Positions 1-64,000 of a stretch of 64,000 nucleotides of DNA are shown piece by piece. Position numbers and translations under genes: made by a program. A model generated the notes under the pieces. The model saw only the letters and a program-made list of their open reading frames with translations. It was not told where the DNA came from and did not search any database. How positions within the stretch are numbered: the first letter of the stretch is position 1; each line of letters opens with the position of its first letter. Origin of the DNA: a virus; the IMG/VR virus record IMGVR_UViG_3300035670_000068, positions 1 to 64,000 of that record; one strand, written 5' to 3'.

Positions 1-75
1 GTCATCGCTCTTCGGCGCTCTCTTGCGAAGTGGCTGAATCGGAAGGCTTTATTTTACCACTAACTAACCAGTTAG

Positions 76-705
76 TTACACCCGAGAAGGCAAAAGTGTC
101 TTCGCAAGGTTCTTCCAGGACTGCCCCCAATCCCTCAGTTGGTGAACCAGGGCGATAATGTCGTTCTTCTGCTCCGGGTTCCAAACCGCTTCTTCGATAA
201 GCGGGCAGATGGGGCCGGGTTGCTTGATCAGCCCCAAAATATCTTCGGAGGTAGGCCTCGCTCTCCCCTTGTTCCAGGGTCGGTGCAGTCGTTCGTGAAC
301 TCTTCTAGGGAATGGGCTGCGAAGCTCTTCTGGAAGCTGCTGGGAACCCGCGTAGAACAGCGCGTGTGCGACTTTCTCTGCTTGACCCTCGCTACCCCAC
401 ACGAAGTTTTCTGGATCGTCGTAAAACCGCTCGTAGAGTCGATGCTTGATTACCAGGGAGGCGTGATTCGCTACGTTCGCCAACATCATGTTGGCGGTCA
501 TTTCAGCTTCACCCATGCCGACGCAATTCACTGCAGACAGGCTCACATGAATATCTCCAACCGGCTTCACCACCAGGTTGTATTGGATGCGCTGCGCGCC
601 CAGGTGCTTGAAGTTGAAAAGCAGCTTGTTGACCGGGACTGGCTTGTAAGTGACCTCGATGCAGTCGCCAATGAGGAAGTGACCTCTGAACATTTCTATC
701 TCCAA
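76..705 (-). CDS. Hypothetical phage protein
   Basis: 209-aa ORF co-oriented with the tail operon and flanked by operator motifs at 61 and 730. Confidence 0.65.
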   Translation of the reverse strand: MEIEMFRGHFLIGDCIEVTYKPVPVNKLLFNFKHLGAQRIQYNLVVKPVGDIHVSLSAVNCVGMGEAEMTANMMLANVANHASLVIKHRLYERFYDDPENFVWGSEGQAEKVAHALFYAGSQQLPEELRSPFPRRVHERLHRPWNKGRARPTSEDILGLIKQPGPICPLIEEAVWNPEQKNDIIALVHQLRDWGQSWKNLAKTLLPSRV

Positions 706-752
706 AAGAAAAGCGGCCCGTAGGCCGCTTAACTATCTGCTTAGTGATCTGC

Positions 753-1421
753 CTAGTCAATGGCAGCGCCAATCTGTTTCCTGAACGTGAACGCCTTGTC
801 GGCATCGTCAGGAGCTTGGACTTCATTCGCGTGCTCCGGCTTGATCTTGAAGCCGTAGGTTGTCGCGTTGACAGTCCCATCGTCGTTCAGCTCGATCATC
901 TTGTAACCGTAATACTTGCGGCCAGTGACCTTGTGCGTTGCCTCGATCCAGTATTCGCCCTGCTGGCCAACCACCTTGTCGCTCAGCTTCTCAGCTCCCC
1001 AGAATCGAATCGTGCATTCGTTCACCGGGCAGGCCAGGAGCTTCGAGGTTCGCTTGAACTTGTTGAACGGGTTTCGGCACAACCACAGGTACTGGTTCCA
1101 GAACGATCGCTCTTTACCCTTCACTCTGGCGCTGTGTTTGCCAGATGGCTCACCGAGAGTTCCGTCTTCCAGGTTGTTCCACCAGTCCAGCAGCTTGAAC
1201 GGCGACGCCCAGTATTCCCAGAAGCCAGAACTGCCCTGGTCGATGTACTTTTGCGAGTGAACGCTTTCGGACTCGCCGAACTTGTTCACGGTTTTCTTGG
1301 CAGTCAGCGCGACCAGAATCCCCATCGGGAAGTAGGTCAGCAGAACGCCGATAGAGAACGGCAGCAGAATGCCGATCCATTGCAGCCAGGCTGCGACTTT
1401 GATGCTCAGTGGTGCTTTCAT
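753..1421 (-). CDS. Conserved-type phage protein with N-terminal hydrophobic segment
   Basis: N-terminal TM-like stretch; WWNNLEDG and WLCRNP motifs; ATGA overlap with upstream gene. Confidence 0.7.
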   Translation of the reverse strand: MKAPLSIKVAAWLQWIGILLPFSIGVLLTYFPMGILVALTAKKTVNKFGESESVHSQKYIDQGSSGFWEYWASPFKLLDWWNNLEDGTLGEPSGKHSARVKGKERSFWNQYLWLCRNPFNKFKRTSKLLACPVNECTIRFWGAEKLSDKVVGQQGEYWIEATHKVTGRKYYGYKMIELNDDGTVNATTYGFKIKPEHANEVQAPDDADKAFTFRKQIGAAID

Positions 1422-1765
1422 ACGATTGGCTCTACTTCTTGTTGGCCAGTCACCATGAGGCCCAATCGGTAGGCCACTGTGGATTCCGGCAGTGTGATCT
1501 GGTGCTCGGGGCCGTAGACGGTCTCCAGAGCCTGCAGGTGTTGAACAGCCAGCGATTCGGCGCCGAAGATTTTCTCAGCTGAATACTTGTAGCCAGCGAC
1601 GGTTGCCGGCTGCATCGTGGACATAAAGCCCGGCTCGATTGCGGTGTTGCCAGTTGCTTCCCTGGCGTCGATCAGACCCTGCAGGTATCCAGCGCCGTGT
1701 GCGTCCGGGCCGTACAGCGACAGAAGCAGCCGAAGGTGCTCTCGAAGAATGTCTATGGCGTTCAC
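1418..1765 (-). CDS. Hypothetical protein
   Basis: Overlaps both neighbours by 4 nt (translational coupling). Confidence 0.7.
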   Translation of the reverse strand: MNAIDILREHLRLLLSLYGPDAHGAGYLQGLIDAREATGNTAIEPGFMSTMQPATVAGYKYSAEKIFGAESLAVQHLQALETVYGPEHQITLPESTVAYRLGLMVTGQQEVEPIV

Positions 1766-2208
1766 TGGCCTACTCCCTTGAAGAATGTGTAATCCCGCAG
1801 CCGCATACCAACTCGCTCAGCGAGCTTTCCCCAGCCCCTGCGTCTGGTTGTAAAGACGATCTGACTGCACCCTCTTTCTGCCGCAATTCGCTCGATCTCG
1901 TTGAACGCAGCGACAATGCCGTCTTCTGGATCGCCCGAACGGATGAAGCCCAGCCAGACGTAGAAGTGAGCAGGGCCGATTGCTGGCTGTACGGTGTGAT
2001 GAACGAAGAAACCTTTGGCTACTCCGTCACGGAAGCCAACCACCATTTCGACCTTGCCCTGCAGCAGCGCGTGATAGATATCCGGCGCGAAGGTGGTGAA
2101 ACCCTGGGTTCTGGATATCCGTTTGCAGCCTTCCTCCAGCAGCGGGAAATACTCCTGAAGGTCGTCGTGAGTTGTGAGTTGCTTGAATGTAATCACCAGG
2201 TAAACCAC
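1762..2208 (-). CDS. GNAT-fold (acetyltransferase-like) phage protein
   Basis: C-terminal IERIAAERGCSQIVFTTRRRGW resembles the GNAT C-terminal region; start uncertain. Confidence 0.5.
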   Translation of the reverse strand: MVYLVITFKQLTTHDDLQEYFPLLEEGCKRISRTQGFTTFAPDIYHALLQGKVEMVVGFRDGVAKGFFVHHTVQPAIGPAHFYVWLGFIRSGDPEDGIVAAFNEIERIAAERGCSQIVFTTRRRGWGKLAERVGMRLRDYTFFKGVGQ

Positions 2209-2711
2209 CTTACTCCGCCAGCGCCGCCGAACGGGTTACTTGCAACTGGCGATTGAGTGGCTGAATACCACTGACCGTTGCCGTAATCAGCCCAGGCCCC
2301 GAGCGTGTACGTTGCGATTGGGTTGAAGTTGTTGTCGGTAATTCGAAGGGTTTGCGAACCCGGCTTCGCAGAGCCTGGAGCCGTGCAAAGCCAGATATAC
2401 TTCTTCCCGTCACCAAACGGATCGGCCCAGGCGACAGAGGTCATGTTCTGATTCGAGTAGCCGCCGTCGATGGCGCCGTATGCACCCCAAGGGCTAGCTT
2501 TGTAGCCGTAACCCTTGGCGTCGTTACCAACCACAACCTTTGTTCCAGCCCACTTGCCCGACAGGTCGGACATTGCGATCTGGCCAGAGGTCTTCTGAGC
2601 AAGCCCGCGAACCTGAGCGTCGTTCAGCTCGATGCCATTGGTTTCAGGCCTCTTGAGCTGCACGTTGACCTGGCCAAATGTGATCTGCTCACCTGCAGCT
2701 GGGAGGGCCAT
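2193..2711 (-). CDS. Tail-fibre tip adhesin / fibre-associated protein
   Basis: N-terminus MALPAAG..ITFGQVNVQL..LNDAQVRGLA..SGQIAMSDLSGK is typical of proteins following S74-chaperone fibres; Gly/aromatic-rich C-terminus. Confidence 0.65.
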   Translation of the reverse strand: MALPAAGEQITFGQVNVQLKRPETNGIELNDAQVRGLAQKTSGQIAMSDLSGKWAGTKVVVGNDAKGYGYKASPWGAYGAIDGGYSNQNMTSVAWADPFGDGKKYIWLCTAPGSAKPGSQTLRITDNNFNPIATYTLGAWADYGNGQWYSATQSPVASNPFGGAGGVRWFTW

Positions 2712-5700
2712 TAGGCTACCTCCCTTAGCCTGAGCTCAGCCTTGAGTTCGTCGAGCTCGGCTTTTAGCTCTTTGATAGCCTCGACCAACAGAGGAACCAG
2801 GCGCTCGTATTTCAGAGTCAGGTAGTTCTCACCAGACTTCGAGACGTTCGGGTCTTCCGATACGTCGAACGGAGCCAGCTCGACGGCCTCTGGAGCGACC
2901 TTCTTCACGTCCTGAGCGAGAAGGCCGATCTCTTTCTTGCCACGGTCGTATCCGAATGTCGCCGCCAACTCGTTAGCGTTGTAACGAACGCCGGTGAGTT
3001 GGGTCACAGACCACAGCGCGTTCTCGATAGGCTTGATGTTTTCCTTCAAGCGCTCGTCGGAGTAGTAGGCGATGATGTTGCCGGACGCTGCAATTTGGTT
3101 GGCGACGTACAGAGGCTTGCCGCCGTAGCAGCGCATCCATGTGGTGTCGGTCATGTGCCAGCCGCCGCCATAGGATTCCCAATAGATTCCGTTGCTGCCA
3201 GTTGAGCGCACCCACCCTGTTACATACTGTTCACCATTAACCTTAAAGCTCCCGCCGTACAATTCCAGCAAGTCATCGCTTGACAGAATCAGACGAACGT
3301 CAAAGTCGGTAGAGGCGTCATTGGAAAAGTCGAGGAATGGGGTTCCGCCGTTGGATCGCAACTCAGCCCAAGGAGCATGAGCTCCTCCCGTCATCGAAGT
3401 GGCGCCAGTAAAACTCGGAGAGGCAAGAGGCGCCTTCGCGTCCAAAGCTGCCTGCAAGCCATCGACGTTGCCGATGACGTGATTGTGACTGTCGTCGGTG
3501 ACGATCACTGCAATGCTGACGTTGGCCGAGCCATCGAAAGCGACCGAGCCAGATGCGTCGCCAGTCAGACTGATGGTACGGGCCGTCGTCAGCTTGTCGG
3601 CGGAGCCAGCGCTTGCAGCCTGTTGGTTCGCCAGAGCTGTGATCTGAGCTTGGAGCTTGCCGGCTGCAACGAGAATCGAGTCAGTGGCTGCAATAGCGGC
3701 GTTTGTCGATACGGACAGACCAGTCAGAGCTGCGGCACGAACGTCGGTGGCGAAGTCTCTCCAGGTCTTGTCACCTCGCCAGTAATGAACCGTGCCGCCA
3801 GCTGTGATCGCAGGCTCTTTTGTCGAGTCCGCAATGGTGATGTTCGCAGAGCCGTCGAAGGCCACGCCGTTGATCGTGCGCGAGGTCGCCAGCTTGGTAG
3901 CGGTTGCAGCGTTCTTACTGATGCTGATCGGCCAGTTGTTAGCAAAGTCCGTTGCGTCCACCTGGAGCAGAAGACCGCTTGCAGACCAGCCGATCTTGAC
4001 GATGTTTGTGCTCTGGCCCGCCCCGGTGCCTTGCTGAACAGGGGTGAAGCCCAGGGCAGCCTGTTTCCCGTCCAGGGCAGCCTGCAAGCCATCCACGTTG
4101 CTGATGACGTGGTTGTGACTGTCGTCTACAACCACCACGGTGATGGATGCGTTGGCGGAGCCGTCGAAAGACACCGAGCCTGTGGCATCGCCGGTTAGGG
4201 AGATCGTTCTTGCGGTGGCGAGCTTTGAAGCGGCTACAGCTGTGGCGCCGGCTCCCAGTGCTCCAACATCGGAGGCGTTGAGAGTGACAACTCCAGTTTT
4301 GCCGTTGACCGAGGAAACGGACTCGGTGTTGTCGATCTTGTAGAACTGATCCAGGTTCTTGGAGTAGACGAGCGTATCGCCAACGCCATAAACGTCAGTG
4401 CCGACCGTTCCACCGACCGTCACCTTCCAGAAAGCTGCGGTAGATGGTTTTGTCGGATACACACCAGAGGAAAGATCGATGGAGCCGAGTTCTGACATAG
4501 AGCCAGTTAAGCTACCTGCCGCCAAAACAGCCTGATCTCTGGCAGTTTCAGCAGCGGTCTTTGCAGACTCAGCAGCGGTCTTTGCAGTCTGAGCAGCGGT
4601 CTTGGCGGTTTCAGCAGCGGTCTTTGCAGACTCAGCCGCAGTTTTGCTTGCAGAGGCCGCAGTTGCAGAAGAGGCCGCATTAGATGCGCTTGTCGCCGCC
4701 TTGGTAGCGTGATGCTTCGCGGAGAACTTGCCAGTCTCCACAGCAACGTCAACCGCCTCTTCTGCCCACTTGCCAGCCTTCACCTCACTAGCGCTAGCAG
4801 CCGTTGCGCTGGTAGCCGCTGCAGATGCGCTGGTGGACGCCTCAGTAGCTTTTGTAGATGCGGTAGTTGCGCTGGTGGCGGCGGCGTTCTTGCTGCTGGT
4901 AGCGCTGGCCTCCAAGGAAACTACGTTGGACTGTCGGTTGGTTACGTCAGTCTGACGAGTAATCACATCGTTCTGGCGAGTAATCACATCGTTCTGGCGT
5001 GTCTGCGCGTCAGCAGCGCTGTTAGCTGCTGCAGTGGCGTGATGCTTAGCGGAATACTGACCACCGCTAACCGGGCCGCCAGTCTTTTCAGCCCAGTCCC
5101 TTGCAGTGTTCGACGAGGTTTGAGCAGAAGAAGCAGAGCTGGCGGCGTTAGCTTCTGCAGTTTGAGCGCCAGCCCTAGCCGTTTCAGCGGCAGTCTTTGC
5201 TGTTTCGGCTGCCGTCTTGGCAGCTTCAGCGGCGTTCTTGGCTGTCTGAGCTGCAGTTGCGGAGTTTGCGGCGCCAGTAGCGGAGCCGGCAGCGTTCGTT
5301 GCGCTGGTCGCAGCTTCACTCGCCTTCGTCGAAGCGGTGGTCGCTGAGGCTGCAGCGTTCGTTTCAGAGGTTGCGGCGGCATTCTTCGAAGCGGTAGCGG
5401 AGGTCGCTGAGCTCGATGCGCTGGTAGCCGACGCAGCAGCTTTCAGAGCGTGGTGCTTGGCGGAGAACTGGCCCGTTACAACGGCGGTGTTCTCTGGGTT
5501 CTCTGCCCACTTCTGAGCGAGCGTTGCCGAGGCCGCTGCGGCGTTTTTGTACCCGAGAATTTGATCAGCCCAGGTCTGCTGGTTGCCGATAGCTAAGAGT
5601 CGCGCTTCGGCGTCGGTCAGAGCGGCCTGAGTCTCGTCAATCAGGTCTTCCTGCTGCTGGACGCGAAGGTTGTGCTCGTAGTCGAGCTGTCGCGGGCTCT

Positions 5701-6097
5701 TCAGATAGACGGTCACGCCATAGCGATCTGTCATCGGGAACTTGCCGGCGTCTGCAGCTCCGGTCGTGACCGGCTCAGCGTTGATCCAATCAACGAACTC
5801 GTCGAGGGTTCGCTGACGGTCGGTCAGGAACTCTTCGATCTTCTTCATCAGATCGAAGTTGCTGGCGTTGGTCAGGTTGCGAATGATTGCGAACGGAACG
5901 CCGGTTAGGTTTGCTCCGGTCCAGGCGGTAGCCAGCTTGAGCTTGGTGTCGGATTCTGCGCGAACGATCTCGGTCAGAACGCCGTTCACCAGCAGAATGT
6001 CAGAGAAGCGAACTTCGGATTTGAAGGCGGTGCCGACGCCGACAACATCGACACTGCCGTTTACGAGGTTGATCTTGCCTTCGCGATACCAGGACAT
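2711..6097 (-). CDS. Long (side) tail fibre with C-terminal intramolecular chaperone (Peptidase S74)
   Basis: Ala/Ser/Thr-rich stalk, 3x WAE..G.[FY]SAKHHA, 3x KL.T.RTI..V.FDGSAN, C-terminal SDERLKENIKPI..YERLVPLLVEAIKEL. Confidence 0.9.
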   Translation of the reverse strand: MSWYREGKINLVNGSVDVVGVGTAFKSEVRFSDILLVNGVLTEIVRAESDTKLKLATAWTGANLTGVPFAIIRNLTNASNFDLMKKIEEFLTDRQRTLDEFVDWINAEPVTTGAADAGKFPMTDRYGVTVYLKSPRQLDYEHNLRVQQQEDLIDETQAALTDAEARLLAIGNQQTWADQILGYKNAAAASATLAQKWAENPENTAVVTGQFSAKHHALKAAASATSASSSATSATASKNAAATSETNAAASATTASTKASEAATSATNAAGSATGAANSATAAQTAKNAAEAAKTAAETAKTAAETARAGAQTAEANAASSASSAQTSSNTARDWAEKTGGPVSGGQYSAKHHATAAANSAADAQTRQNDVITRQNDVITRQTDVTNRQSNVVSLEASATSSKNAAATSATTASTKATEASTSASAAATSATAASASEVKAGKWAEEAVDVAVETGKFSAKHHATKAATSASNAASSATAASASKTAAESAKTAAETAKTAAQTAKTAAESAKTAAETARDQAVLAAGSLTGSMSELGSIDLSSGVYPTKPSTAAFWKVTVGGTVGTDVYGVGDTLVYSKNLDQFYKIDNTESVSSVNGKTGVVTLNASDVGALGAGATAVAASKLATARTISLTGDATGSVSFDGSANASITVVVVDDSHNHVISNVDGLQAALDGKQAALGFTPVQQGTGAGQSTNIVKIGWSASGLLLQVDATDFANNWPISISKNAATATKLATSRTINGVAFDGSANITIADSTKEPAITAGGTVHYWRGDKTWRDFATDVRAAALTGLSVSTNAAIAATDSILVAAGKLQAQITALANQQAASAGSADKLTTARTISLTGDASGSVAFDGSANVSIAVIVTDDSHNHVIGNVDGLQAALDAKAPLASPSFTGATSMTGGAHAPWAELRSNGGTPFLDFSNDASTDFDVRLILSSDDLLELYGGSFKVNGEQYVTGWVRSTGSNGIYWESYGGGWHMTDTTWMRCYGGKPLYVANQIAASGNIIAYYSDERLKENIKPIENALWSVTQLTGVRYNANELAATFGYDRGKKEIGLLAQDVKKVAPEAVELAPFDVSEDPNVSKSGENYLTLKYERLVPLLVEAIKELKAELDELKAELRLREVA

Positions 6098-6148
6098 TGC
6101 CCACACCTAGAAAAATCTGAATGAGCAGTATTATAACTAACTAAGGCG

Positions 6149-6529
6149 TTAGTTAGTAGTCCAACGCTCCAAGCGGAGATCAGCCATCGTGACCCGATCA
6201 CCTGCTTCGAGAGCGTCTTTCAGCTCCTTGGCCCGTTGGAAGACGTTCAGCGTGTGCCGGCCCATCAGGCTCTCCGCTTTGACCATCAGATCGTACAGTT
6301 CGGCCCGGTTCATCCTCGCACTGGTGTTGTCGTAAAAGAACCACTCGACCTCTTCACCCTCTTCCATACTGGAGATCACGTCGCGCATCCGCTGCCTGCT
6401 GATGTTGTCAAACTGGAGCAGCTTTCCTTCCACTCGAATGACGGTCTCAGCAATGCGCCTGGAAGAGTTGATATCGCCCTTGGTGGCCTCGATCAGCGAT
6501 CTCGGATCGTGATTACCCAACGATGGCAT
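6149..6529 (-). CDS. Tail fibre assembly-like protein (DUF4376-like)
   Basis: Position next to fibre; FD..SRQRM..VEWFFYDNTS pattern. Confidence 0.55.
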   Translation of the reverse strand: MPSLGNHDPRSLIEATKGDINSSRRIAETVIRVEGKLLQFDNISRQRMRDVISSMEEGEEVEWFFYDNTSARMNRAELYDLMVKAESLMGRHTLNVFQRAKELKDALEAGDRVTMADLRLERWTTN

Positions 6530-6911
6530 TTACTTCTACCTCTTTGGCTGGGAAGTTGGAGAACTTGAAGTAGTAGCTGCCCGGCTCGTTCGTCGACCAC
6601 TCGATGAAGCCATCATCTACCTTCGTTCTGCCGCCCGGATAGATCAGGTCGGTGCCTACCGGGATTCCTTCGATCCGAAGCACTTCGCCCACTGCCAGGT
6701 AAGCGTCGCCCTGGATGGACAGCGCCATTTCCGGTCTGGGTTCCGGCGAGCCGTCCTTGATGTAGAACTCGCGACCGTCTACTTCAAGATCGAGAATGGC
6801 TTCGAGGTCTTCTCGACCCATCTTTTGCAACAAAACGCTTTCCTCGTCGGGCGCCACGACGTTCATGACGATTCGCCCAGACTGTTTTTCGTATAGCAGA
6901 CCTACTTTCAA
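6513..6911 (-). CDS. Tail-associated protein
   Basis: Coupled ORF in tail operon; YE..SGRI N-terminus and beta-rich C-terminus. Confidence 0.55.
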   Translation of the reverse strand: MKVGLLYEKQSGRIVMNVVAPDEESVLLQKMGREDLEAILDLEVDGREFYIKDGSPEPRPEMALSIQGDAYLAVGEVLRIEGIPVGTDLIYPGGRTKVDDGFIEWSTNEPGSYYFKFSNFPAKEVEVNAIVG

Positions 6912-7669
6912 TTTCTTCTCCTGTAATTCGCCTCTATGTATGGCGACGGGTTCATCAGGTGAGATATCGAATCCAACCTGGGTTCATCGAGCTCGAAGCC
7001 AGCTTTCTTCATCGCCTGGTCAATCTCGGATGGAAAGTAAGGCTTCCAGTGAGGCTGCAGCAGCCAGTGCCGGAGTTGCTTCTCTTCCTTGATCATCCGA
7101 TCAACGAACCGCCTCTTGCTGTCGGTAAGCGGCATCGAGCTAACTAAGCTGTGAATTAGCATTTTAGCCTGAGTCATATCGCCAAGCGATAGCCACAAGT
7201 CTAGGAACGCCTCTCTTACCCCTTTCAGATCGCCCCAGAAGAACTCAGAGTCGTACCCGAAGTGAGCTACCGTTCCTGCCATCGAGCACTTCCCCAACAG
7301 AGAAAATACCTGCTCGAATGCCTGCTCTGGAATCCAGGACAGAAGACCTGGTGAGCCTATGAATCCGAAGGAGCCAATGCTCTCGTCGATCTCGGAAAAG
7401 TCCGCTCTGATGTATCTGACGTTCGCCGGCGCCATTCTTCTGGCCGCTTCGATATAGCCCCGATTGAAGTCGATGCCGACAATGGACCAGTCCGGGTTTC
7501 TCAAAGCCATATCGTTGACCGCGATTCCGTCCCCGCAGCCTAGAATCAAAGCGGACTTTAGCTCCGCTCTTTCTATAGCTCTCTCGATTCTCGGCATCTG
7601 CGCTGAGAGATAACTGGTCTCTGCGGAAAGTTGGTAGTTGGAAACACCGTTGATCATCGCTTTCTGCAT
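6908..7669 (-). CDS. Class I SAM-dependent methyltransferase
   Basis: Motif I LILGCGDG, motif II VGIDFN, ADFSEI, GLLSWIP. Confidence 0.8.
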   Translation of the reverse strand: MQKAMINGVSNYQLSAETSYLSAQMPRIERAIERAELKSALILGCGDGIAVNDMALRNPDWSIVGIDFNRGYIEAARRMAPANVRYIRADFSEIDESIGSFGFIGSPGLLSWIPEQAFEQVFSLLGKCSMAGTVAHFGYDSEFFWGDLKGVREAFLDLWLSLGDMTQAKMLIHSLVSSMPLTDSKRRFVDRMIKEEKQLRHWLLQPHWKPYFPSEIDQAMKKAGFELDEPRLDSISHLMNPSPYIEANYRRRN

Positions 7670-8211
7670 CCTACGGTTACAGCTCCCAGGAAGACCAGTT
7701 TGATCTCGCCCGTTCCTGTCTGATTGCTCATAGTTGGCGAATCCTGCAGCACCAAACTGTACGAGGTAGCAGAGTTTGCGCTGATCTCGAAGTCGATGAA
7801 ACGAACCACCTGCATAACTGGAATGTAGCCGACAAGACCACCGCCTTTGTCTGCTCTCTTATATTCGGTATTGATGTTCACCGCTTCTGTTCTGTACAGG
7901 GCGCCATTTTTGTACAGGTGAATGTACCCAATGGCATTGATACCCTTCGCTTCGATTCGCATTGGAACAATAATGTCCGCTACCCTGGCAAAAGGCTGGG
8001 CCGGAATTGCGAAGTCCACTCTTTTGGACTCAGCTGCGAAGTTGAAACCGTAATAGGCGGAAACTGCGCCATCGCGGATATTCACTTCTCTAACCGCCTC
8101 GATATTGTCAGACGAGAATGTTCCAGAGAACGTCCCGGATGCACCGACCATTCGACCGCGAAAGATCGCGTTTGCGTCGTTGAACTCTGCCCAACCAGCT
8201 GGAATCGTCAT
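7654..8211 (-). CDS. J C-terminal-like tail tip module 3
   Basis: Begins AEFNDANAIFRGRMVGASGTFSGTFSSDNIEAV; paralogous to the two upstream ORFs. Confidence 0.7.
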   Translation of the reverse strand: MTIPAGWAEFNDANAIFRGRMVGASGTFSGTFSSDNIEAVREVNIRDGAVSAYYGFNFAAESKRVDFAIPAQPFARVADIIVPMRIEAKGINAIGYIHLYKNGALYRTEAVNINTEYKRADKGGGLVGYIPVMQVVRFIDFEISANSATSYSLVLQDSPTMSNQTGTGEIKLVFLGAVTVGCRKR

Positions 8212-8666
8212 GTATTAGCCAACCCTGTATTTCTGATGTACCTGCAGAAGATATAACCCTTCACCGAAGTTCCGGTGAATCCCGATATCAGTCTTACGTT
8301 ATGAACGCCCTTTGCGAGCGGGATGATCTCTACGAAAGGCAGAAGCTCGAAAGACGGACCTCTTCTGTTTCTATTCGGCCTTGTTGCTCCGTTCACCTGG
8401 AGCGCAGAAGCTCCGTGCCCAAAAGCGATGATCTCGATCCATGCGTTGTTATCCGGCACGTTGATATTCCCGGACAGCATCACACCACCCTGCGCAACCG
8501 CAATGCTCGAATATCGGAAGAAGAAGTTGTAAGTTACCTGGTTGCCGGCGATGTTGATCGTATCGACGGCATTTACAGCCTTCGCAGTCAGCTTGAAGCG
8601 CGCCTGTCCTGTCGCACCTCTCAACTGACCGCGAAACATCACGTTGGATACTTCGATATAGGACAT
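8208..8666 (-). CDS. J C-terminal-like tail tip module 2
   Basis: Begins IEVSNVMFRGQLRGATG..LTAKAVNAVDTINIAG. Confidence 0.7.
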   Translation of the reverse strand: MSYIEVSNVMFRGQLRGATGQARFKLTAKAVNAVDTINIAGNQVTYNFFFRYSSIAVAQGGVMLSGNINVPDNNAWIEIIAFGHGASALQVNGATRPNRNRRGPSFELLPFVEIIPLAKGVHNVRLISGFTGTSVKGYIFCRYIRNTGLANT

Positions 8667-8667
8667 A

Positions 8668-9276
8668 TCACTTCCTGATGTAGTCTGCCCGAATTGTCAC
8701 GTCGTAGAACTCTGGATATACGTTCGTCGGGTAATCGTGCCAACGATATTGCAGAGCAATTGTGTGATACCCAGGTCCAACCTTCGCGGACACTTCATGG
8801 AAGAAGTATTTGAACACCCGATAGAACCACTTGAACTGAGTGGACTTAGGCGAAGTGAAAACCACCTGGCCGTCGATCAGAATCCTGTACTCAGTCTGGA
8901 AGCGGTCGTTATCCTGCCGCTGGTCGTTGATGTAATACTGGATGCCCGCAGTCACCCAGCCACCCTGCCAGTCACTACTCGGCACCTGGAAGCTGAGCGT
9001 GTGAACGCTTCTCCAAACCGAGTCGTCGTCGAAAATATCAGGCACATACCCGATGTAGCTGACGGTGGTGATAGCAGTCGCCCGGCCAGCGATTGTCAGG
9101 TTCTTCACAGCGTCGATTGCATTGGCAGTCAGTGCGCCGTCGAAGGTTCCCTCCATAGCGGACACATTGCCGTTGAAGATCGCGTTGTTGAACTCTGCCT
9201 GGAAGGCTTCTGATACCACCACCCCGTCGCCTCTATCGTATTCCAGGGTGATGGTGCCTACTTTTTTATGATCCAC
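8668..9276 (-). CDS. J C-terminal-like tail tip module 1, probably expressed as a -1 frameshift extension of J
   Basis: AEFNNAIFNGNVSAMEGTFDGALTANAIDAV; lies in the -1 frame at A_AAA_AAG 9267-9261. Confidence 0.75.
   Translation of the reverse strand: MDHKKVGTITLEYDRGDGVVVSEAFQAEFNNAIFNGNVSAMEGTFDGALTANAIDAVKNLTIAGRATAITTVSYIGYVPDIFDDDSVWRSVHTLSFQVPSSDWQGGWVTAGIQYYINDQRQDNDRFQTEYRILIDGQVVFTSPKSTQFKWFYRVFKYFFHEVSAKVGPGYHTIALQYRWHDYPTNVYPEFYDVTIRADYIRK
9215..9267 (-). other. Putative programmed -1 ribosomal frameshift signal (A_AAA_AAG plus 12-bp hairpin)
   Basis: ATA AAA AAG TAG ends J; 5 nt later ACCATCACCCTG (9255-9244) pairs with CGGGGTGGTGGT (9226-9215). Confidence 0.75.
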
Positions 9277-12200
9277 CCCGAGACCCCGGCGACATAGTTG
9301 TCACTCTGCAGGTCTCCGACAATGGCGTTTTGGATCACCACCCTGTTCTTCGCGGCGTCAACGGTGAAGACCGGGATTGTGTTGGTCGTACCAGGCTTCA
9401 CCACCTTGAACCGATCCGCGACGATAGAGAACTCGCTCGCCACACCACCACCAGAAGAGTTTGTAGTAGCCAGTCCAAAGCCAACCACATGACCGTTACT
9501 GTTGATCTTGACGGTGTACTGCGCCTTCAAGCCGTCGATGGAAGTCATCGCCTGGCTGATCGAGGTGGTGTTCTCGCCAACTGTCGAGCTGACGGTATCG
9601 ATCCGGCTACTCAGCGCACTGTCGGCGTTCGCCCGAGCCTGAGACTCGCTGGTGATCTTGCCTTCTGCCGTGCCGACTCTCGAAGTAAGAGTAGTCAGCT
9701 GGCCAGAAAGAGCGGTGTCAGCGTTCGCTCGCGCTACAGCCTCATTGGTGATCGCCGACTGAATGTCGTTGTTCACCTTCGCGCTCAGGGAAGTCACCTG
9801 GGCAGCAATGGCCGAGTCTGCGTCAGCTCGCGCAATCTGCTCTTCCCGCAGGGCTGCAGCGATATCGTCGTTGACCTGGGCGCTCAGCGTCGTGATCTGG
9901 GCGCTCAGCGCGCTATCAGCGTTCGCTCTGGTTTGACTCTCTACCCGCAGCTGGGCAGCGATATCGTCGTTCACGCGAGCTTCCAACTCGGTCAGCATCG
10001 TCGCGATGGCCTGGTCCTCAGTGACCAGAGTTGCGACTTCTTGGCGAACGAACGCCTCTACGCCGGCGATGGCTTCCTTGCGCTGGAAGATTTCCATCTT
10101 GTTCGAGTCGGTGACGTTCTCGACCTTCGCAGCCAGCTGGCTGACAATGGCAGAGATATCCTCCAGACCAGACTCTTTCGTGACCTCGCTTTGCAGCTGG
10201 TCATCCAGATCGGTCAGGCCGATACCGCCAGGGAACAAGTCGGAGATCGTGTCTGCAGGCAGGGTCTTGACCGACAAACCGTTAGTCGGGGCAAAGCCAG
10301 ACTTCTTGTCGTTGGCCAGGATGTTCACCGCTCTCACCCAATAGGTGTAGAAGGTGTCCGGGGCCAGACCGACGTGCGGATAGTGGTCGTTGCCGGTGAT
10401 CGCCAGCAGGGTCGCATCGTTGATGTTGGCGTTTTCGCCAGGCGCTGCCCACACCTCGTAGCGATAGACGTTCTTGTTCGCCGCCCAGGAGTCGATGTTG
10501 CCCCACTTGATCTCAATGAGGTTCTTGCGCGGCTCGGCTCGAATGTCTTCCGGGGCACCAGGTTGCGTCGGAGCACCCGGCAGCACTTCCTTGACGTGGG
10601 TAGCTACAGAGTCGAAGGTCGGCTTGTTGCCCTGGATGTTCACCGGGACGATCTTAACCCGCAGGTTGCCAGACGAAAGCTCGACCTTCGAGCTGGACGC
10701 TGCAGCCTCGTAGAGTCTCCAGGGCTCGCTGTCGATGGAAACGTGGACTTCGCCGTACAGGTAGTTCGGACTCGAGTGTTCCCAGGAGAACTCAACTTCC
10801 GACTTGTACAGGCCTCCAGACAGGTATCGACGTTCCTGGAAGCCTCGGAAGGTCACGTTGCTCAGGACTGGTACAGTCGGAACCGGGGTTGGCTTGAACT
10901 CGACAACCTCGTCGTCGTAGGCCTCGTCCGAATACTCGATTGCGATGATCTTGCGCCAAATGTCGGTCGAGCCGCTGCTGATCGCGTTTACCGAGAAGAG
11001 CCCAACCACGTTTTCAGATACGCCGAATGCCCAGGGCGTTTCTTCTCGCGGTGCGATTTTCAGCGGCGCAGCCAGGTTCAGCTCTGTGTACTCGACAGAG
11101 GTGTCCGAAGGCATGACCACGTTGACGGTCTCGATCACGTCGGTGTCGACCAGCTGGATCGTGTCGCCGATCTTCATGCCTACGGCCGAGTCAACCAGAA
11201 CGCCGTGTCTGCCGAACTGGTCGATCACCGGCTCCAGGACAGCAACGTCCTTACCGCTCGGCACATGGATCAGGCGACGGTAACGATCGATCGATCTCGC
11301 GTTGAAGCCGAAGCTCAGGAACAGGGTGTTGCCCAGAATCGCGTCGATCTCTGCTGTCCACTGGACAACCTTGTCGTGACGGATCATGACGACGTGCTGG
11401 GTGCCGATCTCGAACTTGACCGGCCTGTCCAGCTTGACCTTCGTTTTGGTGGAGCCGGATGCCAGAGCACCGCCCATCCCCCACTTCGCCATATCGTGCT
11501 GAACGGCGATCACGTCGCCGAGCGTACAGGCGATGGAGTCCAGCGGGACTTCGAAGTTGATGGTCTTGAGCAGGACGTTCATGTTCATCGCCAGGGTCGC
11601 TTCCCTGGTGGCCTGCTCCAGATTGTCCACCCCGTACAGCGTCATTTCAGTCGGCTTTGGATGGTCGCCGCGAGCGCGAGCGCGAGGACTGTGAACGGTC
11701 ACAGTCTTCTGCTTGCCGAAGTCGTTCCTGTCGAAGTAGGTCACAGTCACTTCGTTGGCGCGCTCGTCTGCCGGCAGCCAATCGATGTTCATTGAGTCCT
11801 TCTTTACGCTGCTCATGGTGAACAGCTGAACAGGCTTACGCTTGCCTACGATGGAGACCTGAAACTTGGTGCCGGAACGAACAGGCATACCGCGACCGGC
11901 CTTGAAGATCGGCAGCAGAGCGTCCCAGAGGTTCGTTTTCTGGTCGATCACGCCGTTGAACTTGAGACCGTTGGCCTCGCAGTATTCGGCCCATTGGCGG
12001 AAGTAGCTGAGCTTGATTCGCTCCATGCGAATGCCGCCGCCGTAGCGGGTGTTCGTCATCGCATCGACAACGATCCAGGCCGGGTTGTCGGTCCACCGCT
12101 CGACGTAGTTGCCTGTCGCAGCGTCCCACACTCGAACCTTCCGGCCCTTCACTCGGTAGGTGACTTTCGGGATTCCGTTCAGCTGGTCGGACAGCTTGAT

Positions 12201-13379
12201 TCGCAGACCCAGGAGCGCGGTGTAGCGATACTGGATATCGTCGAACAGAATCTCGTTCACGTCGGTCAAGGTGATCGAGTTGGCGGTCTTTTCGCTCTCG
12301 TCATCTTCCGTATGGGTTAGGCGGATTTCGTAGCGCTTGGACTTGTTCAGGGTCGTCGAGTAGTACGACTTCCGCATCGGGGACATGGATTTGCCTTCGA
12401 TGCGAATCTCAGAGCTGCTGCCGTTGAAGGGCAGCCAGGCGCTAGTCCCCTGCTCTCTGATCTCGGCTCTGAAAGCAGTGGAAGTCCCTCTCATGCCGTC
12501 TTCGTCGTCAAGGTAGCTCAGGCCTTTCGGCAGGACGATATCGATCCGCAGACGGTCAACCGGGTCGGTGATCGTGTGAAGAGTCCAGACGCCGGACTTC
12601 AAGTTCACATTGCGGTTGATCGGCTTGATGATGTCGTTGAAGTACGGGATGACTTCCTGATCTTTTGCGCCAAATCGCTTGAAGATTTCGATCTCGGAGA
12701 AGTTCGAGAGCGGCTGGTCGTTCACATGGATATCGGTAATGTCCTCGATTGGACCCTCACCGACGTTCAGCAGCATGTGCAGGTACTGAGTGTCGTCCGA
12801 GTTTTCGACGTAAGTCTGGACGAAGTTGCCCGCAAACCAGGACTCGCCGTACACAACAGGCACGGGCACGTTCTTGGTAGAGAGGTTCTTCGGTCCATCG
12901 ATCCCGTAGGTGGGACTGCTATTAAACCCACTACCTGAGCCTGGCATCTGCGGCTTCGGCGGGGGCAGGATCGCGTTCACCAGCATAGTGCCGCCGATCA
13001 TGACACCGGCAGTCACTACGGCTGCACCGACCGTACCGGCGCCGAACAGGGCCGCGCCAGCATAGGGTGCGAAAATCGCAATGGCGATCATTGCAACAAG
13101 GCGCATGATGGTTTTGCCGCTGCTCTCGCCACCACCACCCAGGAGGATCGGCGCAATGACGACGCAATCGCGCTCAGTCAGATAGGTCTTCGACCATTCC
13201 GACTTATGCACCATGCGGCCAGAAACCGAAACGGCCCACTCTCCATCGAGGGGGCCGAGATACTTGGCCAGGCTCTTGCGTGGCTTGTATTCGCGCTCAA
13301 CCAGGTTGCGGGACTCTGCGGGAGTCAGCGGGTTGGCGATGTAGAGGAAAGTGACCTTACCCTTCTCGATGACCGACAT
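9258..13379 (-). CDS. Central tail tip / host-specificity protein J (lambda I-J-like fusion)
   Basis: VPVVYGE, GEGPI, DNPAW, FN3-like region, coiled coil, DUF1983-like AQYTVKI..GFGL..F.I.ADRF; start chosen at MSVIEK. Confidence 0.9.
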   Translation of the reverse strand: MSVIEKGKVTFLYIANPLTPAESRNLVEREYKPRKSLAKYLGPLDGEWAVSVSGRMVHKSEWSKTYLTERDCVVIAPILLGGGGESSGKTIMRLVAMIAIAIFAPYAGAALFGAGTVGAAVVTAGVMIGGTMLVNAILPPPKPQMPGSGSGFNSSPTYGIDGPKNLSTKNVPVPVVYGESWFAGNFVQTYVENSDDTQYLHMLLNVGEGPIEDITDIHVNDQPLSNFSEIEIFKRFGAKDQEVIPYFNDIIKPINRNVNLKSGVWTLHTITDPVDRLRIDIVLPKGLSYLDDEDGMRGTSTAFRAEIREQGTSAWLPFNGSSSEIRIEGKSMSPMRKSYYSTTLNKSKRYEIRLTHTEDDESEKTANSITLTDVNEILFDDIQYRYTALLGLRIKLSDQLNGIPKVTYRVKGRKVRVWDAATGNYVERWTDNPAWIVVDAMTNTRYGGGIRMERIKLSYFRQWAEYCEANGLKFNGVIDQKTNLWDALLPIFKAGRGMPVRSGTKFQVSIVGKRKPVQLFTMSSVKKDSMNIDWLPADERANEVTVTYFDRNDFGKQKTVTVHSPRARARGDHPKPTEMTLYGVDNLEQATREATLAMNMNVLLKTINFEVPLDSIACTLGDVIAVQHDMAKWGMGGALASGSTKTKVKLDRPVKFEIGTQHVVMIRHDKVVQWTAEIDAILGNTLFLSFGFNARSIDRYRRLIHVPSGKDVAVLEPVIDQFGRHGVLVDSAVGMKIGDTIQLVDTDVIETVNVVMPSDTSVEYTELNLAAPLKIAPREETPWAFGVSENVVGLFSVNAISSGSTDIWRKIIAIEYSDEAYDDEVVEFKPTPVPTVPVLSNVTFRGFQERRYLSGGLYKSEVEFSWEHSSPNYLYGEVHVSIDSEPWRLYEAAASSSKVELSSGNLRVKIVPVNIQGNKPTFDSVATHVKEVLPGAPTQPGAPEDIRAEPRKNLIEIKWGNIDSWAANKNVYRYEVWAAPGENANINDATLLAITGNDHYPHVGLAPDTFYTYWVRAVNILANDKKSGFAPTNGLSVKTLPADTISDLFPGGIGLTDLDDQLQSEVTKESGLEDISAIVSQLAAKVENVTDSNKMEIFQRKEAIAGVEAFVRQEVATLVTEDQAIATMLTELEARVNDDIAAQLRVESQTRANADSALSAQITTLSAQVNDDIAAALREEQIARADADSAIAAQVTSLSAKVNNDIQSAITNEAVARANADTALSGQLTTLTSRVGTAEGKITSESQARANADSALSSRIDTVSSTVGENTTSISQAMTSIDGLKAQYTVKINSNGHVVGFGLATTNSSGGGVASEFSIVADRFKVVKPGTTNTIPVFTVDAAKNRVVIQNAIVGDLQSDNYVAGVSGWIIKK

Positions 13380-13743
13380 ATCGGTAGAAGCCCTCGATGC
13401 GTTTTTGCCAGTCTTCGAGTCTTTCAACGACGACGCCGCCACTGCCTTCCCAGGCATGAATGAAGGTGTAATCGTCTAGCACAACGCCGACGTGGCACGG
13501 ATACTTGTAAATGCGGATCAGGACTACGCAGCCGGGATGCGGATCGCATCGCTCCCACTCGTCCATCTGGCAAGCCATCAGAGCGTGATTCACGTCCAGG
13601 CTTTCGGAGAACTGGCGAACCGGGTAGTTGGCCCCGCTTCTGCGGCCCATTTCCACCACCACGCCATAGCAATCGAGGCCGCCGTCTTCGAGACTGCGGC
13701 CCCCGTATTTGAAGGGCTTACCCAGCAGGTCGATGTAGTCCAT
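13357..13743 (-). CDS. NlpC/P60 tail tip protein (lambda K-like)
   Basis: GKPFKYGGR..LDCYG..HVGVV..FIHA. Confidence 0.85.
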   Translation of the reverse strand: MDYIDLLGKPFKYGGRSLEDGGLDCYGVVVEMGRRSGANYPVRQFSESLDVNHALMACQMDEWERCDPHPGCVVLIRIYKYPCHVGVVLDDYTFIHAWEGSGGVVVERLEDWQKRIEGFYRYVGHREG

Positions 13744-14369
13744 CAACCCCTCACAATGATGCCTGGATAGCCACCGAAGTTTTTCGAGTTCCACTTTGCC
13801 CTGCAGCCGTTCGGCCCGTTCAGGGTCAGATCGCAGGTGCCGGCAGGGCCGGTATATCCGCAGTTCTGGTCCTTGAAGCGGAAGCCGCACTGCTCGTCCT
13901 CCTGGCGCCTGGCCGGGAAAATCTGACGAAGCGGGTTTTCTGCCCCCAATGTCCAGCTAACCACATAGTTCGAGACGCCCGAACTGATGACCTGGAAATA
14001 CTCGGTGAGCTCCGGGTCGGCTTCGGTGTCAGTTGCGGTGGTAGCACGCACGATGATCAGGTCAACGTCGAATCCGACGCCGCCGCCGTATCGCTGCATG
14101 TAGGACTGGACGATCTGGGTCTGGTCCTGGATCGTGATAGTGAGGGTGGGAAGCTCGTTCGCCTTCTCGTTGATCGAGATCGAGAACGGGAAAGGCTCGT
14201 AGTCTTCGCCCTGGATCGAGGTGATCTCGGTGTTGTTCACAACACGGATTACCTCAACCACAGAGTTGGTCTCGGGGTCACGGACATGAATCTTGAGCGC
14301 GATCAGCCAGGCCTCGTCCGACTGGATTTGGTTCTTGGCGATGATCGATGCAATCGAGAGGTTCTTCAT
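13743..14369 (-). CDS. Minor tail protein L-like (hub)
   Basis: C-terminal Cys cluster C..F...CGY.G...CD.TL..C and FGGYPG. Confidence 0.8.
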   Translation of the reverse strand: MKNLSIASIIAKNQIQSDEAWLIALKIHVRDPETNSVVEVIRVVNNTEITSIQGEDYEPFPFSISINEKANELPTLTITIQDQTQIVQSYMQRYGGGVGFDVDLIIVRATTATDTEADPELTEYFQVISSGVSNYVVSWTLGAENPLRQIFPARRQEDEQCGFRFKDQNCGYTGPAGTCDLTLNGPNGCRAKWNSKNFGGYPGIIVRG

Positions 14370-14408
14370 GGCCTGCTCAAGTAACTAACTTGGTAGTTAT
14401 TTTACAGG

Positions 14409-14777
14409 TTAAACCTCAATCAGTTCAATGTCGGTGATGTTCCACAGACGGGTCGGCCCCATGCCCTTATACTTTGCGGTGAAATTCTTGTTGAACCTGA
14501 CCTCGTGGGTAGTCCCAGTCGCCGGGTTCGTGTAACCGAACTTCGAGTAGGTGCCGACAAGTTCGTAGAAGGCCTCCAGGATGTTCATCTGATCCTGAGT
14601 GATCATCGTGAAGCCCGTCTTGAACGTCTTTCTCGGCCGCCTGGTGTGGCGAGGTCTGACGTGAACATAGCCGCCGTCAGCCTCACCCTTTAGACCCTTG
14701 TCCTCATACTCGATGCCGAAGTATTGAGAGTCCTGGATTTCCGCCAGGACACTCGGGAAGTTAATGCTTGTAGCCAT
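14409..14777 (-). CDS. Distal tail protein (lambda M-like)
   Basis: Small beta-rich ORF directly after TMP. Confidence 0.7.
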   Translation of the reverse strand: MATSINFPSVLAEIQDSQYFGIEYEDKGLKGEADGGYVHVRPRHTRRPRKTFKTGFTMITQDQMNILEAFYELVGTYSKFGYTNPATGTTHEVRFNKNFTAKYKGMGPTRLWNITDIELIEV

Positions 14778-17700
14778 TACGCTGCACCTTTCACTGCGTC
14801 ACGGAGGGCGCCTGGGCGGTTGACCGCTTTCAGCACCACGTCCACGACAAACTGTTCACCGTCGAAGGATTGGCCAGTCTGTTCACCGTTCATCTGAGTG
14901 CCGGACTGGTTGATCACGTTCACCGAAACTCTCGGCTGTTGAGCCGGCTGCTGACCGCCACCTCCAGCCATCTGACCCTGGAGCGTTACCGGAATTGTTC
15001 TTCCGTCAGGTAGCGGAACGTAGGCCTCTGCCATAGAGCCCTCGCCGAACACAGCTACTTGCGGGGATCGCGCGATGCCGCCATTGGCGTATTCCTTTAG
15101 CTTGGCGTTGCCCCACTTGGTCATGATGCCGCCATTGGCATAAGGCTGAGCTGCTACCCAATTGGAGAAGTCGGTTCCGGTGTAGCCAGCCTGTGTTGCA
15201 CCAGCAGACATAGAACCGCTTGCTGCGCCCGCCCCGCTCCAAGCTCCGGCGATGGACGTTGCGATACCAGCAACGGCCTTTGCGACCTGAATCTTGATCA
15301 GCTCCTTCAGGACGTACTGCACGAAGTCGGCGATCTGAAACTTGCCCTCGATCAGACCATCTGCAACGGTGTCGGAGAAGCTGTCCATCGCGGAGCCCCA
15401 CAGGGACTTGTACTGCTCAGAAGCGTCCTGGTTCTCTCGAATCCACTTCTGCAGGCCGGACTCAGTGTCACGTTCGTGCTTGGCTCGCAGAGCCGAGATA
15501 TAGCTGTAGTAGGCGTTCCAATCAGCCTCGCTCACATCCTGCGCGCTTGCCAGCTCGGCGTAGTATTCCCGAGCCTGCTGCATCTGATACTCGAACTCCT
15601 GGTCGATCAGCTGACTCTGGGTCTTCATCGAGTCTTCGATTTCCTTGGTGCGAGCGTTCAGAGCTTTAGTAGCTCCGCTGATCGCAACACGGTCGATCTT
15701 CTCGTCCAGGTCTTCGATTACGGCTCTCGCCTCGTCGATCTTCGCAGAGAGCTCGGTTTCGCCCTGAGCGTTGGCAGTGGCTTGAGCTCGGGCCAGTTCT
15801 TCCTGAATACCGACGATCTCTTCGCGGTAGCGCTCAGCGTCAGCGCTCGCCTTGAGCCACTGGTTTTCGTTCTCGTTCTTGAGCTGCTTGCCGGTCAGCA
15901 CCTTCTCAATCTGGTTCACTCTGTCGAGAGATGCCTGATAGGAGTCGGTAGCTTCCTTGACAGCTTTGGTGGCCTTCTCCTGCTCCCAGCGCTGAGCCGC
16001 GAACTGTCGAGCCTTCTCGATCATGGCCGGGTCGGCGCTCTGACCCATTTCAGCCATGTTCTGCAGAACCTGTTCGAGCTGAGCCAGGTGCGGGTTCGCT
16101 TCTTCCGCAGTAGCGCCGGCCTTCGCGACGCTCAGAGACAGGCTGCTCATGAACTTGACGAGCGGGTTGAACTTGGCCGCCCCACCAGCAGCGCCAGCGC
16201 CCCCACCGACAATGGTGTCTTGCAGGTTGGTCTTCTGAATGCTGTTCAGGCTGTCGCGAGCTTCGTTCAGCTTGAGAGTGTACTCGTCAGCCTGCTTGGT
16301 CGCGGATGCCAGTCTCTCCCTCAAGCCCTGGCTTGCCGAGTCGCCGGCCAGCTTGATCGTCTGTTCAAGGCTGGCACGCTGCGCTTCGACTTTGCTCAAC
16401 GCTTCGGTGTACTGGTCAATCTGATCCTGAACGCCCAGACGGCCAAGCTGACCAAGACCATCAACATACTGTTCCTGGGTGATCTCGCCGCGCTCGCGCT
16501 GGTCAGCCAACTTCTTCTTGTTGATCTGGTACTGGCGAGTCAACTCGGCGACTTTCTTCTCTTCGGCCAGGATCGCGGCACGAGCTTCCCGCTCGCCGTA
16601 GATTTGAGCGAGCTCTTGCCTACCCTTAGAGATATCCTCGTCTACCTTGCGAATCTCTGCTTCGGCCTTAGCTTTGGCGGCTCGGTATTCGCGCACGTTC
16701 GCGAAGTCGCCCTGCATACCGATTGTGTAGTTGCCTCGACCGAATCGCTCTTCCAGCTTCTCCTGGAGAGATTTCTTGTGATCGAGCAGGGTTTGCAACT
16801 GAGCGTTGTTGGTCAGAGCGCCATTCAGAGACAGAACCTCGTCGCGAGTTTTGCGAACCTCGTCCTGATACTCCTTCCAGGCCAAGCCACCGGCAACAGC
16901 GGCCATAGTGACCATGCCAATTGGGCCTGTGATTACACCGAGAGCGCCGCCCAGAAGACCCAGACCGCCTCGCAGCAGAGTGGATTGGGTAGCTGCGCCG
17001 GCAATCGATTGAGCGGCCTGGGTGGTCGGGTTGGTGAAGTTCACCATCGACCGGCCTGTGGTGGCGAGCATAGCGCTCAGACCCATGCCAGCTTGTTGCG
17101 CGAGCGCGACCTTGCCTGCAAGCGAAGAGATACTGCCGGCCATCGCGTCGGTTACGCCCTTGATGACGCTGTAGCCCTTCACAGCGCCGTAGACGTACAG
17201 GAACGCCTTGCCCCACTCATACAGAGCTTCGCGATGCTCAACGATCCACTTCACGCCTTCCGCTGCGATCTTGACTAGCTCAGCTAGGGCGCGGCCGAAC
17301 TCTCTCGCGGAGTCGATCATTTCCGGGTCGGAGAGGATATCGTTCAAGCTATTCAGCTCGCCGGTTAGCGTGCTGAAATAGCCGCCCTCTTCGTAGCCGT
17401 CGTCGTTCAGGCCGCCGATGGCCAGAGCGAGGCGCTTGGTGGTGGTTTCGAACTGAGCGACAGCGCCGTTCCAGGTCTCTGTCATTGCTGCGGCGCGGCC
17501 TTTGAACGAGCGCTCAAGCTCGGCCATCATCGCTGCCAGAGCAGGCTCAGATTTTACCCGGCCCAGGCTGATTTGCTTCACCAGGTCGGAGTAGGTGGTG
17601 CCCAGCGCATCGGCCATTGCGTTGATGGCCACAGGAACGCTCTCGCCGAGCTGTTGACGCAGCTCTTCCATACTGACCACCCCTTTACCAGCCATTTGCT

Positions 17701-18235
17701 GAATAGCAACAGCGGCTCGTTGGAGGTTCTGGTCAGTGCCGCCGAACGCAGCAACAGAGTCGATCAGGGTGTTCAGGCTCTTTTCGGCAGGATCGAGGCC
17801 GGCGACGCGCAGCTTCACAAAGCTGTCAGTGATCGAGTTCAGGCTGAAAGGCGCAGTGGATGCGCGGTCGAGCAGACCCTGCACATCAGCAATCGCCTCT
17901 GCGGTTGCTTTGGTGCTATCGGTCTGCATCGAGAAGTTTTTCATCAGCTGGATCGAGCGTTCCATTTCGGCGTTGACCGAAACGATTGCCCGCTGCCAGC
18001 CAAATGCGGCGTCGGAGACGTTCTGAATTGCGGATCGAATCAGGGAAAGGACGATCACGCCGTCACGCAGGGCGCTTCCCCACGAACGGGTAGACCGCTC
18101 AGCTCTGCGAATGGCCTGATCTGCAGCGCCACTTCGCTGAATGAACTGAGCCAACTGGCCGTCAGCTCTCTTGAGGTTGAGCGTAAATTCGCTGCCATCG
18201 AGAGACAGCTCTACAACCAGTTGACCCAAGCTCAT
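14777..18235 (-). CDS. Tape measure protein
   Basis: 1152 aa, helical and Ala-rich; tape-measure motif QMAGKGVVSMEELRQQLGE; C-terminal ANGGI repeats. Confidence 0.92.
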   Translation of the reverse strand: MSLGQLVVELSLDGSEFTLNLKRADGQLAQFIQRSGAADQAIRRAERSTRSWGSALRDGVIVLSLIRSAIQNVSDAAFGWQRAIVSVNAEMERSIQLMKNFSMQTDSTKATAEAIADVQGLLDRASTAPFSLNSITDSFVKLRVAGLDPAEKSLNTLIDSVAAFGGTDQNLQRAAVAIQQMAGKGVVSMEELRQQLGESVPVAINAMADALGTTYSDLVKQISLGRVKSEPALAAMMAELERSFKGRAAAMTETWNGAVAQFETTTKRLALAIGGLNDDGYEEGGYFSTLTGELNSLNDILSDPEMIDSAREFGRALAELVKIAAEGVKWIVEHREALYEWGKAFLYVYGAVKGYSVIKGVTDAMAGSISSLAGKVALAQQAGMGLSAMLATTGRSMVNFTNPTTQAAQSIAGAATQSTLLRGGLGLLGGALGVITGPIGMVTMAAVAGGLAWKEYQDEVRKTRDEVLSLNGALTNNAQLQTLLDHKKSLQEKLEERFGRGNYTIGMQGDFANVREYRAAKAKAEAEIRKVDEDISKGRQELAQIYGEREARAAILAEEKKVAELTRQYQINKKKLADQRERGEITQEQYVDGLGQLGRLGVQDQIDQYTEALSKVEAQRASLEQTIKLAGDSASQGLRERLASATKQADEYTLKLNEARDSLNSIQKTNLQDTIVGGGAGAAGGAAKFNPLVKFMSSLSLSVAKAGATAEEANPHLAQLEQVLQNMAEMGQSADPAMIEKARQFAAQRWEQEKATKAVKEATDSYQASLDRVNQIEKVLTGKQLKNENENQWLKASADAERYREEIVGIQEELARAQATANAQGETELSAKIDEARAVIEDLDEKIDRVAISGATKALNARTKEIEDSMKTQSQLIDQEFEYQMQQAREYYAELASAQDVSEADWNAYYSYISALRAKHERDTESGLQKWIRENQDASEQYKSLWGSAMDSFSDTVADGLIEGKFQIADFVQYVLKELIKIQVAKAVAGIATSIAGAWSGAGAASGSMSAGATQAGYTGTDFSNWVAAQPYANGGIMTKWGNAKLKEYANGGIARSPQVAVFGEGSMAEAYVPLPDGRTIPVTLQGQMAGGGGQQPAQQPRVSVNVINQSGTQMNGEQTGQSFDGEQFVVDVVLKAVNRPGALRDAVKGAA

Positions 18236-18238
18236 TTA

Positions 18239-18580
18239 CTATCCACCTATCAAACTCAAGAACTTGTCTTTGGCGCCTGGTTCTGGAGCGACGTGGATGT
18301 TCCGTCGAAGCCTCGCCGTCTCACCGATCTCCAGGGTCAGGCGACCCACATACTCTTCAATCCGTCGAGACTGGTCGGTGGTCTGCGGAGGCGTGATCAT
18401 CGTCCCGCGCTGCACAGACCTGATTTCTTCCTCTGCTCTGATCCGCTCGATCTGCCGCTCCAACATCCAGAACCGGCGAGCTGGCATTGCCAGCACATGC
18501 GTGTCAGTCCATCCGTAGAAGCGGCAGAAGCGGGCGAACAGGAAGGCGAAATCGATTGCCTCGACGGCTGCTACTCCCCC
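18239..18580 (-). CDS. Tail assembly chaperone T segment (G-T fusion via -1 frameshift)
   Basis: G_GGG_GAG (18580-18574) before the G stop; -1 frame reads VAAVEAIDFAFLFARFCRFYGWT..MPARRFW. Confidence 0.7.
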   Translation of the reverse strand, partial: GGVAAVEAIDFAFLFARFCRFYGWTDTHVLAMPARRFWMLERQIERIRAEEEIRSVQRGTMITPPQTTDQSRRIEEYVGRLTLEIGETARLRRNIHVAPEPGAKDKFLSLIGG

Positions 18581-18930
18581 GATACGGGGGCAACGCTCTC
18601 CACTGCGCCGGTCTTGCCTTCGGCCTTCGCCTGGGCTTCGGCTTCGGCAGCCAGCTTGTTCGGGTCTTGGTTCACGAACTCGATCAGCGCGACCATCTGG
18701 CGCAGGCTCATGGAGCGAATCACCTCTTGCGGGGCGTCCGGGATCACGGCTTCGATGGTCTTCACCATCGAGTTCAGGAAGTCTTCTTCGGTCTGCACGC
18801 CGCCCTTACGAGTGATGGCGATGGACTCGATCATTTGGCCGACAGAGCGATCCACGACCGGGTAGCGCTTGCCGCGCAGGGTGACGAAGCGTTCCAGGGT
18901 GGTCAGTTCGTCCAGGTTCAGCAGTTCCAT
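18571..18930 (-). CDS. Tail assembly chaperone G
   Basis: Between tail tube and TMP; slippery 3' end. Confidence 0.75.
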   Translation of the reverse strand: MELLNLDELTTLERFVTLRGKRYPVVDRSVGQMIESIAITRKGGVQTEEDFLNSMVKTIEAVIPDAPQEVIRSMSLRQMVALIEFVNQDPNKLAAEAEAQAKAEGKTGAVESVAPVSGE

Positions 18931-19000
18931 TTCTTTCTCCTAAGCAGCAGCCCCGATGTGGGGCTGCTTATTGGGTGACACTAACTAAGTCGTTAGTGAG

Positions 19001-19543
19001 TTACGGGGTTGCTACGACGGCTTTGTCGCCGTAGATGAACAGCACGCCGGTGTCCGCGTCCGGGTAGCCCTTGAACTCGCAGTTGAATACGCGCTCTTGG
19101 TCGTACTTGTACGCGAAGTTCATGCCACCAGCGGTAGCGGCCAGCGGGATCACCAGGTCTTCGGACTTGTCCGACAGCGGCTTGGAGATCGGGTGCAGCA
19201 CCAGCTCCTTCGCACGCTCCAGCAGCGAGATACCAGTACCCGACTTCACTTCGACCTTCTTCTTCGGAGCAGAAGGGTTGGTGTTGTCGGTGATCAGGGT
19301 CGCGCCCGGAATCACGGCGGCCATGTTGTCCAGGGTGGTTTCGGCCAGCGGAGCCTTGACCACGATGTTACGACCCATGATGTACTCGTTCGCGACGGTA
19401 TCGCCGAACTGGTCCACTTTGGTTTCGTGAGTGGTAGTGGTCACTTCCACTTCCACACCGCCCATCGTGAAGCCCAGGTCAACGCCGTCGTACAGCAGGG
19501 TGCAAGTACCCATGCGGATATTTTCGGTGGAGTTGTTCGCCAT
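19001..19543 (-). CDS. Major tail tube protein
   Basis: DLGFTMGGVEV..LAETTLDN motifs and position. Confidence 0.8.
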   Translation of the reverse strand: MANNSTENIRMGTCTLLYDGVDLGFTMGGVEVEVTTTTHETKVDQFGDTVANEYIMGRNIVVKAPLAETTLDNMAAVIPGATLITDNTNPSAPKKKVEVKSGTGISLLERAKELVLHPISKPLSDKSEDLVIPLAATAGGMNFAYKYDQERVFNCEFKGYPDADTGVLFIYGDKAVVATP

Positions 19544-19549
19544 CTCCAA

Positions 19550-19930
19550 TTACTCCCAGTTGTCAGCAACGAATTGGTAATTGACAGAAGCCTCGTACTG
19601 GCCGCCGTCTGTTCGCGGAAACACAAGAGGCTCGTGTTTCGGGAGGATGAACTTGAACTTCACCCCGCCCAGCTCCGCTCCTTCAAGCCGCAACACTTTC
19701 TTGATCGCGGCGGCCCTGTCGTAAGCCTGAGCGCTTTTCATTGCTCGGCTCACGACCTGGAAGGTTCCTTTGTTGATCCCGGTGTACGGGTCGATATCGA
19801 TCATCACCCGAGCCAGAACAACGCTTCCCGAATCGATCTCTGCCGGCATGTAGCCGTAGAACAGATCGACCCCTTGAGTGCCCAGGCCCTGAGCCTGGAT
19901 GTAACCTGTGATCGCCTCCAGCAGCTTCAT
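19550..19930 (-). CDS. Tail terminator
   Basis: GTQGVDLFYGYMP; position before tail tube. Confidence 0.65.
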   Translation of the reverse strand: MKLLEAITGYIQAQGLGTQGVDLFYGYMPAEIDSGSVVLARVMIDIDPYTGINKGTFQVVSRAMKSAQAYDRAAAIKKVLRLEGAELGGVKFKFILPKHEPLVFPRTDGGQYEASVNYQFVADNWE

Positions 19931-20361
19931 AGCTTCGCCAGCTCCTTAAACACTGCAGCGGCCTGGGCTTTGATGAACGCCCTGTTTTCCTCTGCCGCTC
20001 TTTCGAGAAACTTGGCGCCTACTACGACTTCCGGGTAGACCGACTGCTTGATCTTCGACTTCGGACCCAGGTTCTCCCAGCCAATGCCTTCGTGAATCCT
20101 GATGGTGTAGTCGTAGCCCTGGTGGTCTTCGAGATCGATCAGTGACTTGTCGATGAAAACACTCACCGTCTTTTGCGAGGTGAGTCTTGAAACAATGGCT
20201 TGCTCCATGTCCCTGGTATCAATCGGAGCTCGCTTCTGAGCTTCCTTCTTGACGAACTCGCCAATGAGTTCGAGCCACTGCTTCTGCAGGCCTTCCATTC
20301 GAGCCTTTACCAGCGTGAAGCTGGCTCTGATACCTGGACCGCCTTTGATCCGAACGCCCAT
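19927..20361 (-). CDS. Tail completion protein (HK97 gp10-like)
   Basis: AP.DT..M..AI, HEG, AKFLERA. Confidence 0.7.
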   Translation of the reverse strand: MGVRIKGGPGIRASFTLVKARMEGLQKQWLELIGEFVKKEAQKRAPIDTRDMEQAIVSRLTSQKTVSVFIDKSLIDLEDHQGYDYTIRIHEGIGWENLGPKSKIKQSVYPEVVVGAKFLERAAEENRAFIKAQAAAVFKELAKL

Positions 20362-20699
20362 TACAGTTCGACCTGGTAGTGATCGATCTTGCCGTCCATC
20401 GAGAAGACGGGGCGGACGCCGGTGATCTCATACTCGACGCCGCGAATCTCCAGCTTGTCGCCCTCTTTGGGCGTGTGGCGCGGGTGCATCAATACCCTGC
20501 CCTTCTCCAGCTGCTCGTCGGCGTAGCTCTTGGTGCCAGATTTGTCAGCGCGAACGGAAGTCTGGCTCACCGAAGTGGCCAGACGAATGATGCTGATACC
20601 GACTTTGACAGGCAGTTCAAAGAGTCGATCTCCAGTGACGGTGAACCCGGCACTGGATTTGATCAGCTTGGCGGTATTGACAGGAATGAACGGAGTCAT
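20361..20699 (-). CDS. Head closure (stopper) protein
   Basis: GDKLEIRGVEYEI..HYQVEL; position. Confidence 0.65.
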   Translation of the reverse strand: MTPFIPVNTAKLIKSSAGFTVTGDRLFELPVKVGISIIRLATSVSQTSVRADKSGTKSYADEQLEKGRVLMHPRHTPKEGDKLEIRGVEYEITGVRPVFSMDGKIDHYQVEL

Positions 20700-20736
20700 G
20701 CCAACAATTATAACACGCCACTAACTAACAGAATAG

Positions 20737-21438
20737 TTAGCTTGGAACTTGCAGGAGGGCTTTGCTGTTGTGGTGGAAGATCGATCCAGACCTCTTGTCG
20801 TAGTCTTCCAGGCTCAACTTGGTGCCGCTGTTCGAACCGCCGTCAACAACGAACTCTTCCAGGCCCAGCGCGGAGGCTGAGAACAGCAGTGTCGTGTTGT
20901 AGTTGGCTCGATAGCTCCAGTTGATCTCGCGACTGATGTGGTCAGCCGAATCGATCTCTCGACCTGCTTTGTCCCGGAACTTGAACTCCAGCTCCCGCGC
21001 AAGCTCTTCGGAGGTAGCGAACGATCTGCCGCCCATCAGTTGCTTTCGCACGAAGTCCTCGGCTACTCGAACGTCTGCGCGCATCTGAGTCGCAAGCGTG
21101 CTCAAGATACTGTCGGTAAAGCTCGCTACGAGCGTTTCTGCGACGGCAAAGCTGCGATCAGTAGCGTGACTACTGCTCGCGCTTTCCGACGCTGCTATCG
21201 CGCTCCCAGAGCCCTCCCTGAGTGCTGAGCCAACCATGCCTACGAACACATGCTCGAAGTCGTCTGCAATTCGCTTGAAGTCCCGGTCCATCGCGACCAG
21301 AGACTTGGTTCCATTGCTGACGCCGGCAAGAAGTTCAGCTGCTGCGCCGCGAAGGCCTGTCAGGAAGTGCTTGTAGAGGGTCACGGCTTCCTTGACGTGA
21401 CCACCTACTGCCTGGTTATCGACCGATACGGATTGCAT
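20737..21438 (-). CDS. Head-associated hypothetical protein
   Basis: In head-tail operon; F.DKAGR and IFHHNSK recall minor head proteins; start at MQSVSV. Confidence 0.5.
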   Translation of the reverse strand: MQSVSVDNQAVGGHVKEAVTLYKHFLTGLRGAAAELLAGVSNGTKSLVAMDRDFKRIADDFEHVFVGMVGSALREGSGSAIAASESASSSHATDRSFAVAETLVASFTDSILSTLATQMRADVRVAEDFVRKQLMGGRSFATSEELARELEFKFRDKAGREIDSADHISREINWSYRANYNTTLLFSASALGLEEFVVDGGSNSGTKLSLEDYDKRSGSIFHHNSKALLQVPS

Positions 21439-22201
21439 AGTTGATGATCCCGCGCAGCTCGACAGCAGCACGCTTGCTGATTGGCAGTTCGAGCGGCTTG
21501 GAGGTGCGATAGAAGTGAGTGGATTCGCCGGCAGCATGGGACAGCAGACCCAGGATGCGCTGGCGTTCGATTGGGTTTCCGCCCAGGAGCGAGTCGGCTT
21601 CGGCCAGCTGGCAGCGAATCAGCTGCTTCACCACTTCCGGCTTGAGCTTGGAAATCTGGTCGGCGGTCAGAGATCGAGTTGAGCCGATCTTCGCCATATC
21701 AGACGGCATGATCGACAGTGGATCGATCAGGTGGCGATGGTTGAAGAAGCTCACGCTCATGGAGCCGGCGTTGTAGTACGCGGTGATCAGAGCTGCGATC
21801 TGCTCTTCCTTCGAGGCGTCTTTGAAGGTGGCCAGGTCGGTCATGTTGAACGACTCGATGATCAGCTCCTGGTAACTGGCGAAGCTGTTCTCACCCACCA
21901 CCAGCAGGTTGTCGGACTCGATCACGATCTCGGTCGCTACCGAGCTGATCAAGTTGCCGTCAGCGTCCTTGAAGTCGTAGGTCGCGATTGCGAAGGCTCG
22001 ACCAGAACTGATCTGAGTTGCGGACGATGGCAGATTGACCCCTGCCGTCAGGGCATCGGCGAACAGGAAGTCGCCGGCGTAGGTTTCAGCTCCACCAACC
22101 GTCACCTTCACCGAAACGGTGTGAGCGGTCATCGGGTGACCGCCCACGCCAGGCTCGATTTGATAACGAATGGCAGTGCCGGATTTCACGACACTGACCA
22201 T
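21416..22201 (-). CDS. Head-tail adaptor
   Basis: VVGENSFAS..E motif typical of adaptor/DnaT-like proteins; position. Confidence 0.65.
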   Translation of the reverse strand: MVSVVKSGTAIRYQIEPGVGGHPMTAHTVSVKVTVGGAETYAGDFLFADALTAGVNLPSSATQISSGRAFAIATYDFKDADGNLISSVATEIVIESDNLLVVGENSFASYQELIIESFNMTDLATFKDASKEEQIAALITAYYNAGSMSVSFFNHRHLIDPLSIMPSDMAKIGSTRSLTADQISKLKPEVVKQLIRCQLAEADSLLGGNPIERQRILGLLSHAAGESTHFYRTSKPLELPISKRAAVELRGIINYAIRIGR

Positions 22202-22204
22202 GCC

Positions 22205-22702
22205 TTACTCCTTGTTGGACTCGGCGGCTTCTTTCAGAGCCAGCAGCTCTTCGATGATCTCGACGATGGAGCGGCCCTTGATGCCGTGTTGCGAACCCAG
22301 GTTGCGCAGACCGGCGATGCCTTCGGCGTCGGCCAGGGCTTCCAGGTCTTCACGGGTGAAGTCGAACTTGGGCTTTTCGGCAGAACTATTGACGGACTCG
22401 CCCTGCCCTTCGCTCTGAGCGTCGACCTGGTTCTCAGTCTGAACCTGGTTCTGCTCTTGGGCGCCCAGGTTGGATACTTCGTGGCCGGTGCCGTGCAGGT
22501 CGTTCAGGTCTTTGTTGCGAACGTCCACCATGCGCTGAGTAGCGCTGGGGTTTTCGCCTTCCAGGGTTTCGCAGGCGACGATGCAGCCCAGGCGCTCGGC
22601 CTCGACGGAGCTGATGTGCTCGGATACGCCATCTTCGAACTTGATGTTGCCGAAGTAGCCAGTGAAGCCGGCGAAGCCGGGGTCAGTCAGACGAATTTGC
22701 AT
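22205..22702 (-). CDS. Head-associated protein
   Basis: Follows MCP; C-terminal small helical domain TREDLEALAD.EGIAGLR. Confidence 0.6.
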   Translation of the reverse strand: MQIRLTDPGFAGFTGYFGNIKFEDGVSEHISSVEAERLGCIVACETLEGENPSATQRMVDVRNKDLNDLHGTGHEVSNLGAQEQNQVQTENQVDAQSEGQGESVNSSAEKPKFDFTREDLEALADAEGIAGLRNLGSQHGIKGRSIVEIIEELLALKEAAESNKE

Positions 22703-22795
22703 TGATATTGTCTCCAGGAGAAATGAAAAGAGGGGCGTGGTTTCCCATGCCCCTCTTATACCACACTAACTCACTGCTTAGTGAGTCCAACGTCC

Positions 22796-23701
22796 TTAGA
22801 CGTTGGTGACACCGCGCAGAGCAGCCAGCGACTTGGTGGCCTTGAGGGCCAGGCCGCAGTACCACTTCAGACGGGTGCGGGTGGCGTCCTTGTTCTGGAC
22901 GGTGCCGATATCCTCGATGCGGATACCAGCGGACTCGCCGCCGAACAGGCCGTGAACACCGTCAACTTCGTTCAGGCGCAGGGCGTAGATCGAGCAGGTG
23001 TTCGCGGCGGAACCCTGAGCAACGTCGCCCGGAATGAACTCGTTGATGATGATCGGGATGCCGTCGTGAGCCGGCACTTGCAGACCGAAGTTGTCGATCT
23101 GGAGCATACCGCCAGTGTTGCCACCAGCTGCACGCCACAGGGTTTTCAGGGCGCGGAAAGTGCCCGGACGCATCATCAGAGCGTCAGGACGACCGTTCAC
23201 CTTGTCGATCAGCTCGTCCAGCATCGCCAGGCTGATGGCAGCGCCATTCGGGCCAGCGGTGATGAAGTTGCCGGTGTCGCTCACCAGCTTGTTCAGGCCG
23301 TCGAAGGACTTCGGGTTGACCGAGCTGTCGCCTTGCACCAGAGCACGACGGAAGACGGTGGCCAGGCCCTTCGCCTTCATGGCGATCTGGATCGCCAGCT
23401 GCTGATTGGTGTCGGACATGGTTTCGTTCAGGAACTTATCCACGTCCACGTCACCAGCGATGATACGCAGCTTGGTGACCACTTCTTCGACTTCGGACGC
23501 GCCTTCCGGCACGACTTCGTTCACGTCCAGGAACACGCCTTCGCTGTTGGTCTTCTCGCGGACGTAGACGTAAGCCTTACCGTCGGTGCGGGAGAACGGC
23601 AGCAGGGCCATCAGATCGTCCTTGTGGACGATTTCTTCGATCACGCCGCGCACCATGTCCTCTTGGGACAGAGTTTCGGCGATATCACGCATCAGAGGCA
23701 T
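22796..23701 (-). CDS. Major capsid protein (HK97 fold)
   Basis: LLPF, GDVDVDKFL, GD...NPKSFDGL, RLKWYCGLAL; strong SD. Confidence 0.9.
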   Translation of the reverse strand: MPLMRDIAETLSQEDMVRGVIEEIVHKDDLMALLPFSRTDGKAYVYVREKTNSEGVFLDVNEVVPEGASEVEEVVTKLRIIAGDVDVDKFLNETMSDTNQQLAIQIAMKAKGLATVFRRALVQGDSSVNPKSFDGLNKLVSDTGNFITAGPNGAAISLAMLDELIDKVNGRPDALMMRPGTFRALKTLWRAAGGNTGGMLQIDNFGLQVPAHDGIPIIINEFIPGDVAQGSAANTCSIYALRLNEVDGVHGLFGGESAGIRIEDIGTVQNKDATRTRLKWYCGLALKATKSLAALRGVTNV

Positions 23702-23767
23702 ATAACTAACTCCTTAGTTAGCTTGGATTTCGGAAAACTCAGTAAAGCCCCGGCCTTGTCGGACCCT

Positions 23768-24649
23768 TCACTGATTCTTGTTGCTGAGCGCCTGAGCGAT
23801 GCGGTTCACACCAGTAGCGACAGGCTTCGGAGCCTCGACCTTCTTGCCGGTGTCCAGGTTGCCACTTCCGCTACCCGGCTTACCCTTCTGCTTGATCAGA
23901 GAAGCGGCTTCCGGGTGGGCCGAATACAGCGCTGCAATCGCGTCCTCGAACGCCTTGTATTTGCCGTTCGCATCCACCAGCGGAGTACGGTCGGCAGCGC
24001 CTTTCGGCTTGTCGTACACAACGACCTGGCCGTCGATCAGCTCGACGTGATTGCCAAATTCCTTGCGAGCGATGCTGGCCGGAATCTTGGACTGCTCACG
24101 AATGAACACCGACTCGGAGAAGGCACGACCTACGGTCATTTCCTGAATCTGCGAATCGCGCTCATTGAGCTGCGCTTTCAGAGCCTCGATCTGCTCGGAC
24201 AGAGTGCTCTTTTCCTTGGTGTGCTCAGTACGCACTTGCTCCAGGATGCGGTCGTACTCGCCACGCTTCTCCAGGTTCAGGCGTTCCTGTTCCTTTTGCT
24301 GCGCTACGAGAGCGGCCACATCTTCCGGTTTCAGGTCGCCCAGGGCGCCCTTGAGAGCGTTCAGCTGCTCTTCTGCCTGCTTGGCGCGATCTTTGTGCTT
24401 CATCACGTCACGCAGCAGCTTGGCGGCCTCGTCGCTCAGACCGGACTTGGAGCCGGGCTTGTCGTCTTCGCCTTCACCACCATCGGAACCAGGCTGGTTG
24501 TCACCAGGCTTGTTGTCCGGGGTGTTGTCATCACCTGCATTGTCGGCGCCATCGCCGTTACCACCGGGCAGATCGTTGCCGTTGCCGTCGTTGGCTTCCA
24601 TTACAGGGATGCCGGCTCGACCGAAGAGCCAAACAAGATGTTGGGGCAT
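23768..24649 (-). CDS. Capsid scaffolding protein
   Basis: Acidic Gly-rich N-terminus, coiled coil, GSGSG; between portal and MCP. Confidence 0.8.
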   Translation of the reverse strand: MPQHLVWLFGRAGIPVMEANDGNGNDLPGGNGDGADNAGDDNTPDNKPGDNQPGSDGGEGEDDKPGSKSGLSDEAAKLLRDVMKHKDRAKQAEEQLNALKGALGDLKPEDVAALVAQQKEQERLNLEKRGEYDRILEQVRTEHTKEKSTLSEQIEALKAQLNERDSQIQEMTVGRAFSESVFIREQSKIPASIARKEFGNHVELIDGQVVVYDKPKGAADRTPLVDANGKYKAFEDAIAALYSAHPEAASLIKQKGKPGSGSGNLDTGKKVEAPKPVATGVNRIAQALSNKNQ

Positions 24650-24656
24650 AAATTAC

Positions 24657-26264
24657 TTACTCCTGGCCTTTCGCTTGGCCGCTGGATTTGCCGTTCTCTC
24701 GGCTTTGGGTTTCTGTCTTCTTGGAGGCCGCTTGGTCGCGATTCCGTTTGGCTTCCTCGACGACACGCTTGGCTGCATCCGAACCTTCGGCACGAACCTG
24801 CTCTGCGCTCTCTTGCAGATCAGAGGCCCAGGTCTTCAACTCGCCACGCATTTTCTTGAGAAGGTCATCCCCGAGGTCCGGGAACAGCTTCTCGACGGTG
24901 CGGAACATCTGCTCTTCCATGAGGATCGCGGGCACGCTCATGAGGCGGAGCTTCATGGCCACGTCGATCTCGTCGTACAGCGTCCGCACGTCAAACTGGC
25001 TTTCGACCGGGTAGGTCACAACGTCCTTTTCAGGAGCGTCGGCTTCTGCCCAGGCGCAAACCACCTTGACGATCTTGTTCTCGACGGTCTCCAGGGCATC
25101 TGCTTTGGACGACAGCAGAGCTACGACGCGCTCGAAGTCCTTGGACTTGGCTACGCCAGAGCTGTTGTCGATGCCCTTGCTGTTGTCCTGCTTGGTGCGC
25201 TCACCAGCCAGACCAACCGAGTGGTAGATTTCGTTGATCAGCTGCTGGATGGCGCTGATGATCAGCGTGGCCTGGCGCGGGTCCGGGCTCAGGTACGCAG
25301 GAGGCTGACCGCCTTCACCGTCGTACAGGAACACCCGCTTGGTGCCCATTTCCAGCAGCTTGTTGTAGGCGTCATCACCCGGTAGGACGTTCTGTGCCGG
25401 CATGGCCAGCTGCGAGAAGGTCTGATCCTGGATGATGGCGTCGAGGTTCGAGGCGTAGTTCGCGACAGCGCGATCCAGATACGCCACGTCGGCAATCAGG
25501 GCTGGGCAGTCCCAGAGGTCGGCGACGACGGAGTTGTTTGCCGGAATAACAGGAACCAGTCCCAGGTCATGCTGACCGCCTCCCTGAACTTCCCACGCGC
25601 CACCCAGCTTGCCAGTACCTTTCCTGAACCCAAATAGGGTCCAGCTAGTGCGAGTCCACAGGCGATAGCGAAGCGAGAGGTCGCCTGTCGAAGTAATTGG
25701 GTCTTTGTCGTCACGGTATTGTTCCTCGATCAAAACCCACAGCAGTTCGCCGGCCTCGTCGAAGGCGTAGTCAACCACTTGCTGCGGGGGAACGATGTAG
25801 GCGTAGAGATCAACGCCCTCTTCCTTCACATCGTCTTCTTCGTCACCGGCCGCTTCCGGGGTTTCGGTGACTCGGTTGTCGATCACGATCCAGGGGCGGC
25901 CGTAGATCGAGGACTTGAGCGAGACGATACGCATGAACTCGTCGATGCTCAGGCCCTGGGCATCGACTTTCTTCCAGAAATTCTTGACCTCTTCGGGAAC
26001 GTCATCATCCTTGCGGCTGATCGGCGCACGGAACAGATACTTGTTCACCAGGTCCACGACTTCGCGGGTGTGGTTGAATCGGTAGGCCCGCTTCACACGG
26101 TCGCCGTACTCGATATCGCCCTCTTTGATGTAGCGGAAGATGTTCTTCTCGAACCAGGAGCGACCGCCCTTGTACGACTCGCCAAGAAACTCCCAATGCG
26201 GCAGCAGCTCCCGATACAACGGGTGCCTACGGTCGATGATTTTCTTGATCGCCTTACTGTCCAC
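24657..26264 (-). CDS. Portal protein
   Basis: Follows TerL; RHP.Y..W..L..SY.GG, HDLGLVPV, SSGVAK; GTG start chosen. Confidence 0.88.
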   Translation of the reverse strand: MDSKAIKKIIDRRHPLYRELLPHWEFLGESYKGGRSWFEKNIFRYIKEGDIEYGDRVKRAYRFNHTREVVDLVNKYLFRAPISRKDDDVPEEVKNFWKKVDAQGLSIDEFMRIVSLKSSIYGRPWIVIDNRVTETPEAAGDEEDDVKEEGVDLYAYIVPPQQVVDYAFDEAGELLWVLIEEQYRDDKDPITSTGDLSLRYRLWTRTSWTLFGFRKGTGKLGGAWEVQGGGQHDLGLVPVIPANNSVVADLWDCPALIADVAYLDRAVANYASNLDAIIQDQTFSQLAMPAQNVLPGDDAYNKLLEMGTKRVFLYDGEGGQPPAYLSPDPRQATLIISAIQQLINEIYHSVGLAGERTKQDNSKGIDNSSGVAKSKDFERVVALLSSKADALETVENKIVKVVCAWAEADAPEKDVVTYPVESQFDVRTLYDEIDVAMKLRLMSVPAILMEEQMFRTVEKLFPDLGDDLLKKMRGELKTWASDLQESAEQVRAEGSDAAKRVVEEAKRNRDQAASKKTETQSRENGKSSGQAKGQE

Positions 26265-26322
26265 ACGAACACCTACGAAGAAAGTGCCATATATAGTAAC
26301 TAACTGGTGAGTTAGTTGGCAA

Positions 26323-27591
26323 CTACAAAGAACGACCAGCGATAACAATTTGCTTGGTCGGGAACTCAAGCTCGATGGGATAACCCATCGCGTCAGTGAT
26401 GTGTTCCATACCAGCGGCCTTGTCGATATCGCGGGAACCCGCTTTGTAGAGCGTCTGTTCCAGGGACTCGATGACGTTGCGGCAGCCCTGCCCTACCAGC
26501 AGGCGCATGTTGCCATCGGCAGACTGCAGCATCCGGTTTACCGAGTTCACACGGTCGGCAACAAACGGGTGCTTCTTGCGATACTTGATCCGCTTGAAGC
26601 CCTTCTGCCGGAAGATATCCAGGTCAGACTCACCGCGAGCGTGCTGACGTGCGCCGCCTGCAGGGTCGGGATAGATCGTGATCTTGTCCATGTAGCGCCA
26701 ATACCGGCGCTCCAGTTCCTCGCACATTTCGGCCGTGTTGGAGTTGTGCAGGAACACCTCGTCCACGATCCAGAGCTGGCCGTTGGTTTGCGGCTGAATG
26801 ATCGCGGCGGACATGGGGTCGATGTTGAAGTCTACGCCTACCCAGATCGGCAGAGCCGGGTTGAACACGACCTTGCTGTGGACATGCTTGTGACGGTCGA
26901 ACGGGTAGTACACGCGACCGGACATGGTTTCGAAGCTAGCCTCGAACTCCTGGCGGAAGGTGCGCGGGTCCATATCGCGGCGAGCGTCGGCGATCTCTTC
27001 CTCGGGAATGAACGGCGAGGTGATCGTAGGGAACTGGTAGCTCGACCAGGCGGTGCGGCTGTCGTCCTGACCCAGCATGTACAGCTCGTAGAGCTGGTTG
27101 TATGCCTTTGGGGTGCCGATGAACAGCGCTTCACCGCGATCCTTCGCCAGCGTCGGTCGAATGATCGTTGTCCAGGTCTCGGTGCGAATGTCCTGGAACT
27201 CGTCCAGGACGACGAAGTTCAGACCCACACCGCGCAGTGTGTCCGGGTTGTCAGCGCCCTTACACTCGATGATCGTGCCGTTGGCCAGCGTGACCGACAT
27301 TTCGGTTTCGTGGATACGAACGATCCAGTCACGCGGAATCGACTCTTTGAGGTCGTTCCACATGATCTGCTTGGCCATGCGGTAGGTCGGAGCGATGTAC
27401 CAAATCTTCTGCTTGGGCGTTCTGGCCCTGGCGAGGATTTCGCTCTTCGAGAGGTTGGTCTTGCCCCAGCGGCGGCCGGCGACGACTACCCGGAAGCGGG
27501 CTGTGTCCAGAAAGACCTCGGCCTGCTTTGGGTGCAGGCCGGTTTCAATGTCGAACTTGGGCTTGAAGACCTTCGCTGGGCGAATCTTCAT
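26323..27591 (-). CDS. terL: Terminase large subunit
   Basis: Walker A AGRRWGKT, Walker B VVLDEF, GTP, nuclease GVDFN and HITDAMGY. Confidence 0.95.
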   Translation of the reverse strand: MKIRPAKVFKPKFDIETGLHPKQAEVFLDTARFRVVVAGRRWGKTNLSKSEILARARTPKQKIWYIAPTYRMAKQIMWNDLKESIPRDWIVRIHETEMSVTLANGTIIECKGADNPDTLRGVGLNFVVLDEFQDIRTETWTTIIRPTLAKDRGEALFIGTPKAYNQLYELYMLGQDDSRTAWSSYQFPTITSPFIPEEEIADARRDMDPRTFRQEFEASFETMSGRVYYPFDRHKHVHSKVVFNPALPIWVGVDFNIDPMSAAIIQPQTNGQLWIVDEVFLHNSNTAEMCEELERRYWRYMDKITIYPDPAGGARQHARGESDLDIFRQKGFKRIKYRKKHPFVADRVNSVNRMLQSADGNMRLLVGQGCRNVIESLEQTLYKAGSRDIDKAAGMEHITDAMGYPIELEFPTKQIVIAGRSL

Positions 27592-28274
27592 CAGGCGGCC
27601 TCTTCCGGCTCGCCCTCGACCAAGATTTCGTCCAGCTCTTCCAGCTCTTCTGGGGTGAGGCCTTCAAGCTCGTCATCGATCATTTCACCGGCAGCCTCTG
27701 CGGCTTCTCGACGCTGCTTCTCGCGAAGCTCCTTCACGTCTTCCTCGGTCATGATCTTGATGCGCAGTTCGGACAGCTCTTCGCCTTCATCCAGCTCGCG
27801 ATCCAGACCCAGGATGTTGGCCCCGGTCTGGTAGTTCTGCGAAATTATCTTGGATGCTTCGGAGATCGCCTTGAGGTCGGTCAGTCGCTCACCAACCGGC
27901 GTGCCGTCCTTGATCGCTTTGGCCACGTCTGCGTAGGCCTTGCGATTGAACAGGTCGATGGCCTTGAGGGCGTTCATCTTGAGATCGTGGGCGTAGCTCG
28001 CCAGCTCTTCCGCCTGGGCAGCCGCAGTTCTCTCAATGGACTTCTGAACGGCAGCAGCGGTCTTGTCCGCGAATGAGCCACGCTTCACGCCGTCTTTTTT
28101 GAACCGGCGCGACAAAGCCGTAGCGCTCACGCCCACGGCTTCTGAGATTTCGGAAAGCGAGTAGTCGCCGGACTGCCACATGGATTTGGCTTTGGCGTAC
28201 TCTCTCGGCGTCAGACGTTTACTGAGGGCCGGAGTGCTCGATTCTGCTGGGTTGGCTACGGTTTCGTCTGTCAT
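27591..28274 (-). CDS. terS: Terminase small subunit
   Basis: N-terminal HTH (SLSEISEAVGVSATALSRRF) directly upstream of TerL. Confidence 0.75.
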   Translation of the reverse strand: MTDETVANPAESSTPALSKRLTPREYAKAKSMWQSGDYSLSEISEAVGVSATALSRRFKKDGVKRGSFADKTAAAVQKSIERTAAAQAEELASYAHDLKMNALKAIDLFNRKAYADVAKAIKDGTPVGERLTDLKAISEASKIISQNYQTGANILGLDRELDEGEELSELRIKIMTEEDVKELREKQRREAAEAAGEMIDDELEGLTPEELEELDEILVEGEPEEAA

Positions 28275-28791
28275 CTGAAAAAAGGCGGGCAAGCCCGCCG
28301 AAGGAGAAAAACGCTGCCCGTGGAGTCGGCAACCGGACTACATTCTCCTATGACTTCCGGGTGGTGTCAATAACTAACCAGTTAGTGTGGTTGGAGGCTA
28401 CCGGAGTGAGCTAACCCCTTGATTTCTCCCGGCTTGTGTAAGGTTTTAGAAAATTTGCTTCCCAACGCCACGCTGCGTATATTTATAATACTTCTAACTA
28501 ATTAAATACTTACTATCCCTCTATCTCCCCCTATAGTCCCCCTCTTTCTCCCTTTCACGACGACCCATCTACCCGGCCCGCCGCGCTCATGAAAATTTCC
28601 AAGCTGCCCCTCGCCATTCACACCATAATCGCGTCCGGGAGCTTTGTCGCGCCCAGCTCGGTTAGCAAGTAACGAATCGGTTATTTGATAGCTCGGGAAC
28701 CCGTCTGGTTTCGCGTATAACGCACGATCTCGCTCAAGACGACCCGATGTAGCGCCCAGAGCGAGATCGTTCAACCAGCGCGAAAATAGAG

Positions 28792-29130
28792 CTATTCCAG
28801 AATCAGCTCCACCACGTCATCCTCCACCACTTCGCGGTAAGTCACCGGAGCGGGCTTGGATGCCGGGTTGAGGATTCTCTTGGCCACAGCCGTTGGCGCT
28901 ACTGTCTGCCTCGCCCGACCATCCCGGATTTCCTTGCCTTCGCGCTCGATCCACCCCTGGTTGACCAGGATTCGAATCGAGCACATCAGCGACTCGCGGG
29001 AGGTCTTGTACGGCAGCCGATCCAGAATCTGCTGGTAGTCGCACCAGCTGACCCAGGCGCCTTTCGCATCGATGTTGCCGGCCATGACGACTTTCATCAG
29101 GGCGGTCTGCTTTCTTGTGAGTGGCTTCAT
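28792..29130 (-). CDS. Winged-HTH protein
   Basis: LTRKQTALM..SRESLMCSIRILVNQGWIER wHTH pattern. Confidence 0.65.
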   Translation of the reverse strand: MKPLTRKQTALMKVVMAGNIDAKGAWVSWCDYQQILDRLPYKTSRESLMCSIRILVNQGWIEREGKEIRDGRARQTVAPTAVAKRILNPASKPAPVTYREVVEDDVVELILE

Positions 29131-30005
29131 AGCAAATCAAGCCTCAGAGGTTCGTTGGGTTTCTGGAAGTCGAAGGCTTTCAGTGGAAGTCGATCAGGCA
29201 GCTTCCGGCCCAGGTCAGGGTTCTGCCAAATCCCGTAGACCGGGCTTGCGAACACCAACTGCTGCAGCTCGCGGAGCAAGTGCGCCGGCTCCATTGCATC
29301 GACCTTGCCCGTGCCGACGTTCAGGTTCGATCCGGTTTTTTCGCGACTGGAGTGCCGGTAGTAAAACGCCCTCATCTCTTCAAGAGCCTTCTCGCAAAGA
29401 GCCGGTGGCATCTGGGCCAGTTCTTCCATGACAGCCTGGTGATCCGCAGGGTGAGCCTTGAACAGACTCCGCATGAATTTCAGACCCTTCTCGTAGGCCG
29501 CTGCGGATTTCAGGTGCGCGTGCTTGAAACCGGACTTGGTGTCGAAGGGGTTGAACTTGCTCATGGACGACTGGATTTCCACGAACTTGTAACCCTCCAT
29601 CCGCATGGCCAGGTTGACCATCCGGTAGCTCACGCCCACGCCTCGGTACATGGTGTCCGTGACGATCCGCGCCGCTCGACGGAAGTTCGCGTTCAGGTAT
29701 GTCGCTCGATGGACGTTGGTGAAGTGCGAGTCCTTGCCAGGCTTCAACTTGGGGAAGACCTGGTGTCGCGGAGCCAACAGCAGCGCAACCGAGCTCAGCA
29801 CCACCACGCCAACCAGGGAGTTATCCCGGTAGTTGACGCAGCGCCAGAAGTGCGGACCTGCAGGCAGGGTTTCCGCCTTGTAGTGGAGGTCGTGCAGCTC
29901 GTCCCAATCTGCCTTGGTTCCGCGCTCGACCCACATATCGTCCATCAGCGAAAACCGGGGCTTTGCGTCGTCCCTGCGTTCGATGATCAGGTCGTGGTCA
30001 GTCAC
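29127..30005 (-). CDS. Mom-like GNAT acyltransferase (putative DNA modification)
   Basis: LHY, LVGVVV, GNAT motif A RIVTDTMYRGVG; co-operonic with ABC ATPase and ParB genes. Confidence 0.7.
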   Translation of the reverse strand: MTDHDLIIERRDDAKPRFSLMDDMWVERGTKADWDELHDLHYKAETLPAGPHFWRCVNYRDNSLVGVVVLSSVALLLAPRHQVFPKLKPGKDSHFTNVHRATYLNANFRRAARIVTDTMYRGVGVSYRMVNLAMRMEGYKFVEIQSSMSKFNPFDTKSGFKHAHLKSAAAYEKGLKFMRSLFKAHPADHQAVMEELAQMPPALCEKALEEMRAFYYRHSSREKTGSNLNVGTGKVDAMEPAHLLRELQQLVFASPVYGIWQNPDLGRKLPDRLPLKAFDFQKPNEPLRLDLL

Positions 30006-30318
30006 TGGAACCGCTCTCCGTCGGTTGCAGGCCCTTTTCCAGCTTTGCGACCAGACTCTTGAGACAGTCGATCGCCTCTTGATCACTGATCAAGTCACCG
30101 TCCATGAGCATCGCTTCACCGTCCACCGCGATCACGATCATGCGGTTCGGATCGCCGCCCTCACCGGCAGTCGAAACAGCCAGGTCAGCCATTGCTGCAG
30201 TCAGACCCTTGAAGTCTTCGTCCTTGTACGGGTTGTAAACCGGGGCTTCCTCACCCAGCTGCTCGCGGCCTTTCACCTTGCGGTTCTTGAAGTCCACACG
30301 AATCAGTTCACAGGTCAT
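29998..30318 (-). CDS. Hypothetical protein
   Basis: Coupled within the ParB-ABC-GNAT operon. Confidence 0.65.
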   Translation of the reverse strand: MTCELIRVDFKNRKVKGREQLGEEAPVYNPYKDEDFKGLTAAMADLAVSTAGEGGDPNRMIVIAVDGEAMLMDGDLISDQEAIDCLKSLVAKLEKGLQPTESGSSD

Positions 30319-30952
30319 TTCTTGTCACCATCATTTCGATCTTGTCCTTGAAGCGCTTCTCGACGTAGATCGTCGGCGCCAGCTCTTCCAGGAGGTCTTT
30401 GTGGGTAGTGGCCACGATCAGAGTCGCGCCACACTGTTTTGCGAATTTGCGGACGTTGAAGCCAACGACCTTGGCGGTTGTGCGATCCAGAACGGCGCCG
30501 AACTCGTCAGCGACCCAGACCTTGCAGCCGCTCTCCATGAGCTTCGCGACCCGGAAGCGGTAACGCTGGCCGTCAGACAGCTCGCTCGGCTTGCGGATGA
30601 ACAGGTAGGCGTCGTTCAAGCCGGCCAGGTTCAGGATGCGAATCGCCTCTTCGGTGGTCTTACCCACCTGGTCGATCAGCGGCACTTCCAGGAGCTCAAC
30701 CTTGTCGATATCAGCGACCGGCTGCTCTTCGGCGATCTGCTTGGCCAGCTCTTTCAGCAGCAGGGACTTGCCCGAGCCTGACTGGCCGGTGATGTAGATC
30801 ACGTCGCCCTGGCGAACATCGAGCATCAGGTCGTCGTAGACCGTGAACTCTTTGTCTTCCAGGCCCAGGCCGAACGCTTCTGCGCACTCCAAGACCCGCT
30901 GAGAGCGGGTCACGGTGGTCTTGAACGACTTGCGGATCAGGTAGCTGCTCAC
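30308..30952 (-). CDS. Stand-alone ABC ATPase
   Basis: GQSGSGKS, signature LSDGQ, VADEF, TTH; no permease nearby. Confidence 0.9.
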   Translation of the reverse strand: MSSYLIRKSFKTTVTRSQRVLECAEAFGLGLEDKEFTVYDDLMLDVRQGDVIYITGQSGSGKSLLLKELAKQIAEEQPVADIDKVELLEVPLIDQVGKTTEEAIRILNLAGLNDAYLFIRKPSELSDGQRYRFRVAKLMESGCKVWVADEFGAVLDRTTAKVVGFNVRKFAKQCGATLIVATTHKDLLEELAPTIYVEKRFKDKIEMMVTRNDL

Positions 30953-31641
30953 GCCTCACCCCCAGCGAACTGGCCGGCGAATACGGTCAGAGCCTCGGCA
31001 CCCTGCAGGCCTGTTTCAGCCTCGATGATCGCGACGAACTTCTTGACCAGGCGAGCCTGCTCGCTGGTGAAGCTGGCGAAGCCCAGGACTTTGCCGACCG
31101 GGACAGAAGACTTGTCGGACTGCTCGATCTCGGTGGCGGTGCGCTCGGTCTGCTCGATCACTTCTGCGGAAATGTCATCGCTCAGCGCGCCAAGGTCGAT
31201 CTCGCCCAGGTCGTCGATGGCGAAGTTCAGATCGCGCTCGTCGAAGAACTTGGACATATCGAAGTCCAGGTCCAGCACCAGCTCGCGCAGTTCCTCGGAC
31301 AGCAGGCCTGTGTCGTAACCGCCCTCTTGGACCTTGTTGTCGATCAGGCGGAGGGCTCGGGCTTGCTCCTTCGTGATGCCTTTCAGCACCAGCACCGGGA
31401 CTTCGCCCTTCGGGTCAATCGAGATCGCTGCCAGGCGGCGACCATGACCGGCGATGATCGTGCCGTCTTCTTCAACGACGATGCGGGTGATCCAGCCGTT
31501 CTGGCGAATCGACTCTGCGATCTTGGCCACCTGCTTGGGCTCATGCTTCTTGGCGTTCTTCTCATACGGAATGAGCCTGGACACCGACCAGGTTTCTTCG
31601 GAGCGGACGATGCCGCTGAAATCAGTCGAAGTGGTTGCCAT
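30949..31641 (-). CDS. ParB N-terminal (Srx-like) domain protein
   Basis: PYEKNAKKH..IAESI..IIAGHGRRLAA..DNK. Confidence 0.85.
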   Translation of the reverse strand: MATTSTDFSGIVRSEETWSVSRLIPYEKNAKKHEPKQVAKIAESIRQNGWITRIVVEEDGTIIAGHGRRLAAISIDPKGEVPVLVLKGITKEQARALRLIDNKVQEGGYDTGLLSEELRELVLDLDFDMSKFFDERDLNFAIDDLGEIDLGALSDDISAEVIEQTERTATEIEQSDKSSVPVGKVLGFASFTSEQARLVKKFVAIIEAETGLQGAEALTVFAGQFAGGEA

Positions 31642-31798
31642 CAAAATCAAGTTCCATGCTGGTGAAGTCTTCGGTCGATTCCCAGGTCAGGTCACGATCC
31701 GGGTTCAGCGGGCGCACCCGCTCGGGCTTTTCCCGTTTCAGGCGCTCGCAGGCCTCTTCAACGGGGTTCAGTGCGATGTGAGGTCTTTCTTTCGGCAT
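31622..31798 (-). CDS. Small hypothetical protein (58 aa, not in ORF track)
   Basis: MPKERPHIALNPVEEACERL..GNHFD fills the gap between the two ParB genes. Confidence 0.45.
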   Translation of the reverse strand: MPKERPHIALNPVEEACERLKREKPERVRPLNPDRDLTWESTEDFTSMELDFDGNHFD

Positions 31799-31812
31799 AG
31801 GTAACTAACCGA

Positions 31813-32571
31813 TTAGTGAGACGAAAGCAGAAGATGAACCAGCGCATCGCCGTCGTTGGTCATATCGTCGGACTCCATGAAGCCCTGCTCGGCGCGGACC
31901 TTCTTGACGATCTCGCCGATCTTGGCTGCGTCCTCAACCGACACGCGGAAGCGGATGATCTGGTGGGTTCGAGTTGCAGCACCAGCGCCCAGGTCGATGG
32001 CAGCGCCCTTCTCTTCCTCGTCGTCGCCCAGGATCGAGTCGATCTCGACCTCGACTTTCTCGGCGGTGAGGTGGGAGAAGTAGCCGGCCAGCTCTTCCTC
32101 GTCGATGGGCATGGTCATCAGCAGCTCTTCGGCGCTGCCGATCTCCGGGTCTTGCAGCAGCGCAGAGAAGCGCAGCGCGTCGTCGGAGCCGTAGCGGAAG
32201 TTGTCGATCAGAGTCTCGCGCTTGGCGTCGGCATCGCTGATCTTGCCGCGATTGATAACCGGCACTCGGTCGTAGCCCAGAGAGATAGCCGCCATCGTGC
32301 GGTGCTGGCCGCCGATGATTTCCAGGGAGCCGTCTTCCAGGGTGCGAACCACGATGGGCCGCTTGATCCCGTCTTTCTGGATCGATGCCTCCAGCTTGAG
32401 CTGGTTGATCGGGTCCACGATGTTCGGGTTCCAGGGGTTCGGACGCAGGTCTTTCGGGTTGACCTCTTCCACCTGCATATCGTTGTACGCCAGTGGCAGG
32501 TCAGCCGGGGTCAGACCACCCGAGTTCAGGAATGCGTCCAGGTCTTCCAGGTCAGAAAAATCAGTGTTCAT
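31813..32571 (-). CDS. ParB N-terminal domain protein
   Basis: LRPNPWNPN..PIVVR..IIGGQHRTMAA. Confidence 0.85.
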   Translation of the reverse strand: MNTDFSDLEDLDAFLNSGGLTPADLPLAYNDMQVEEVNPKDLRPNPWNPNIVDPINQLKLEASIQKDGIKRPIVVRTLEDGSLEIIGGQHRTMAAISLGYDRVPVINRGKISDADAKRETLIDNFRYGSDDALRFSALLQDPEIGSAEELLMTMPIDEEELAGYFSHLTAEKVEVEIDSILGDDEEEKGAAIDLGAGAATRTHQIIRFRVSVEDAAKIGEIVKKVRAEQGFMESDDMTNDGDALVHLLLSSH

Positions 32572-32651
32572 TGAATTGCCTTGTTGGTGAACTTAACTAA
32601 CCACATAGTTATGCTAGAATAACTCTTGACAGTGTTAATCGGAAGTGTTCC

Positions 32652-34343
32652 ATGTCCAAATTCGTCAAGATTGTGTTCAACCCGGTCATCGCAGCCCTGG
32701 TTGAGCCAGATCGTGATGCCAAGCTCCTGGTCAACGATCTTCTGACCTACAAGATCGAGACCGGCATGAAGGGCATGGGCGTAGCTCACGGCTCGATGTT
32801 CGATATGAACAAGTGCCGTTTCCCGACAGGCTTCGTTCGCCTGGTCACGAAGAAGCTCGAAGGCGCCGGGTATCGTGTGCAGGTGGTTGGTAAGCCCGCT
32901 CCTGAACCTGCAGGCCCGTCCAACCCGGTTGTTGACTCGAACGCGCCGGACCCGCGCTACGACTATCAAGAAGAGACGATGAATCGTCTGGTCGTGCTCA
33001 AGCGCATGATTGCCCAGATCGCAACGGGCGGCGGTAAGTCTCGCACGTTCAAGCTGTGCTGCGAGCGCATCGCCCTCCCCACTCTGTTCCTGACCACTCG
33101 CAAGTCGCTGATGTACCAGATGGCTGCCGGCTATCGAACTGTGAAGTCTGGCCGCCCCGTTGGATTTATCGGTGACGGCCACTGGAAGCCCGAGCCGACC
33201 GGCGTGAACTTCGCCATCGTCGATACCCTGGTTTCTCGTCTTGAGGTCTGCTCTTTCGAGAGCGAGCTGGACAAGGCCGTCACCAAGCACGTCGAGGCGG
33301 TCGAGAAAGAAGTCCAGGCCGCGCTCAAGCGATTCAAGCTGCCGACGAACCCATCGACTCTGCGTCACGCCGACAAGGACACTCTGGCCAAGATCGCCAG
33401 CGTGAGATCGCGCGTGGAGCTTGCGAAGAAGCTCGACGAGAAGGCTCTTCAGGAGAAGATCAAGCGTAAGGTCGAAAAGCAGCAGGCTATTCGCGAAGAA
33501 ACTCTGCAGTTTCTGGCTCAGGTCGGATTCTTGTGCCTCGAAGAAGCGCACGAAGTCTCCGGTCAGGGCTTCTTCGATCTCTGCAACTCGATGCCGAACG
33601 CCCACTACCGCCTGGCTCTGACCGCAACCCCATTCATGAAGGACAGCGAAGAGGCTAATCTGCGCCTCATGGCGGTCACTGGAACGATCGGCATCAAGGT
33701 CAGCGAGAAAGACCTGATCGACCGGGGCATCTTGGCCAAGCCTTACTTCATGATCATGCCGTCGAAGCGCCCAGATGGAGTTTTGCGGGGAACCGCTTGG
33801 CAGGCCGCCTACGAACGCGGAATCGTCTCCAACACGGGCCGCAACATGCAGATCGTCCAGGCTGTTCAGATGGCCCGGCGTTATGGTCTGACCGCGATCA
33901 TCCTGGTGCAGCGAACCAAGCACGGCGAAGAGCTCAAGACCCTACTCAGCAACATCGGCGCTCGAACCGACTTCATCTACGGCGAGAACGAGCAGTCTGA
34001 GCGTCAGGCCGCCCTGGACAAGCTCGGCGCCGGCGAGATCGATGTGCTGATCGGCACCACAATTCTCGACGTTGGTGTGGACTGCCCATCTGTCGGCATG
34101 GTGATTCTCGCCGGTGGCGGCAAAGCAGAAGTGGCTCAGCGCCAGCGAATCGGTCGCGGCCTGCGTGCGAAGAAGTCCGGCCCCAACGTCTGCTTTGTGG
34201 TCGACTTCGACGATGTGTGGAACAACCACACTCACGGCCACTCGGTCGAGCGTCGCAGGATTATCGAATCGACGCCTGGGTTCGCCGAGAACATCGTCCC
34301 CTACTTCGATTTCGAAGGATTGGGCTTCAAGAGAGCCGCCTAA
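32652..34343 (+). CDS. SF2 (UvsW/DEAD-like) helicase
   Basis: ATGGGKS, EEAH, TATP, DVGVD, QRIGRGLR. Confidence 0.92.
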   Translation: MSKFVKIVFNPVIAALVEPDRDAKLLVNDLLTYKIETGMKGMGVAHGSMFDMNKCRFPTGFVRLVTKKLEGAGYRVQVVGKPAPEPAGPSNPVVDSNAPDPRYDYQEETMNRLVVLKRMIAQIATGGGKSRTFKLCCERIALPTLFLTTRKSLMYQMAAGYRTVKSGRPVGFIGDGHWKPEPTGVNFAIVDTLVSRLEVCSFESELDKAVTKHVEAVEKEVQAALKRFKLPTNPSTLRHADKDTLAKIASVRSRVELAKKLDEKALQEKIKRKVEKQQAIREETLQFLAQVGFLCLEEAHEVSGQGFFDLCNSMPNAHYRLALTATPFMKDSEEANLRLMAVTGTIGIKVSEKDLIDRGILAKPYFMIMPSKRPDGVLRGTAWQAAYERGIVSNTGRNMQIVQAVQMARRYGLTAIILVQRTKHGEELKTLLSNIGARTDFIYGENEQSERQAALDKLGAGEIDVLIGTTILDVGVDCPSVGMVILAGGGKAEVAQRQRIGRGLRAKKSGPNVCFVVDFDDVWNNHTHGHSVERRRIIESTPGFAENIVPYFDFEGLGFKRAA

Positions 34344-34485
34344 TAGCCCACGAATACCCCACGAATGCGGGGTTTTTGTTGGTGAATCAAAAAAATCTCA
34401 AAAAAGCTGTTGCATACCCGAGAGTCGCTGTGTAAATTTTGCATCGTGTTCAGTAAGCAGTTAGTTAGCGAAGACGGAGACAGCG

Positions 34486-35022
34486 ATGAAGTTCTATGTG
34501 GGCTGCGGCTCTACAGAAGCTCCACCGCAAATCCTCAAGCTGATGTGCAAGCTGGCAGCTCTGATGGATCAACGAGGGTTCACCCTCAGAACCTCAGAGC
34601 AACCTGGGCCGGATGAAGCGTTCAGGCAAGGATCGGGCGGTAAGTTCTTCACCTACCTGGCCGATCAGGACTTCGAAGGGAAAAGCGTGTGGGGTATCCC
34701 CGCCGACATAACCTTCGGTGGAGCACGCTCGGTCCTTGCCCGAAAGCTGAACCCGATGTTTGTGATGCTCCCGGATAGCGAAAAGCGCTGGGAGATCGTA
34801 GCGAATCAGGTGCTGCTCGGTAGCTCAGGCGACGACCTCGCGAAGCTGCTGATTACTTGGACAAAGGACGGCGCGACGAAGCCTGCAGAGTTCACCGAGA
34901 ACACTGGCAACGTCGCAAGGTATCTGAAACTGGCTGATCGCTTCGGCGTGCCGGTGATGAATCTGGCCCGTCGAGATCACCGGGACAAGGCGCTGTCTTG
35001 GCTTGGGTTGAAAAGTAAGTAA
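34486..35022 (+). CDS. SLOG/DprA-like protein
   Basis: YVGCGSTEAP..LRTS..GPDEAF..QVLLG..WTKDG..VPVMNL; degenerate SLOG motifs. Confidence 0.55.
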   Translation: MKFYVGCGSTEAPPQILKLMCKLAALMDQRGFTLRTSEQPGPDEAFRQGSGGKFFTYLADQDFEGKSVWGIPADITFGGARSVLARKLNPMFVMLPDSEKRWEIVANQVLLGSSGDDLAKLLITWTKDGATKPAEFTENTGNVARYLKLADRFGVPVMNLARRDHRDKALSWLGLKSK

Positions 35023-35048
35023 CCGCTTAAATAGAAGGAAAATGTCTC

Positions 35049-35483
35049 ATGCTGGGCAAACTGTTTGGTAAAGGTCGCGAAGCTCGTGCTGCTGTGGCCA
35101 AGCTGGAAAACCGCGACATGATGCAAGCTGCTGTCTACGGCTGCTTCTACGTCGCCTCCGCCGATGGCGAGATCGAAGCTGCAGAGCTGGCGAAGGTCGA
35201 GTCTCTGCTGCGCAACAACCCGGCTCTGTCCGCCTTCGGCGTCGAGCTGAGCAAGGTCATCGATCAGGCCAAAGCTGACTTCCAGGAAGGCGGCGCCCGC
35301 ATCATCCGCATGAACGCCGAGCGCGAGCTGGCTGATCTGGCTCACGATCCGAAGTCTGCCGAAACCGTCCTCAACTTCATGCTGACCGTCTCCGAAGCGG
35401 ACGGCGAGATCGAGGACGCCGAAATGCACGCCCTGGAGCGCGCTGCCGGCAAGATGAACCTGCGTCTCAAGGACTACCTGTGA
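35049..35483 (+). CDS. TerB-family protein
   Basis: Two ADGEIE..E motifs. Confidence 0.85.
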   Translation: MLGKLFGKGREARAAVAKLENRDMMQAAVYGCFYVASADGEIEAAELAKVESLLRNNPALSAFGVELSKVIDQAKADFQEGGARIIRMNAERELADLAHDPKSAETVLNFMLTVSEADGEIEDAEMHALERAAGKMNLRLKDYL

Positions 35484-35734
35484 TCAACAAGATCGCCGGT
35501 GTGTTCGGCACGAAGTTCACCGAGAAGGGTAAGCGGTTCGTCAAGGTTCTGCTTATCGTCTGGGCGCTCTTCATGGTCGTCAGCTTCGTAGCAACCCGGC
35601 TCTTCGCCTGGGGCGTCTGCGAGTGGTACGGCAGTGAGACGGGTCGTGAAGTTCGCTACGCAACCTTCATCGGTTGCATGGTGAAAGTGAACGATACCTG
35701 GGTGCCGCGAAACGAACTTCGCATCGTGCAGTGA
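35480..35734 (+). CDS. Small membrane protein
   Basis: One TM segment; GTGA overlap with TerB-like gene. Confidence 0.65.
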   Translation: MINKIAGVFGTKFTEKGKRFVKVLLIVWALFMVVSFVATRLFAWGVCEWYGSETGREVRYATFIGCMVKVNDTWVPRNELRIVQ

Positions 35735-35766
35735 CGGTTTCGAGCCTTTGTCCGCAACAAAGGCTC

Positions 35767-35839
35767 CATCTGAAAACCTACTGGCTGCTCAAAAGGGCTT
35801 GCCATGACCCGGACTCCACAGTCAGTAGGTTTTCAGATG
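35767..35839 (+). other. 21-bp stem-loop abutting tRNA-Asn
   Basis: CATCTGAAAACCTACTGGCTG pairs with CAGTCAGTAGGTTTTCAGATG (one G-U). Confidence 0.7.
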
Positions 35840-35840
35840 T

Positions 35841-35917
35841 TGGTGCGTAGCTCAGTTGGTAGTAGCAGGTGACTGTTAATCACCAGGTCGAAGGTTCGAG
35901 CCCTTCCGCACCAGCCA
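35841..35917 (+). tRNA. tRNA-Asn(GTT)
   Basis: Cloverleaf, GGTGA-CTGTTAA-TCACC, GTTCGA, encoded CCA. Confidence 0.93.
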
Positions 35918-35929
35918 GTTTGTTTTTGC

Positions 35930-36006
35930 CGGCGCATAGCTCAACTGGACAGAGCATCGGGCTTCTATCCCGTTGGTTGTAGGTTCGAGTCCTACTGCGT
36001 CGGCCA
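35930..36006 (+). tRNA. tRNA-Arg(TCT)
   Basis: Cloverleaf, CGGG-CTTCTAT-CCCG, GTTCGA, CCA. Confidence 0.9.
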
Positions 36007-36021
36007 CTTGAGATAGAGAGG

Positions 36022-36210
36022 TTGAAGATGGAAGTGTTGTCTGGCGGTATCGCCACTCTGATGAACGCGCACGACGCCTATAGCGTCAACGCCCCGATTC
36101 ACGAAGCGGAAGGCAATCATGAGCAGGCTCAGTTCTGCCGCGATATGGCTGCCGACCTGCAGCTTTCCATCGTTGCTCTCAAGATGGTTCAGAGTTCCGA
36201 GCCGGTATAG
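36022..36210 (+). CDS. Small hypothetical protein within tRNA cluster
   Basis: SD GAGG; ORF end overlaps tRNA-Thr 5' end. Confidence 0.55.
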   Translation: MKMEVLSGGIATLMNAHDAYSVNAPIHEAEGNHEQAQFCRDMAADLQLSIVALKMVQSSEPV

Positions 36211-36276
36211 CTCAGTTGGTAGAGCAGCTGCTTTGTAAGCAGAGGGTCGTGGGTTCGAAACCTACTGCCGGCACCA
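36201..36276 (+). tRNA. tRNA-Thr(TGT)
   Basis: Cloverleaf, CTGC-TTTGTAA-GCAG, CCA. Confidence 0.93.
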
Positions 36277-36283
36277 GAGCAAT

Positions 36284-36359
36284 GCGTAGGTAGCTCAAAT
36301 GGGAGAGCGACGGATTCCAAATCCGTTGGTTGGTGGTTCGACTCCATCCCTGCGCGCCA
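36284..36359 (+). tRNA. tRNA-Trp(CCA)
   Basis: Cloverleaf, ACGGA-TTCCAAA-TCCGT, CCA. Confidence 0.9.
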
Positions 36360-36360
36360 G

Positions 36361-36800
36361 ACACCCCTGACCGGGTGGCCCTGAAAGACCTGGATGACTA
36401 CAGGTATCGCTCAGGCTGATGCAGTCGCCCCGAGGGGCTTTCAGCAAGAGAGTGGGCAGTCGAGCGTAAAGCCGCTCAATGCGGAAGGTGAGCTTCCTTA
36501 TCCGAAAGGACGACCGTGGCGACGGGCAACGCAACCCTCCTGGCCGGGTAAAAGACCAGGAAGAGCAACTGCGGTACGTTCGTGGCTGGTGTCATGAGTC
36601 TGCTAGGGTAAGGTGGCTTTCGTGCCGAGCCCAACGTGCAGAGCCGGCCTGCCACCACGAATGAAGGGCGTTTTTTCTCCTTTTACGCCCGAGCAAAGGC
36701 CGGCTACCTCCTGACCTGTCGCCCCGGCAGGAACGAAACTCGCGGGGCTTCCCAGCCCTGGTCTGACACCTCACCCAATCGTCAGACCAGGGCTTTTTTC
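36361..36800 (+). ncRNA. Candidate large structured ncRNA
   Basis: Nested helices and short-loop hairpins, no credible ORF, ends in terminator. Confidence 0.55.
36754..36799 (+). terminator. Intrinsic terminator
   Basis: AGCCCTGGTCTGAC..GTCAGACCAGGGCT followed by a T run. Confidence 0.75.
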
Positions 36801-36968
36801 GTCTGTCAGAAAGCAGCAGCTCGAACAGCGTGGCAAGCGCTCAGATTTGCGCTGTGCTGCGCGATCTCTCTTGACGTGCATCGACGTAGCGCTAGAAAAG
36901 AAAAACGCTCAGAGCGCGAACCCTGAGCGTTTCTGTGAAGCTGGAGATCGATCGTTAGGCGAGCGCTT

Positions 36969-37442
36969 TCATACGAACCCCCAGCTCTCGATATCGAAGG
37001 TCTTGATGCGACCACCAGAGAAGCAGTCCAGCTCGCAGGCCACCTTGACCGCTTCGGTAGCAGACTTGCCCAGAGACATTGCTGCCATCGCGAAGTCTGT
37101 ACCGCTACCGATGGCCACCGGGCTCTCAGTCGGCATGGGGACCAGACGATGCTCCAGGACGAACGCTTCGCCAGTCTCCAGGATCAGCAGGCCGCTCATT
37201 TCACCCGGCTCGAACTCGGGGATCATTTCGCAGTCGTGCAGATCGTTGCCTTCCAGGTGCTTCTTGAGCAGCAGGATCGACTCGTAGCTGCCGGCGCCAG
37301 CGAGAACAGCTTTAACTTCGACACCGTTGGCGCGAGTGACCAGCGGGAAAATCTTCTGGGTGGACTTGGCTGAGATCAGGTTGCCGAGCGTTGCGCGACC
37401 ATCAGCGGCCAGGAACTGTCCGTCGAATGCGACTGTGGTCAT
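36969..37442 (-). CDS. HslV/proteasome-beta-like Ntn protease
   Basis: M-T-T N-terminus, AADGRAT, AIGSG..AMAAM, D.FSGG. Confidence 0.85.
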   Translation of the reverse strand: MTTVAFDGQFLAADGRATLGNLISAKSTQKIFPLVTRANGVEVKAVLAGAGSYESILLLKKHLEGNDLHDCEMIPEFEPGEMSGLLILETGEAFVLEHRLVPMPTESPVAIGSGTDFAMAAMSLGKSATEAVKVACELDCFSGGRIKTFDIESWGFV

Positions 37443-37684
37443 CAGAAGCCCTCCGGGCAGGCGACAGCGCGAGTGATCGCCATGAAGCCCTTCTGCAGAT
37501 CGGTCGTGCCGATGCTCAGCCAGCGCATATCGATCTGGTGTCCGCCAGTTTGGTAGTGAGTCGCTTCCAGGTAGGTGATCAGGTCTTTCACCTCCTGGGC
37601 CTTGGCCTTGATCTTGTTGATGCAATCGATCTCGTCCTCGGTCAGATCGCGATAGCCCTTGATCAGACGATGCTGATTATCCAT
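37442..37684 (-). CDS. acb2: Anti-CBASS cyclic-oligonucleotide sponge Acb2
   Basis: MDNQH..IKGYRDL..EID..N..K and RWL.IG.TD.Q.G.MAI.RA.A.P..F match the Acb2 pattern. Confidence 0.9.
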   Translation of the reverse strand: MDNQHRLIKGYRDLTEDEIDCINKIKAKAQEVKDLITYLEATHYQTGGHQIDMRWLSIGTTDLQKGFMAITRAVACPEGF

Positions 37685-37730
37685 TCCGCCACCTACTGCA
37701 AAGTAACTAAGTAGTTAGTATTATATCACT

Positions 37731-38030
37731 TTGCCGAATATGCCCATAAGGAGCCCTATGTTCACCGTTTATTCCATGCCCAACTGCCCGGACTGCATGA
37801 ACGCCAAAAACCTGCTCAAGCGAGAAGGCATGGAGTTCCAAGAGAAGGTCGCTGGCCAAGATTTCACGCGCGAAGAGCTGGTAGACCTGATCGGCCCGGT
37901 ACGCACTCTCCCGCAGATCACTCGCTCTACCGAAGAGGGTCTGTTTCACATCGGCGGCTATCGTGATTTGGTGGCTCTGATGAACGGCGGAGGCTCTACC
38001 GTGCGCAAAATCGAGCAGCCGGTCGTCTGA
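37731..38030 (+). CDS. Glutaredoxin
   Basis: CPDC, TLPQI, HIGGY. Confidence 0.9.
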   Translation: MPNMPIRSPMFTVYSMPNCPDCMNAKNLLKREGMEFQEKVAGQDFTREELVDLIGPVRTLPQITRSTEEGLFHIGGYRDLVALMNGGGSTVRKIEQPVV

Positions 38031-38230
38031 TCGTTGTGTCAAAAATTCGCGATGTTGGTTGCTGAAACCTCTTTTAGCCTCTAACGTGCGCGGCCTTTGC
38101 GGTTTGTTCTCCACACTATCCCGCATCCCCGAACCAAGGCAGAACCAGACTTGGTTCGGGTTTTTTCCCGCCTAGACTTCTTCGCGTCTATAACGGTGAC
38201 AGAGCAACCACGAAAAACGAGGTATCTGTC

Positions 38231-38452
38231 ATGCACTTTCTTATCGCAACCAGCCCGCAAGGTCATCGACTGGTTGACTTCGGCGACGAGATCATGAGGC
38301 TCAAAACCTCGATGAACGCCTACCTGGAGAGCCATATCGGCCACCAGCCGGCGATCTTTAACGAAAAAATGGTTCGGGACGCTTTCCTCTGTGACGAGTA
38401 CGGCGTCCCGATTCAAGACGACGGATATCTGATCCGTCTCGACGATCTCTGA
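38231..38452 (+). CDS. Hypothetical protein
   Basis: SD GAGG; plausible ORF. Confidence 0.55.
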   Translation: MHFLIATSPQGHRLVDFGDEIMRLKTSMNAYLESHIGHQPAIFNEKMVRDAFLCDEYGVPIQDDGYLIRLDDL

Positions 38453-38467
38453 CAGGATCGAGGAAGG

Positions 38468-39205
38468 TTAGGCGTTCAGCTTCGCTCTGCTGAGCGCCTG
38501 GCTTGCCAGCTTAGAGACCAGCCCGCCGTTTGCTTTGCTTCTTGCCTGCAGAGCGTTCTCCCGCAAAACAGCCCCCTTCGCAATGAAGTCAGCCACGTCA
38601 TCGTTCAGAACGCTCACGCGCATGGCTTCGTCACGCATGATCAGCAGCTCACCCTCGGACACTTCTCGATAGGGATCGGGGTCGTCTCGATTGATCCGGC
38701 TCTCGATGACCAAGGCTGTAGCGATGCGAGAGATCAGCAGCTCCTGGTCTGCAGCAACCTTTCTGTCGCTCCCAATCGTGACGCTCTTTGTCTTGCCCAC
38801 CAAGGGCGAGTACACGCTGCAATACATGAACGGGGTAGCGTCAACCACCTTCCAGTGCAGCTTCACACGGTCGCTGAGCATGATCGGCTGCGCGTGCTTG
38901 CACTGAGCGTCGTTGCGGTTGACCAGCTTCACTGCTTTGCCGACCTTCTTGAGCTGGCCAAGCTCGGACTCGATACGCCGGATGACTGCAGCCAGGCTTT
39001 CAGCCGGATCGACGCCGGCATCAGATACCGAGCCGGAAATCAGCACCTGACCCTTGCGCTCGATCTTGATCTGCCAGGAATTGCTCTTGTAGTTCCGGGC
39101 GACACCTCGCGGAACGAGCATGAGCCTGTCGTTGACTTCGATTTGACGCGCCGGGAACTTGGTATCGCCGATTACCAGGTGCTGAGCTTGTTTGCTTTCG
39201 GACAT
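38468..39205 (-). CDS. Hypothetical protein (possible DNA-binding)
   Basis: 245-aa ORF; VPRGVAR..WQIKI recalls AP2-like domains. Confidence 0.6.
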   Translation of the reverse strand: MSESKQAQHLVIGDTKFPARQIEVNDRLMLVPRGVARNYKSNSWQIKIERKGQVLISGSVSDAGVDPAESLAAVIRRIESELGQLKKVGKAVKLVNRNDAQCKHAQPIMLSDRVKLHWKVVDATPFMYCSVYSPLVGKTKSVTIGSDRKVAADQELLISRIATALVIESRINRDDPDPYREVSEGELLIMRDEAMRVSVLNDDVADFIAKGAVLRENALQARSKANGGLVSKLASQALSRAKLNA

Positions 39206-39303
39206 TTTTCTACCTGTGTGTTATTCGCTGAGTTTTACGGCCAATATATTTGGCTCTGTTCTATAAAGCGTTATGTCGCAAAGTATATAGTGTTAAAACC
39301 GTT

Positions 39304-39693
39304 TTAGAAACCTTCTTGTCCCCATCCAGTGCCAGGCATTTCGTAGCTGTAGTACAGGCCGATCTCTTCGTAGGTCGGGATCGCCAGTGCGCAGTCATCT
39401 TCCTCTGCAGGGTGAGCGAACCGAGTCTTGCGAATCGGACAGACCGGGAACTCGCCCTTCTCAGTGCGCACCTGGAGAATGCCGTCGCGACCCGAGATCA
39501 CGATCTCACCCTCTGGGTAGAAGTAGTGAGCGATCTTGATCCAGCCAGTCTTCGCTTCTCTGCGAGCCTTTTCTTCTGATTCGCGCTCCTTCCGGCACTC
39601 GTCGCACTCTTCCTTCAGATAGCCGCCCATTTCATGCCCAGAGCGCACAGAGGGCGTATTTGCAGCGGTCGCGTACACGCATTTACAGGTCAT
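39304..39693 (-). CDS. Hypothetical Cys-containing protein
   Basis: Coupled ORF. Confidence 0.6.
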   Translation of the reverse strand: MTCKCVYATAANTPSVRSGHEMGGYLKEECDECRKERESEEKARREAKTGWIKIAHYFYPEGEIVISGRDGILQVRTEKGEFPVCPIRKTRFAHPAEEDDCALAIPTYEEIGLYYSYEMPGTGWGQEGF

Positions 39694-40102
39694 GTTTGTC
39701 TACCTTCTTGAACAACGTCGGACTGATGGTTTCTTCGCCATTGGTGATCGTCTGAAAGCCTTTGCCTAGCAGGTGATCACGCAGACGATGGTTGTTGATC
39801 GACTCGACCACTACAGCGTCGTAACCCCGGAGGCGAGCGAGCATCTTCAGGTTCTCCAGCAGCTCTTTGAAAATGCTCTGGCTTCTGCGACGAGGGTCTA
39901 CCTCAATGGTCGCTATCGTGATCACCTTCAGCATTTCGCCCTTGCACATGCGAACCTGAGCCCGAGCGTAGAGGTTGATCGGCGCGTAGCAGAGCCATCC
40001 AGACTTGGACGAGAAGTAGTTCTTGGCGCTTATGTCGTCGATCATCTGCTCCACATTGCGAACGATGAACCCGATAGCGCCTTTGGCTTCCAGATCAATC
40101 AT
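39683..40102 (-). CDS. GNAT-fold protein
   Basis: IATIEVDPRRRSQSIFK..VESINN. Confidence 0.65.
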   Translation of the reverse strand: MIDLEAKGAIGFIVRNVEQMIDDISAKNYFSSKSGWLCYAPINLYARAQVRMCKGEMLKVITIATIEVDPRRRSQSIFKELLENLKMLARLRGYDAVVVESINNHRLRDHLLGKGFQTITNGEETISPTLFKKVDKHDL

Positions 40103-40406
40103 GTTTGCTCACCAACCTGTAGATATCCTGCTCGTACAGCGAGTTCGGATAAATCGCTTCGCCCTGAGCCAGACAAGTGTGTATATCGCGCAGCAGCTCA
40201 AGCGCCTTTTCCAGCGTGACTCTCGCCGGTTCCTGGCTCAGCTTGTTGATCTTGCCCTTGAGTCTGGCGATCTCAGCCTTCTGTTCGAAGATTAGCTCCT
40301 GGTCACGCGCCCAAGCCGCTTGCGCTGTTTCGAGAGTGTTGGGAGCTTGTTCGCCACGCGCAAACTGAGCGCTATGTGCTCGCCAATCGATTGGTTTGTC
40401 GGTCAT
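40095..40406 (-). CDS. Hypothetical protein
   Basis: Coupled ORF with coiled coil. Confidence 0.6.
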   Translation of the reverse strand: MTDKPIDWRAHSAQFARGEQAPNTLETAQAAWARDQELIFEQKAEIARLKGKINKLSQEPARVTLEKALELLRDIHTCLAQGEAIYPNSLYEQDIYRLVSKHD

Positions 40407-40627
40407 GGCAGTTCCTCAAAGTGGTCTGAGTGAAGCATGTAACGGTTAAGCGACCCTTCGACCTCGACAGCCCAGAAGTCCTCCGAATCGATGTAATCGC
40501 TATCGCTGACCCAGGTGATTTTGGTTTCAGCAGCGCACTTGGCGTCTTCCTCAGAAGTGACCAAACCCCCTCTCCAGCCCTCCCGTGAGAGCTTTACGCG
40601 CTGACCTACAAATGGCTTGCTCTTCAC
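40403..40627 (-). CDS. Hypothetical protein
   Basis: GTGA and ATGA overlaps. Confidence 0.6.
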   Translation of the reverse strand: MKSKPFVGQRVKLSREGWRGGLVTSEEDAKCAAETKITWVSDSDYIDSEDFWAVEVEGSLNRYMLHSDHFEELP

Positions 40628-40836
40628 GACAGGTACTCCATAGCAGCGTCGTAAACGGCAGCGGCGTCTTTGCCCGCTTGGACGACTGCTTCGCGAAGCG
40701 CGGCGTCGTCCAATGGGTCGAGATCGCCTTTTGCCACCATGTTCGTCACGATCTCAGTGGCTATCTCGCGTATCCGCTTGGTGCGCTCGTTTGCTTTCTG
40801 TTTGGCAATCGCCGGCTCAATCCAACTATCGTCCAT
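40624..40836 (-). CDS. Hypothetical protein
   Basis: SD GGAG. Confidence 0.6.
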   Translation of the reverse strand: MDDSWIEPAIAKQKANERTKRIREIATEIVTNMVAKGDLDPLDDAALREAVVQAGKDAAAVYDAAMEYLS

Positions 40837-41105
40837 TTTGCTTACTCCGCTTGGTTGTGAAAGGTTAGCTCCGTAGCCCGCTCTCCCCTATTCCCGTTTT
40901 CGTCGTGACTCCCGGCAGTCCCATAACCCGTAGGTTGTGTAAGGGGTGAGGTTCTAGATTCCTCCTGCCGGCTGTGTAAGGACGACTTCCGGGTATTCGG
41001 CTCGCAGGCTCCTGTAGGGCCAGACTGTTAAACTTTTTTCTAAGACTTTGACACTTTGCATATATGCGCAAGTGTTCTAGATTCACACTCGCATATATAC
41101 ATATA

Positions 41106-41285
41106 TTATTGTTCGATAATATCATTCATCGCTTTAATATATAACTTCGCGCTTATTGCTTTAAGTGCGCGCATTTTCATCAGCTCAAACAATTGCGCTG
41201 CAACTTCAAACGATACAACTTTAACGCGATACTTCGTACTAACAATTACGCAGTCAGCGTTAATAACTCGAATATTGATGCTCAT
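41106..41285 (-). CDS. 59-aa Gly/Pro/Trp-free protein (not in ORF track)
   Basis: MSINIRVINADCVIVSTKYRVKVVSFEVAAQLFELMKMRALKAISAKLYIKAMNDIIEQ; GG-free SD-like GAGAG. Confidence 0.6.
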   Translation of the reverse strand: MSINIRVINADCVIVSTKYRVKVVSFEVAAQLFELMKMRALKAISAKLYIKAMNDIIEQ

Positions 41286-41312
41286 ATATAATCTCTCGCT
41301 TATTTAATTATA

Positions 41313-41349
41313 TATCTAGTGAGTTAGCTATTAACTAACTCACTAGATA
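41313..41349. repeat. 15-bp perfect inverted repeat with 7-bp spacer
   Basis: TATCTAGTGAGTTAG-ctattaa-CTAACTCACTAGATA. Confidence 0.85.
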
Positions 41350-41358
41350 GTGTACAAG

Positions 41359-41904
41359 TTACTTGCTGTAAACTTCGAGCAATGCTTTCAGAAACGCATT
41401 GCTATAATCGAAAGTTACTTTCTTATCACTTGCGCTGTACTGCGCGAAGCTAAAGAACTGAGCGAAAGTCTTAAAGTAGCTTGCTTGCGTCAGCGTTTCG
41501 TGCTGCATCTCGCGCTTGATCTGTTCGAGCGTCAAGCTAGCGTCGTGCTTTGCTGCGAGTCGCTGCAGCAGCGCGTCAAGCGCTTTGTCGCGTACTCGCG
41601 CAGAGTGCGCGACAGCTTCGAGCATTGCGATAGAACGCTTCTTACACTCGCGCGACTGCTGAGCGAGCTGCTTAGCGTCGAGCTTGTGCGAGTGCAGCAG
41701 CGCTAGCGCTTTTTCGCTCATATCTGCGAGCGCTTGAGTGTAAGTCTCGTGAGTGTGAGCGCGCTTTGCTGTTTTAGTGAGTGCGTCGCGCTCTTCTTGA
41801 GCTTCGACACTTTCGAGCTTTTGCAGCGCTTCATTTTTAACGCTTTCGTGCTCGTTAGCAGCTACAGCGAAAACATTCTTGATTGCTTCGATTGCTTTAG
41901 TCAT
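41359..41904 (-). CDS. 181-aa Gly/Pro/Trp-free helical protein
   Basis: MTKAIEAIK..LLEVYSK; SD-like AAGAGAGAG; upstream in-frame extension in the ORF track is probably UTR/promoter. Confidence 0.8.
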   Translation of the reverse strand: MTKAIEAIKNVFAVAANEHESVKNEALQKLESVEAQEERDALTKTAKRAHTHETYTQALADMSEKALALLHSHKLDAKQLAQQSRECKKRSIAMLEAVAHSARVRDKALDALLQRLAAKHDASLTLEQIKREMQHETLTQASYFKTFAQFFSFAQYSASDKKVTFDYSNAFLKALLEVYSK

Positions 41905-42073
41905 GATTTTTCTCTCTCTTGAAAATTGCGCTTTTTGCGCTATTGATTTAAGTTTGATTTTCTTTGCTTCATTGTGCGCGACAGACTGCGCGCAGATAAA
42001 GCATCGATCTAGATTGTTAAAGAGCGTCGAGCTTTTCAGCTCTAGAGAGTGTGTTTCGTCTCTCTTGATGCAC

Positions 42074-42240
42074 AGTTTACAGCGTACAGGAACAGCGTCA
42101 AGCGTTTTTTGAGAAAAAATAGAATTTTTTCGACTTTTTTTAGTGCTCAAAAAATGATCAGTTTTGACTATCTATTACATGCGCGCACGCGAGTAGGACA
42201 GCTAGAAAAGTCTGTCAAGCGTTTTTTGTGCAAAATAGAA
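42074..42240 (-). promoter_or_regulatory. Tandem sigma70-like promoters with A/T-tract UP elements
   Basis: TTGACG(42101-42096)-16 nt-TAAACT(42079-42074); second TTGACA at 42218-42213 with weak -10; shared GTCAAGCGTTTTTTG repeat. Confidence 0.6.
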
Positions 42241-42271
42241 AATTCGCAAAAGTCAAGAAGATTTTTTTGGG

Positions 42272-42391
42272 TGAGGATCATCCGCATCGGCGGGCCGTCC
42301 GCACTTGAGGAACTCCCACGGATAAGGAAGGACCACGGTTGAGGATGATCCGCATCCGGGTCCACAGCCGTGGGTGAGGACGATCCGCATC
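42272..42391 (+). repeat. Three 17-bp iteron-like direct repeats TGAGGAYSATCCGCATC
   Basis: 42272-42288, 42340-42356, 42375-42391. Confidence 0.85.
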
Positions 42392-42603
42392 CGCAGCCAA
42401 GGGCGATCCTCAACCGAGGATCAGCCGTGGTGGTATGGCGCTCCCGCCACGGGGCTTGTTCATCCGGCAGCCTTATACCTAAAGGCCGCCATAGGAAAAT
42501 TCCTGGGCCACGGCTATCCCTATATAGGCGCTATGGAAACTCCCACGGTGACTCCCGGACTGACAAAAGAGCAGCTGCGGTGAACAACTGCTCTTGGCTG
42601 TGA

Positions 42604-42840
42604 TCAGTATTCAGCGGTCATGCTGACGAGATCATGGGGATCGTCTTGGTAGTAGTCGTCGAACAGCTTGGCGATAGCTCGCTCTTTGTCGGTGAGCACA
42701 ACAAACGGTCGTTCGTTCAGGTGCTCAGAGAAGACTTGAAAGTTGGCAGACGGGATGTGCTCGATGCGGCGTTCGACGATCTCGACGGTCAGCATGTCGG
42801 TGGATTCGTCGTACTGGACTACGGTGATTTCGTTTTTCAT
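42604..42840 (-). CDS. 78-aa acidic Gly/Trp-free protein
   Basis: SD-like GAGAG, upstream TAAAAT -10; no GG on coding strand. Confidence 0.75.
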   Translation of the reverse strand: MKNEITVVQYDESTDMLTVEIVERRIEHIPSANFQVFSEHLNERPFVVLTDKERAIAKLFDDYYQDDPHDLVSMTAEY

Positions 42841-43075
42841 CTGGTTTCGATCTCTCGGTCTGTTCAGCGTCGAAGTGCGCTGAATCAGAGCGCATTTTAT
42901 CGTGCTGAGAACGGCAAGAGACGGCTCCTAAGCGTTTAGACGAGCTCACCCACGGGTTTTCTCAAACCTCGCTCAAAACGGCTTATAGAGCGTTCTAGAG
43001 GGGTATGCGCGTGGCCGGAATCCGGTGGACTGGACCTTACACGCGCATGGCCTGGTTTATATGGACTGGACCTGG

Positions 43076-43360
43076 TTAGACCAGCTCTTCCAGGCGAACC
43101 GACTTCTTGGACGGTGCTCGGGTCTGGAAGTCTTCCTGAGAAACGGGCTTGTACGTCCCGGCTTCGAGCTCGGCCAGGTATTTTTCCCATTCAGCTTGCT
43201 TGAGGTTGGCGGGTTTCTTACCAGGCTTCTGGTTCAGGATGGGCTTGATGTTTTCAGGGCTGGCGTAGCGGGTGACCTCCCCGCCGTAAATCTGCTCGTA
43301 GCGCTCGGTTTCGTGAGCGAGCATGGCGCGTAGTGCTTCTTTGCTCATGGCTTTACTCAT
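43076..43360 (-). CDS. Hypothetical protein
   Basis: SD GGGAG. Confidence 0.65.
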   Translation of the reverse strand: MSKAMSKEALRAMLAHETERYEQIYGGEVTRYASPENIKPILNQKPGKKPANLKQAEWEKYLAELEAGTYKPVSQEDFQTRAPSKKSVRLEELV

Positions 43361-43561
43361 GGTTGAAGACTCCCGTTTGGTTTAGCTGATTCATCTGGCA
43401 GCGTCTAGCGCGCTGCTCAGACTTGAGTCTATCAACTATCTAACGGGCTAGTGAGTCTTGCGTAACTAAGCCCTTAGTGCTACCGGGTGCCAAGGGAGCC
43501 GTGGTGTGCCGTGGGTAAGCCTGCTCAAAAGAGAGCACCGTTGTAGGCGCTCTCCGGTAGA

Positions 43562-43798
43562 TCACTGACCAAAAACAGCCGCTGCTGGTTCGATTCGGCC
43601 GTAGTCTATGTCGGCAGCCCAGCACTGAATCTTGCCGTTCACATAGTTCACCGCTTCTTGCAGATTGGTGAACGTCTCATGATCCACCAGCTCGTTGATT
43701 TCGCTGTACTGGTGAAAGTCGTACAAGCCGTTTGCTTTCAAGGTGATCTCGAACAGATCACCCATGAAGTTGGCCTTGAAGATAACCATGTTTGCCAT
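43562..43798 (-). CDS. Hypothetical protein
   Basis: Start MANMVIF with GAGAG SD-like sequence. Confidence 0.65.
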   Translation of the reverse strand: MANMVIFKANFMGDLFEITLKANGLYDFHQYSEINELVDHETFTNLQEAVNYVNGKIQCWAADIDYGRIEPAAAVFGQ

Positions 43799-44878
43799 TT
43801 TTGCTTCTCTCGTCAGTGCAGCCTCTAGCGTGCTGCTCGACTTGTATTGTCTCAACTGACAAGCGGCATGAGCTGGCTCCCGGAGAGTGGTAACTGGCTA
43901 GCCGTGGTGCAGCCGTGGGTGAGCCTTATCCTGGGTAGACCTTGGTTCTGCCGTGGCGATGATCCGGGATTTACCGAGTGCCTACTGGTAAGCCGTGGTG
44001 CAGCCTATTCAGGTAGTGCCGTGGCTCACCAGGACTGCCAAGGTGTGCCTTGGAGCTGCCACGGTTGCCGTGGGTATTTCTACGGCAGCGCCTAACCGTG
44101 GCTAATTGGAAACCCAGCCTTATATATAAAAGGCCCTATGGAAAAATTCCCGCGCATGTACATGCCGTGGCGTGTATAGGCAAAAAAATAGCCCGATTAG
44201 AGGGGTTAGCTCTAACCGGGCTCAACAGTCAGTGGTTCGGGGAGACTGACTGAAACGAGAGGGAGGGTATTACAGCGCGCCCCCTGCCTGGCGCTGAAAC
44301 CGTTTAGCTGAGCTTGTTCCTGATCTTGACCAGTTCCCGGTGGCAATCGATCAGCTTGAACCAGACCAGTAGTAAGACTATTACACCAAGAGCCACTGGA
44401 ACCATTTTGCGACCTATCTCTTTAGGTGCAGACTGGTTAAAAATCTAACCAGTCTATACTCAATCTTTTAGCCAGCTGACTGACGTTCTGTCTGTCTCGC
44501 TGCTCAGTTACTAGAACTATACAGACTGACTAGAGGCTGATCTTGTCTGCCAGGTAGGTAGAACTGTAATTCCAGAGGCATTACTACAGGTTGCCGTGGC
44601 AAAGGATAGAAACCACAACCAGACCAATCTAGTCTCGTACCTGTGTGTACCAGCGCACCCGTGGCCGGAATCTCATGGACTGGACCAAGCCTGGTAGCCA
44701 AGGACCGATGGACTCCTGTTCTGGTGAATGGGAGAGCGGTTAGAACGAGAGCGGGCTGCCGGGTGGTGTAAGAAAAGTTTTAGAACGGCTGAACGCACGA
44801 TGATTTGAATACAACCACCCCACCAATCTTTACTCTTACCTATTACACATCCCCTCTATGGTTCTCCATTTCCTTCCC

Positions 44879-45178
44879 CTATACCCAACCGTCTCTCTTT
44901 ACCAGATTCGTTTCATCCTCTAGCCATACGAAGCTAACCTCTCCTGGTGTTCTCTCACTAGGCATTGGTTGTCTCATATAGGGCGGAGGCTCAATTTCTA
45001 TTGCTGTGCATTGGGTAAGGTGCTTTACCTCTATTGGGTTTGTGACGCCTATGAGGTGCAGCCACAGATTGTCGTCGCTGTCTTGTCCTATGTAGCCGAT
45101 CTTCCAGTCGTGGTACTGGTTGAGCATGATCCAGTAGTGCTTACCGGCTTCAAGGTTCTCTTGCTTGAGTATGTTCAT
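44879..45178 (-). CDS. Hypothetical protein
   Basis: Last ORF of the 47.9-44.9 kb operon. Confidence 0.6.
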   Translation of the reverse strand: MNILKQENLEAGKHYWIMLNQYHDWKIGYIGQDSDDNLWLHLIGVTNPIEVKHLTQCTAIEIEPPPYMRQPMPSERTPGEVSFVWLEDETNLVKRDGWV

Positions 45179-45205
45179 TGGCGTGGTTCTTCTATCTCTA
45201 TGGTT

Positions 45206-45667
45206 TCAGACTGCTGCGTACCGGATCAGGTCGAATGCACGCTTCTCGTATTCACCTAACTGCTTGTAGGTTTCCCATGCTTGGGTAACTGTAGTAATCG
45301 GCGGCTCGTACATTTTGCGCATGATCTCTTTTTGGGAGTGAGACAGTCCTTCCCACCAATCCATTGCCAGTTCGTATTCTGGGTGCATGGAGTCAGCCAG
45401 GAGCTCTTCCATTGTTGCTTCACCCGGACCTCTGTGGGCATCGATGATCTCGAACATCTTTTCCATCGTCATGGGTTGAGAAGGCTGATTGGAGGTGAGC
45501 TTGTATTGATAGGTAGAACCGGGCTTGATTGTTCCTTGTCCTGAGCTTGAGAACGACAGGCTGCCTACGATCTCTTCCATGATCGGGATGATCATGTCCT
45601 TGTATTGGCTATCTATGTCGAAATCGATTGAGAGGTTCAGGACGATCCGGTTCTGGTTATCGGTCAT
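45206..45667 (-). CDS. Hypothetical protein
   Basis: Start MTDNQ at ATGA overlap. Confidence 0.65.
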   Translation of the reverse strand: MTDNQNRIVLNLSIDFDIDSQYKDMIIPIMEEIVGSLSFSSSGQGTIKPGSTYQYKLTSNQPSQPMTMEKMFEIIDAHRGPGEATMEELLADSMHPEYELAMDWWEGLSHSQKEIMRKMYEPPITTVTQAWETYKQLGEYEKRAFDLIRYAAV

Positions 45668-46152
45668 GAGAAGGCTCCAAAGGCTTGTGGTCTTGGCGGT
45701 GCTTTTGCTGCTGGTACAGGTTGCTCTTCTACCACTTCTCCGTCGATCTGGAACAGGTTTCTCAGGTGGTTGGTCAGGTAGGTGATTTCGTTTCGGTCGA
45801 GCCTTTCTTCTGTGAGCCTTCTCACTAGGATTTGGACGTAGGCTCTCCACGCTATCTTGAAGTCCTTGTATTCACCTGCGTCGGACTGATCCACCACCCA
45901 GACTTTCTTGGTGCCGTTCCATCCCAGGAACACCGGCATTCTGTAGGCTCCGTCGAAGATGAATTTGGCGAAGAACTGGCCATTGCTCTGGCTCATGTTC
46001 ACCGGGATTCCTTCGTCGTCCAGCTCAACGTCCCACAGGTAATGCAAGCCTGCTTCTGCTCTGCACAGGCCTTCTTCTGCCCGATTCATGTGGACCAGAA
46101 AGAACCTGGCGATCTCAGGGACTATCTTGGGATCGTGCTTGAGGTTTCTCAT
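45664..46152 (-). CDS. Paralog-array protein with C-terminal FGAFS
   Basis: W.V..F..AW..Y motif and tag. Confidence 0.75.
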   Translation of the reverse strand: MRNLKHDPKIVPEIARFFLVHMNRAEEGLCRAEAGLHYLWDVELDDEGIPVNMSQSNGQFFAKFIFDGAYRMPVFLGWNGTKKVWVVDQSDAGEYKDFKIAWRAYVQILVRRLTEERLDRNEITYLTNHLRNLFQIDGEVVEEQPVPAAKAPPRPQAFGAFS

Positions 46153-46709
46153 GACCAGGTTCCGTATGAGCTTGGTTTCGGTGCTTGTGGCTGTGGCTCA
46201 ACCAGTGGCTTATTGGGGTCTTGAAGCCTGTACAGCTGCATGAGCAAGCGGGCGTCTATCGGGTTGCTGGTTATCGTGTGGCAGAAGCATTCCCAGGCCT
46301 TCTCGAAGGTCGTGAACCGCTGGTCGTCGTTGGGCTCTGTTATCCAGGTGCCGTCTGCGCCGATCTCGTCCGTGCAGACGATCCAGACCATTCTCTCGGG
46401 CTCCCAGACTATCCAGGCCGACCCTAGCCTCTTGCCATATTTGGCTACAGCCAGGGCGAACACACCGTCTTTGGCTACCGGCTCTTCAACCCTTCCAATG
46501 CTGTTCTCCCAGCTCTCGTAGTAGGCAAAGCCTGTGGGCAGCACCAGCACCTCGTCGGAATACTCGAACGAGATCAGGTGAGGGCTGCGCTTCAATTTGG
46601 TCAGGAAGTTCGGGGTGCCATCTACGCAGACCAGAAAGGCGGTTCTATCCCGGATTTCTTCGAACGATATGGCTCTGTTGACCAGGACGTTCTGGTATTT
46701 CTTGCTCAT
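46149..46709 (-). CDS. Paralog-array protein with C-terminal YGTWS
   Basis: WIV..F..AWECF motif and tag. Confidence 0.75.
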   Translation of the reverse strand: MSKKYQNVLVNRAISFEEIRDRTAFLVCVDGTPNFLTKLKRSPHLISFEYSDEVLVLPTGFAYYESWENSIGRVEEPVAKDGVFALAVAKYGKRLGSAWIVWEPERMVWIVCTDEIGADGTWITEPNDDQRFTTFEKAWECFCHTITSNPIDARLLMQLYRLQDPNKPLVEPQPQAPKPSSYGTWS

Positions 46710-47194
46710 GACCAGGCTCCATAGAGTCTTGGCTTAGGTGTCTTGTCAGGCACTTTGCGAGGTGGCTCTTGAGCAGGTCGAGCCTCATCCCTGGCCAGGT
46801 AAACCAACATGGCCATCTTCATTTCAAACTCTTCGGAGCAAGAGCTGATCAGCTGGGAGAAGGTTGCCCAGGCATCGTGAAAATGGTCGTGGTATTCGTT
46901 CCCGGAGCACCAGCAGTTGCCTGTCCAGTAGACCTGGGCGATCACCTCTTGGTCCCGCACCAGCATGGCGAATCTCTGCTTGGCAGCCATGTTTCTCGGG
47001 ACATAAACCTCGCTGATCCGGGAGTGATCTCGAACCAGCTCCACGCCTTCTACGACCGTCAACCCCTCGTCGTTTCCGATGTGTGTCGTTACCGGCTTGA
47101 GGTTCACCGGCTTGTCGTAGAGGTCTTGACCAGGCTCATTGACCAGCTTTGGAATCATGGAGTGGTTGATCTTGATCCACACCACTTCACTCAT
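46706..47194 (-). CDS. Paralog-array protein with C-terminal YGAWS
   Basis: WC..F..AWATF motif and tag. Confidence 0.75.
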   Translation of the reverse strand: MSEVVWIKINHSMIPKLVNEPGQDLYDKPVNLKPVTTHIGNDEGLTVVEGVELVRDHSRISEVYVPRNMAAKQRFAMLVRDQEVIAQVYWTGNCWCSGNEYHDHFHDAWATFSQLISSCSEEFEMKMAMLVYLARDEARPAQEPPRKVPDKTPKPRLYGAWS

Positions 47195-47715
47195 GAGAAG
47201 GCTCCAAAGCACTCAGGCTTTTTGACGGTCTTGATCTTGGTTGGCTTCACGGCGGTCGTTTGAGCCTTGTAGATTCGCTTCATGATCCTGGCCTGGTCTG
47301 GCTCAAGTGAAACCAGGTCTGCGAACTCTTCCCAAGCCTGCATGAACAACGGGAAGGTCTCGACCTCCTTAGTGGGCACAGCGTTCTTGCTGCCGGCGCT
47401 GACGTTGTTTACAACCCAGCAGCAGCCGTCAGTGCGGTCAGGCTCGTAGTAGATCGAAAACGAGCTCCATGAGCCTTTGGCGTTCTCGAAGCGGATCAAG
47501 GCTACCGGGTTCCAGTGCTCGTCTTGAAGCCTGTCGAACGGGAAGTCCCTGCCCTCTTCCACCTCGACGTTCACGAAGTCCCGTAGGTAGAGAATCTGGT
47601 CGCTGTCGTAAGCGCCCATGCCCTCCATGATGACCTGGTAGCCTTTTACCTCTTGGTCTTCGTTAAGCCAGGTCTCAAGCGGCCCGAGCATCAGTTCGTA
47701 GGACTTGGTGGTCAT
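47191..47715 (-). CDS. Paralog-array protein with C-terminal FGAFS
   Basis: WVV..F..AWEEF motif and tag. Confidence 0.75.
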   Translation of the reverse strand: MTTKSYELMLGPLETWLNEDQEVKGYQVIMEGMGAYDSDQILYLRDFVNVEVEEGRDFPFDRLQDEHWNPVALIRFENAKGSWSSFSIYYEPDRTDGCCWVVNNVSAGSKNAVPTKEVETFPLFMQAWEEFADLVSLEPDQARIMKRIYKAQTTAVKPTKIKTVKKPECFGAFS

Positions 47716-47936
47716 GCCCACTCCCCGAACGATTCAGGCTTCGGAGCTGGAATCCGGGATTGCTCGATCTTCTCCACATGGCGATCGATCGCTCGCTTCA
47801 TGAGTTCGGTTTCGCTGGGTATCTGCTTCATCAGGGCTCTGACGGCGGCAGCTCCTACCTCTGGAGGCAGCGGCTTGTGCATGGCCGCCTCCCGACGCTC
47901 AACCTCTTTCATCAGGTAGTCAAAGTAGTCCGACAC
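47712..47936 (-). CDS. Small protein with C-terminal FGEWA
   Basis: GTG start after AGAGG; operator upstream at 47975. Confidence 0.6.
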   Translation of the reverse strand: MSDYFDYLMKEVERREAAMHKPLPPEVGAAAVRALMKQIPSETELMKRAIDRHVEKIEQSRIPAPKPESFGEWA

Positions 47937-48371
47937 TTCCCAATGCCTCTCTGCGTTTATTAGTAAATGGTTAATAACTAACTCTCTAGTTAGTAGTATG
48001 ACAGTGAGGACTTGGGAATGACAGATCACCTCGTCCGGGAGCCTGTCTCTGGAAACGCTCTATAAGCTCGTCTGACGCTTGCCCATTTCGAAGCGCTATC
48101 TGCGCTCGTCTTTTTCGAGATCGTTCGATACCGCGCAAATCTGAGCGCTTCCCGAGCGCTTCCCTGCTCAGTCATCAGCTCAGTTTTCGACTAGCGCGGG
48201 TCTATGAACAAAATCGCAACTTTTGTTGCGCTCCCGGCAGGCTGAGAGCGTGACTTGGTGCGGGGTTGGAGCTACCCGAGGTGGCATTTTGTGAAGTTCA
48301 AGTTCACAGAGGTTCACGCCTCGGTTGATCATTTTTTGAGCAATAAAAAGCCCTCACTAGGAGGGCTTGGA

Positions 48372-48602
48372 TCACATGGCCATCTTGTATTCGTGGTACA
48401 GATAGTCGAGCAGAATGGCTTTCTTGGTGTCTCTGTCGAGAACCGACCACTGAGCTTCTGCTGGCGAGCCAGAGAAGAACATGGATGCGTTCATTCCGTC
48501 ACCCTGGTCGATGAAGTCCTGGATCAGCCTTACGGAGTCATCGAGGTCGCTGTACTCACAGGCGTCGTCGATCAGCTGCTTGATCTTGGTCAGGTGACTC
48601 AT
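48372..48602 (-). CDS. Hypothetical protein
   Basis: Start MSHLTK at ATGA overlap. Confidence 0.6.
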   Translation of the reverse strand: MSHLTKIKQLIDDACEYSDLDDSVRLIQDFIDQGDGMNASMFFSGSPAEAQWSVLDRDTKKAILLDYLYHEYKMAM

Positions 48603-48922
48603 TTCGGACCCCCAGCCTGCAGGCAAGCATAGACTTTGAGGCTGACTTCCAGATCACCGAACTCGTACAGACCGGCCTGGTATCCACCGGCGTCGTAGCT
48701 CTGCAGAACGTCCTCGTTGCGAATCTTGTCGCCAATTCGAACCACGTTCAGCACTCCGCTGATGTGGCGATCTGCATCGACGAAGGCAACCCGGTCGACA
48801 TACACCATCGAGCCATCGTCGCTCTTGTCTTCCTCGACCACCGTGTAGGCGATGCGCTGACCGTTGGTTAGGCAGTACATGCGGCCGGTGTTGAAGGCGT
48901 AGAACTTGTCGTTCATGGTCAT
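48599..48922 (-). CDS. Hypothetical protein
   Basis: SD GGAG; upstream TAAAAT. Confidence 0.65.
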   Translation of the reverse strand: MTMNDKFYAFNTGRMYCLTNGQRIAYTVVEEDKSDDGSMVYVDRVAFVDADRHISGVLNVVRIGDKIRNEDVLQSYDAGGYQAGLYEFGDLEVSLKVYACLQAGGPK

Positions 48923-48998
48923 ACTCCGTTTACCCTTTCTCGCTTGTTTGTTGCTGTTGCGAGCATTTTACAAGCGAGATCGAGGCAGAAGGAGGCAA

Positions 48999-49415
48999 TT
49001 AGGACAGGCTAAGCGGGGGCCATTTGCTCAGATCGACACCGCACATGAGGCTCAGAACACCTTCGGGGATAGGCGAGAACCTGGGGAAAGACTCCTGGAC
49101 CCAATACTCGAAGCGCTGCTGGTCTGGCCAGAACACTCCATGCTGAGCAGCTGGTCCCATCCACATGCGAGCCCGGTAGTCGATGTAGGTGCCATCCGGC
49201 AGTTCGATCCACCAGTGAGTGACGCCAACCAGGTCGTCACCGGACACCGCTTCGTCATCCATGAGCGCGCGGTCAGTGAGTAGGCCTGTGTTGATGTGGT
49301 GATCGATGCCGTTCTTGTCCAGGAGCAGCGATATCACCCTGGACATGCCGTCACATTCCATGTGCCTGATTGGATCGAGGGGATCGAGCCAGGCCTGCAG
49401 CTTATCCACGCCCAT
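48999..49415 (-). CDS. Possible transglutaminase/papain-like fold protein
   Basis: ECDG..HWWIEL..IDY gives Cys-His-Asp order. Confidence 0.45.
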   Translation of the reverse strand: MGVDKLQAWLDPLDPIRHMECDGMSRVISLLLDKNGIDHHINTGLLTDRALMDDEAVSGDDLVGVTHWWIELPDGTYIDYRARMWMGPAAQHGVFWPDQQRFEYWVQESFPRFSPIPEGVLSLMCGVDLSKWPPLSLS

Positions 49416-49798
49416 CAGTCGTGATCCGCAGTCACCGCAGCGTACAGAATCCCTTCTGCGGTCTTCTTGGCCTCTTCCAGCTTGGCTTGCATCCGCGCAA
49501 CCATCTGCCTGTGAGCAGCCTCTGCATCTGACCAGACTGACGTTCTGAATACCGGCTCGAAGTGGCTCGGTTTCAACCTGCCTTCTTCGTGCATGAACAC
49601 CATAGTCTCGAAGAACAGAGGCTCCTGACCAAACCTATGGGACAGGTCGTAGCCCATGAACACAGTGCTGACCCATACATTCTCTATCATGGTCTCAGCG
49701 ACTCGCCGCTCTTCGCTTTGCATGAACAGCACCCATTCCTCTACGGATTCGCAGAGAACCGGCGCCTTGTCCTTGAGAATGTATCGGCCAAATCTCAC
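49415..49798 (-). CDS. Hypothetical protein
   Basis: VSTVFMG..FETMVF common phage motif; GTGA overlap. Confidence 0.65.
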   Translation of the reverse strand: MRFGRYILKDKAPVLCESVEEWVLFMQSEERRVAETMIENVWVSTVFMGYDLSHRFGQEPLFFETMVFMHEEGRLKPSHFEPVFRTSVWSDAEAAHRQMVARMQAKLEEAKKTAEGILYAAVTADHD

Positions 49799-50331
49799 TG
49801 CTTCACACCTTCTACCCACCAGTCGATGCTGGAGAACTCATTGGCGTACAGAACAATGTCGTTGTTCGGCATGATCTGCGCCACCTGGAAGCCATCGGTC
49901 AGCCCCAGACCGAATTTTTCTGGCTTGTTGCTTGAGCCAGAGGATATCACCTGCAGCTCACCCGGCTTAAACCCGTTGTTCTCGATGCGCTCGAAGGCCG
50001 CATACTTGAACTTCGGCATCGCAATGAACGGGCAGACCTGGACAGCGTACTCGGCACATTCCTTGTGCATGGGCAGATCAGCGAACAGTCGGTTGGAAAT
50101 ACTGATCGGGCCGCCAACGAAAGCCATTTGACCATCAAGCCTTTGACCGCAAATGCCGCACTTGTGGTTTTTGACCGCATCCACCCACTTGAGCTGATCG
50201 ATCACCCGGAAGTCAGGCTTGCCGTTGACCCACTGAACAGTGTGCGGGATCGGATAACCCCGCTCGTCCTTCTGCAGATCAGCCACGCGAGCAGGCGTTT
50301 CAACCAGGTTCAGGTCTTTCCAGGTTTTCAT
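49795..50331 (-). CDS. Zn-binding hypothetical protein
   Basis: CGICG..HKECA..CPF. Confidence 0.65.
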   Translation of the reverse strand: MKTWKDLNLVETPARVADLQKDERGYPIPHTVQWVNGKPDFRVIDQLKWVDAVKNHKCGICGQRLDGQMAFVGGPISISNRLFADLPMHKECAEYAVQVCPFIAMPKFKYAAFERIENNGFKPGELQVISSGSSNKPEKFGLGLTDGFQVAQIMPNNDIVLYANEFSSIDWWVEGVKQ

Positions 50332-50525
50332 GCTTCAAACCACTCGATCACGGACCAGTCGTAGCTCAGCTCAGAGCCATCCGGGAGGCGCCAGTTGCAG
50401 TCGCTTTCATCGACGGCGACCAGTTCGTGCTCCTGGACGTTCTTGGAGCTGCAGTGCTCAATTCGGCACAACACCTGAGAGCCCGGCTTCGGCTGTTTCT
50501 CAAGAGCCTTGACCCAGCCCATCAC
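50328..50525 (-). CDS. Small hypothetical protein (DUF551-like)
   Basis: GWVK..P..VL..V.EW. Confidence 0.5.
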   Translation of the reverse strand: MMGWVKALEKQPKPGSQVLCRIEHCSSKNVQEHELVAVDESDCNWRLPDGSELSYDWSVIEWFEA

Positions 50526-50992
50526 ATGAACCTCGCAAGCATCGGCTGTACCTTGCCGAACTTCTCTTTCTCGTAGCCTTCCTGCCAGGGCAGTTTGCCT
50601 TTGGTGTCAGGCCACACCCACTGCACAAACTCGGGCTTCTTCCAACCCATGTCCTCTGCGAAGGCGAAGGCTTGAACCGCATAGTCGTCAGCTCGACCGC
50701 TCTCGACGTTGACCACGCTCATGGGCATGTTGAACCAGTCGTCTTCCGGGCTGAGCACACCAGGGCCGCCACAGCGAGTCTTCTGGTTGACGATCTCGTC
50801 GTAGTAGCGATTCAGGTACGGAGCCACCATTCGCATATCCAGGCCGAACACGATGACTTCCGGGAGTCCGTGCGCAGCGAAGCCGATGGTGTAGGTAAAT
50901 GGCGGCGACTTCTCGTCACCGAAGATGCCGAACAGGTGCAGGCCGCAGCGGTCGACGTTCTGCTTGATATCGCCGTAGTAGGGGGAAATCAT
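50522..50992 (-). CDS. DUF4262-like protein
   Basis: FTYTIG..GLPEVIVFGL..QWVWPD..G.LPW. Confidence 0.75.
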   Translation of the reverse strand: MISPYYGDIKQNVDRCGLHLFGIFGDEKSPPFTYTIGFAAHGLPEVIVFGLDMRMVAPYLNRYYDEIVNQKTRCGGPGVLSPEDDWFNMPMSVVNVESGRADDYAVQAFAFAEDMGWKKPEFVQWVWPDTKGKLPWQEGYEKEKFGKVQPMLARFM

Positions 50993-51062
50993 TTTAGGTT
51001 CTCGCTTTCGATTAACTATGCGCTTAGTTTATCGAAGCGCATCTGGCAAGTGCTGGGCTTTG

Positions 51063-51455
51063 TCAGGGGAAGTAGCTTATTGCCGCGTGAGCAGAGTATT
51101 TCTGGAGGGTGGCGTCGTGGGTCAGCAGGATCATGCCTTCGATCTGAGCCTGGCCAATCAGAGCGCGGTCGAAGGGATCGCCGTGAATGTGAGGAAGGCT
51201 GGAGGCAGCGATAGCGTGATCGGAGCTCATGGCGAGCTCCAGGTAGCCGGCACCAACGAGAGCCGTCCTGATCACCCCAGGGTCGTACATGAAGGCGATC
51301 TTGTTGAGCGCTCGTTTGATGCCGATCTCCCAGATGCTCATGGAGCTGAAATACAGCTCGCCGGGACCGTTGATGATCTGAGGCACGCCGTTCGGAAGAG
51401 CTCCTGGACATACGCAGGCCCAGAGCAGCAGGTGAGTGTCGAGAAGGTACTTCAT
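51063..51455 (-). CDS. vapC: PIN-domain toxin (VapC family)
   Basis: LLDTHLLLW, SIWEI, HGDPFDR.LI.QA, LLTHD. Confidence 0.92.
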   Translation of the reverse strand: MKYLLDTHLLLWACVCPGALPNGVPQIINGPGELYFSSMSIWEIGIKRALNKIAFMYDPGVIRTALVGAGYLELAMSSDHAIAASSLPHIHGDPFDRALIGQAQIEGMILLTHDATLQKYSAHAAISYFP

Positions 51456-51694
51456 AGACCGAACATTTCCTCGATCTCCTTCTGGAACGGCGTGTCGATA
51501 TCATCAGGCACAGGTGGGTAAACCCCAACCAGCATACCCATGCGGCTCTTCTTCTCGGGCTCGTAAGCGACAACCTTGACCATAGGCTTGCCGGCTTTAG
51601 CGATGACGTACTCGCAGCCGCCGCTGACCACCTTCTCGATGACTTTGGACAGGTTTGTCTTGGCGTCGTGGATGTTCATGGTTTCGGTCTTCAT
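51452..51694 (-). CDS. Phd/YefM-family antitoxin
   Basis: NIHDAKTNLS..IAKAGKP; inverted repeat GATTAGCTA..TAGCTAATC upstream (51711-51736). Confidence 0.9.
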   Translation of the reverse strand: MKTETMNIHDAKTNLSKVIEKVVSGGCEYVIAKAGKPMVKVVAYEPEKKSRMGMLVGVYPPVPDDIDTPFQKEIEEMFGL

Positions 51695-51790
51695 GATGAC
51701 CTCCGCTTGTGATTAGCTAAATCAGTCTAGCTAATCCATCGCGGCGCGTGAACAGCGTTTCGTCGCAAGAAAAAGCCACCCGTAGGTGGC

Positions 51791-52090
51791 TTATTTGAAC
51801 ACTCGACTGACCGCAGCGTCTGCCGTGATCTCCATCAAGGCCTTGAAACCTGTAAAGACCCCGTTTCGGTGCAGAATCTGGTCGTACATGCCTTCGCTAT
51901 CCCGGTACACAACCGGCGTGTTCGTCAGATCGAAAGCCTCATGAGCTACAGCGATCACATCCTCTGCATCGTTGGTCACGCTCATGGCGCCGCGATTCAG
52001 ATCGACGATGATCAAGCAGCGGCCTTGATCGGTTTCCGCCAGTGTCCAGGTCCACTCAGACCGAGTTTTTCTTGGGCTTTTCAATGCCAA
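51791..52090 (-). CDS. Hypothetical protein
   Basis: SVTNDAE..YRDSEG motif. Confidence 0.65.
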   Translation of the reverse strand: MALKSPRKTRSEWTWTLAETDQGRCLIIVDLNRGAMSVTNDAEDVIAVAHEAFDLTNTPVVYRDSEGMYDQILHRNGVFTGFKALMEITADAAVSRVFK

Positions 52091-52466
52091 TATCCTCTGG
52101 CTCGATGATCAGGTCGTGGAAGGGCTTGAAGTCTTCCGGGTTGTAAACGTGCATTCGCCGCATGACCTGCATCAGTTGGTTCTCGACGCCCAGCTTCTGC
52201 ATCATGATCAGCGAGCCGGCGCATTGCTTCTCGTTGCCGCTCTGTTCGTAGACCTCGTTGCCGTCTTCGTCTTCCGTCCAGGTGCCACCAGTCTTTCGGT
52301 TGTGGACCGTCTTGTGACAGGAGAAGCTGGTCGCTTCCCCCGTCAGCAGGTCTTTGACGATACCCGGAACCCGCTCGGGGTGAAGATCGATAGCCTTGCT
52401 CTTGTCCTTGAGGAACGGGCAGTTGGCACACGGCTTCTTGAGCGAGTAGGGGTTCCATTTAGCCAT
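52056..52466 (-). CDS. Cys-rich hypothetical protein
   Basis: PCANCPF..FSCHK..CAG. Confidence 0.65.
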   Translation of the reverse strand: MAKWNPYSLKKPCANCPFLKDKSKAIDLHPERVPGIVKDLLTGEATSFSCHKTVHNRKTGGTWTEDEDGNEVYEQSGNEKQCAGSLIMMQKLGVENQLMQVMRRMHVYNPEDFKPFHDLIIEPEDIGIEKPKKNSV

Positions 52467-52773
52467 GATCTTCGGCCTTGATCGTGTGAGATTCAGGGAT
52501 TGGACCGCGAGCAAACTCCCAGCGAGCAACCGGCTGACTTGGCCGCTCAATGCTGTCCAGCCAGTCCTCGACGTAGCCTAATTTCTTGCCGATGAAGTGG
52601 AACATCTGAGCGTCTTTGACGGTCATCCAGCGGAAGAAATTGAGCGGCGAGCCCCCGTAGGTGCTGCGGGTCATCACTGTATCAGACTGACCAACGTACT
52701 CGATCTCCATATAGCGGACCCAATCGTCCCCCCTGATCACGTCGTCTCGTTCAAGGATGCCGATGCTGATCAT
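52459..52773 (-). CDS. Hypothetical protein
   Basis: Coupled ORF. Confidence 0.6.
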   Translation of the reverse strand: MISIGILERDDVIRGDDWVRYMEIEYVGQSDTVMTRSTYGGSPLNFFRWMTVKDAQMFHFIGKKLGYVEDWLDSIERPSQPVARWEFARGPIPESHTIKAEDHG

Positions 52774-53180
52774 ACGCGGCCACCCTTGATATCGCCGCTC
52801 ACAGTTCTGACATTGCCGGCGATGTTCCCACCAGCCTGCACGTCACCGCTCACGGTCTGTACGTCACCGAAGCAGCTCTGGTTCACGCGCACATCGCCGC
52901 TGGTGGTCTTGATATCGCCCACGTCACCCGCAACAGCGACGTAGCCGCTGACCGTGTTCAGGGAGTTGAGCGATCCAGTGACCTCGATGTTGATCGGCCC
53001 GATGTTGCAGAGGCTGTCGATCACGGTCTTGCCGTCGATGATCACGCTGTTGCCGACCACCAGATCACCACCAACGTAGGTGCCGCTGATGTTCACGCCT
53101 TTGATCTCGATCTTGGCTTTGGTGGAGCCGCACAACGATCGGTTAATTTTCGCGAGCAAGCTCTTGAGACGGTTTTCCAT
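52770..53180 (-). CDS. Beta-helix repeat protein (DUF4097-like)
   Basis: Repeated T.SGD[VI] units. Confidence 0.7.
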   Translation of the reverse strand: MENRLKSLLAKINRSLCGSTKAKIEIKGVNISGTYVGGDLVVGNSVIIDGKTVIDSLCNIGPINIEVTGSLNSLNTVSGYVAVAGDVGDIKTTSGDVRVNQSCFGDVQTVSGDVQAGGNIAGNVRTVSGDIKGGRV

Positions 53181-53273
53181 TTTCAGTTTCCGATTAGTTA
53201 CTCGGCATGTAAACGCATGGGTAGAACGTAAGTCACCCGTTAGTGAGCGTTTCGGACAAACTAAGGCTAGGCC

Positions 53274-53789
53274 TCAGTCGATGATCTCCGCGATCTCGGA
53301 GAGCTCCGGGTGCTTCGAAAGACGGGGGACAATCAAGTCCAGTTCCTCTTCCGTCAGATCACGGCAGCCCTCACCTTCCCCTTTCGTGATCATGAAGCGC
53401 ACACGGCCGGCGAGCATATCCAGCAGACCGTGATACTGGTCGTGGATGTAGTCGCGCAGAGGGTGGTCAGGCTTCTTCTCAGCCAGCTCCATCGAGATCA
53501 TGGAGAGGGTCATGAGCCAGATTCCGTAGCTCACAGCTTCCATGCTGCAGGTGACGTAGTTGCCGTTGAAGGTGATCGGCTCGACTTCGGTGCTGTCCGG
53601 GAAGACCATGCACACAGCGCCATTCGGATACTTGCGGAACTCCCACATACCGCCCTTGTACTTCTCGCCGCACATCTTGGTCATGAAGTGGTAGGGGTAG
53701 GTGTCCAGAGGAACCGCTATGTCCTCGTAGTGAGTCAGCAGCGGGTTCGACTCATGCGGAAGAACGTCATACGGCTGGATGGTGCTCAT
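53274..53789 (-). CDS. ardB: Antirestriction protein (ArdB/KlcA family)
   Basis: Y.GG.WEF...NG..M, NG....S.EA, Y..L, HPE...I...ID. Confidence 0.75.
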   Translation of the reverse strand: MSTIQPYDVLPHESNPLLTHYEDIAVPLDTYPYHFMTKMCGEKYKGGMWEFRKYPNGAVCMVFPDSTEVEPITFNGNYVTCSMEAVSYGIWLMTLSMISMELAEKKPDHPLRDYIHDQYHGLLDMLAGRVRFMITKGEGEGCRDLTEEELDLIVPRLSKHPELSEIAEIID

Positions 53790-53864
53790 TGATCTCTCCT
53801 TGTGATTTTGTTTCTGAGCGTATTGTCTCGCGCTCAGCGCGGCAGCGATACGCTGTCCTTGCGG

Positions 53865-54119
53865 CTACCGTCTTGCGATCCAGCCTACCGGCTCGCTGTC
53901 ACGGTCTTCGAGTCGGTCGAACTCGCTGTGAGCGAGCTCCACATTGTCGAAGCAGAACCTGTTGGCGTAACCGCAGTAGTCAACGTCGGTCACAATAGCG
54001 GTGGTGAACATCAGCTTGATCATGGCCACATAGGTTCCGTCTTCGAGCTGACGCCACCTGAAATACCCGTTGGACGGGTTCTCAAGCTGCCTCTCGATCT
54101 CCGGGACTCGATCAGCCAT
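53865..54119 (-). CDS. Hypothetical protein
   Basis: MFTTAI..GY..RFCF..P.GW. Confidence 0.6.
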   Translation of the reverse strand: MADRVPEIERQLENPSNGYFRWRQLEDGTYVAMIKLMFTTAIVTDVDYCGYANRFCFDNVELAHSEFDRLEDRDSEPVGWIARR

Positions 54120-54501
54120 CGCACTTGCCCGTCTGGAGCCTGTTCAGGAACTTCTGAGAGATAGGCGTTGCAAAGCTCTCGAAGGAGGAAAGGGTGAGCT
54201 TCGTGCCGCCATCACCCTCGGCTCTGCCTCGAATCAAATCAGTCGCTTGGCCGCCTGCAGAGAGTGGGGAGTTGGCGATGAAGCGAATCTCGAAAGACTG
54301 GCTGTAGCCGTCGAACCGGCTATCCAGGCGCCAGTTGAAGCCGCAGTAAGGGTAGGCATTCAGATTGTCGTAGACCTGCTGAGCAGGCATATCGACAGTC
54401 ACAACCTTGTAGGGCTCGCGATGCTCCAAAGGAGCGCCGGCGCAACCGGCTAGAACAGCCCCAACCACAGCAAATCCAAACAGTCGCGCCAGCACCATCA
54501 A
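54112..54501 (-). CDS. Putative lipoprotein
   Basis: Lipobox LAGC. Confidence 0.65.
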   Translation of the reverse strand: MMVLARLFGFAVVGAVLAGCAGAPLEHREPYKVVTVDMPAQQVYDNLNAYPYCGFNWRLDSRFDGYSQSFEIRFIANSPLSAGGQATDLIRGRAEGDGGTKLTLSSFESFATPISQKFLNRLQTGKCDG

Positions 54502-54818
54502 TTGATCTCCGATCTTTCAAGCAAAACGGCATTGCCGACGATCATATCATCGATGGGTAGAGCCCCCATAAGCGTGACCATCGACGTGGCCACCATGTTC
54601 AGAGGCAGCTTCATGAGCTTGCCTTCCTCGTTGCAGGCCAGGTAGGCGTACTCGACACCGGCGATCTTCAAAGGCTGGGCGAACGTCACAAGCTCCACCC
54701 AGCCACCGAAGAACTCGCGCAGCTTTTCCATGTTGATTAAGCCTTCCTCGAACCAGCCACCCGGAGAGCTCTGGTCGATCATGAAGGCGTTGCCGTTATG
54801 CGGGATTGCAAGCGCCAT
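54498..54818 (-). CDS. DUF3846-like protein
   Basis: GGWVE..CNEEGKL..LPLN..IVGNAVL. Confidence 0.7.
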   Translation of the reverse strand: MALAIPHNGNAFMIDQSSPGGWFEEGLINMEKLREFFGGWVELVTFAQPLKIAGVEYAYLACNEEGKLMKLPLNMVATSMVTLMGALPIDDMIVGNAVLLERSEIN

Positions 54819-54990
54819 AAGTCACCCCACCATCCTTTGCGCCGATCACGTTCTTACGGAACACCGAGCGCTGTCCTTCGTCGAGCGGCCAGTCGATCTC
54901 ATGACCACAGCCAGTACACATCTTCTTGTCTTCACCGTGCAGCAGCACCAGCTCGGAGCACTTGCACTTAGGGCAAACCTTCGTCGTCAT
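54796..54990 (-). CDS. Zn-ribbon protein
   Basis: CPKC..CTGC. Confidence 0.6.
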   Translation of the reverse strand: MTTKVCPKCKCSELVLLHGEDKKMCTGCGHEIDWPLDEGQRSVFRKNVIGAKDGGVTYGACNPA

Positions 54991-55145
54991 CCCCATGTCC
55001 CATACTTGCTTTTGACTTCAAACTCTTCGAGCTCGGCGATGCCGTCCTCGATCTCCTGCAGTTCGTTGGCCCTGGCCTGCAGAACGCCGGCGAGCTCGGT
55101 CAGAACGAACTTGCGCAGCCGCTCTTCGAACGGCGGAAGGCTCAC
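54987..55145 (-). CDS. 52-aa protein with C-terminal YGTWG (not in ORF track)
   Basis: MSLPPFEERLRKF..EVKSKYGTWG; GTGA and ATGA overlaps with both neighbours. Confidence 0.6.
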   Translation of the reverse strand: MSLPPFEERLRKFVLTELAGVLQARANELQEIEDGIAELEEFEVKSKYGTWG

Positions 55146-55354
55146 AGCTCACCTCGCAGCTTGCGAATCCGAGCGACGTTGCGAGCGATGGCATCGATCA
55201 TCACCTGCTCACGCTCCTTGAAGCGATCCAGCGGAAGACCCTGCTTCTCTGCGTCGGCGGTTTGTTCACGCGCAGCCTTGAGGCCCATGCCCAGGACGCC
55301 GCACTTGACGCTCAGAACGAACGCCAGCGGCCAGGTAACAAGGCGGCGCATCAC
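55142..55354 (-). CDS. Hypothetical protein
   Basis: Coupled ORF. Confidence 0.55.
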   Translation of the reverse strand: MMRRLVTWPLAFVLSVKCGVLGMGLKAAREQTADAEKQGLPLDRFKEREQVMIDAIARNVARIRKLRGEL

Positions 55355-55749
55355 TGCGCCGCCAGGCTTACGGAGATCGACCAGGTGTCGCCCTGGAGCA
55401 GCAGCTGCTTGGTGTCCAGGTCTACACCGCCGCAGTCATGACCGAACGAAGCAACGACCGTGTGGTTGTCGCCGCTCTTCGAGAAACTGAGGTGAGTCAG
55501 CTCGATCACGGTGCCGGCGTCGAAGTCACCCAGGAAGGGCTGAACGCCTTTCTCTCGGCTCAGCTCTTCGACCAGGCTCAGCGCCTCGATATCGGAGAAC
55601 TTGAAGGTCTGCTTGTTGCCTGCCTCGTTGGGCACGAACAGCTTCTGGAAGGCTTCCTTCTCAGCAGTCCGGCCCTTGAAGATGATCTTGCCGCTGATCT
55701 CAGCAGGCCGGCTCTGGGTCGCAACCCGGAGTTGTCGTTTCTGTCGCAT
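55351..55749 (-). CDS. Hypothetical protein
   Basis: SD AGGAG before MRQKRQ. Confidence 0.6.
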   Translation of the reverse strand: MRQKRQLRVATQSRPAEISGKIIFKGRTAEKEAFQKLFVPNEAGNKQTFKFSDIEALSLVEELSREKGVQPFLGDFDAGTVIELTHLSFSKSGDNHTVVASFGHDCGGVDLDTKQLLLQGDTWSISVSLAAQ

Positions 55750-55757
55750 ATTGGCTC

Positions 55758-56039
55758 CTATGACCATGTTCCAAATTCTTGAGGTCTACTGACCTTCTTG
55801 ACTTGCTTCGGCCTCGATTCGAGGTCGCTGTTCTCAGCCAGGCTGTCGTATTCGTCCAGCGCCATCAGATCGACCTCCTTAGCCTTCTCCATCATCGTCT
55901 TGAAGGCCTCGATGGCTTTCTTCTCCTGCATGGCTTTCATGACAGCCTCATAGGCTTCCTTCTCCACTCCGAGCTTTTCGATGGAATCGATCAGCTCGGG
56001 CATACTGGAGAAAATGCTTTTGCCTTTCCCTCGCATCAC
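55758..56039 (-). CDS. Helical protein with C-terminal FGTWS
   Basis: Coupled ORF; tag. Confidence 0.65.
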   Translation of the reverse strand: MMRGKGKSIFSSMPELIDSIEKLGVEKEAYEAVMKAMQEKKAIEAFKTMMEKAKEVDLMALDEYDSLAENSDLESRPKQVKKVSRPQEFGTWS

Positions 56040-56425
56040 GCAGCCTTCGGAAGCTGACCGCTCTCTTCCAGGAACTCGACGATCACCTGGATCGCTTTGT
56101 CCGTGAACGGAGTCGAGCGCTGATCGACTTCAACAGCCCAGGCACCGCAGCGAGAAAGGTTGCGTGCGTCATCGAGCGCTTCGGTCAGAGTGTTGAACTT
56201 CACCACGTCGAAGCGGACACCCGGCTGCTGCTCGTCTCGGCTGACGCGATACCAGGTGTTCTTGAGCTTGCCGTCCACCGTGCGGATGTACAGGATGCCC
56301 TGGTCATCCGGGTTGACGGTGCTGACAACGTGCGCGACGAAAGAGCCGTACAGCTTGTTCGTCGGGTCAAACTGGAGCGGTTTCGGGTCGCTCACACCAT
56401 CGATCATCACTACCATCTGTTTCAC
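56036..56425 (-). CDS. Hypothetical protein
   Basis: SD GAGG; operator at 56462. Confidence 0.6.
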   Translation of the reverse strand: MKQMVVMIDGVSDPKPLQFDPTNKLYGSFVAHVVSTVNPDDQGILYIRTVDGKLKNTWYRVSRDEQQPGVRFDVVKFNTLTEALDDARNLSRCGAWAVEVDQRSTPFTDKAIQVIVEFLEESGQLPKAA

Positions 56426-56484
56426 CTCGTTGCTTTGTTTGTTCTGTTCACAGCATACAGCTAACTAAGCGGTTAGTCATTCTG

Positions 56485-57126
56485 TCAGCTAAAAGACCCG
56501 AACCCTGGAACGCTGCTGGGAACGCTCTCTGAGCGCGTTTCTGTCTGAGCGCTACGCTTGCGCGTAATCGACTGGAGAACGTCACTAGCGAGCGTTTTGC
56601 GCGCTTCCCGACGCTGTTCCTGATCGACTTCTGCAGACTCGCGAACGTATCTGTCGCCGTTGTCCAACCAGGACAGATTGATCGACCATTCAAACTGGCT
56701 TCGCCACTCCCAGCGATTCATTTCGACCTCTGCATAGGCTTCTGCCATGTGCAGCGGCCAATTGTTGACCTTCGCCATGTGCTTGAGCGTGGGTTCCAGG
56801 AAGCCCATGCGCGCAGCGTTGCCGATATGCTTAACCCGGTGGCAGCTCGGGCAAAGGCTGATCAGCCCGGTCAGGGTCTGGACCTTTTTGTCGTCGTCGT
56901 AGTGCCAGATTTCATGGCACTCGACAGGGTGCTTCTTCCCTACCCCGCCGCAGATTTCACAGCGATGACCGGCGTAGACAAAACAGGCTTTCTTGAGCAG
57001 ACCCCACTGACTCTCTGTGATCCTGGCCCGCACGTTGTCGAACCACTGACCGAACGGGACCAGCTCGATGGTCAGCCTGGGCGGATCGAAGGGTTCGAAT
57101 GGGTTTTCAGCGATCATATTTGTCAT
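56485..57126 (-). CDS. HNH-type nuclease with C-terminal FGSFS
   Basis: CEICG..CHEIW..LCPSCH.VKH. Confidence 0.8.
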   Translation of the reverse strand: MTNMIAENPFEPFDPPRLTIELVPFGQWFDNVRARITESQWGLLKKACFVYAGHRCEICGGVGKKHPVECHEIWHYDDDKKVQTLTGLISLCPSCHRVKHIGNAARMGFLEPTLKHMAKVNNWPLHMAEAYAEVEMNRWEWRSQFEWSINLSWLDNGDRYVRESAEVDQEQRREARKTLASDVLQSITRKRSAQTETRSESVPSSVPGFGSFS

Positions 57127-57376
57127 ACCAGCTCTTGTTGCAGAAGCCGCCGATGTGACCCTCTTCGTTCATTCGAGGGATGATTCCACCTGCAGGGTTG
57201 CCGACGTACTGACAGCCCGTCTTTGCGTCGGTGAACAGCATCAGACCACTGCGGCCGTTCTCCGGGTCAGTGTCGTCTTTGTCCTTGAAGTAGCCATGAA
57301 GGCTGGAAACTACGATGGCGATGATCACCAGCCTGATCAGGTCTTTCTTCACCTGTTTGTAGACTTCCATAGCCAC
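57107..57376 (-). CDS. Small membrane-anchored protein (DUF6440-like)
   Basis: TM segment then TD..TGCQY..GGI.PR. Confidence 0.65.
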   Translation of the reverse strand: MAMEVYKQVKKDLIRLVIIAIVVSSLHGYFKDKDDTDPENGRSGLMLFTDAKTGCQYVGNPAGGIIPRMNEEGHIGGFCNKSWYDKYDR

Positions 57377-57379
57377 CTC

Positions 57380-57616
57380 TTACGACCAGGAGCCTACAAC
57401 TTCGGATTCGGTCTTCACGGCCTCTTCCTCTGCTGGCTTGTCTTCGATCAGAGCCAGCACATGCACCCGCCCGGCGATGTAATGCCAGTCGTGCTTGTAG
57501 CCGGTTCGCTTGGTTTCGGCAGCACAGTAGTCTTCTGCCTCCTGCTTGGACATGGCGAAGAGACCCATGCTCTTGCCCCGATCAAACACTTCCTGGTCAC
57601 ACTTTTCGGTACTCAT
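57380..57616 (-). CDS. Small protein with C-terminal VGSWS
   Basis: DWHYIAGR; tag. Confidence 0.6.
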   Translation of the reverse strand: MSTEKCDQEVFDRGKSMGLFAMSKQEAEDYCAAETKRTGYKHDWHYIAGRVHVLALIEDKPAEEEAVKTESEVVGSWS

Positions 57617-57673
57617 TTCTGTTCTCCAAATGCCATGAAGCCTGCTTTCGCAGGCTTCGGGCTCTTCCGTTGA

Positions 57674-58441
57674 TTAGGCGGACAGCATCGGCAGCAGCAG
57701 ACTGTCCGGGTTGGCGACGAGCTTCCCACCGTCCTTGCGGGCGAGCTCCAGGACTTGCAGCACCTTCATCAGCTGGGTGCATTGCGAGTTGGCAGTGCCG
57801 ACGCTGTACGGGCGAGCGATGTAGGCGTCACGCAGAGCCTTCGATGTGATCTCGCCTTGCTTGACGAGAATGTCCACCGCGATCTTGGTGTAGTTCGACA
57901 GCGAGGCGCCGTTGCTCAGGTGGGCGTAGAAGTTCACGACCTTCTCCTGAATCTTGATCGGCAGCGCATCGATCTCACCGAGCTTGGCGTCGATGACGGC
58001 TTTCAGATCGTCAGCCGGCAGCTCAGCGTTCTGCATCGTCAGAGCCAGGTAGTCGTTGAGCTTCGCGCCCAGCGCTTTCGACAGCGCTTCGGACTTCTTC
58101 ACACCGGCGACGGTGATGCGCTTGGTGGACGGAGCAGTGCGCTTGGGCTTGGTCGGCTCGATGCTGCCGGTAGCGATGCCTGCAGCGTCATCGACGGGCT
58201 CACCCACTTCGTCCATTTCAGCCAGCGCTTCGTTGCGGGCTTCTTCGATGCTGGCCTGGATGCCAACTTCTTCCAGCTCGTCGTCGCTCAGCTCGGCAAC
58301 GGGCTCTTCGATCACCAGTTCACCGGAGCCATCAGCTTCCAGTTCTTCGAACATGGCTTCCAGCTCGTCCAGTTGATCGAGCGGATCAACGGCAGCGGTG
58401 GTGGTAACAACTTCTTCTTGAACTTTCAGAGCAGCTTCCAT
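57674..58441 (-). CDS. Acidic protein with putative C-terminal winged-helix domain
   Basis: Very acidic N-terminal half; YSVGTANSQ..MKVL..L. Confidence 0.65.
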   Translation of the reverse strand: MEAALKVQEEVVTTTAAVDPLDQLDELEAMFEELEADGSGELVIEEPVAELSDDELEEVGIQASIEEARNEALAEMDEVGEPVDDAAGIATGSIEPTKPKRTAPSTKRITVAGVKKSEALSKALGAKLNDYLALTMQNAELPADDLKAVIDAKLGEIDALPIKIQEKVVNFYAHLSNGASLSNYTKIAVDILVKQGEITSKALRDAYIARPYSVGTANSQCTQLMKVLQVLELARKDGGKLVANPDSLLLPMLSA

Positions 58442-58566
58442 CTTGAGACACCTCGTATTGGTTTAAGCGTTCTGCGCTTCTTTTGTGTCGCGCTTCAACA
58501 GTTCAAATACTAAAGATCATCCTGCGGCTGATATATAGCGCCGAAAGGAAGCCCGTAGGATTGCCG

Positions 58567-59169
58567 TTACAACACCGGAATCAACGGATCAGATATCACC
58601 AAGTTAGTGCCATCAGTCATGAAGTTAGCCGGATTCTGCAGGTCAAGAAGAACATCGTGGTCGCTCTTCTCGATGTAGTCGGATATCGCCAACAATGCCC
58701 AGGACACCGATGCCGAAAACATCCTTGAAGCCGTCAGGTCTTTCAGCGCTCTCGCATGGGAAAACTTGCCCAACTCCGGCTTCTCTCCAAGCTCGCGCGC
58801 TGCAAGCCTGAAATCAACTGCGCTGGCTACGGCTTTACTCTCCAGAACCATAGTTTCATTTTCCCACTTATCCAGCGGGCGCAACTTGACCACTTCCAGC
58901 AGAGATATTTGACCGTAGTCCTGGCAGTTGAAACTTCCGTAGTCGTTCACCAACTTGGGAACACCTGGCACTCCAGACTTCAAACGAACAAAGTCTGGAT
59001 ATACCGGGTCGCAAGTTAGTTTGAGAACCGTATTGTCGGTGCATTCGTAGACGATTGAATAACAGCCGCGACCGACAATTTTCTTGCCGGTCAGAACTGG
59101 AAACTTCTCAATAATCAAATCCCGGTCTGGGTCGAATGACTCAGTGCCGGATTCACCGAATGCCATCAT
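58567..59169 (-). CDS. Protein-kinase-like fold protein
   Basis: VGRGCYSIVY, VLKLT, DL..ANFM, LVISDP; lower GC than neighbours. Confidence 0.65.
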   Translation of the reverse strand: MMAFGESGTESFDPDRDLIIEKFPVLTGKKIVGRGCYSIVYECTDNTVLKLTCDPVYPDFVRLKSGVPGVPKLVNDYGSFNCQDYGQISLLEVVKLRPLDKWENETMVLESKAVASAVDFRLAARELGEKPELGKFSHARALKDLTASRMFSASVSWALLAISDYIEKSDHDVLLDLQNPANFMTDGTNLVISDPLIPVL

Positions 59170-59660
59170 TACGACCAGCCCCCGATATTGATGCCTTTCG
59201 CGCTCGCTGCTTCCAGGAGCTCTTCGTCAACATCGATGGCCAGCTCCTTCATCACCGGCGCCAGCTCGTTGCCCTCTTCAACCAGCACCATTTCCCCGTC
59301 CTCGTCTTCGTCGAGGTAGGAGCCTGTGTATTTCAGGAGAACGTCTTCATAGGCAGCCATCGCTGCAGACTTGGTGCGGAAGGTTTCGGTGGCGCCGTGA
59401 TCGATCACCCAGCCCTTGTCTTCCAGGACACTCTCTTCCTCCCACTCGCTCTTGCGAACCTGGAGGCGGGTGCGAACGAAGATGCCGTGCGAATGCCGGT
59501 ATTCGGCGGGGAGCTTCTTGTCGTAGCGACCGATCCACTCAACCGCGATCCAGATGCGGTCGTTGCGGAACTCTTTGATGATCCAGTCCTTGCAGTGGCT
59601 CTTTTCCTCCCACTGCTTCTTCGACAGGCCTTTGCCGTCAATGTCCTGGTAGATGAACAT
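59169..59660 (-). CDS. Acidic protein with C-terminal IGGWS
   Basis: SD AGGAG; operator at 59677. Confidence 0.65.
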   Translation of the reverse strand: MFIYQDIDGKGLSKKQWEEKSHCKDWIIKEFRNDRIWIAVEWIGRYDKKLPAEYRHSHGIFVRTRLQVRKSEWEEESVLEDKGWVIDHGATETFRTKSAAMAAYEDVLLKYTGSYLDEDEDGEMVLVEEGNELAPVMKELAIDVDEELLEAASAKGINIGGWS

Positions 59661-59837
59661 GATGTTTTAGCTCCTGTAACTAACGGTTTAGTTAGCCATC
59701 CTCTCAAAAAAACGGGCCATATTTCATGCCCGCAAGAGAGATCAAAAATCAGCTAAAACACACGGAAGACGATATTTCCGCGTGTTTCAGTATGTCAATT
59801 TACCGCTAAATATTCAACATCCTCCTGAATTGTGGTT

Positions 59838-60416
59838 CTAAATGCCAACAAATTGACAGGGCTTGTCGAACATGCCGAACTCGATGCCGTTCCAGTAGGC
59901 TTTTTCAAGCACCTCAACGTCGTAATCGGCGGCGTGAGCAGCATCCGGGTCGTAATCAACGCCAGTTGCCCAGCAAAGCTCTCTCAGGTTCGGAACCTTA
60001 CCGAACCCGGTAGATGGTCGGCCTTTCAGCATCGTATCGAACACCTTGATCGGCGGCACTCGATAGCCCAAACGAATCAACTCCAGGGCGATGAAGGGTG
60101 CGTCAAAACCTTCGCCATTATGGGCGACAAAAATCTGACACATGGACATGATCTTGTGGACCTTCGGGGCAACATCCTCCCAAACCGGGCAGCCACGCAG
60201 GTCAGTGATCGAAATCCCATGCACTGCTTGAGCGCCTGGATCGATATCACGCATGGGGTTGATACGCTGATTCCAGGTCGAGCCGACCTTGCGCTTATCG
60301 CCCGTCGCCGGGTCGTATTTCCAGACACCGAAAGCTACTTCGATGATGCGGTGGCCGGACTCCTGGCTCAAGCCAGTGGTCTCGATATCGCCAACGCAGA
60401 TGTTGATGGTGCTCAT
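59838..60416 (-). CDS. DEDDh 3'-5' exonuclease (DnaQ-like)
   Basis: DIETTG, AHN..FD, HAADYD. Confidence 0.9.
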   Translation of the reverse strand: MSTINICVGDIETTGLSQESGHRIIEVAFGVWKYDPATGDKRKVGSTWNQRINPMRDIDPGAQAVHGISITDLRGCPVWEDVAPKVHKIMSMCQIFVAHNGEGFDAPFIALELIRLGYRVPPIKVFDTMLKGRPSTGFGKVPNLRELCWATGVDYDPDAAHAADYDVEVLEKAYWNGIEFGMFDKPCQFVGI

Positions 60417-60865
60417 ACCAGCTCCGTAAAGCCGCGCTTTGTCAGTCCTTCTGCCAGCTCGTTGAAGTGCTGGCAGGCCCATTTGTACTCGTCATCTGCC
60501 GAGTCGTTCTTGATTTCCTTCGTGGCCACGCGAACATCAGGCTGACGAACGATCGCAGTCATCAGCACTCGGCCAGACTCGCGATCCAGCTTGAGGATCA
60601 CGATGCGCTCAGCGGTGTAGAAGGCACGAACATCGCCGGCATCGATGTGCGACAAGCTCATGCGGCGCTCAGACGCCCACCTGCTGTACTCGTCTGGAAT
60701 CAGGCCAAGAAGAGCCATATCCAGGGCGATCAAAGCATTGAAGAAGGCGTTGTCGCTCAAGCACCCGCGCTTGTACTGGTTATCGAGCCAGGAATAGGCC
60801 TCACCAGCTTTGCGAGTAAGCTCTTCGGACAAGCTGAAATCTTCTGCCTGCATGACCATGATCAC
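60413..60865 (-). CDS. Hypothetical protein
   Basis: GTGA-coupled start chosen. Confidence 0.6.
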   Translation of the reverse strand: MIMVMQAEDFSLSEELTRKAGEAYSWLDNQYKRGCLSDNAFFNALIALDMALLGLIPDEYSRWASERRMSLSHIDAGDVRAFYTAERIVILKLDRESGRVLMTAIVRQPDVRVATKEIKNDSADDEYKWACQHFNELAEGLTKRGFTELV

Positions 60866-61014
60866 GCACTCGCCAGCCGACGCTTCTGACGAATCCGGCT
60901 GCACTTCGAATGGTTAGTGGTGGCGTTACGGTGCCTGCCGCAAACGTCGCAGTAGGAATTGCACGCCTTCACGATGCTGCGCATACGCAGCGGGACAACC
61001 TTGAACTCTTGCAT
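60862..61014 (-). CDS. 50-aa Zn-finger-like protein (not in ORF track)
   Basis: CDVCGRHR..NHSKCSRIRQ; operator at 61023. Confidence 0.55.
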   Translation of the reverse strand: MQEFKVVPLRMRSIVKACNSYCDVCGRHRNATTNHSKCSRIRQKRRLASA

Positions 61015-61075
61015 ATTGGAACTCACTCACTCGTTACTGATTTATTATGACAGCGCTACGACGGCAGGGGTTGGG

Positions 61076-61432
61076 TCACAGCCCTGCCCTCTCTTCTGCT
61101 GCCAGGAGAGCGTCACGACGCTTCGAGAAGCCGATGCAGGCGACGTTCTTGCCGCACGGCTCGCCCGTTGGGTAAACAGCCACGCTATCCGGGTCATCGA
61201 CAGCCTGAGCGTTCTTGATCATCCAGTCGGGCAGACAGGAAATGCTCGGGCTCTGCTGGTTCTCGTCATAGACCCAGCAAGTGACCTGGCGAACCTTGTC
61301 GTGGCGCACACTGACGTAAGGGAACGGCTCGTTGATCGACTTGTGGCGAGCTTCACGAAGGCGCTCAGCGTCAGTTTGAGGCTTGCAGCCGGCGATAATC
61401 AGAGCAGCGGCGATCAGGATCAGGCGCTTCAT
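61076..61432 (-). CDS. Putative lipoprotein
   Basis: Lipobox IAGC; HD..RQVTCW..ISCLP. Confidence 0.7.
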   Translation of the reverse strand: MKRLILIAAALIIAGCKPQTDAERLREARHKSINEPFPYVSVRHDKVRQVTCWVYDENQQSPSISCLPDWMIKNAQAVDDPDSVAVYPTGEPCGKNVACIGFSKRRDALLAAEERAGL

Positions 61433-61824
61433 GAGAACATTCCTATGCCGAGCTTCTCGGCGTTCTGAGCGATTTCCAGTCGAACAGCTTCGACCAGGCG
61501 CTCCAGGGTTTGACGATCCAGAGCCAGGTCTTTGCCGACTCGCTTCATGACCGCGATGAACTGGCCCTGCATAGCGTCACTGGACGCCAGCAGCGCTTCG
61601 CGAACCATGCTCTCGATCATGGCCTCGTCGGAGATCACCTTTTCGAGAGCTCGACTCACCGCAGCCTTGATCACCAGCTCGTTGCCGGTGATCACCTGGT
61701 CGACCATTCGATTGACCTGAACCTTGATCTGAGAACCGCTGCCGAGCATGGCGTCGCGGATTGCCTGGTGAGCAGCAGCCTCAACTGTGCTCTGCAGGCC
61801 GGTGATGGTCAGAGAATCAGTCAT
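61429..61824 (-). CDS. Helical protein with C-terminal IGMFS
   Basis: Coupled ORF; tag-like end. Confidence 0.6.
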   Translation of the reverse strand: MTDSLTITGLQSTVEAAAHQAIRDAMLGSGSQIKVQVNRMVDQVITGNELVIKAAVSRALEKVISDEAMIESMVREALLASSDAMQGQFIAVMKRVGKDLALDRQTLERLVEAVRLEIAQNAEKLGIGMFS

Positions 61825-62086
61825 CAGCCCTGATCTCCAACTTGCCCCCGTTCTTCTCCATGCTCGACTTCGCGGCGAGGATCATGCAAACGTCCTCTTC
61901 GGTCTGGCTGTAGCCTGCAGCGCACTTCGCAGCCATCGGATCGATGCCAGCTTCGATTGCGCGGTTGATGGTGTTCAGCTCAGCTTCGGTTTCCTGGGAC
62001 TTACAGGAAGCGATCTGACCCACAGCGATAGAGAGGGAGATAACGGCCGCGACACCGAATATCGTCCAGCCTTTCGTTTCGTCCAT
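61817..62086 (-). CDS. Membrane-anchored protein
   Basis: TM segment; G.DPMAAKCA. Confidence 0.6.
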   Translation of the reverse strand: MDETKGWTIFGVAAVISLSIAVGQIASCKSQETEAELNTINRAIEAGIDPMAAKCAAGYSQTEEDVCMILAAKSSMEKNGGKLEIRADD

Positions 62087-62087
62087 T

Positions 62088-62306
62088 TCAGATGCCTTTA
62101 CGGGTGTTGATGATTGCGCGGGCTTCGGTGCGATAGAAGCCGGCCGGGAGTTCGCGGATCAGGTCTTCCAGCTCGTCGTCAGGCTTGTCTGCCAGGTTCG
62201 CGACGATGGGCTCCAGGAGATCATCCTGAGCCGCATTGAGTTGGCTGATCAGCAGCTCGATCTTGCGAGCTTGATCGAGGCGCAGTTTGCGTTCTTGCAG
62301 TTCCAT
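62088..62306 (-). CDS. Hypothetical protein
   Basis: Coupled ORF. Confidence 0.55.
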   Translation of the reverse strand: MELQERKLRLDQARKIELLISQLNAAQDDLLEPIVANLADKPDDELEDLIRELPAGFYRTEARAIINTRKGI

Positions 62307-62608
62307 CAGATCACCGCCGTCATTGTCTTGGAGCCATCGCCGCTCTCGGTGGTGATCATCATCGGAGCTGCGCGACCGCCACGACGCAGGAAGGTGACGC
62401 AGCCGGCGAACATCTTGTTGTGATTGCCATCGCCATCCGGCACCAGGGAGGTGCAGAGCAGGTTGGAGCAGTCCTCGCCGTTCGGGCCTTCGCCATCGTG
62501 AGCAATGTCGAAGCTGGCCATCATGGCGATGCCGTTCTCCTGGCAGATTTCGATGATCTGACGCATCAGCGGGCTGATTTGGGCGTCGTAGATTTGTTCC
62601 TTGTTCAT
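62306..62608 (-). CDS. Conserved-type phage hypothetical protein
   Basis: KEQIYD.QISPLM.QII.IC..GI.M.ASF. Confidence 0.65.
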   Translation of the reverse strand: MNKEQIYDAQISPLMRQIIEICQENGIAMMASFDIAHDGEGPNGEDCSNLLCTSLVPDGDGNHNKMFAGCVTFLRRGGRAAPMMITTESGDGSKTMTAVI

Positions 62609-63309
62609 GCTACTTTGACCTCGATGGGCGCCAGGTCAGCGAGGAAGCTGCGGACCTGTTCGGCGTTGACGTTGGACGGGAGAGTGGCTGGTTGATGCTT
62701 GCCGACGACTTCCAGGATCAAACCCTTGATCTCCGGCAGCTTCTCGATCAGCGACTCGACGTTGTGCGTGGACTTCACGACTTCATGAACGCCACGCAGC
62801 GCATCGAAGCTGGCCGGAGCTTTCGAGAATTTTTCGAAGACCTGGGAGCGGAAGTGAGCTGCGATCTTGGCCAGGTTCTCGCTGCCCTGCAGGCGAACAG
62901 CAACGTCTGCCATCAGATCGGCCGGGTACTTGATATCGTCGGTCTCGAAATTGACCAACACGGTATGGAGAGTGCAGTCGCTCCAGAAAACACCCAGGTG
63001 CTCACCCAGGAAGCGCCAGTCGCCACTGCCGAAGCTCTGGTGCATATCGCGGAACGAGTCGTTGCCGCCGATGAAGGCGTCATCGAGGTTCAGGTGAGTG
63101 AGTGCTTTGACCAGACCGGCTTTGTGCAGAGTCTGCCAGCTGTTGTGAAGCTCGCCGTGACCGTACAGCTCCTGGTAGAAGGCTTGGGTTTGATTGCGTA
63201 CCGCCTGACGCAGAGCATCGCGGTCAATCGCTTTGAGGATCGCGCTCTTGAAGATCGCCTGCATGATCGACTTCTTCATGGCGGCGCTGAGCTTGGTCTT
63301 TGCAGACAT
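62605..63309 (-). CDS. Nmad5-like (nucleotide modification associated) protein
   Basis: N-terminal KL...MK.SI...I and C-terminal S...V.SLIE.LPE....I..LP pattern. Confidence 0.5.
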   Translation of the reverse strand: MSAKTKLSAAMKKSIMQAIFKSAILKAIDRDALRQAVRNQTQAFYQELYGHGELHNSWQTLHKAGLVKALTHLNLDDAFIGGNDSFRDMHQSFGSGDWRFLGEHLGVFWSDCTLHTVLVNFETDDIKYPADLMADVAVRLQGSENLAKIAAHFRSQVFEKFSKAPASFDALRGVHEVVKSTHNVESLIEKLPEIKGLILEVVGKHQPATLPSNVNAEQVRSFLADLAPIEVKVA

Positions 63310-63388
63310 TGGCTTACTCCTGATTGTGGTTTATGTGTAACTAACTGCTGACTGAGATTATCAGTCAGCAGTTACGGGACAGCAAGCG

Positions 63389-63955
63389 TTAAAGAGTCAA
63401 CGCCCTGATCTCTTCCACCCGCTGAGCCAGGTCAGAAGAGCGGATCGTGGAGAACTCGATGCCGTTGGCCGAGAGGATGCCGCGCAGGATAGTGTCCAGC
63501 TTATAGCTGTAACCCCAGGACAGATTCGCACGCATCTTGTCGGTGCTTCCTTCGACGAAGCACTGATTCGGCAGAACAACCAGCTTGTCGAAGAACTTGA
63601 CGTAGTTGCCCAGACAGTTGCCCAGGTAGTAGGAAAGCATGGCCTCCTGCTTCTCGGTCAGCTTGTCGTAGGTGTCAACGTCAGCCAGCGTGTAACCCAT
63701 CAGATCGATTGGGGTTCTATCAGTGATAGCGTTCTCGCCGGCGTAGCTCTGCCACTCGACACGCAGCTCGTTGAGGATCGCGTACTGGACCTCCAGGCGC
63801 TCGTCGAATGTCATGCGAACAGCCGGGTCTTTACCCAGGCGCTTGTAAACGTCGGAAGTCGAGGTCTTGCAGAAGTGGTAGCCGAGCTTGTCGGCTACCT
63901 CCTGAGCGAGAGTCGTCTTCCCGGTGCCGTGAACACCGATCAGACCGATCATCAT
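63389..63955 (-). CDS. P-loop nucleotide kinase (AAA_28/NadR-like)
   Basis: GVHGTGKTT, ITDRTPID.MGY. Confidence 0.8.
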   Translation of the reverse strand: MMIGLIGVHGTGKTTLAQEVADKLGYHFCKTSTSDVYKRLGKDPAVRMTFDERLEVQYAILNELRVEWQSYAGENAITDRTPIDLMGYTLADVDTYDKLTEKQEAMLSYYLGNCLGNYVKFFDKLVVLPNQCFVEGSTDKMRANLSWGYSYKLDTILRGILSANGIEFSTIRSSDLAQRVEEIRALTL

Positions 63956-64000
63956 GCCGAGACTTCCTCTACCAGCTTGGTGTTCTCGACGACAGCTTCC

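What the first reader, a model, noticed from the sequence alone, without database searches (positions are those of the whole stretch)
45664..61824. Shared C-terminal tag G-x-[W/F]-S on about 11 mostly unrelated early proteins
Seen C-termini: PRPQAFGAFS (45664), PKPSSYGTWS (46149), PKPRLYGAWS (46706), KKPECFGAFS (47191), PKPESFGEWA (47712), SKYGTWG (54987), SRPQEFGTWS (55758), VPGFGSFS (HNH, 56485), EVVGSWS (57380), INIGGWS (59169), LGIGMFS (61429). The tag usually follows a flexible linker. Caveat: in several genes the Gly and Ser codons double as the GGAG SD and ATGA overlap of the next gene. That does not explain the aromatic positions, or the copies at 56485, 57380 and 59169 that use other codons. 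Inference: a common docking peptide, like an SSB tail or clamp motif. It could recruit diverse cargo to one hub, route proteins into the capsid, or act as a degron (the phage encodes an HslV-like protease).
Basis: partly seen in the sequence, partly recalled or inferred. Interest (0 to 1): 0.8.

Follow-up and report, generated by a model that had tools for sequence, protein, structure and literature searches.

The report
Shared C-terminal address tag, phage proteins
About one in eleven proteins of this 110-kb phage, and of its relatives infecting Pseudomonas, Rhizobium and Xanthomonas, ends in the same short peptide (hydrophobic-Gly-x-Trp/Phe plus at most one small residue); selection keeps it at the protein level and it looks like an undescribed address label, but the partner that reads it is not identified.

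Summary
All 11 tails are present as written. Three more lie in the same genome outside the window, so 14 of 159 predicted proteins end in G-x-[W/F]-[S/G/A] against 0.13-0.34 expected.

It is not a by-product of SD/ATGA overlaps. Only 7 of the 14 tags sit at such overlaps, 24 other NTGA overlaps lack the motif, and all four Gly codons and both Ser codon families are used.

The tag recurs in all ten related genomes I examined: nickie, five IMG/VR genomes, Rhizobium phage RHEph10, Xanthomonas phage JGB6, and a weak W-A-T-W variant in SSU5. In seven of them it marks 74 proteins in 50 unrelated families. Each lineage has its own flavour (…WS, …WA, FGRF-COOH, YGxW-COOH). Orthologues keep the tag while the linker before it diverges.

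The oldest carriers are a WGR-domain protein next to primase and a protein after SbcC.

The best reading is a C-terminal docking motif read by one common partner. That partner is unidentified. HslV and the beta-clamp are unlikely readers. The CobT-like vWA protein with its CobS-like ATPase is my best but unproven candidate.

This scan has found shared C-terminal tags before on other phage DNA, with different sequences.

The parts
45664..46152 (-). 162-aa orphan protein ending PRPQAFGAFS; the tag codons are the last five before the stop at 45664-45666
   Evidence: -4 ATGA overlap with the next gene; weak paralogue of the next three genes
46149..46709 (-). 186-aa orphan protein ending PKPSSYGTWS
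   Evidence: no Pfam or PHROG family
46706..47194 (-). 162-aa orphan protein ending PKPRLYGAWS
47191..47715 (-). 174-aa orphan protein ending KKPECFGAFS
47712..47936 (-). 74-aa orphan protein ending PKPESFGEWA
54987..55145 (-). 52-aa protein ending SKYGTWG; its orthologues in G001 (YGKWA) and nickie (MGGWA) are also tagged
55758..56036 (-). 92-aa orphan protein ending SRPQEFGTWS; stop is TAG and the next gene starts 8 nt later, so there is no ATGA overlap
   Evidence: its residues 50-92 were the partner in the complex job
56485..57117 (-). 210-aa HNH endonuclease whose roughly 30-residue C-terminal extension ends VPGFGSFS (Ser = AGC); 68 nt of spacer follow
   Evidence: PHROG 5200, E 7e-49; the orthologues in nickie, G001 and G002 are 178-184 aa and lack both extension and tag
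57380..57616 (-). 78-aa protein ending EVVGSWS; the nickie orthologue ends ...VSDWA (degenerate tag)
59169..59660 (-). 163-aa protein downstream of dnaQ ('family A') ending INIGGWS; folded domain at 1-130, flexible tail at 136-163
   Evidence: the GGWS end is invariant in 44 cluster representatives at 51-100% identity; AlphaFold2 pLDDT is about 90 for residues 1-130 and below 50 for the tail; no fold match
61429..61824 (-). 131-aa protein ending LGIGMFS; its orthologues in nickie and G002 (about 29% identical) end G[MA]GAFA
36969..37442 (-).
   Evidence: 38% identical to the nickie gene annotated 'peptidase HslV family'; weak Pfam Proteasome hit; absent from the tag-bearing genomes G003, G004 and G005

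Best explanation
The peptide is a C-terminal short linear motif that acts as an address tag. Its form is [K/R]-P-x-x-(F/Y/W/I)-G-x-(W/F), followed by nothing or by one small residue, then the free carboxylate. It sits at the end of a flexible linker.

I propose that it docks many otherwise unrelated non-structural phage proteins onto one common reader protein. The oldest carriers are a WGR-domain protein encoded next to primase and a protein encoded after SbcC. The tag was later copied onto many lineage-specific small proteins, an HNH nuclease, a Gam-like protein and an ExoX_C protein.

Shown here: the enrichment; the need for a free C-terminus; selection at the protein level; the flexible linker; spread over about 50 families; and lineage-wide shifts of the consensus.

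Inferred: that a single reader exists and co-evolves with the tag.

In that model the aromatic residues fill a pocket and the terminal carboxylate lies at or near the MIDAS metal. This would resemble the way Ku vWA domains collect repair factors through C-terminal Ku-binding motifs. That step is speculation.
For: Enrichment: 14 of 159 proteins carry the tag against 0.13-0.34 expected. With the looser regex G.[WF][SGA]?$ the counts are 6-16 per genome in nickie and five IMG/VR relatives, against about 0.7 expected. RHEph10 has 7 (NPxFGRF-COOH) and JGB6 has at least 6 (PExYGxW-COOH). The nickie and RHEph10 carriers coincide with CDS ends in the GenBank annotation.

Free C-terminus: 61 of 148 occurrences of [FYW]G.[WF] in 1,231 proteins lie 0-1 residues from the end.

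Protein-level selection: across 81 tags the Gly codons are GGA 34, GGG 24, GGC 12 and GGT 11, and Ser is coded by TCN and AGY. Only 31 of the 81 are at -4 overlaps and 21 have more than 20 nt downstream. In 36 orthologue pairs the core is 77% identical, against 33% for the 20 residues before it and 46% for the body. In pairs whose bodies are under 40% identical the figures are 72%, 18% and 32%. Family A keeps GGWS in 44 of 44 clusters. In the WGR family, 40 of 41 representatives (21-68% identical) end WGxF[GASC], and W270, G271 and F273 are as invariant as the domain core.

Modularity: 74 tags fall in 50 BLAST families.

Linker: residues -21 to -7 are richer in disorder-promoting residues (0.79 against 0.65, p = 5e-21) and in Pro. 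The AlphaFold2 tails are low-confidence.

Coordinated shifts by lineage: the terminal residue is S in this phage, A in nickie and G002, and absent in G003, G005, RHEph10 and JGB6.

For CobT as reader: it is in the core set of all relatives, it is the only vWA protein seen, and its MIDAS motif DxSGS is intact in all of them. A vWA MIDAS can bind a protein's C-terminal carboxylate, as factor B does with C3b (PMC12847986). C-terminal Ku-binding motifs of unrelated repair factors dock on Ku vWA domains (PMC8073936; 10.1101/2023.12.12.570754).
Against: No reader has been shown. About 40 core proteins are shared by every tag-bearing genome, so phyletic patterns cannot single out CobT, and a host protein is equally possible. 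Vibrio phage ICP2 has a CobT/CobS pair but no recurring C-terminal motif. SSU5 has the pair but only about 3 variant tags. The tag is over-represented at -4 overlaps (38% against 20% of all genes), where it favours GGA/GGG codons, so part of its codon choice also serves translational coupling. A degron is likewise 'read by a partner' and would leave the same sequence signature.
Confidence: 0.6

Rival explanations
1. C-terminal degron. The tag marks early and middle proteins for timed destruction by a host AAA+ protease (Lon, ClpXP/ClpAP or HslUV), or in some lineages by the phage HslV working with host HslU.
For: The tag needs a free C-terminus on a flexible tail, as ssrA-type and SulA-type degrons do (my own knowledge). 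The carriers are non-structural and many are small accessory proteins. Several lineages encode an HslV-like peptidase.
Against: HslV is absent from the tag-bearing genomes G003-G005. The oldest and best conserved carriers are replication/repair accessory proteins (WGR protein, the protein after SbcC) kept across very different hosts. The consensus shifts by lineage, which fits a co-evolving phage partner at least as well as it fits conserved host proteases. No stability data exist.
Confidence: 0.17
2. Binding motif for the host beta sliding clamp. The tags tether phage DNA-metabolism proteins to DnaN.
For: The format matches: a short hydrophobic motif at the extreme C-terminus, as in Pol II (QLGLF-COOH) and Pol IV. 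The phage has a DnaE-type polymerase and I saw no clamp gene. Identifiable carriers are DNA-related.
Against: The published definition is Q-phi-x-[L/M]-[F/L] or Q-phi-x-[L/M]-x-[F/L], Gln is important for affinity, and Phe-to-Trp weakens binding (PMC11139829). The tags have no conserved Gln. The residue before the aromatic is mostly A/T/S/G. The aromatic is Trp in 44 of 81 tags. The phage DnaE carries its own classical-looking tail, QVAEIF(T), which differs from the tag.
Confidence: 0.04
3. Capsid-targeting or packaging signal. The tag loads proteins into the prohead for ejection with the DNA, like encapsulin cargo-loading peptides or T4 capsid-targeting sequences.
For: Encapsulin cargo peptides are C-terminal and Gly/hydrophobic-rich (my own knowledge). 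Tails such as LGIGMFS look superficially alike.
Against: None of the 38 genes in the structural/packaging block is tagged (hypergeometric P = 0.018). Carriers lie in the replication/recombination and small-gene regions, and the conserved ones are DNA-metabolism accessory proteins. No virion proteomics was found for this group.
Confidence: 0.04
4. Nucleotide-level artefact. The motif is only the in-frame reading of an SD (GGAG) plus ATGA stop/start overlap.
For: 31 of 81 tags sit at -4 overlaps, against 20% of all genes. There the Gly codon is mostly GGA/GGG and the last codon mostly TCA/GCA.
Against: 50 of 81 tags are not at -4 overlaps and 21 have more than 20 nt downstream. All four Gly codons and both Ser codon families occur. 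The W/F position is not part of any signal. 24 NTGA overlaps in this genome lack the motif. Lineages whose tags end at the aromatic residue have no TCA/GCA codon at all.
Confidence: 0.02
5. HbYX-like tail that docks into the phage HslV-like (proteasome-type) peptidase.
For: In the Pseudomonas lineages the tag has a penultimate aromatic followed by one more residue at the C-terminus, as in HbYX tails of proteasome activators and HslU C-termini (my own knowledge). An HslV-like gene lies at 36969-37442.
Against: HslV is missing from G003-G005, which have 6-7 tags each. In G003, G005, RHEph10 and JGB6 the aromatic residue is the last one, not the penultimate.
Confidence: 0.02

Closest known systems
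Ku-binding motifs (X-KBM of XLF, P-KBM of PAXX, R-KBM of RAG2) docking on the vWA domains of Ku80/Ku70
   Same: Several unrelated DNA-end-processing factors carry a 10-15-residue motif at the very C-terminus: basic residues, then hydrophobic-Phe, then one last residue (Ser in XLF). Here the tail is [K/R]-P-x-x-Phi-G-x-[W/F]-[S/A/G]-COOH, on WGR, HNH, Gam-like and ExoX_C proteins and on a protein encoded after SbcC. The phage also encodes one vWA protein.
   Different: The sequences are not alignable beyond the general format. Many carriers here are tiny orphan proteins. Binding to the CobT-like vWA domain is untested.
Clamp-binding motifs (bacterial beta-clamp CBM; the C-terminal tails of T4 gp43/gp33/gp55 that bind gp45)
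   Same: The logic is the same: one hub, many clients, each carrying a short hydrophobic motif that is often at the extreme C-terminus.
   Different: The defining residues of the beta-clamp motif (Gln, L/M, final F/L) are absent, and Trp is common. DnaE has a separate classical tail. I did not identify a phage clamp.
MoxR AAA+ / vWA chaperone pairs (CobS-CobT, NorQ-NorD, CbbQ-CbbO; the phage MoxR plus metallopeptidase-vWA pair of Iyer et al. 2021, PMC7824862)
   Same: The genome encodes a CobS-like AAA_5 ATPase and a CobT-like protein with a zincin-like N-domain, an acidic linker and a vWA domain. Such vWA adaptors bring clients to the motor, and no cobalamin genes were seen.
   Different: No client-recognition peptide is known for these pairs. 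ICP2 has the pair without the tag. The link to the tag is circumstantial.
Shared C-terminal tags found earlier in this scan on other phages (e1-4772764, e1-5405666, e1-831089, e1-5772389)
   Different: The peptides differ (…PExxL, KTLI, NWKxVLK, [ST]x[WF]ER[LIV]) and so do the phage groups. Those are unchecked AI notes.

Membership tests
Beta-clamp-binding motif (CBM) | Gln at position 1 (Q-phi-x-[L/M]-[F/L] or Q-phi-x-[L/M]-x-[F/L]) | tested here: not met
   In the logo of 81 tags the positions before Phi-G are G/N/D/A/S/E and E/P/S, with no conserved Gln. Definition taken from PMC11139829.
Beta-clamp-binding motif (CBM) | Leu/Met immediately before the final hydrophobic residue, and a final residue of F/L (Trp weakens binding) | tested here: not met
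   The residue before the aromatic is A 19, S 12, G 12, T 9, R 6 and M 5 of 81. The aromatic is W in 44 and F in 37.
Beta-clamp-binding motif (CBM) | Binds the pocket between domains II and III of DnaN | not testable with these tools
It needs ITC or SPR, or a dedicated model.
Ku-binding motif (X-/P-KBM type) | Located at the extreme C-terminus of otherwise unrelated DNA-repair factors | tested here: met
   61 of 148 core occurrences are 0-1 residues from the end. Carriers include WGR, HNH, Gam-like and ExoX_C proteins.
Ku-binding motif (X-/P-KBM type) | Basic residues upstream of a hydrophobic-Phe-(Ser/Asp)-COOH end | tested here: inconclusive
   K/R occupies position -7 in 33 of 81 tags and Pro occupies -6 in 19 of 81. 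The end is Phi-G-x-[W/F]-(S/A/G), not L-F-S, so only the format is alike.
   No Ku-vWA protein is present. The only vWA protein is CobT-like. This is therefore an analogy, not membership.
HbYX / HslU-type tail docking on a proteasome-like peptidase | Penultimate Tyr or aromatic followed by exactly one residue | tested here: not met
   In G003, G005, RHEph10 and JGB6 the aromatic residue is the last residue.
HbYX / HslU-type tail docking on a proteasome-like peptidase | The peptidase co-occurs with the tails | tested here: not met
   There is no HslV homologue in G003-G005.
SSB-type acidic C-terminal tip (DDDIPF) | An acidic run before a terminal hydrophobic-Pro-Phe | tested here: not met
   The linker is Pro/Lys/Arg-rich, not acidic. 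The phage's own gp32-like SSB has a separate acidic tail.
Encapsulin cargo-loading peptide / phage capsid-targeting sequence | Carriers are loaded into the shell or virion | not testable with these tools
   No virion proteomics was available. Indirectly, 0 of 38 genes in the structural block are tagged.
Client tag of a MoxR/vWA (CobS/CobT-like) machine | Direct binding of the tag to the vWA (MIDAS) or zincin-like domain | not testable with these tools
   The complex job gave no verdict. It needs peptide binding assays with a MIDAS mutant.
Client tag of a MoxR/vWA (CobS/CobT-like) machine | Tag and CobS/CobT pair co-occur | tested here: inconclusive
   All ten tag-bearing genomes have the pair. 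So do about 40 other core genes, and ICP2 has the pair without a tag.

The most novel reading that the evidence does not exclude
The CobS/CobT-like genes that phage genome papers label 'cobalamin/porphyrin biosynthesis' encode the reader of this tag. The vWA domain (and/or the zincin-like domain) of the CobT-like protein would capture the aromatic C-terminal tail and its free carboxylate, and hand a whole set of clients to the MoxR motor or gather them with it. The clients would be DNA-end and replication accessory factors plus many small host-takeover proteins. This would amount to a phage analogue of the Ku-vWA/KBM hub, and would give phage cobST genes a first defined function and a defined client code.
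Probability: 0.2. Interest if true: 0.85.

Novelty: new variant of a known kind. Interest (0 to 1): 0.7.

Why it matters
Shared terminal docking peptides organise replication and repair machines in cells, for example through clamp motifs, SSB tails and Ku-binding motifs. Here a single, easily recognised peptide marks 5-10% of the proteome in most of the relatives examined (about 3 variant tags in SSU5), in a widespread group of roughly 100-120-kb siphophages and phage-plasmids. The group includes cultured phages of Pseudomonas syringae, Rhizobium, Xanthomonas and, in weak form, Salmonella phage SSU5. Most carriers are proteins of unknown function.

The tag gives a direct experimental handle. 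One peptide pull-down should reveal the hub, and the tag immediately groups dozens of orphan proteins into one functional network. It could also serve as a portable recruitment tag. I found no description of the motif in the genome papers of these phages or in the full-text searches.

Tried and rejected
1. Complex prediction with P. aeruginosa DnaN, the CobT-like vWA domain (alignment A1, residues 395-715), Mg, and residues 50-92 of the 55758-56036 protein. Score 0.01 against a mark of 0.32; 'no answer'. This is not evidence either way.

2. HslV as reader: rejected because the gene is absent from G003-G005.

3. Beta-clamp motif: rejected on the defining residues.

4. SD/ATGA artefact: rejected as the sole cause.

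6. Looking for the tag in an unrelated phage that has CobS/CobT (Vibrio phage ICP2): no recurring C-terminal motif.

7. Function of the carriers. PHROGs and Pfam gave only HNH, weak to strong WGR hits, and ExoX_C. The AlphaFold2 model of family A has no PDB fold match. The model of the primase-adjacent family gives a WGR-like match only (2ra8_A, Z 5.7, rmsd 1.9 over 62 residues; PARP1 WGR, Z 4.4).

8. The unknown core proteins at 57674-58441, genome 83063-83980 and genome 105833-106573 were checked as possible clamps or hubs: PDB sequence search for the first two, ESM Atlas for 57674-58441 and 105833-106573. Nothing useful came out.

9. The search for related loci with family A found no IMG/VR relatives.

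11. Megablast of the region against GenBank phages found no near relative. The distant search found only short matches to nickie and hairong.

12. Sequencing-run tools were not used, because RNA data for this metagenomic virus seemed unlikely.

Full report
**What the window is.** The window is bases 1-64000 of a complete 110,316-bp virus record with direct terminal repeats. Nearly all genes are on the minus strand. A structural and packaging block lies at about 0.1-32.6 kb. A tRNA cluster lies at 35.8-36.4 kb. A long run of small genes follows at 37-63 kb. The replication, recombination and nucleotide-metabolism module continues beyond the window, with thymidylate kinase (still inside the window), ThyA, NrdAB, RuvC, SbcCD, RecA, a FEN-type exonuclease, a gp32-like SSB, DnaE, a sigma-like protein, CobS-like and CobT-like proteins, ligase, primase and DnaB. 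The nearest cultured relatives are the Pseudomonas syringae Nickievirus phages, at roughly 60% amino-acid identity.

**Checking the observation.**
- All eleven tails read as reported.
- With my own codon-usage gene caller (159 genes), 14 proteins end in G-x-[W/F]-[S/G/A]. The three extra ones are at genome 73932-74657, 74722-75444 and 100096-100920.
- The expected number is 0.13-0.34. No shuffle of the last ten residues gave more than 4 in 20,000 trials.
- The residue before Gly is always hydrophobic.
- The four genes at 45664-47715 are weak paralogues. Everything else is unrelated by BLASTP. Only the HNH endonuclease has a family name.

**Is it only SD plus ATGA read in frame?** No.
- In this genome 7 of the 14 tags are at -4 overlaps, 24 other NTGA overlaps lack the motif, and 4 tags are followed by more than 60 nt.
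- Across nine genomes (81 tags), 31 are at -4 overlaps and 21 have more than 20 nt downstream.
- Gly is coded by all four codons (GGA 34, GGG 24, GGC 12, GGT 11), and Ser is coded by TCN and AGY.
- Tags are nevertheless about twice as frequent at -4 overlaps as genes in general (38% against 20%), and there they favour GGA/GGG and TCA/GCA.
- So the amino acids are what is selected, and the codons are co-opted for translational coupling where a gene follows directly.

**Relatives.** I assembled the following genomes:
- Pseudomonas phage nickie;
- five complete IMG/VR genomes, found through TerL at 63-88% identity;
- Rhizobium phage RHEph10;
- the first 100 kb of Xanthomonas phage JGB6;
- the first 100 kb of Salmonella phage SSU5.

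All share the same replication-module synteny, including the CobT-like and CobS-like genes. Tag counts with the regex G.[WF][SGA]?$ are:

| Genome | Tagged / all proteins | Typical ending |
|---|---|---|
| This phage | 14 / 159 | …[W/F]-S |
| nickie | 15 / 165 | …[W/F]-A |
| G001 | 9 / 134 | …[W/F]-S/A/G |
| G002 | 16 / 168 | …[W/F]-A |
| G003 | 7 / 173 | aromatic is the last residue |
| G004 | 7 / 137 | W-G-[A/S]-W-S |
| G005 | 6 / 131 | mostly aromatic last |
| RHEph10 | 7 / 164 | NPxFGRF-COOH |
| JGB6 | at least 6 | PExYGxW-COOH |

About 0.7 are expected per genome. SSU5 has only about three variant tails, W-A-T-W and A-W-D-W. Two of them are on the primase-adjacent and SbcC-adjacent proteins. 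The nickie and RHEph10 carriers coincide with CDS ends in the GenBank annotation, so the result does not depend on my gene caller. Each lineage has its own consensus, and it is shared by all of that lineage's carriers.

**Evidence that the tag is a selected, modular, C-terminal linear motif.**
1. Position: 61 of 148 occurrences of [FYW]G.[WF] in 1,231 proteins are 0-1 residues from the C-terminus.
2. Modularity: 74 tagged proteins from seven genomes fall into 50 BLAST families. The HNH endonuclease of this phage carries the tag on a roughly 30-residue extension that its orthologues lack.
3. Conservation:
   - In 36 orthologue pairs the four-residue core is 77% identical, against 33% for the preceding 20 residues and 46% for the body. 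For pairs with bodies under 40% identical the figures are 72%, 18% and 32%.
   - The family of the 59169-59660 protein ends in GGWS in all 44 cluster representatives.
   - The primase-adjacent family ends in W-G-x-F-[G/A/S/C] in 40 of 41 representatives, down to 21% identity. W270, G271 and F273 are as invariant as the core of its domain.
4. Context: the 15 residues before the tag are enriched in disorder-promoting residues and in Pro. In both AlphaFold2 models the tail is low-confidence and detached from a well-folded body.

**Who carries it.**
- The carriers found throughout the group are the protein next to primase and the protein or proteins after SbcC.
- The primase-adjacent protein has a WGR domain. 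Pfam gives E = 9e-16 in RHEph10 and weak hits in G003, G004 and G005. The model's structural matches are weak (2ra8_A, Z 5.7, rmsd 1.9 over 62 residues; PARP1 WGR, Z 4.4).
- Others with a recognisable function are an HNH endonuclease (this phage), a Gam-like end-binding protein (nickie, G002) and an ExoX_C protein (G003).
- The remainder are small lineage-specific orphans.
- No gene of the structural/packaging block is tagged: 0 of 38, P = 0.018.

**Who reads it.** This could not be settled.
- The HslV-like peptidase is ruled down. It is missing from three complete tag-bearing genomes, and the aromatic residue is terminal rather than penultimate in four lineages.
- The beta-clamp is unlikely. 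The published motif needs Gln and L/M, and Trp weakens binding. The tags have none of these features, while the phage DnaE has its own QVAEIF(T) tail.
- About 40 core proteins co-occur with the tag, so presence and absence cannot pick one.
- My best candidate is the CobT-like protein, for four reasons.
  - It is the only vWA protein I saw, and its MIDAS motif is intact everywhere.
  - vWA MIDAS sites can bind a C-terminal carboxylate, as in factor B and C3b.
  - The vWA domains of Ku collect unrelated end-processing factors through C-terminal motifs of similar format.
  - Phage MoxR/vWA pairs have been proposed as chaperone and co-chaperone without known clients (PMC7824862).
- Against this candidate: ICP2 has the pair but no tag.
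- The single complex prediction allowed gave no verdict.
They also reported an 'aromatic end-tag' beside a CobS/CobT-like module on a plasmid. These are unchecked leads and I do not count them as evidence.

**Verdict.**
- The finding is real, strongly non-random and conserved across a broad phage group. As far as the full-text searches reach, it is undescribed.
- It most likely works as an address or docking tag read by one partner (about 0.6). A C-terminal degron is the main rival (about 0.17).
I put the CobT-like vWA protein at about 0.2-0.25.
- The kind of system (a shared terminal linear motif) is known. This motif, its carriers and its phage group are new.

Noticed in passing
genome 89924-92071 (outside the window; L003:5924-8071), with its relatives: The N-terminal zincin-like domain of the CobT-like protein has an intact HExxH in G003, G004, G005, RHEph10, SSU5 and ICP2. 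In this phage, nickie, G001 and G002 it reads GFLDGEIAKVLY, with both His residues lost. The lineages with the dead site are those whose tags carry the extra terminal S/A/G. The two traits share one clade, so this counts as a single evolutionary event.
   Followed up: partly
genome 84038-87412 (DnaE, outside the window): The phage DnaE-type polymerase ends in QVAEIF(T), and in QVADIF.. in relatives. This resembles the C-terminal clamp/tau-binding motif QVELEF of E. coli Pol III alpha, which suggests the phage uses the host clamp.
   Followed up: no
window 32652-34343 (+): The DEAD/ResIII helicase has a conserved motif near its C-terminus, F-[DN]-[FL]-x-x-[LA]-G-F, followed by 0-7 residues in most relatives (less clear in G005 and RHEph10). 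It is tag-like but not terminal.
   Followed up: no
all tag sites at -4 overlaps, e.g. window 45664-47936: Where a gene follows with an ATGA overlap, the tag's Gly codon is GGA/GGG (an SD-like GGAG 7 nt upstream) and the last codon is TCA/GCA. One peptide thus doubles as a translational-coupling signal. Tags are about twice as common at such junctions as genes in general.
   Followed up: yes
G001 (L088-L093): My gene caller makes the RecA homologue of G001 725 aa, about twice the usual length (possibly an intein or a fusion). It makes the CobS homologue only 207 aa, possibly split. G003's best DnaE match is only 784 aa.
   Followed up: no
L122 (OQ436456.1, Xanthomonas phage JGB6) about 29.4-40.5 kb: The record is full of frameshift-split genes, and its product names look offset from the sequence. 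tblastn places CobT and CobS under CDSs labelled 'PHP domain/DNA polymerase III alpha', and DnaE under CDSs labelled exonuclease, recombinase, metallophosphoesterase and AAA ATPase.
   Followed up: partly
genome 68495-69493 (NrdB) and relatives: The small subunit of ribonucleotide reductase ends in an aromatic residue (…LSFD, …GLEW, …GGALAW), the usual R1-binding tail. This gives false positives for looser versions of the tag regex.
   Followed up: yes
L124/L125 (Salmonella phage SSU5) 38241-39035 and 66436-67182: In SSU5 the primase-adjacent and SbcC-adjacent proteins end in …GWATW and …TWATW. The Gly of the tag is replaced by Ala, and the orphan-gene expansion seen in the Pseudomonas, Rhizobium and Xanthomonas phages is missing.
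   Followed up: partly
genome 88612-89829 (CobS-like, outside the window): The CobS-like ATPase has an extra N-terminal C2H2-type finger (CQICGEEVHSIPTHLKSAH). Its C-terminus is conserved as [KQ]-[RK]-[IVLH]-[FL]-[GA] in most relatives (not in G005; two extra residues in G003). In bona fide CobS the last helix binds the N-domain of CobT.
   Followed up: no
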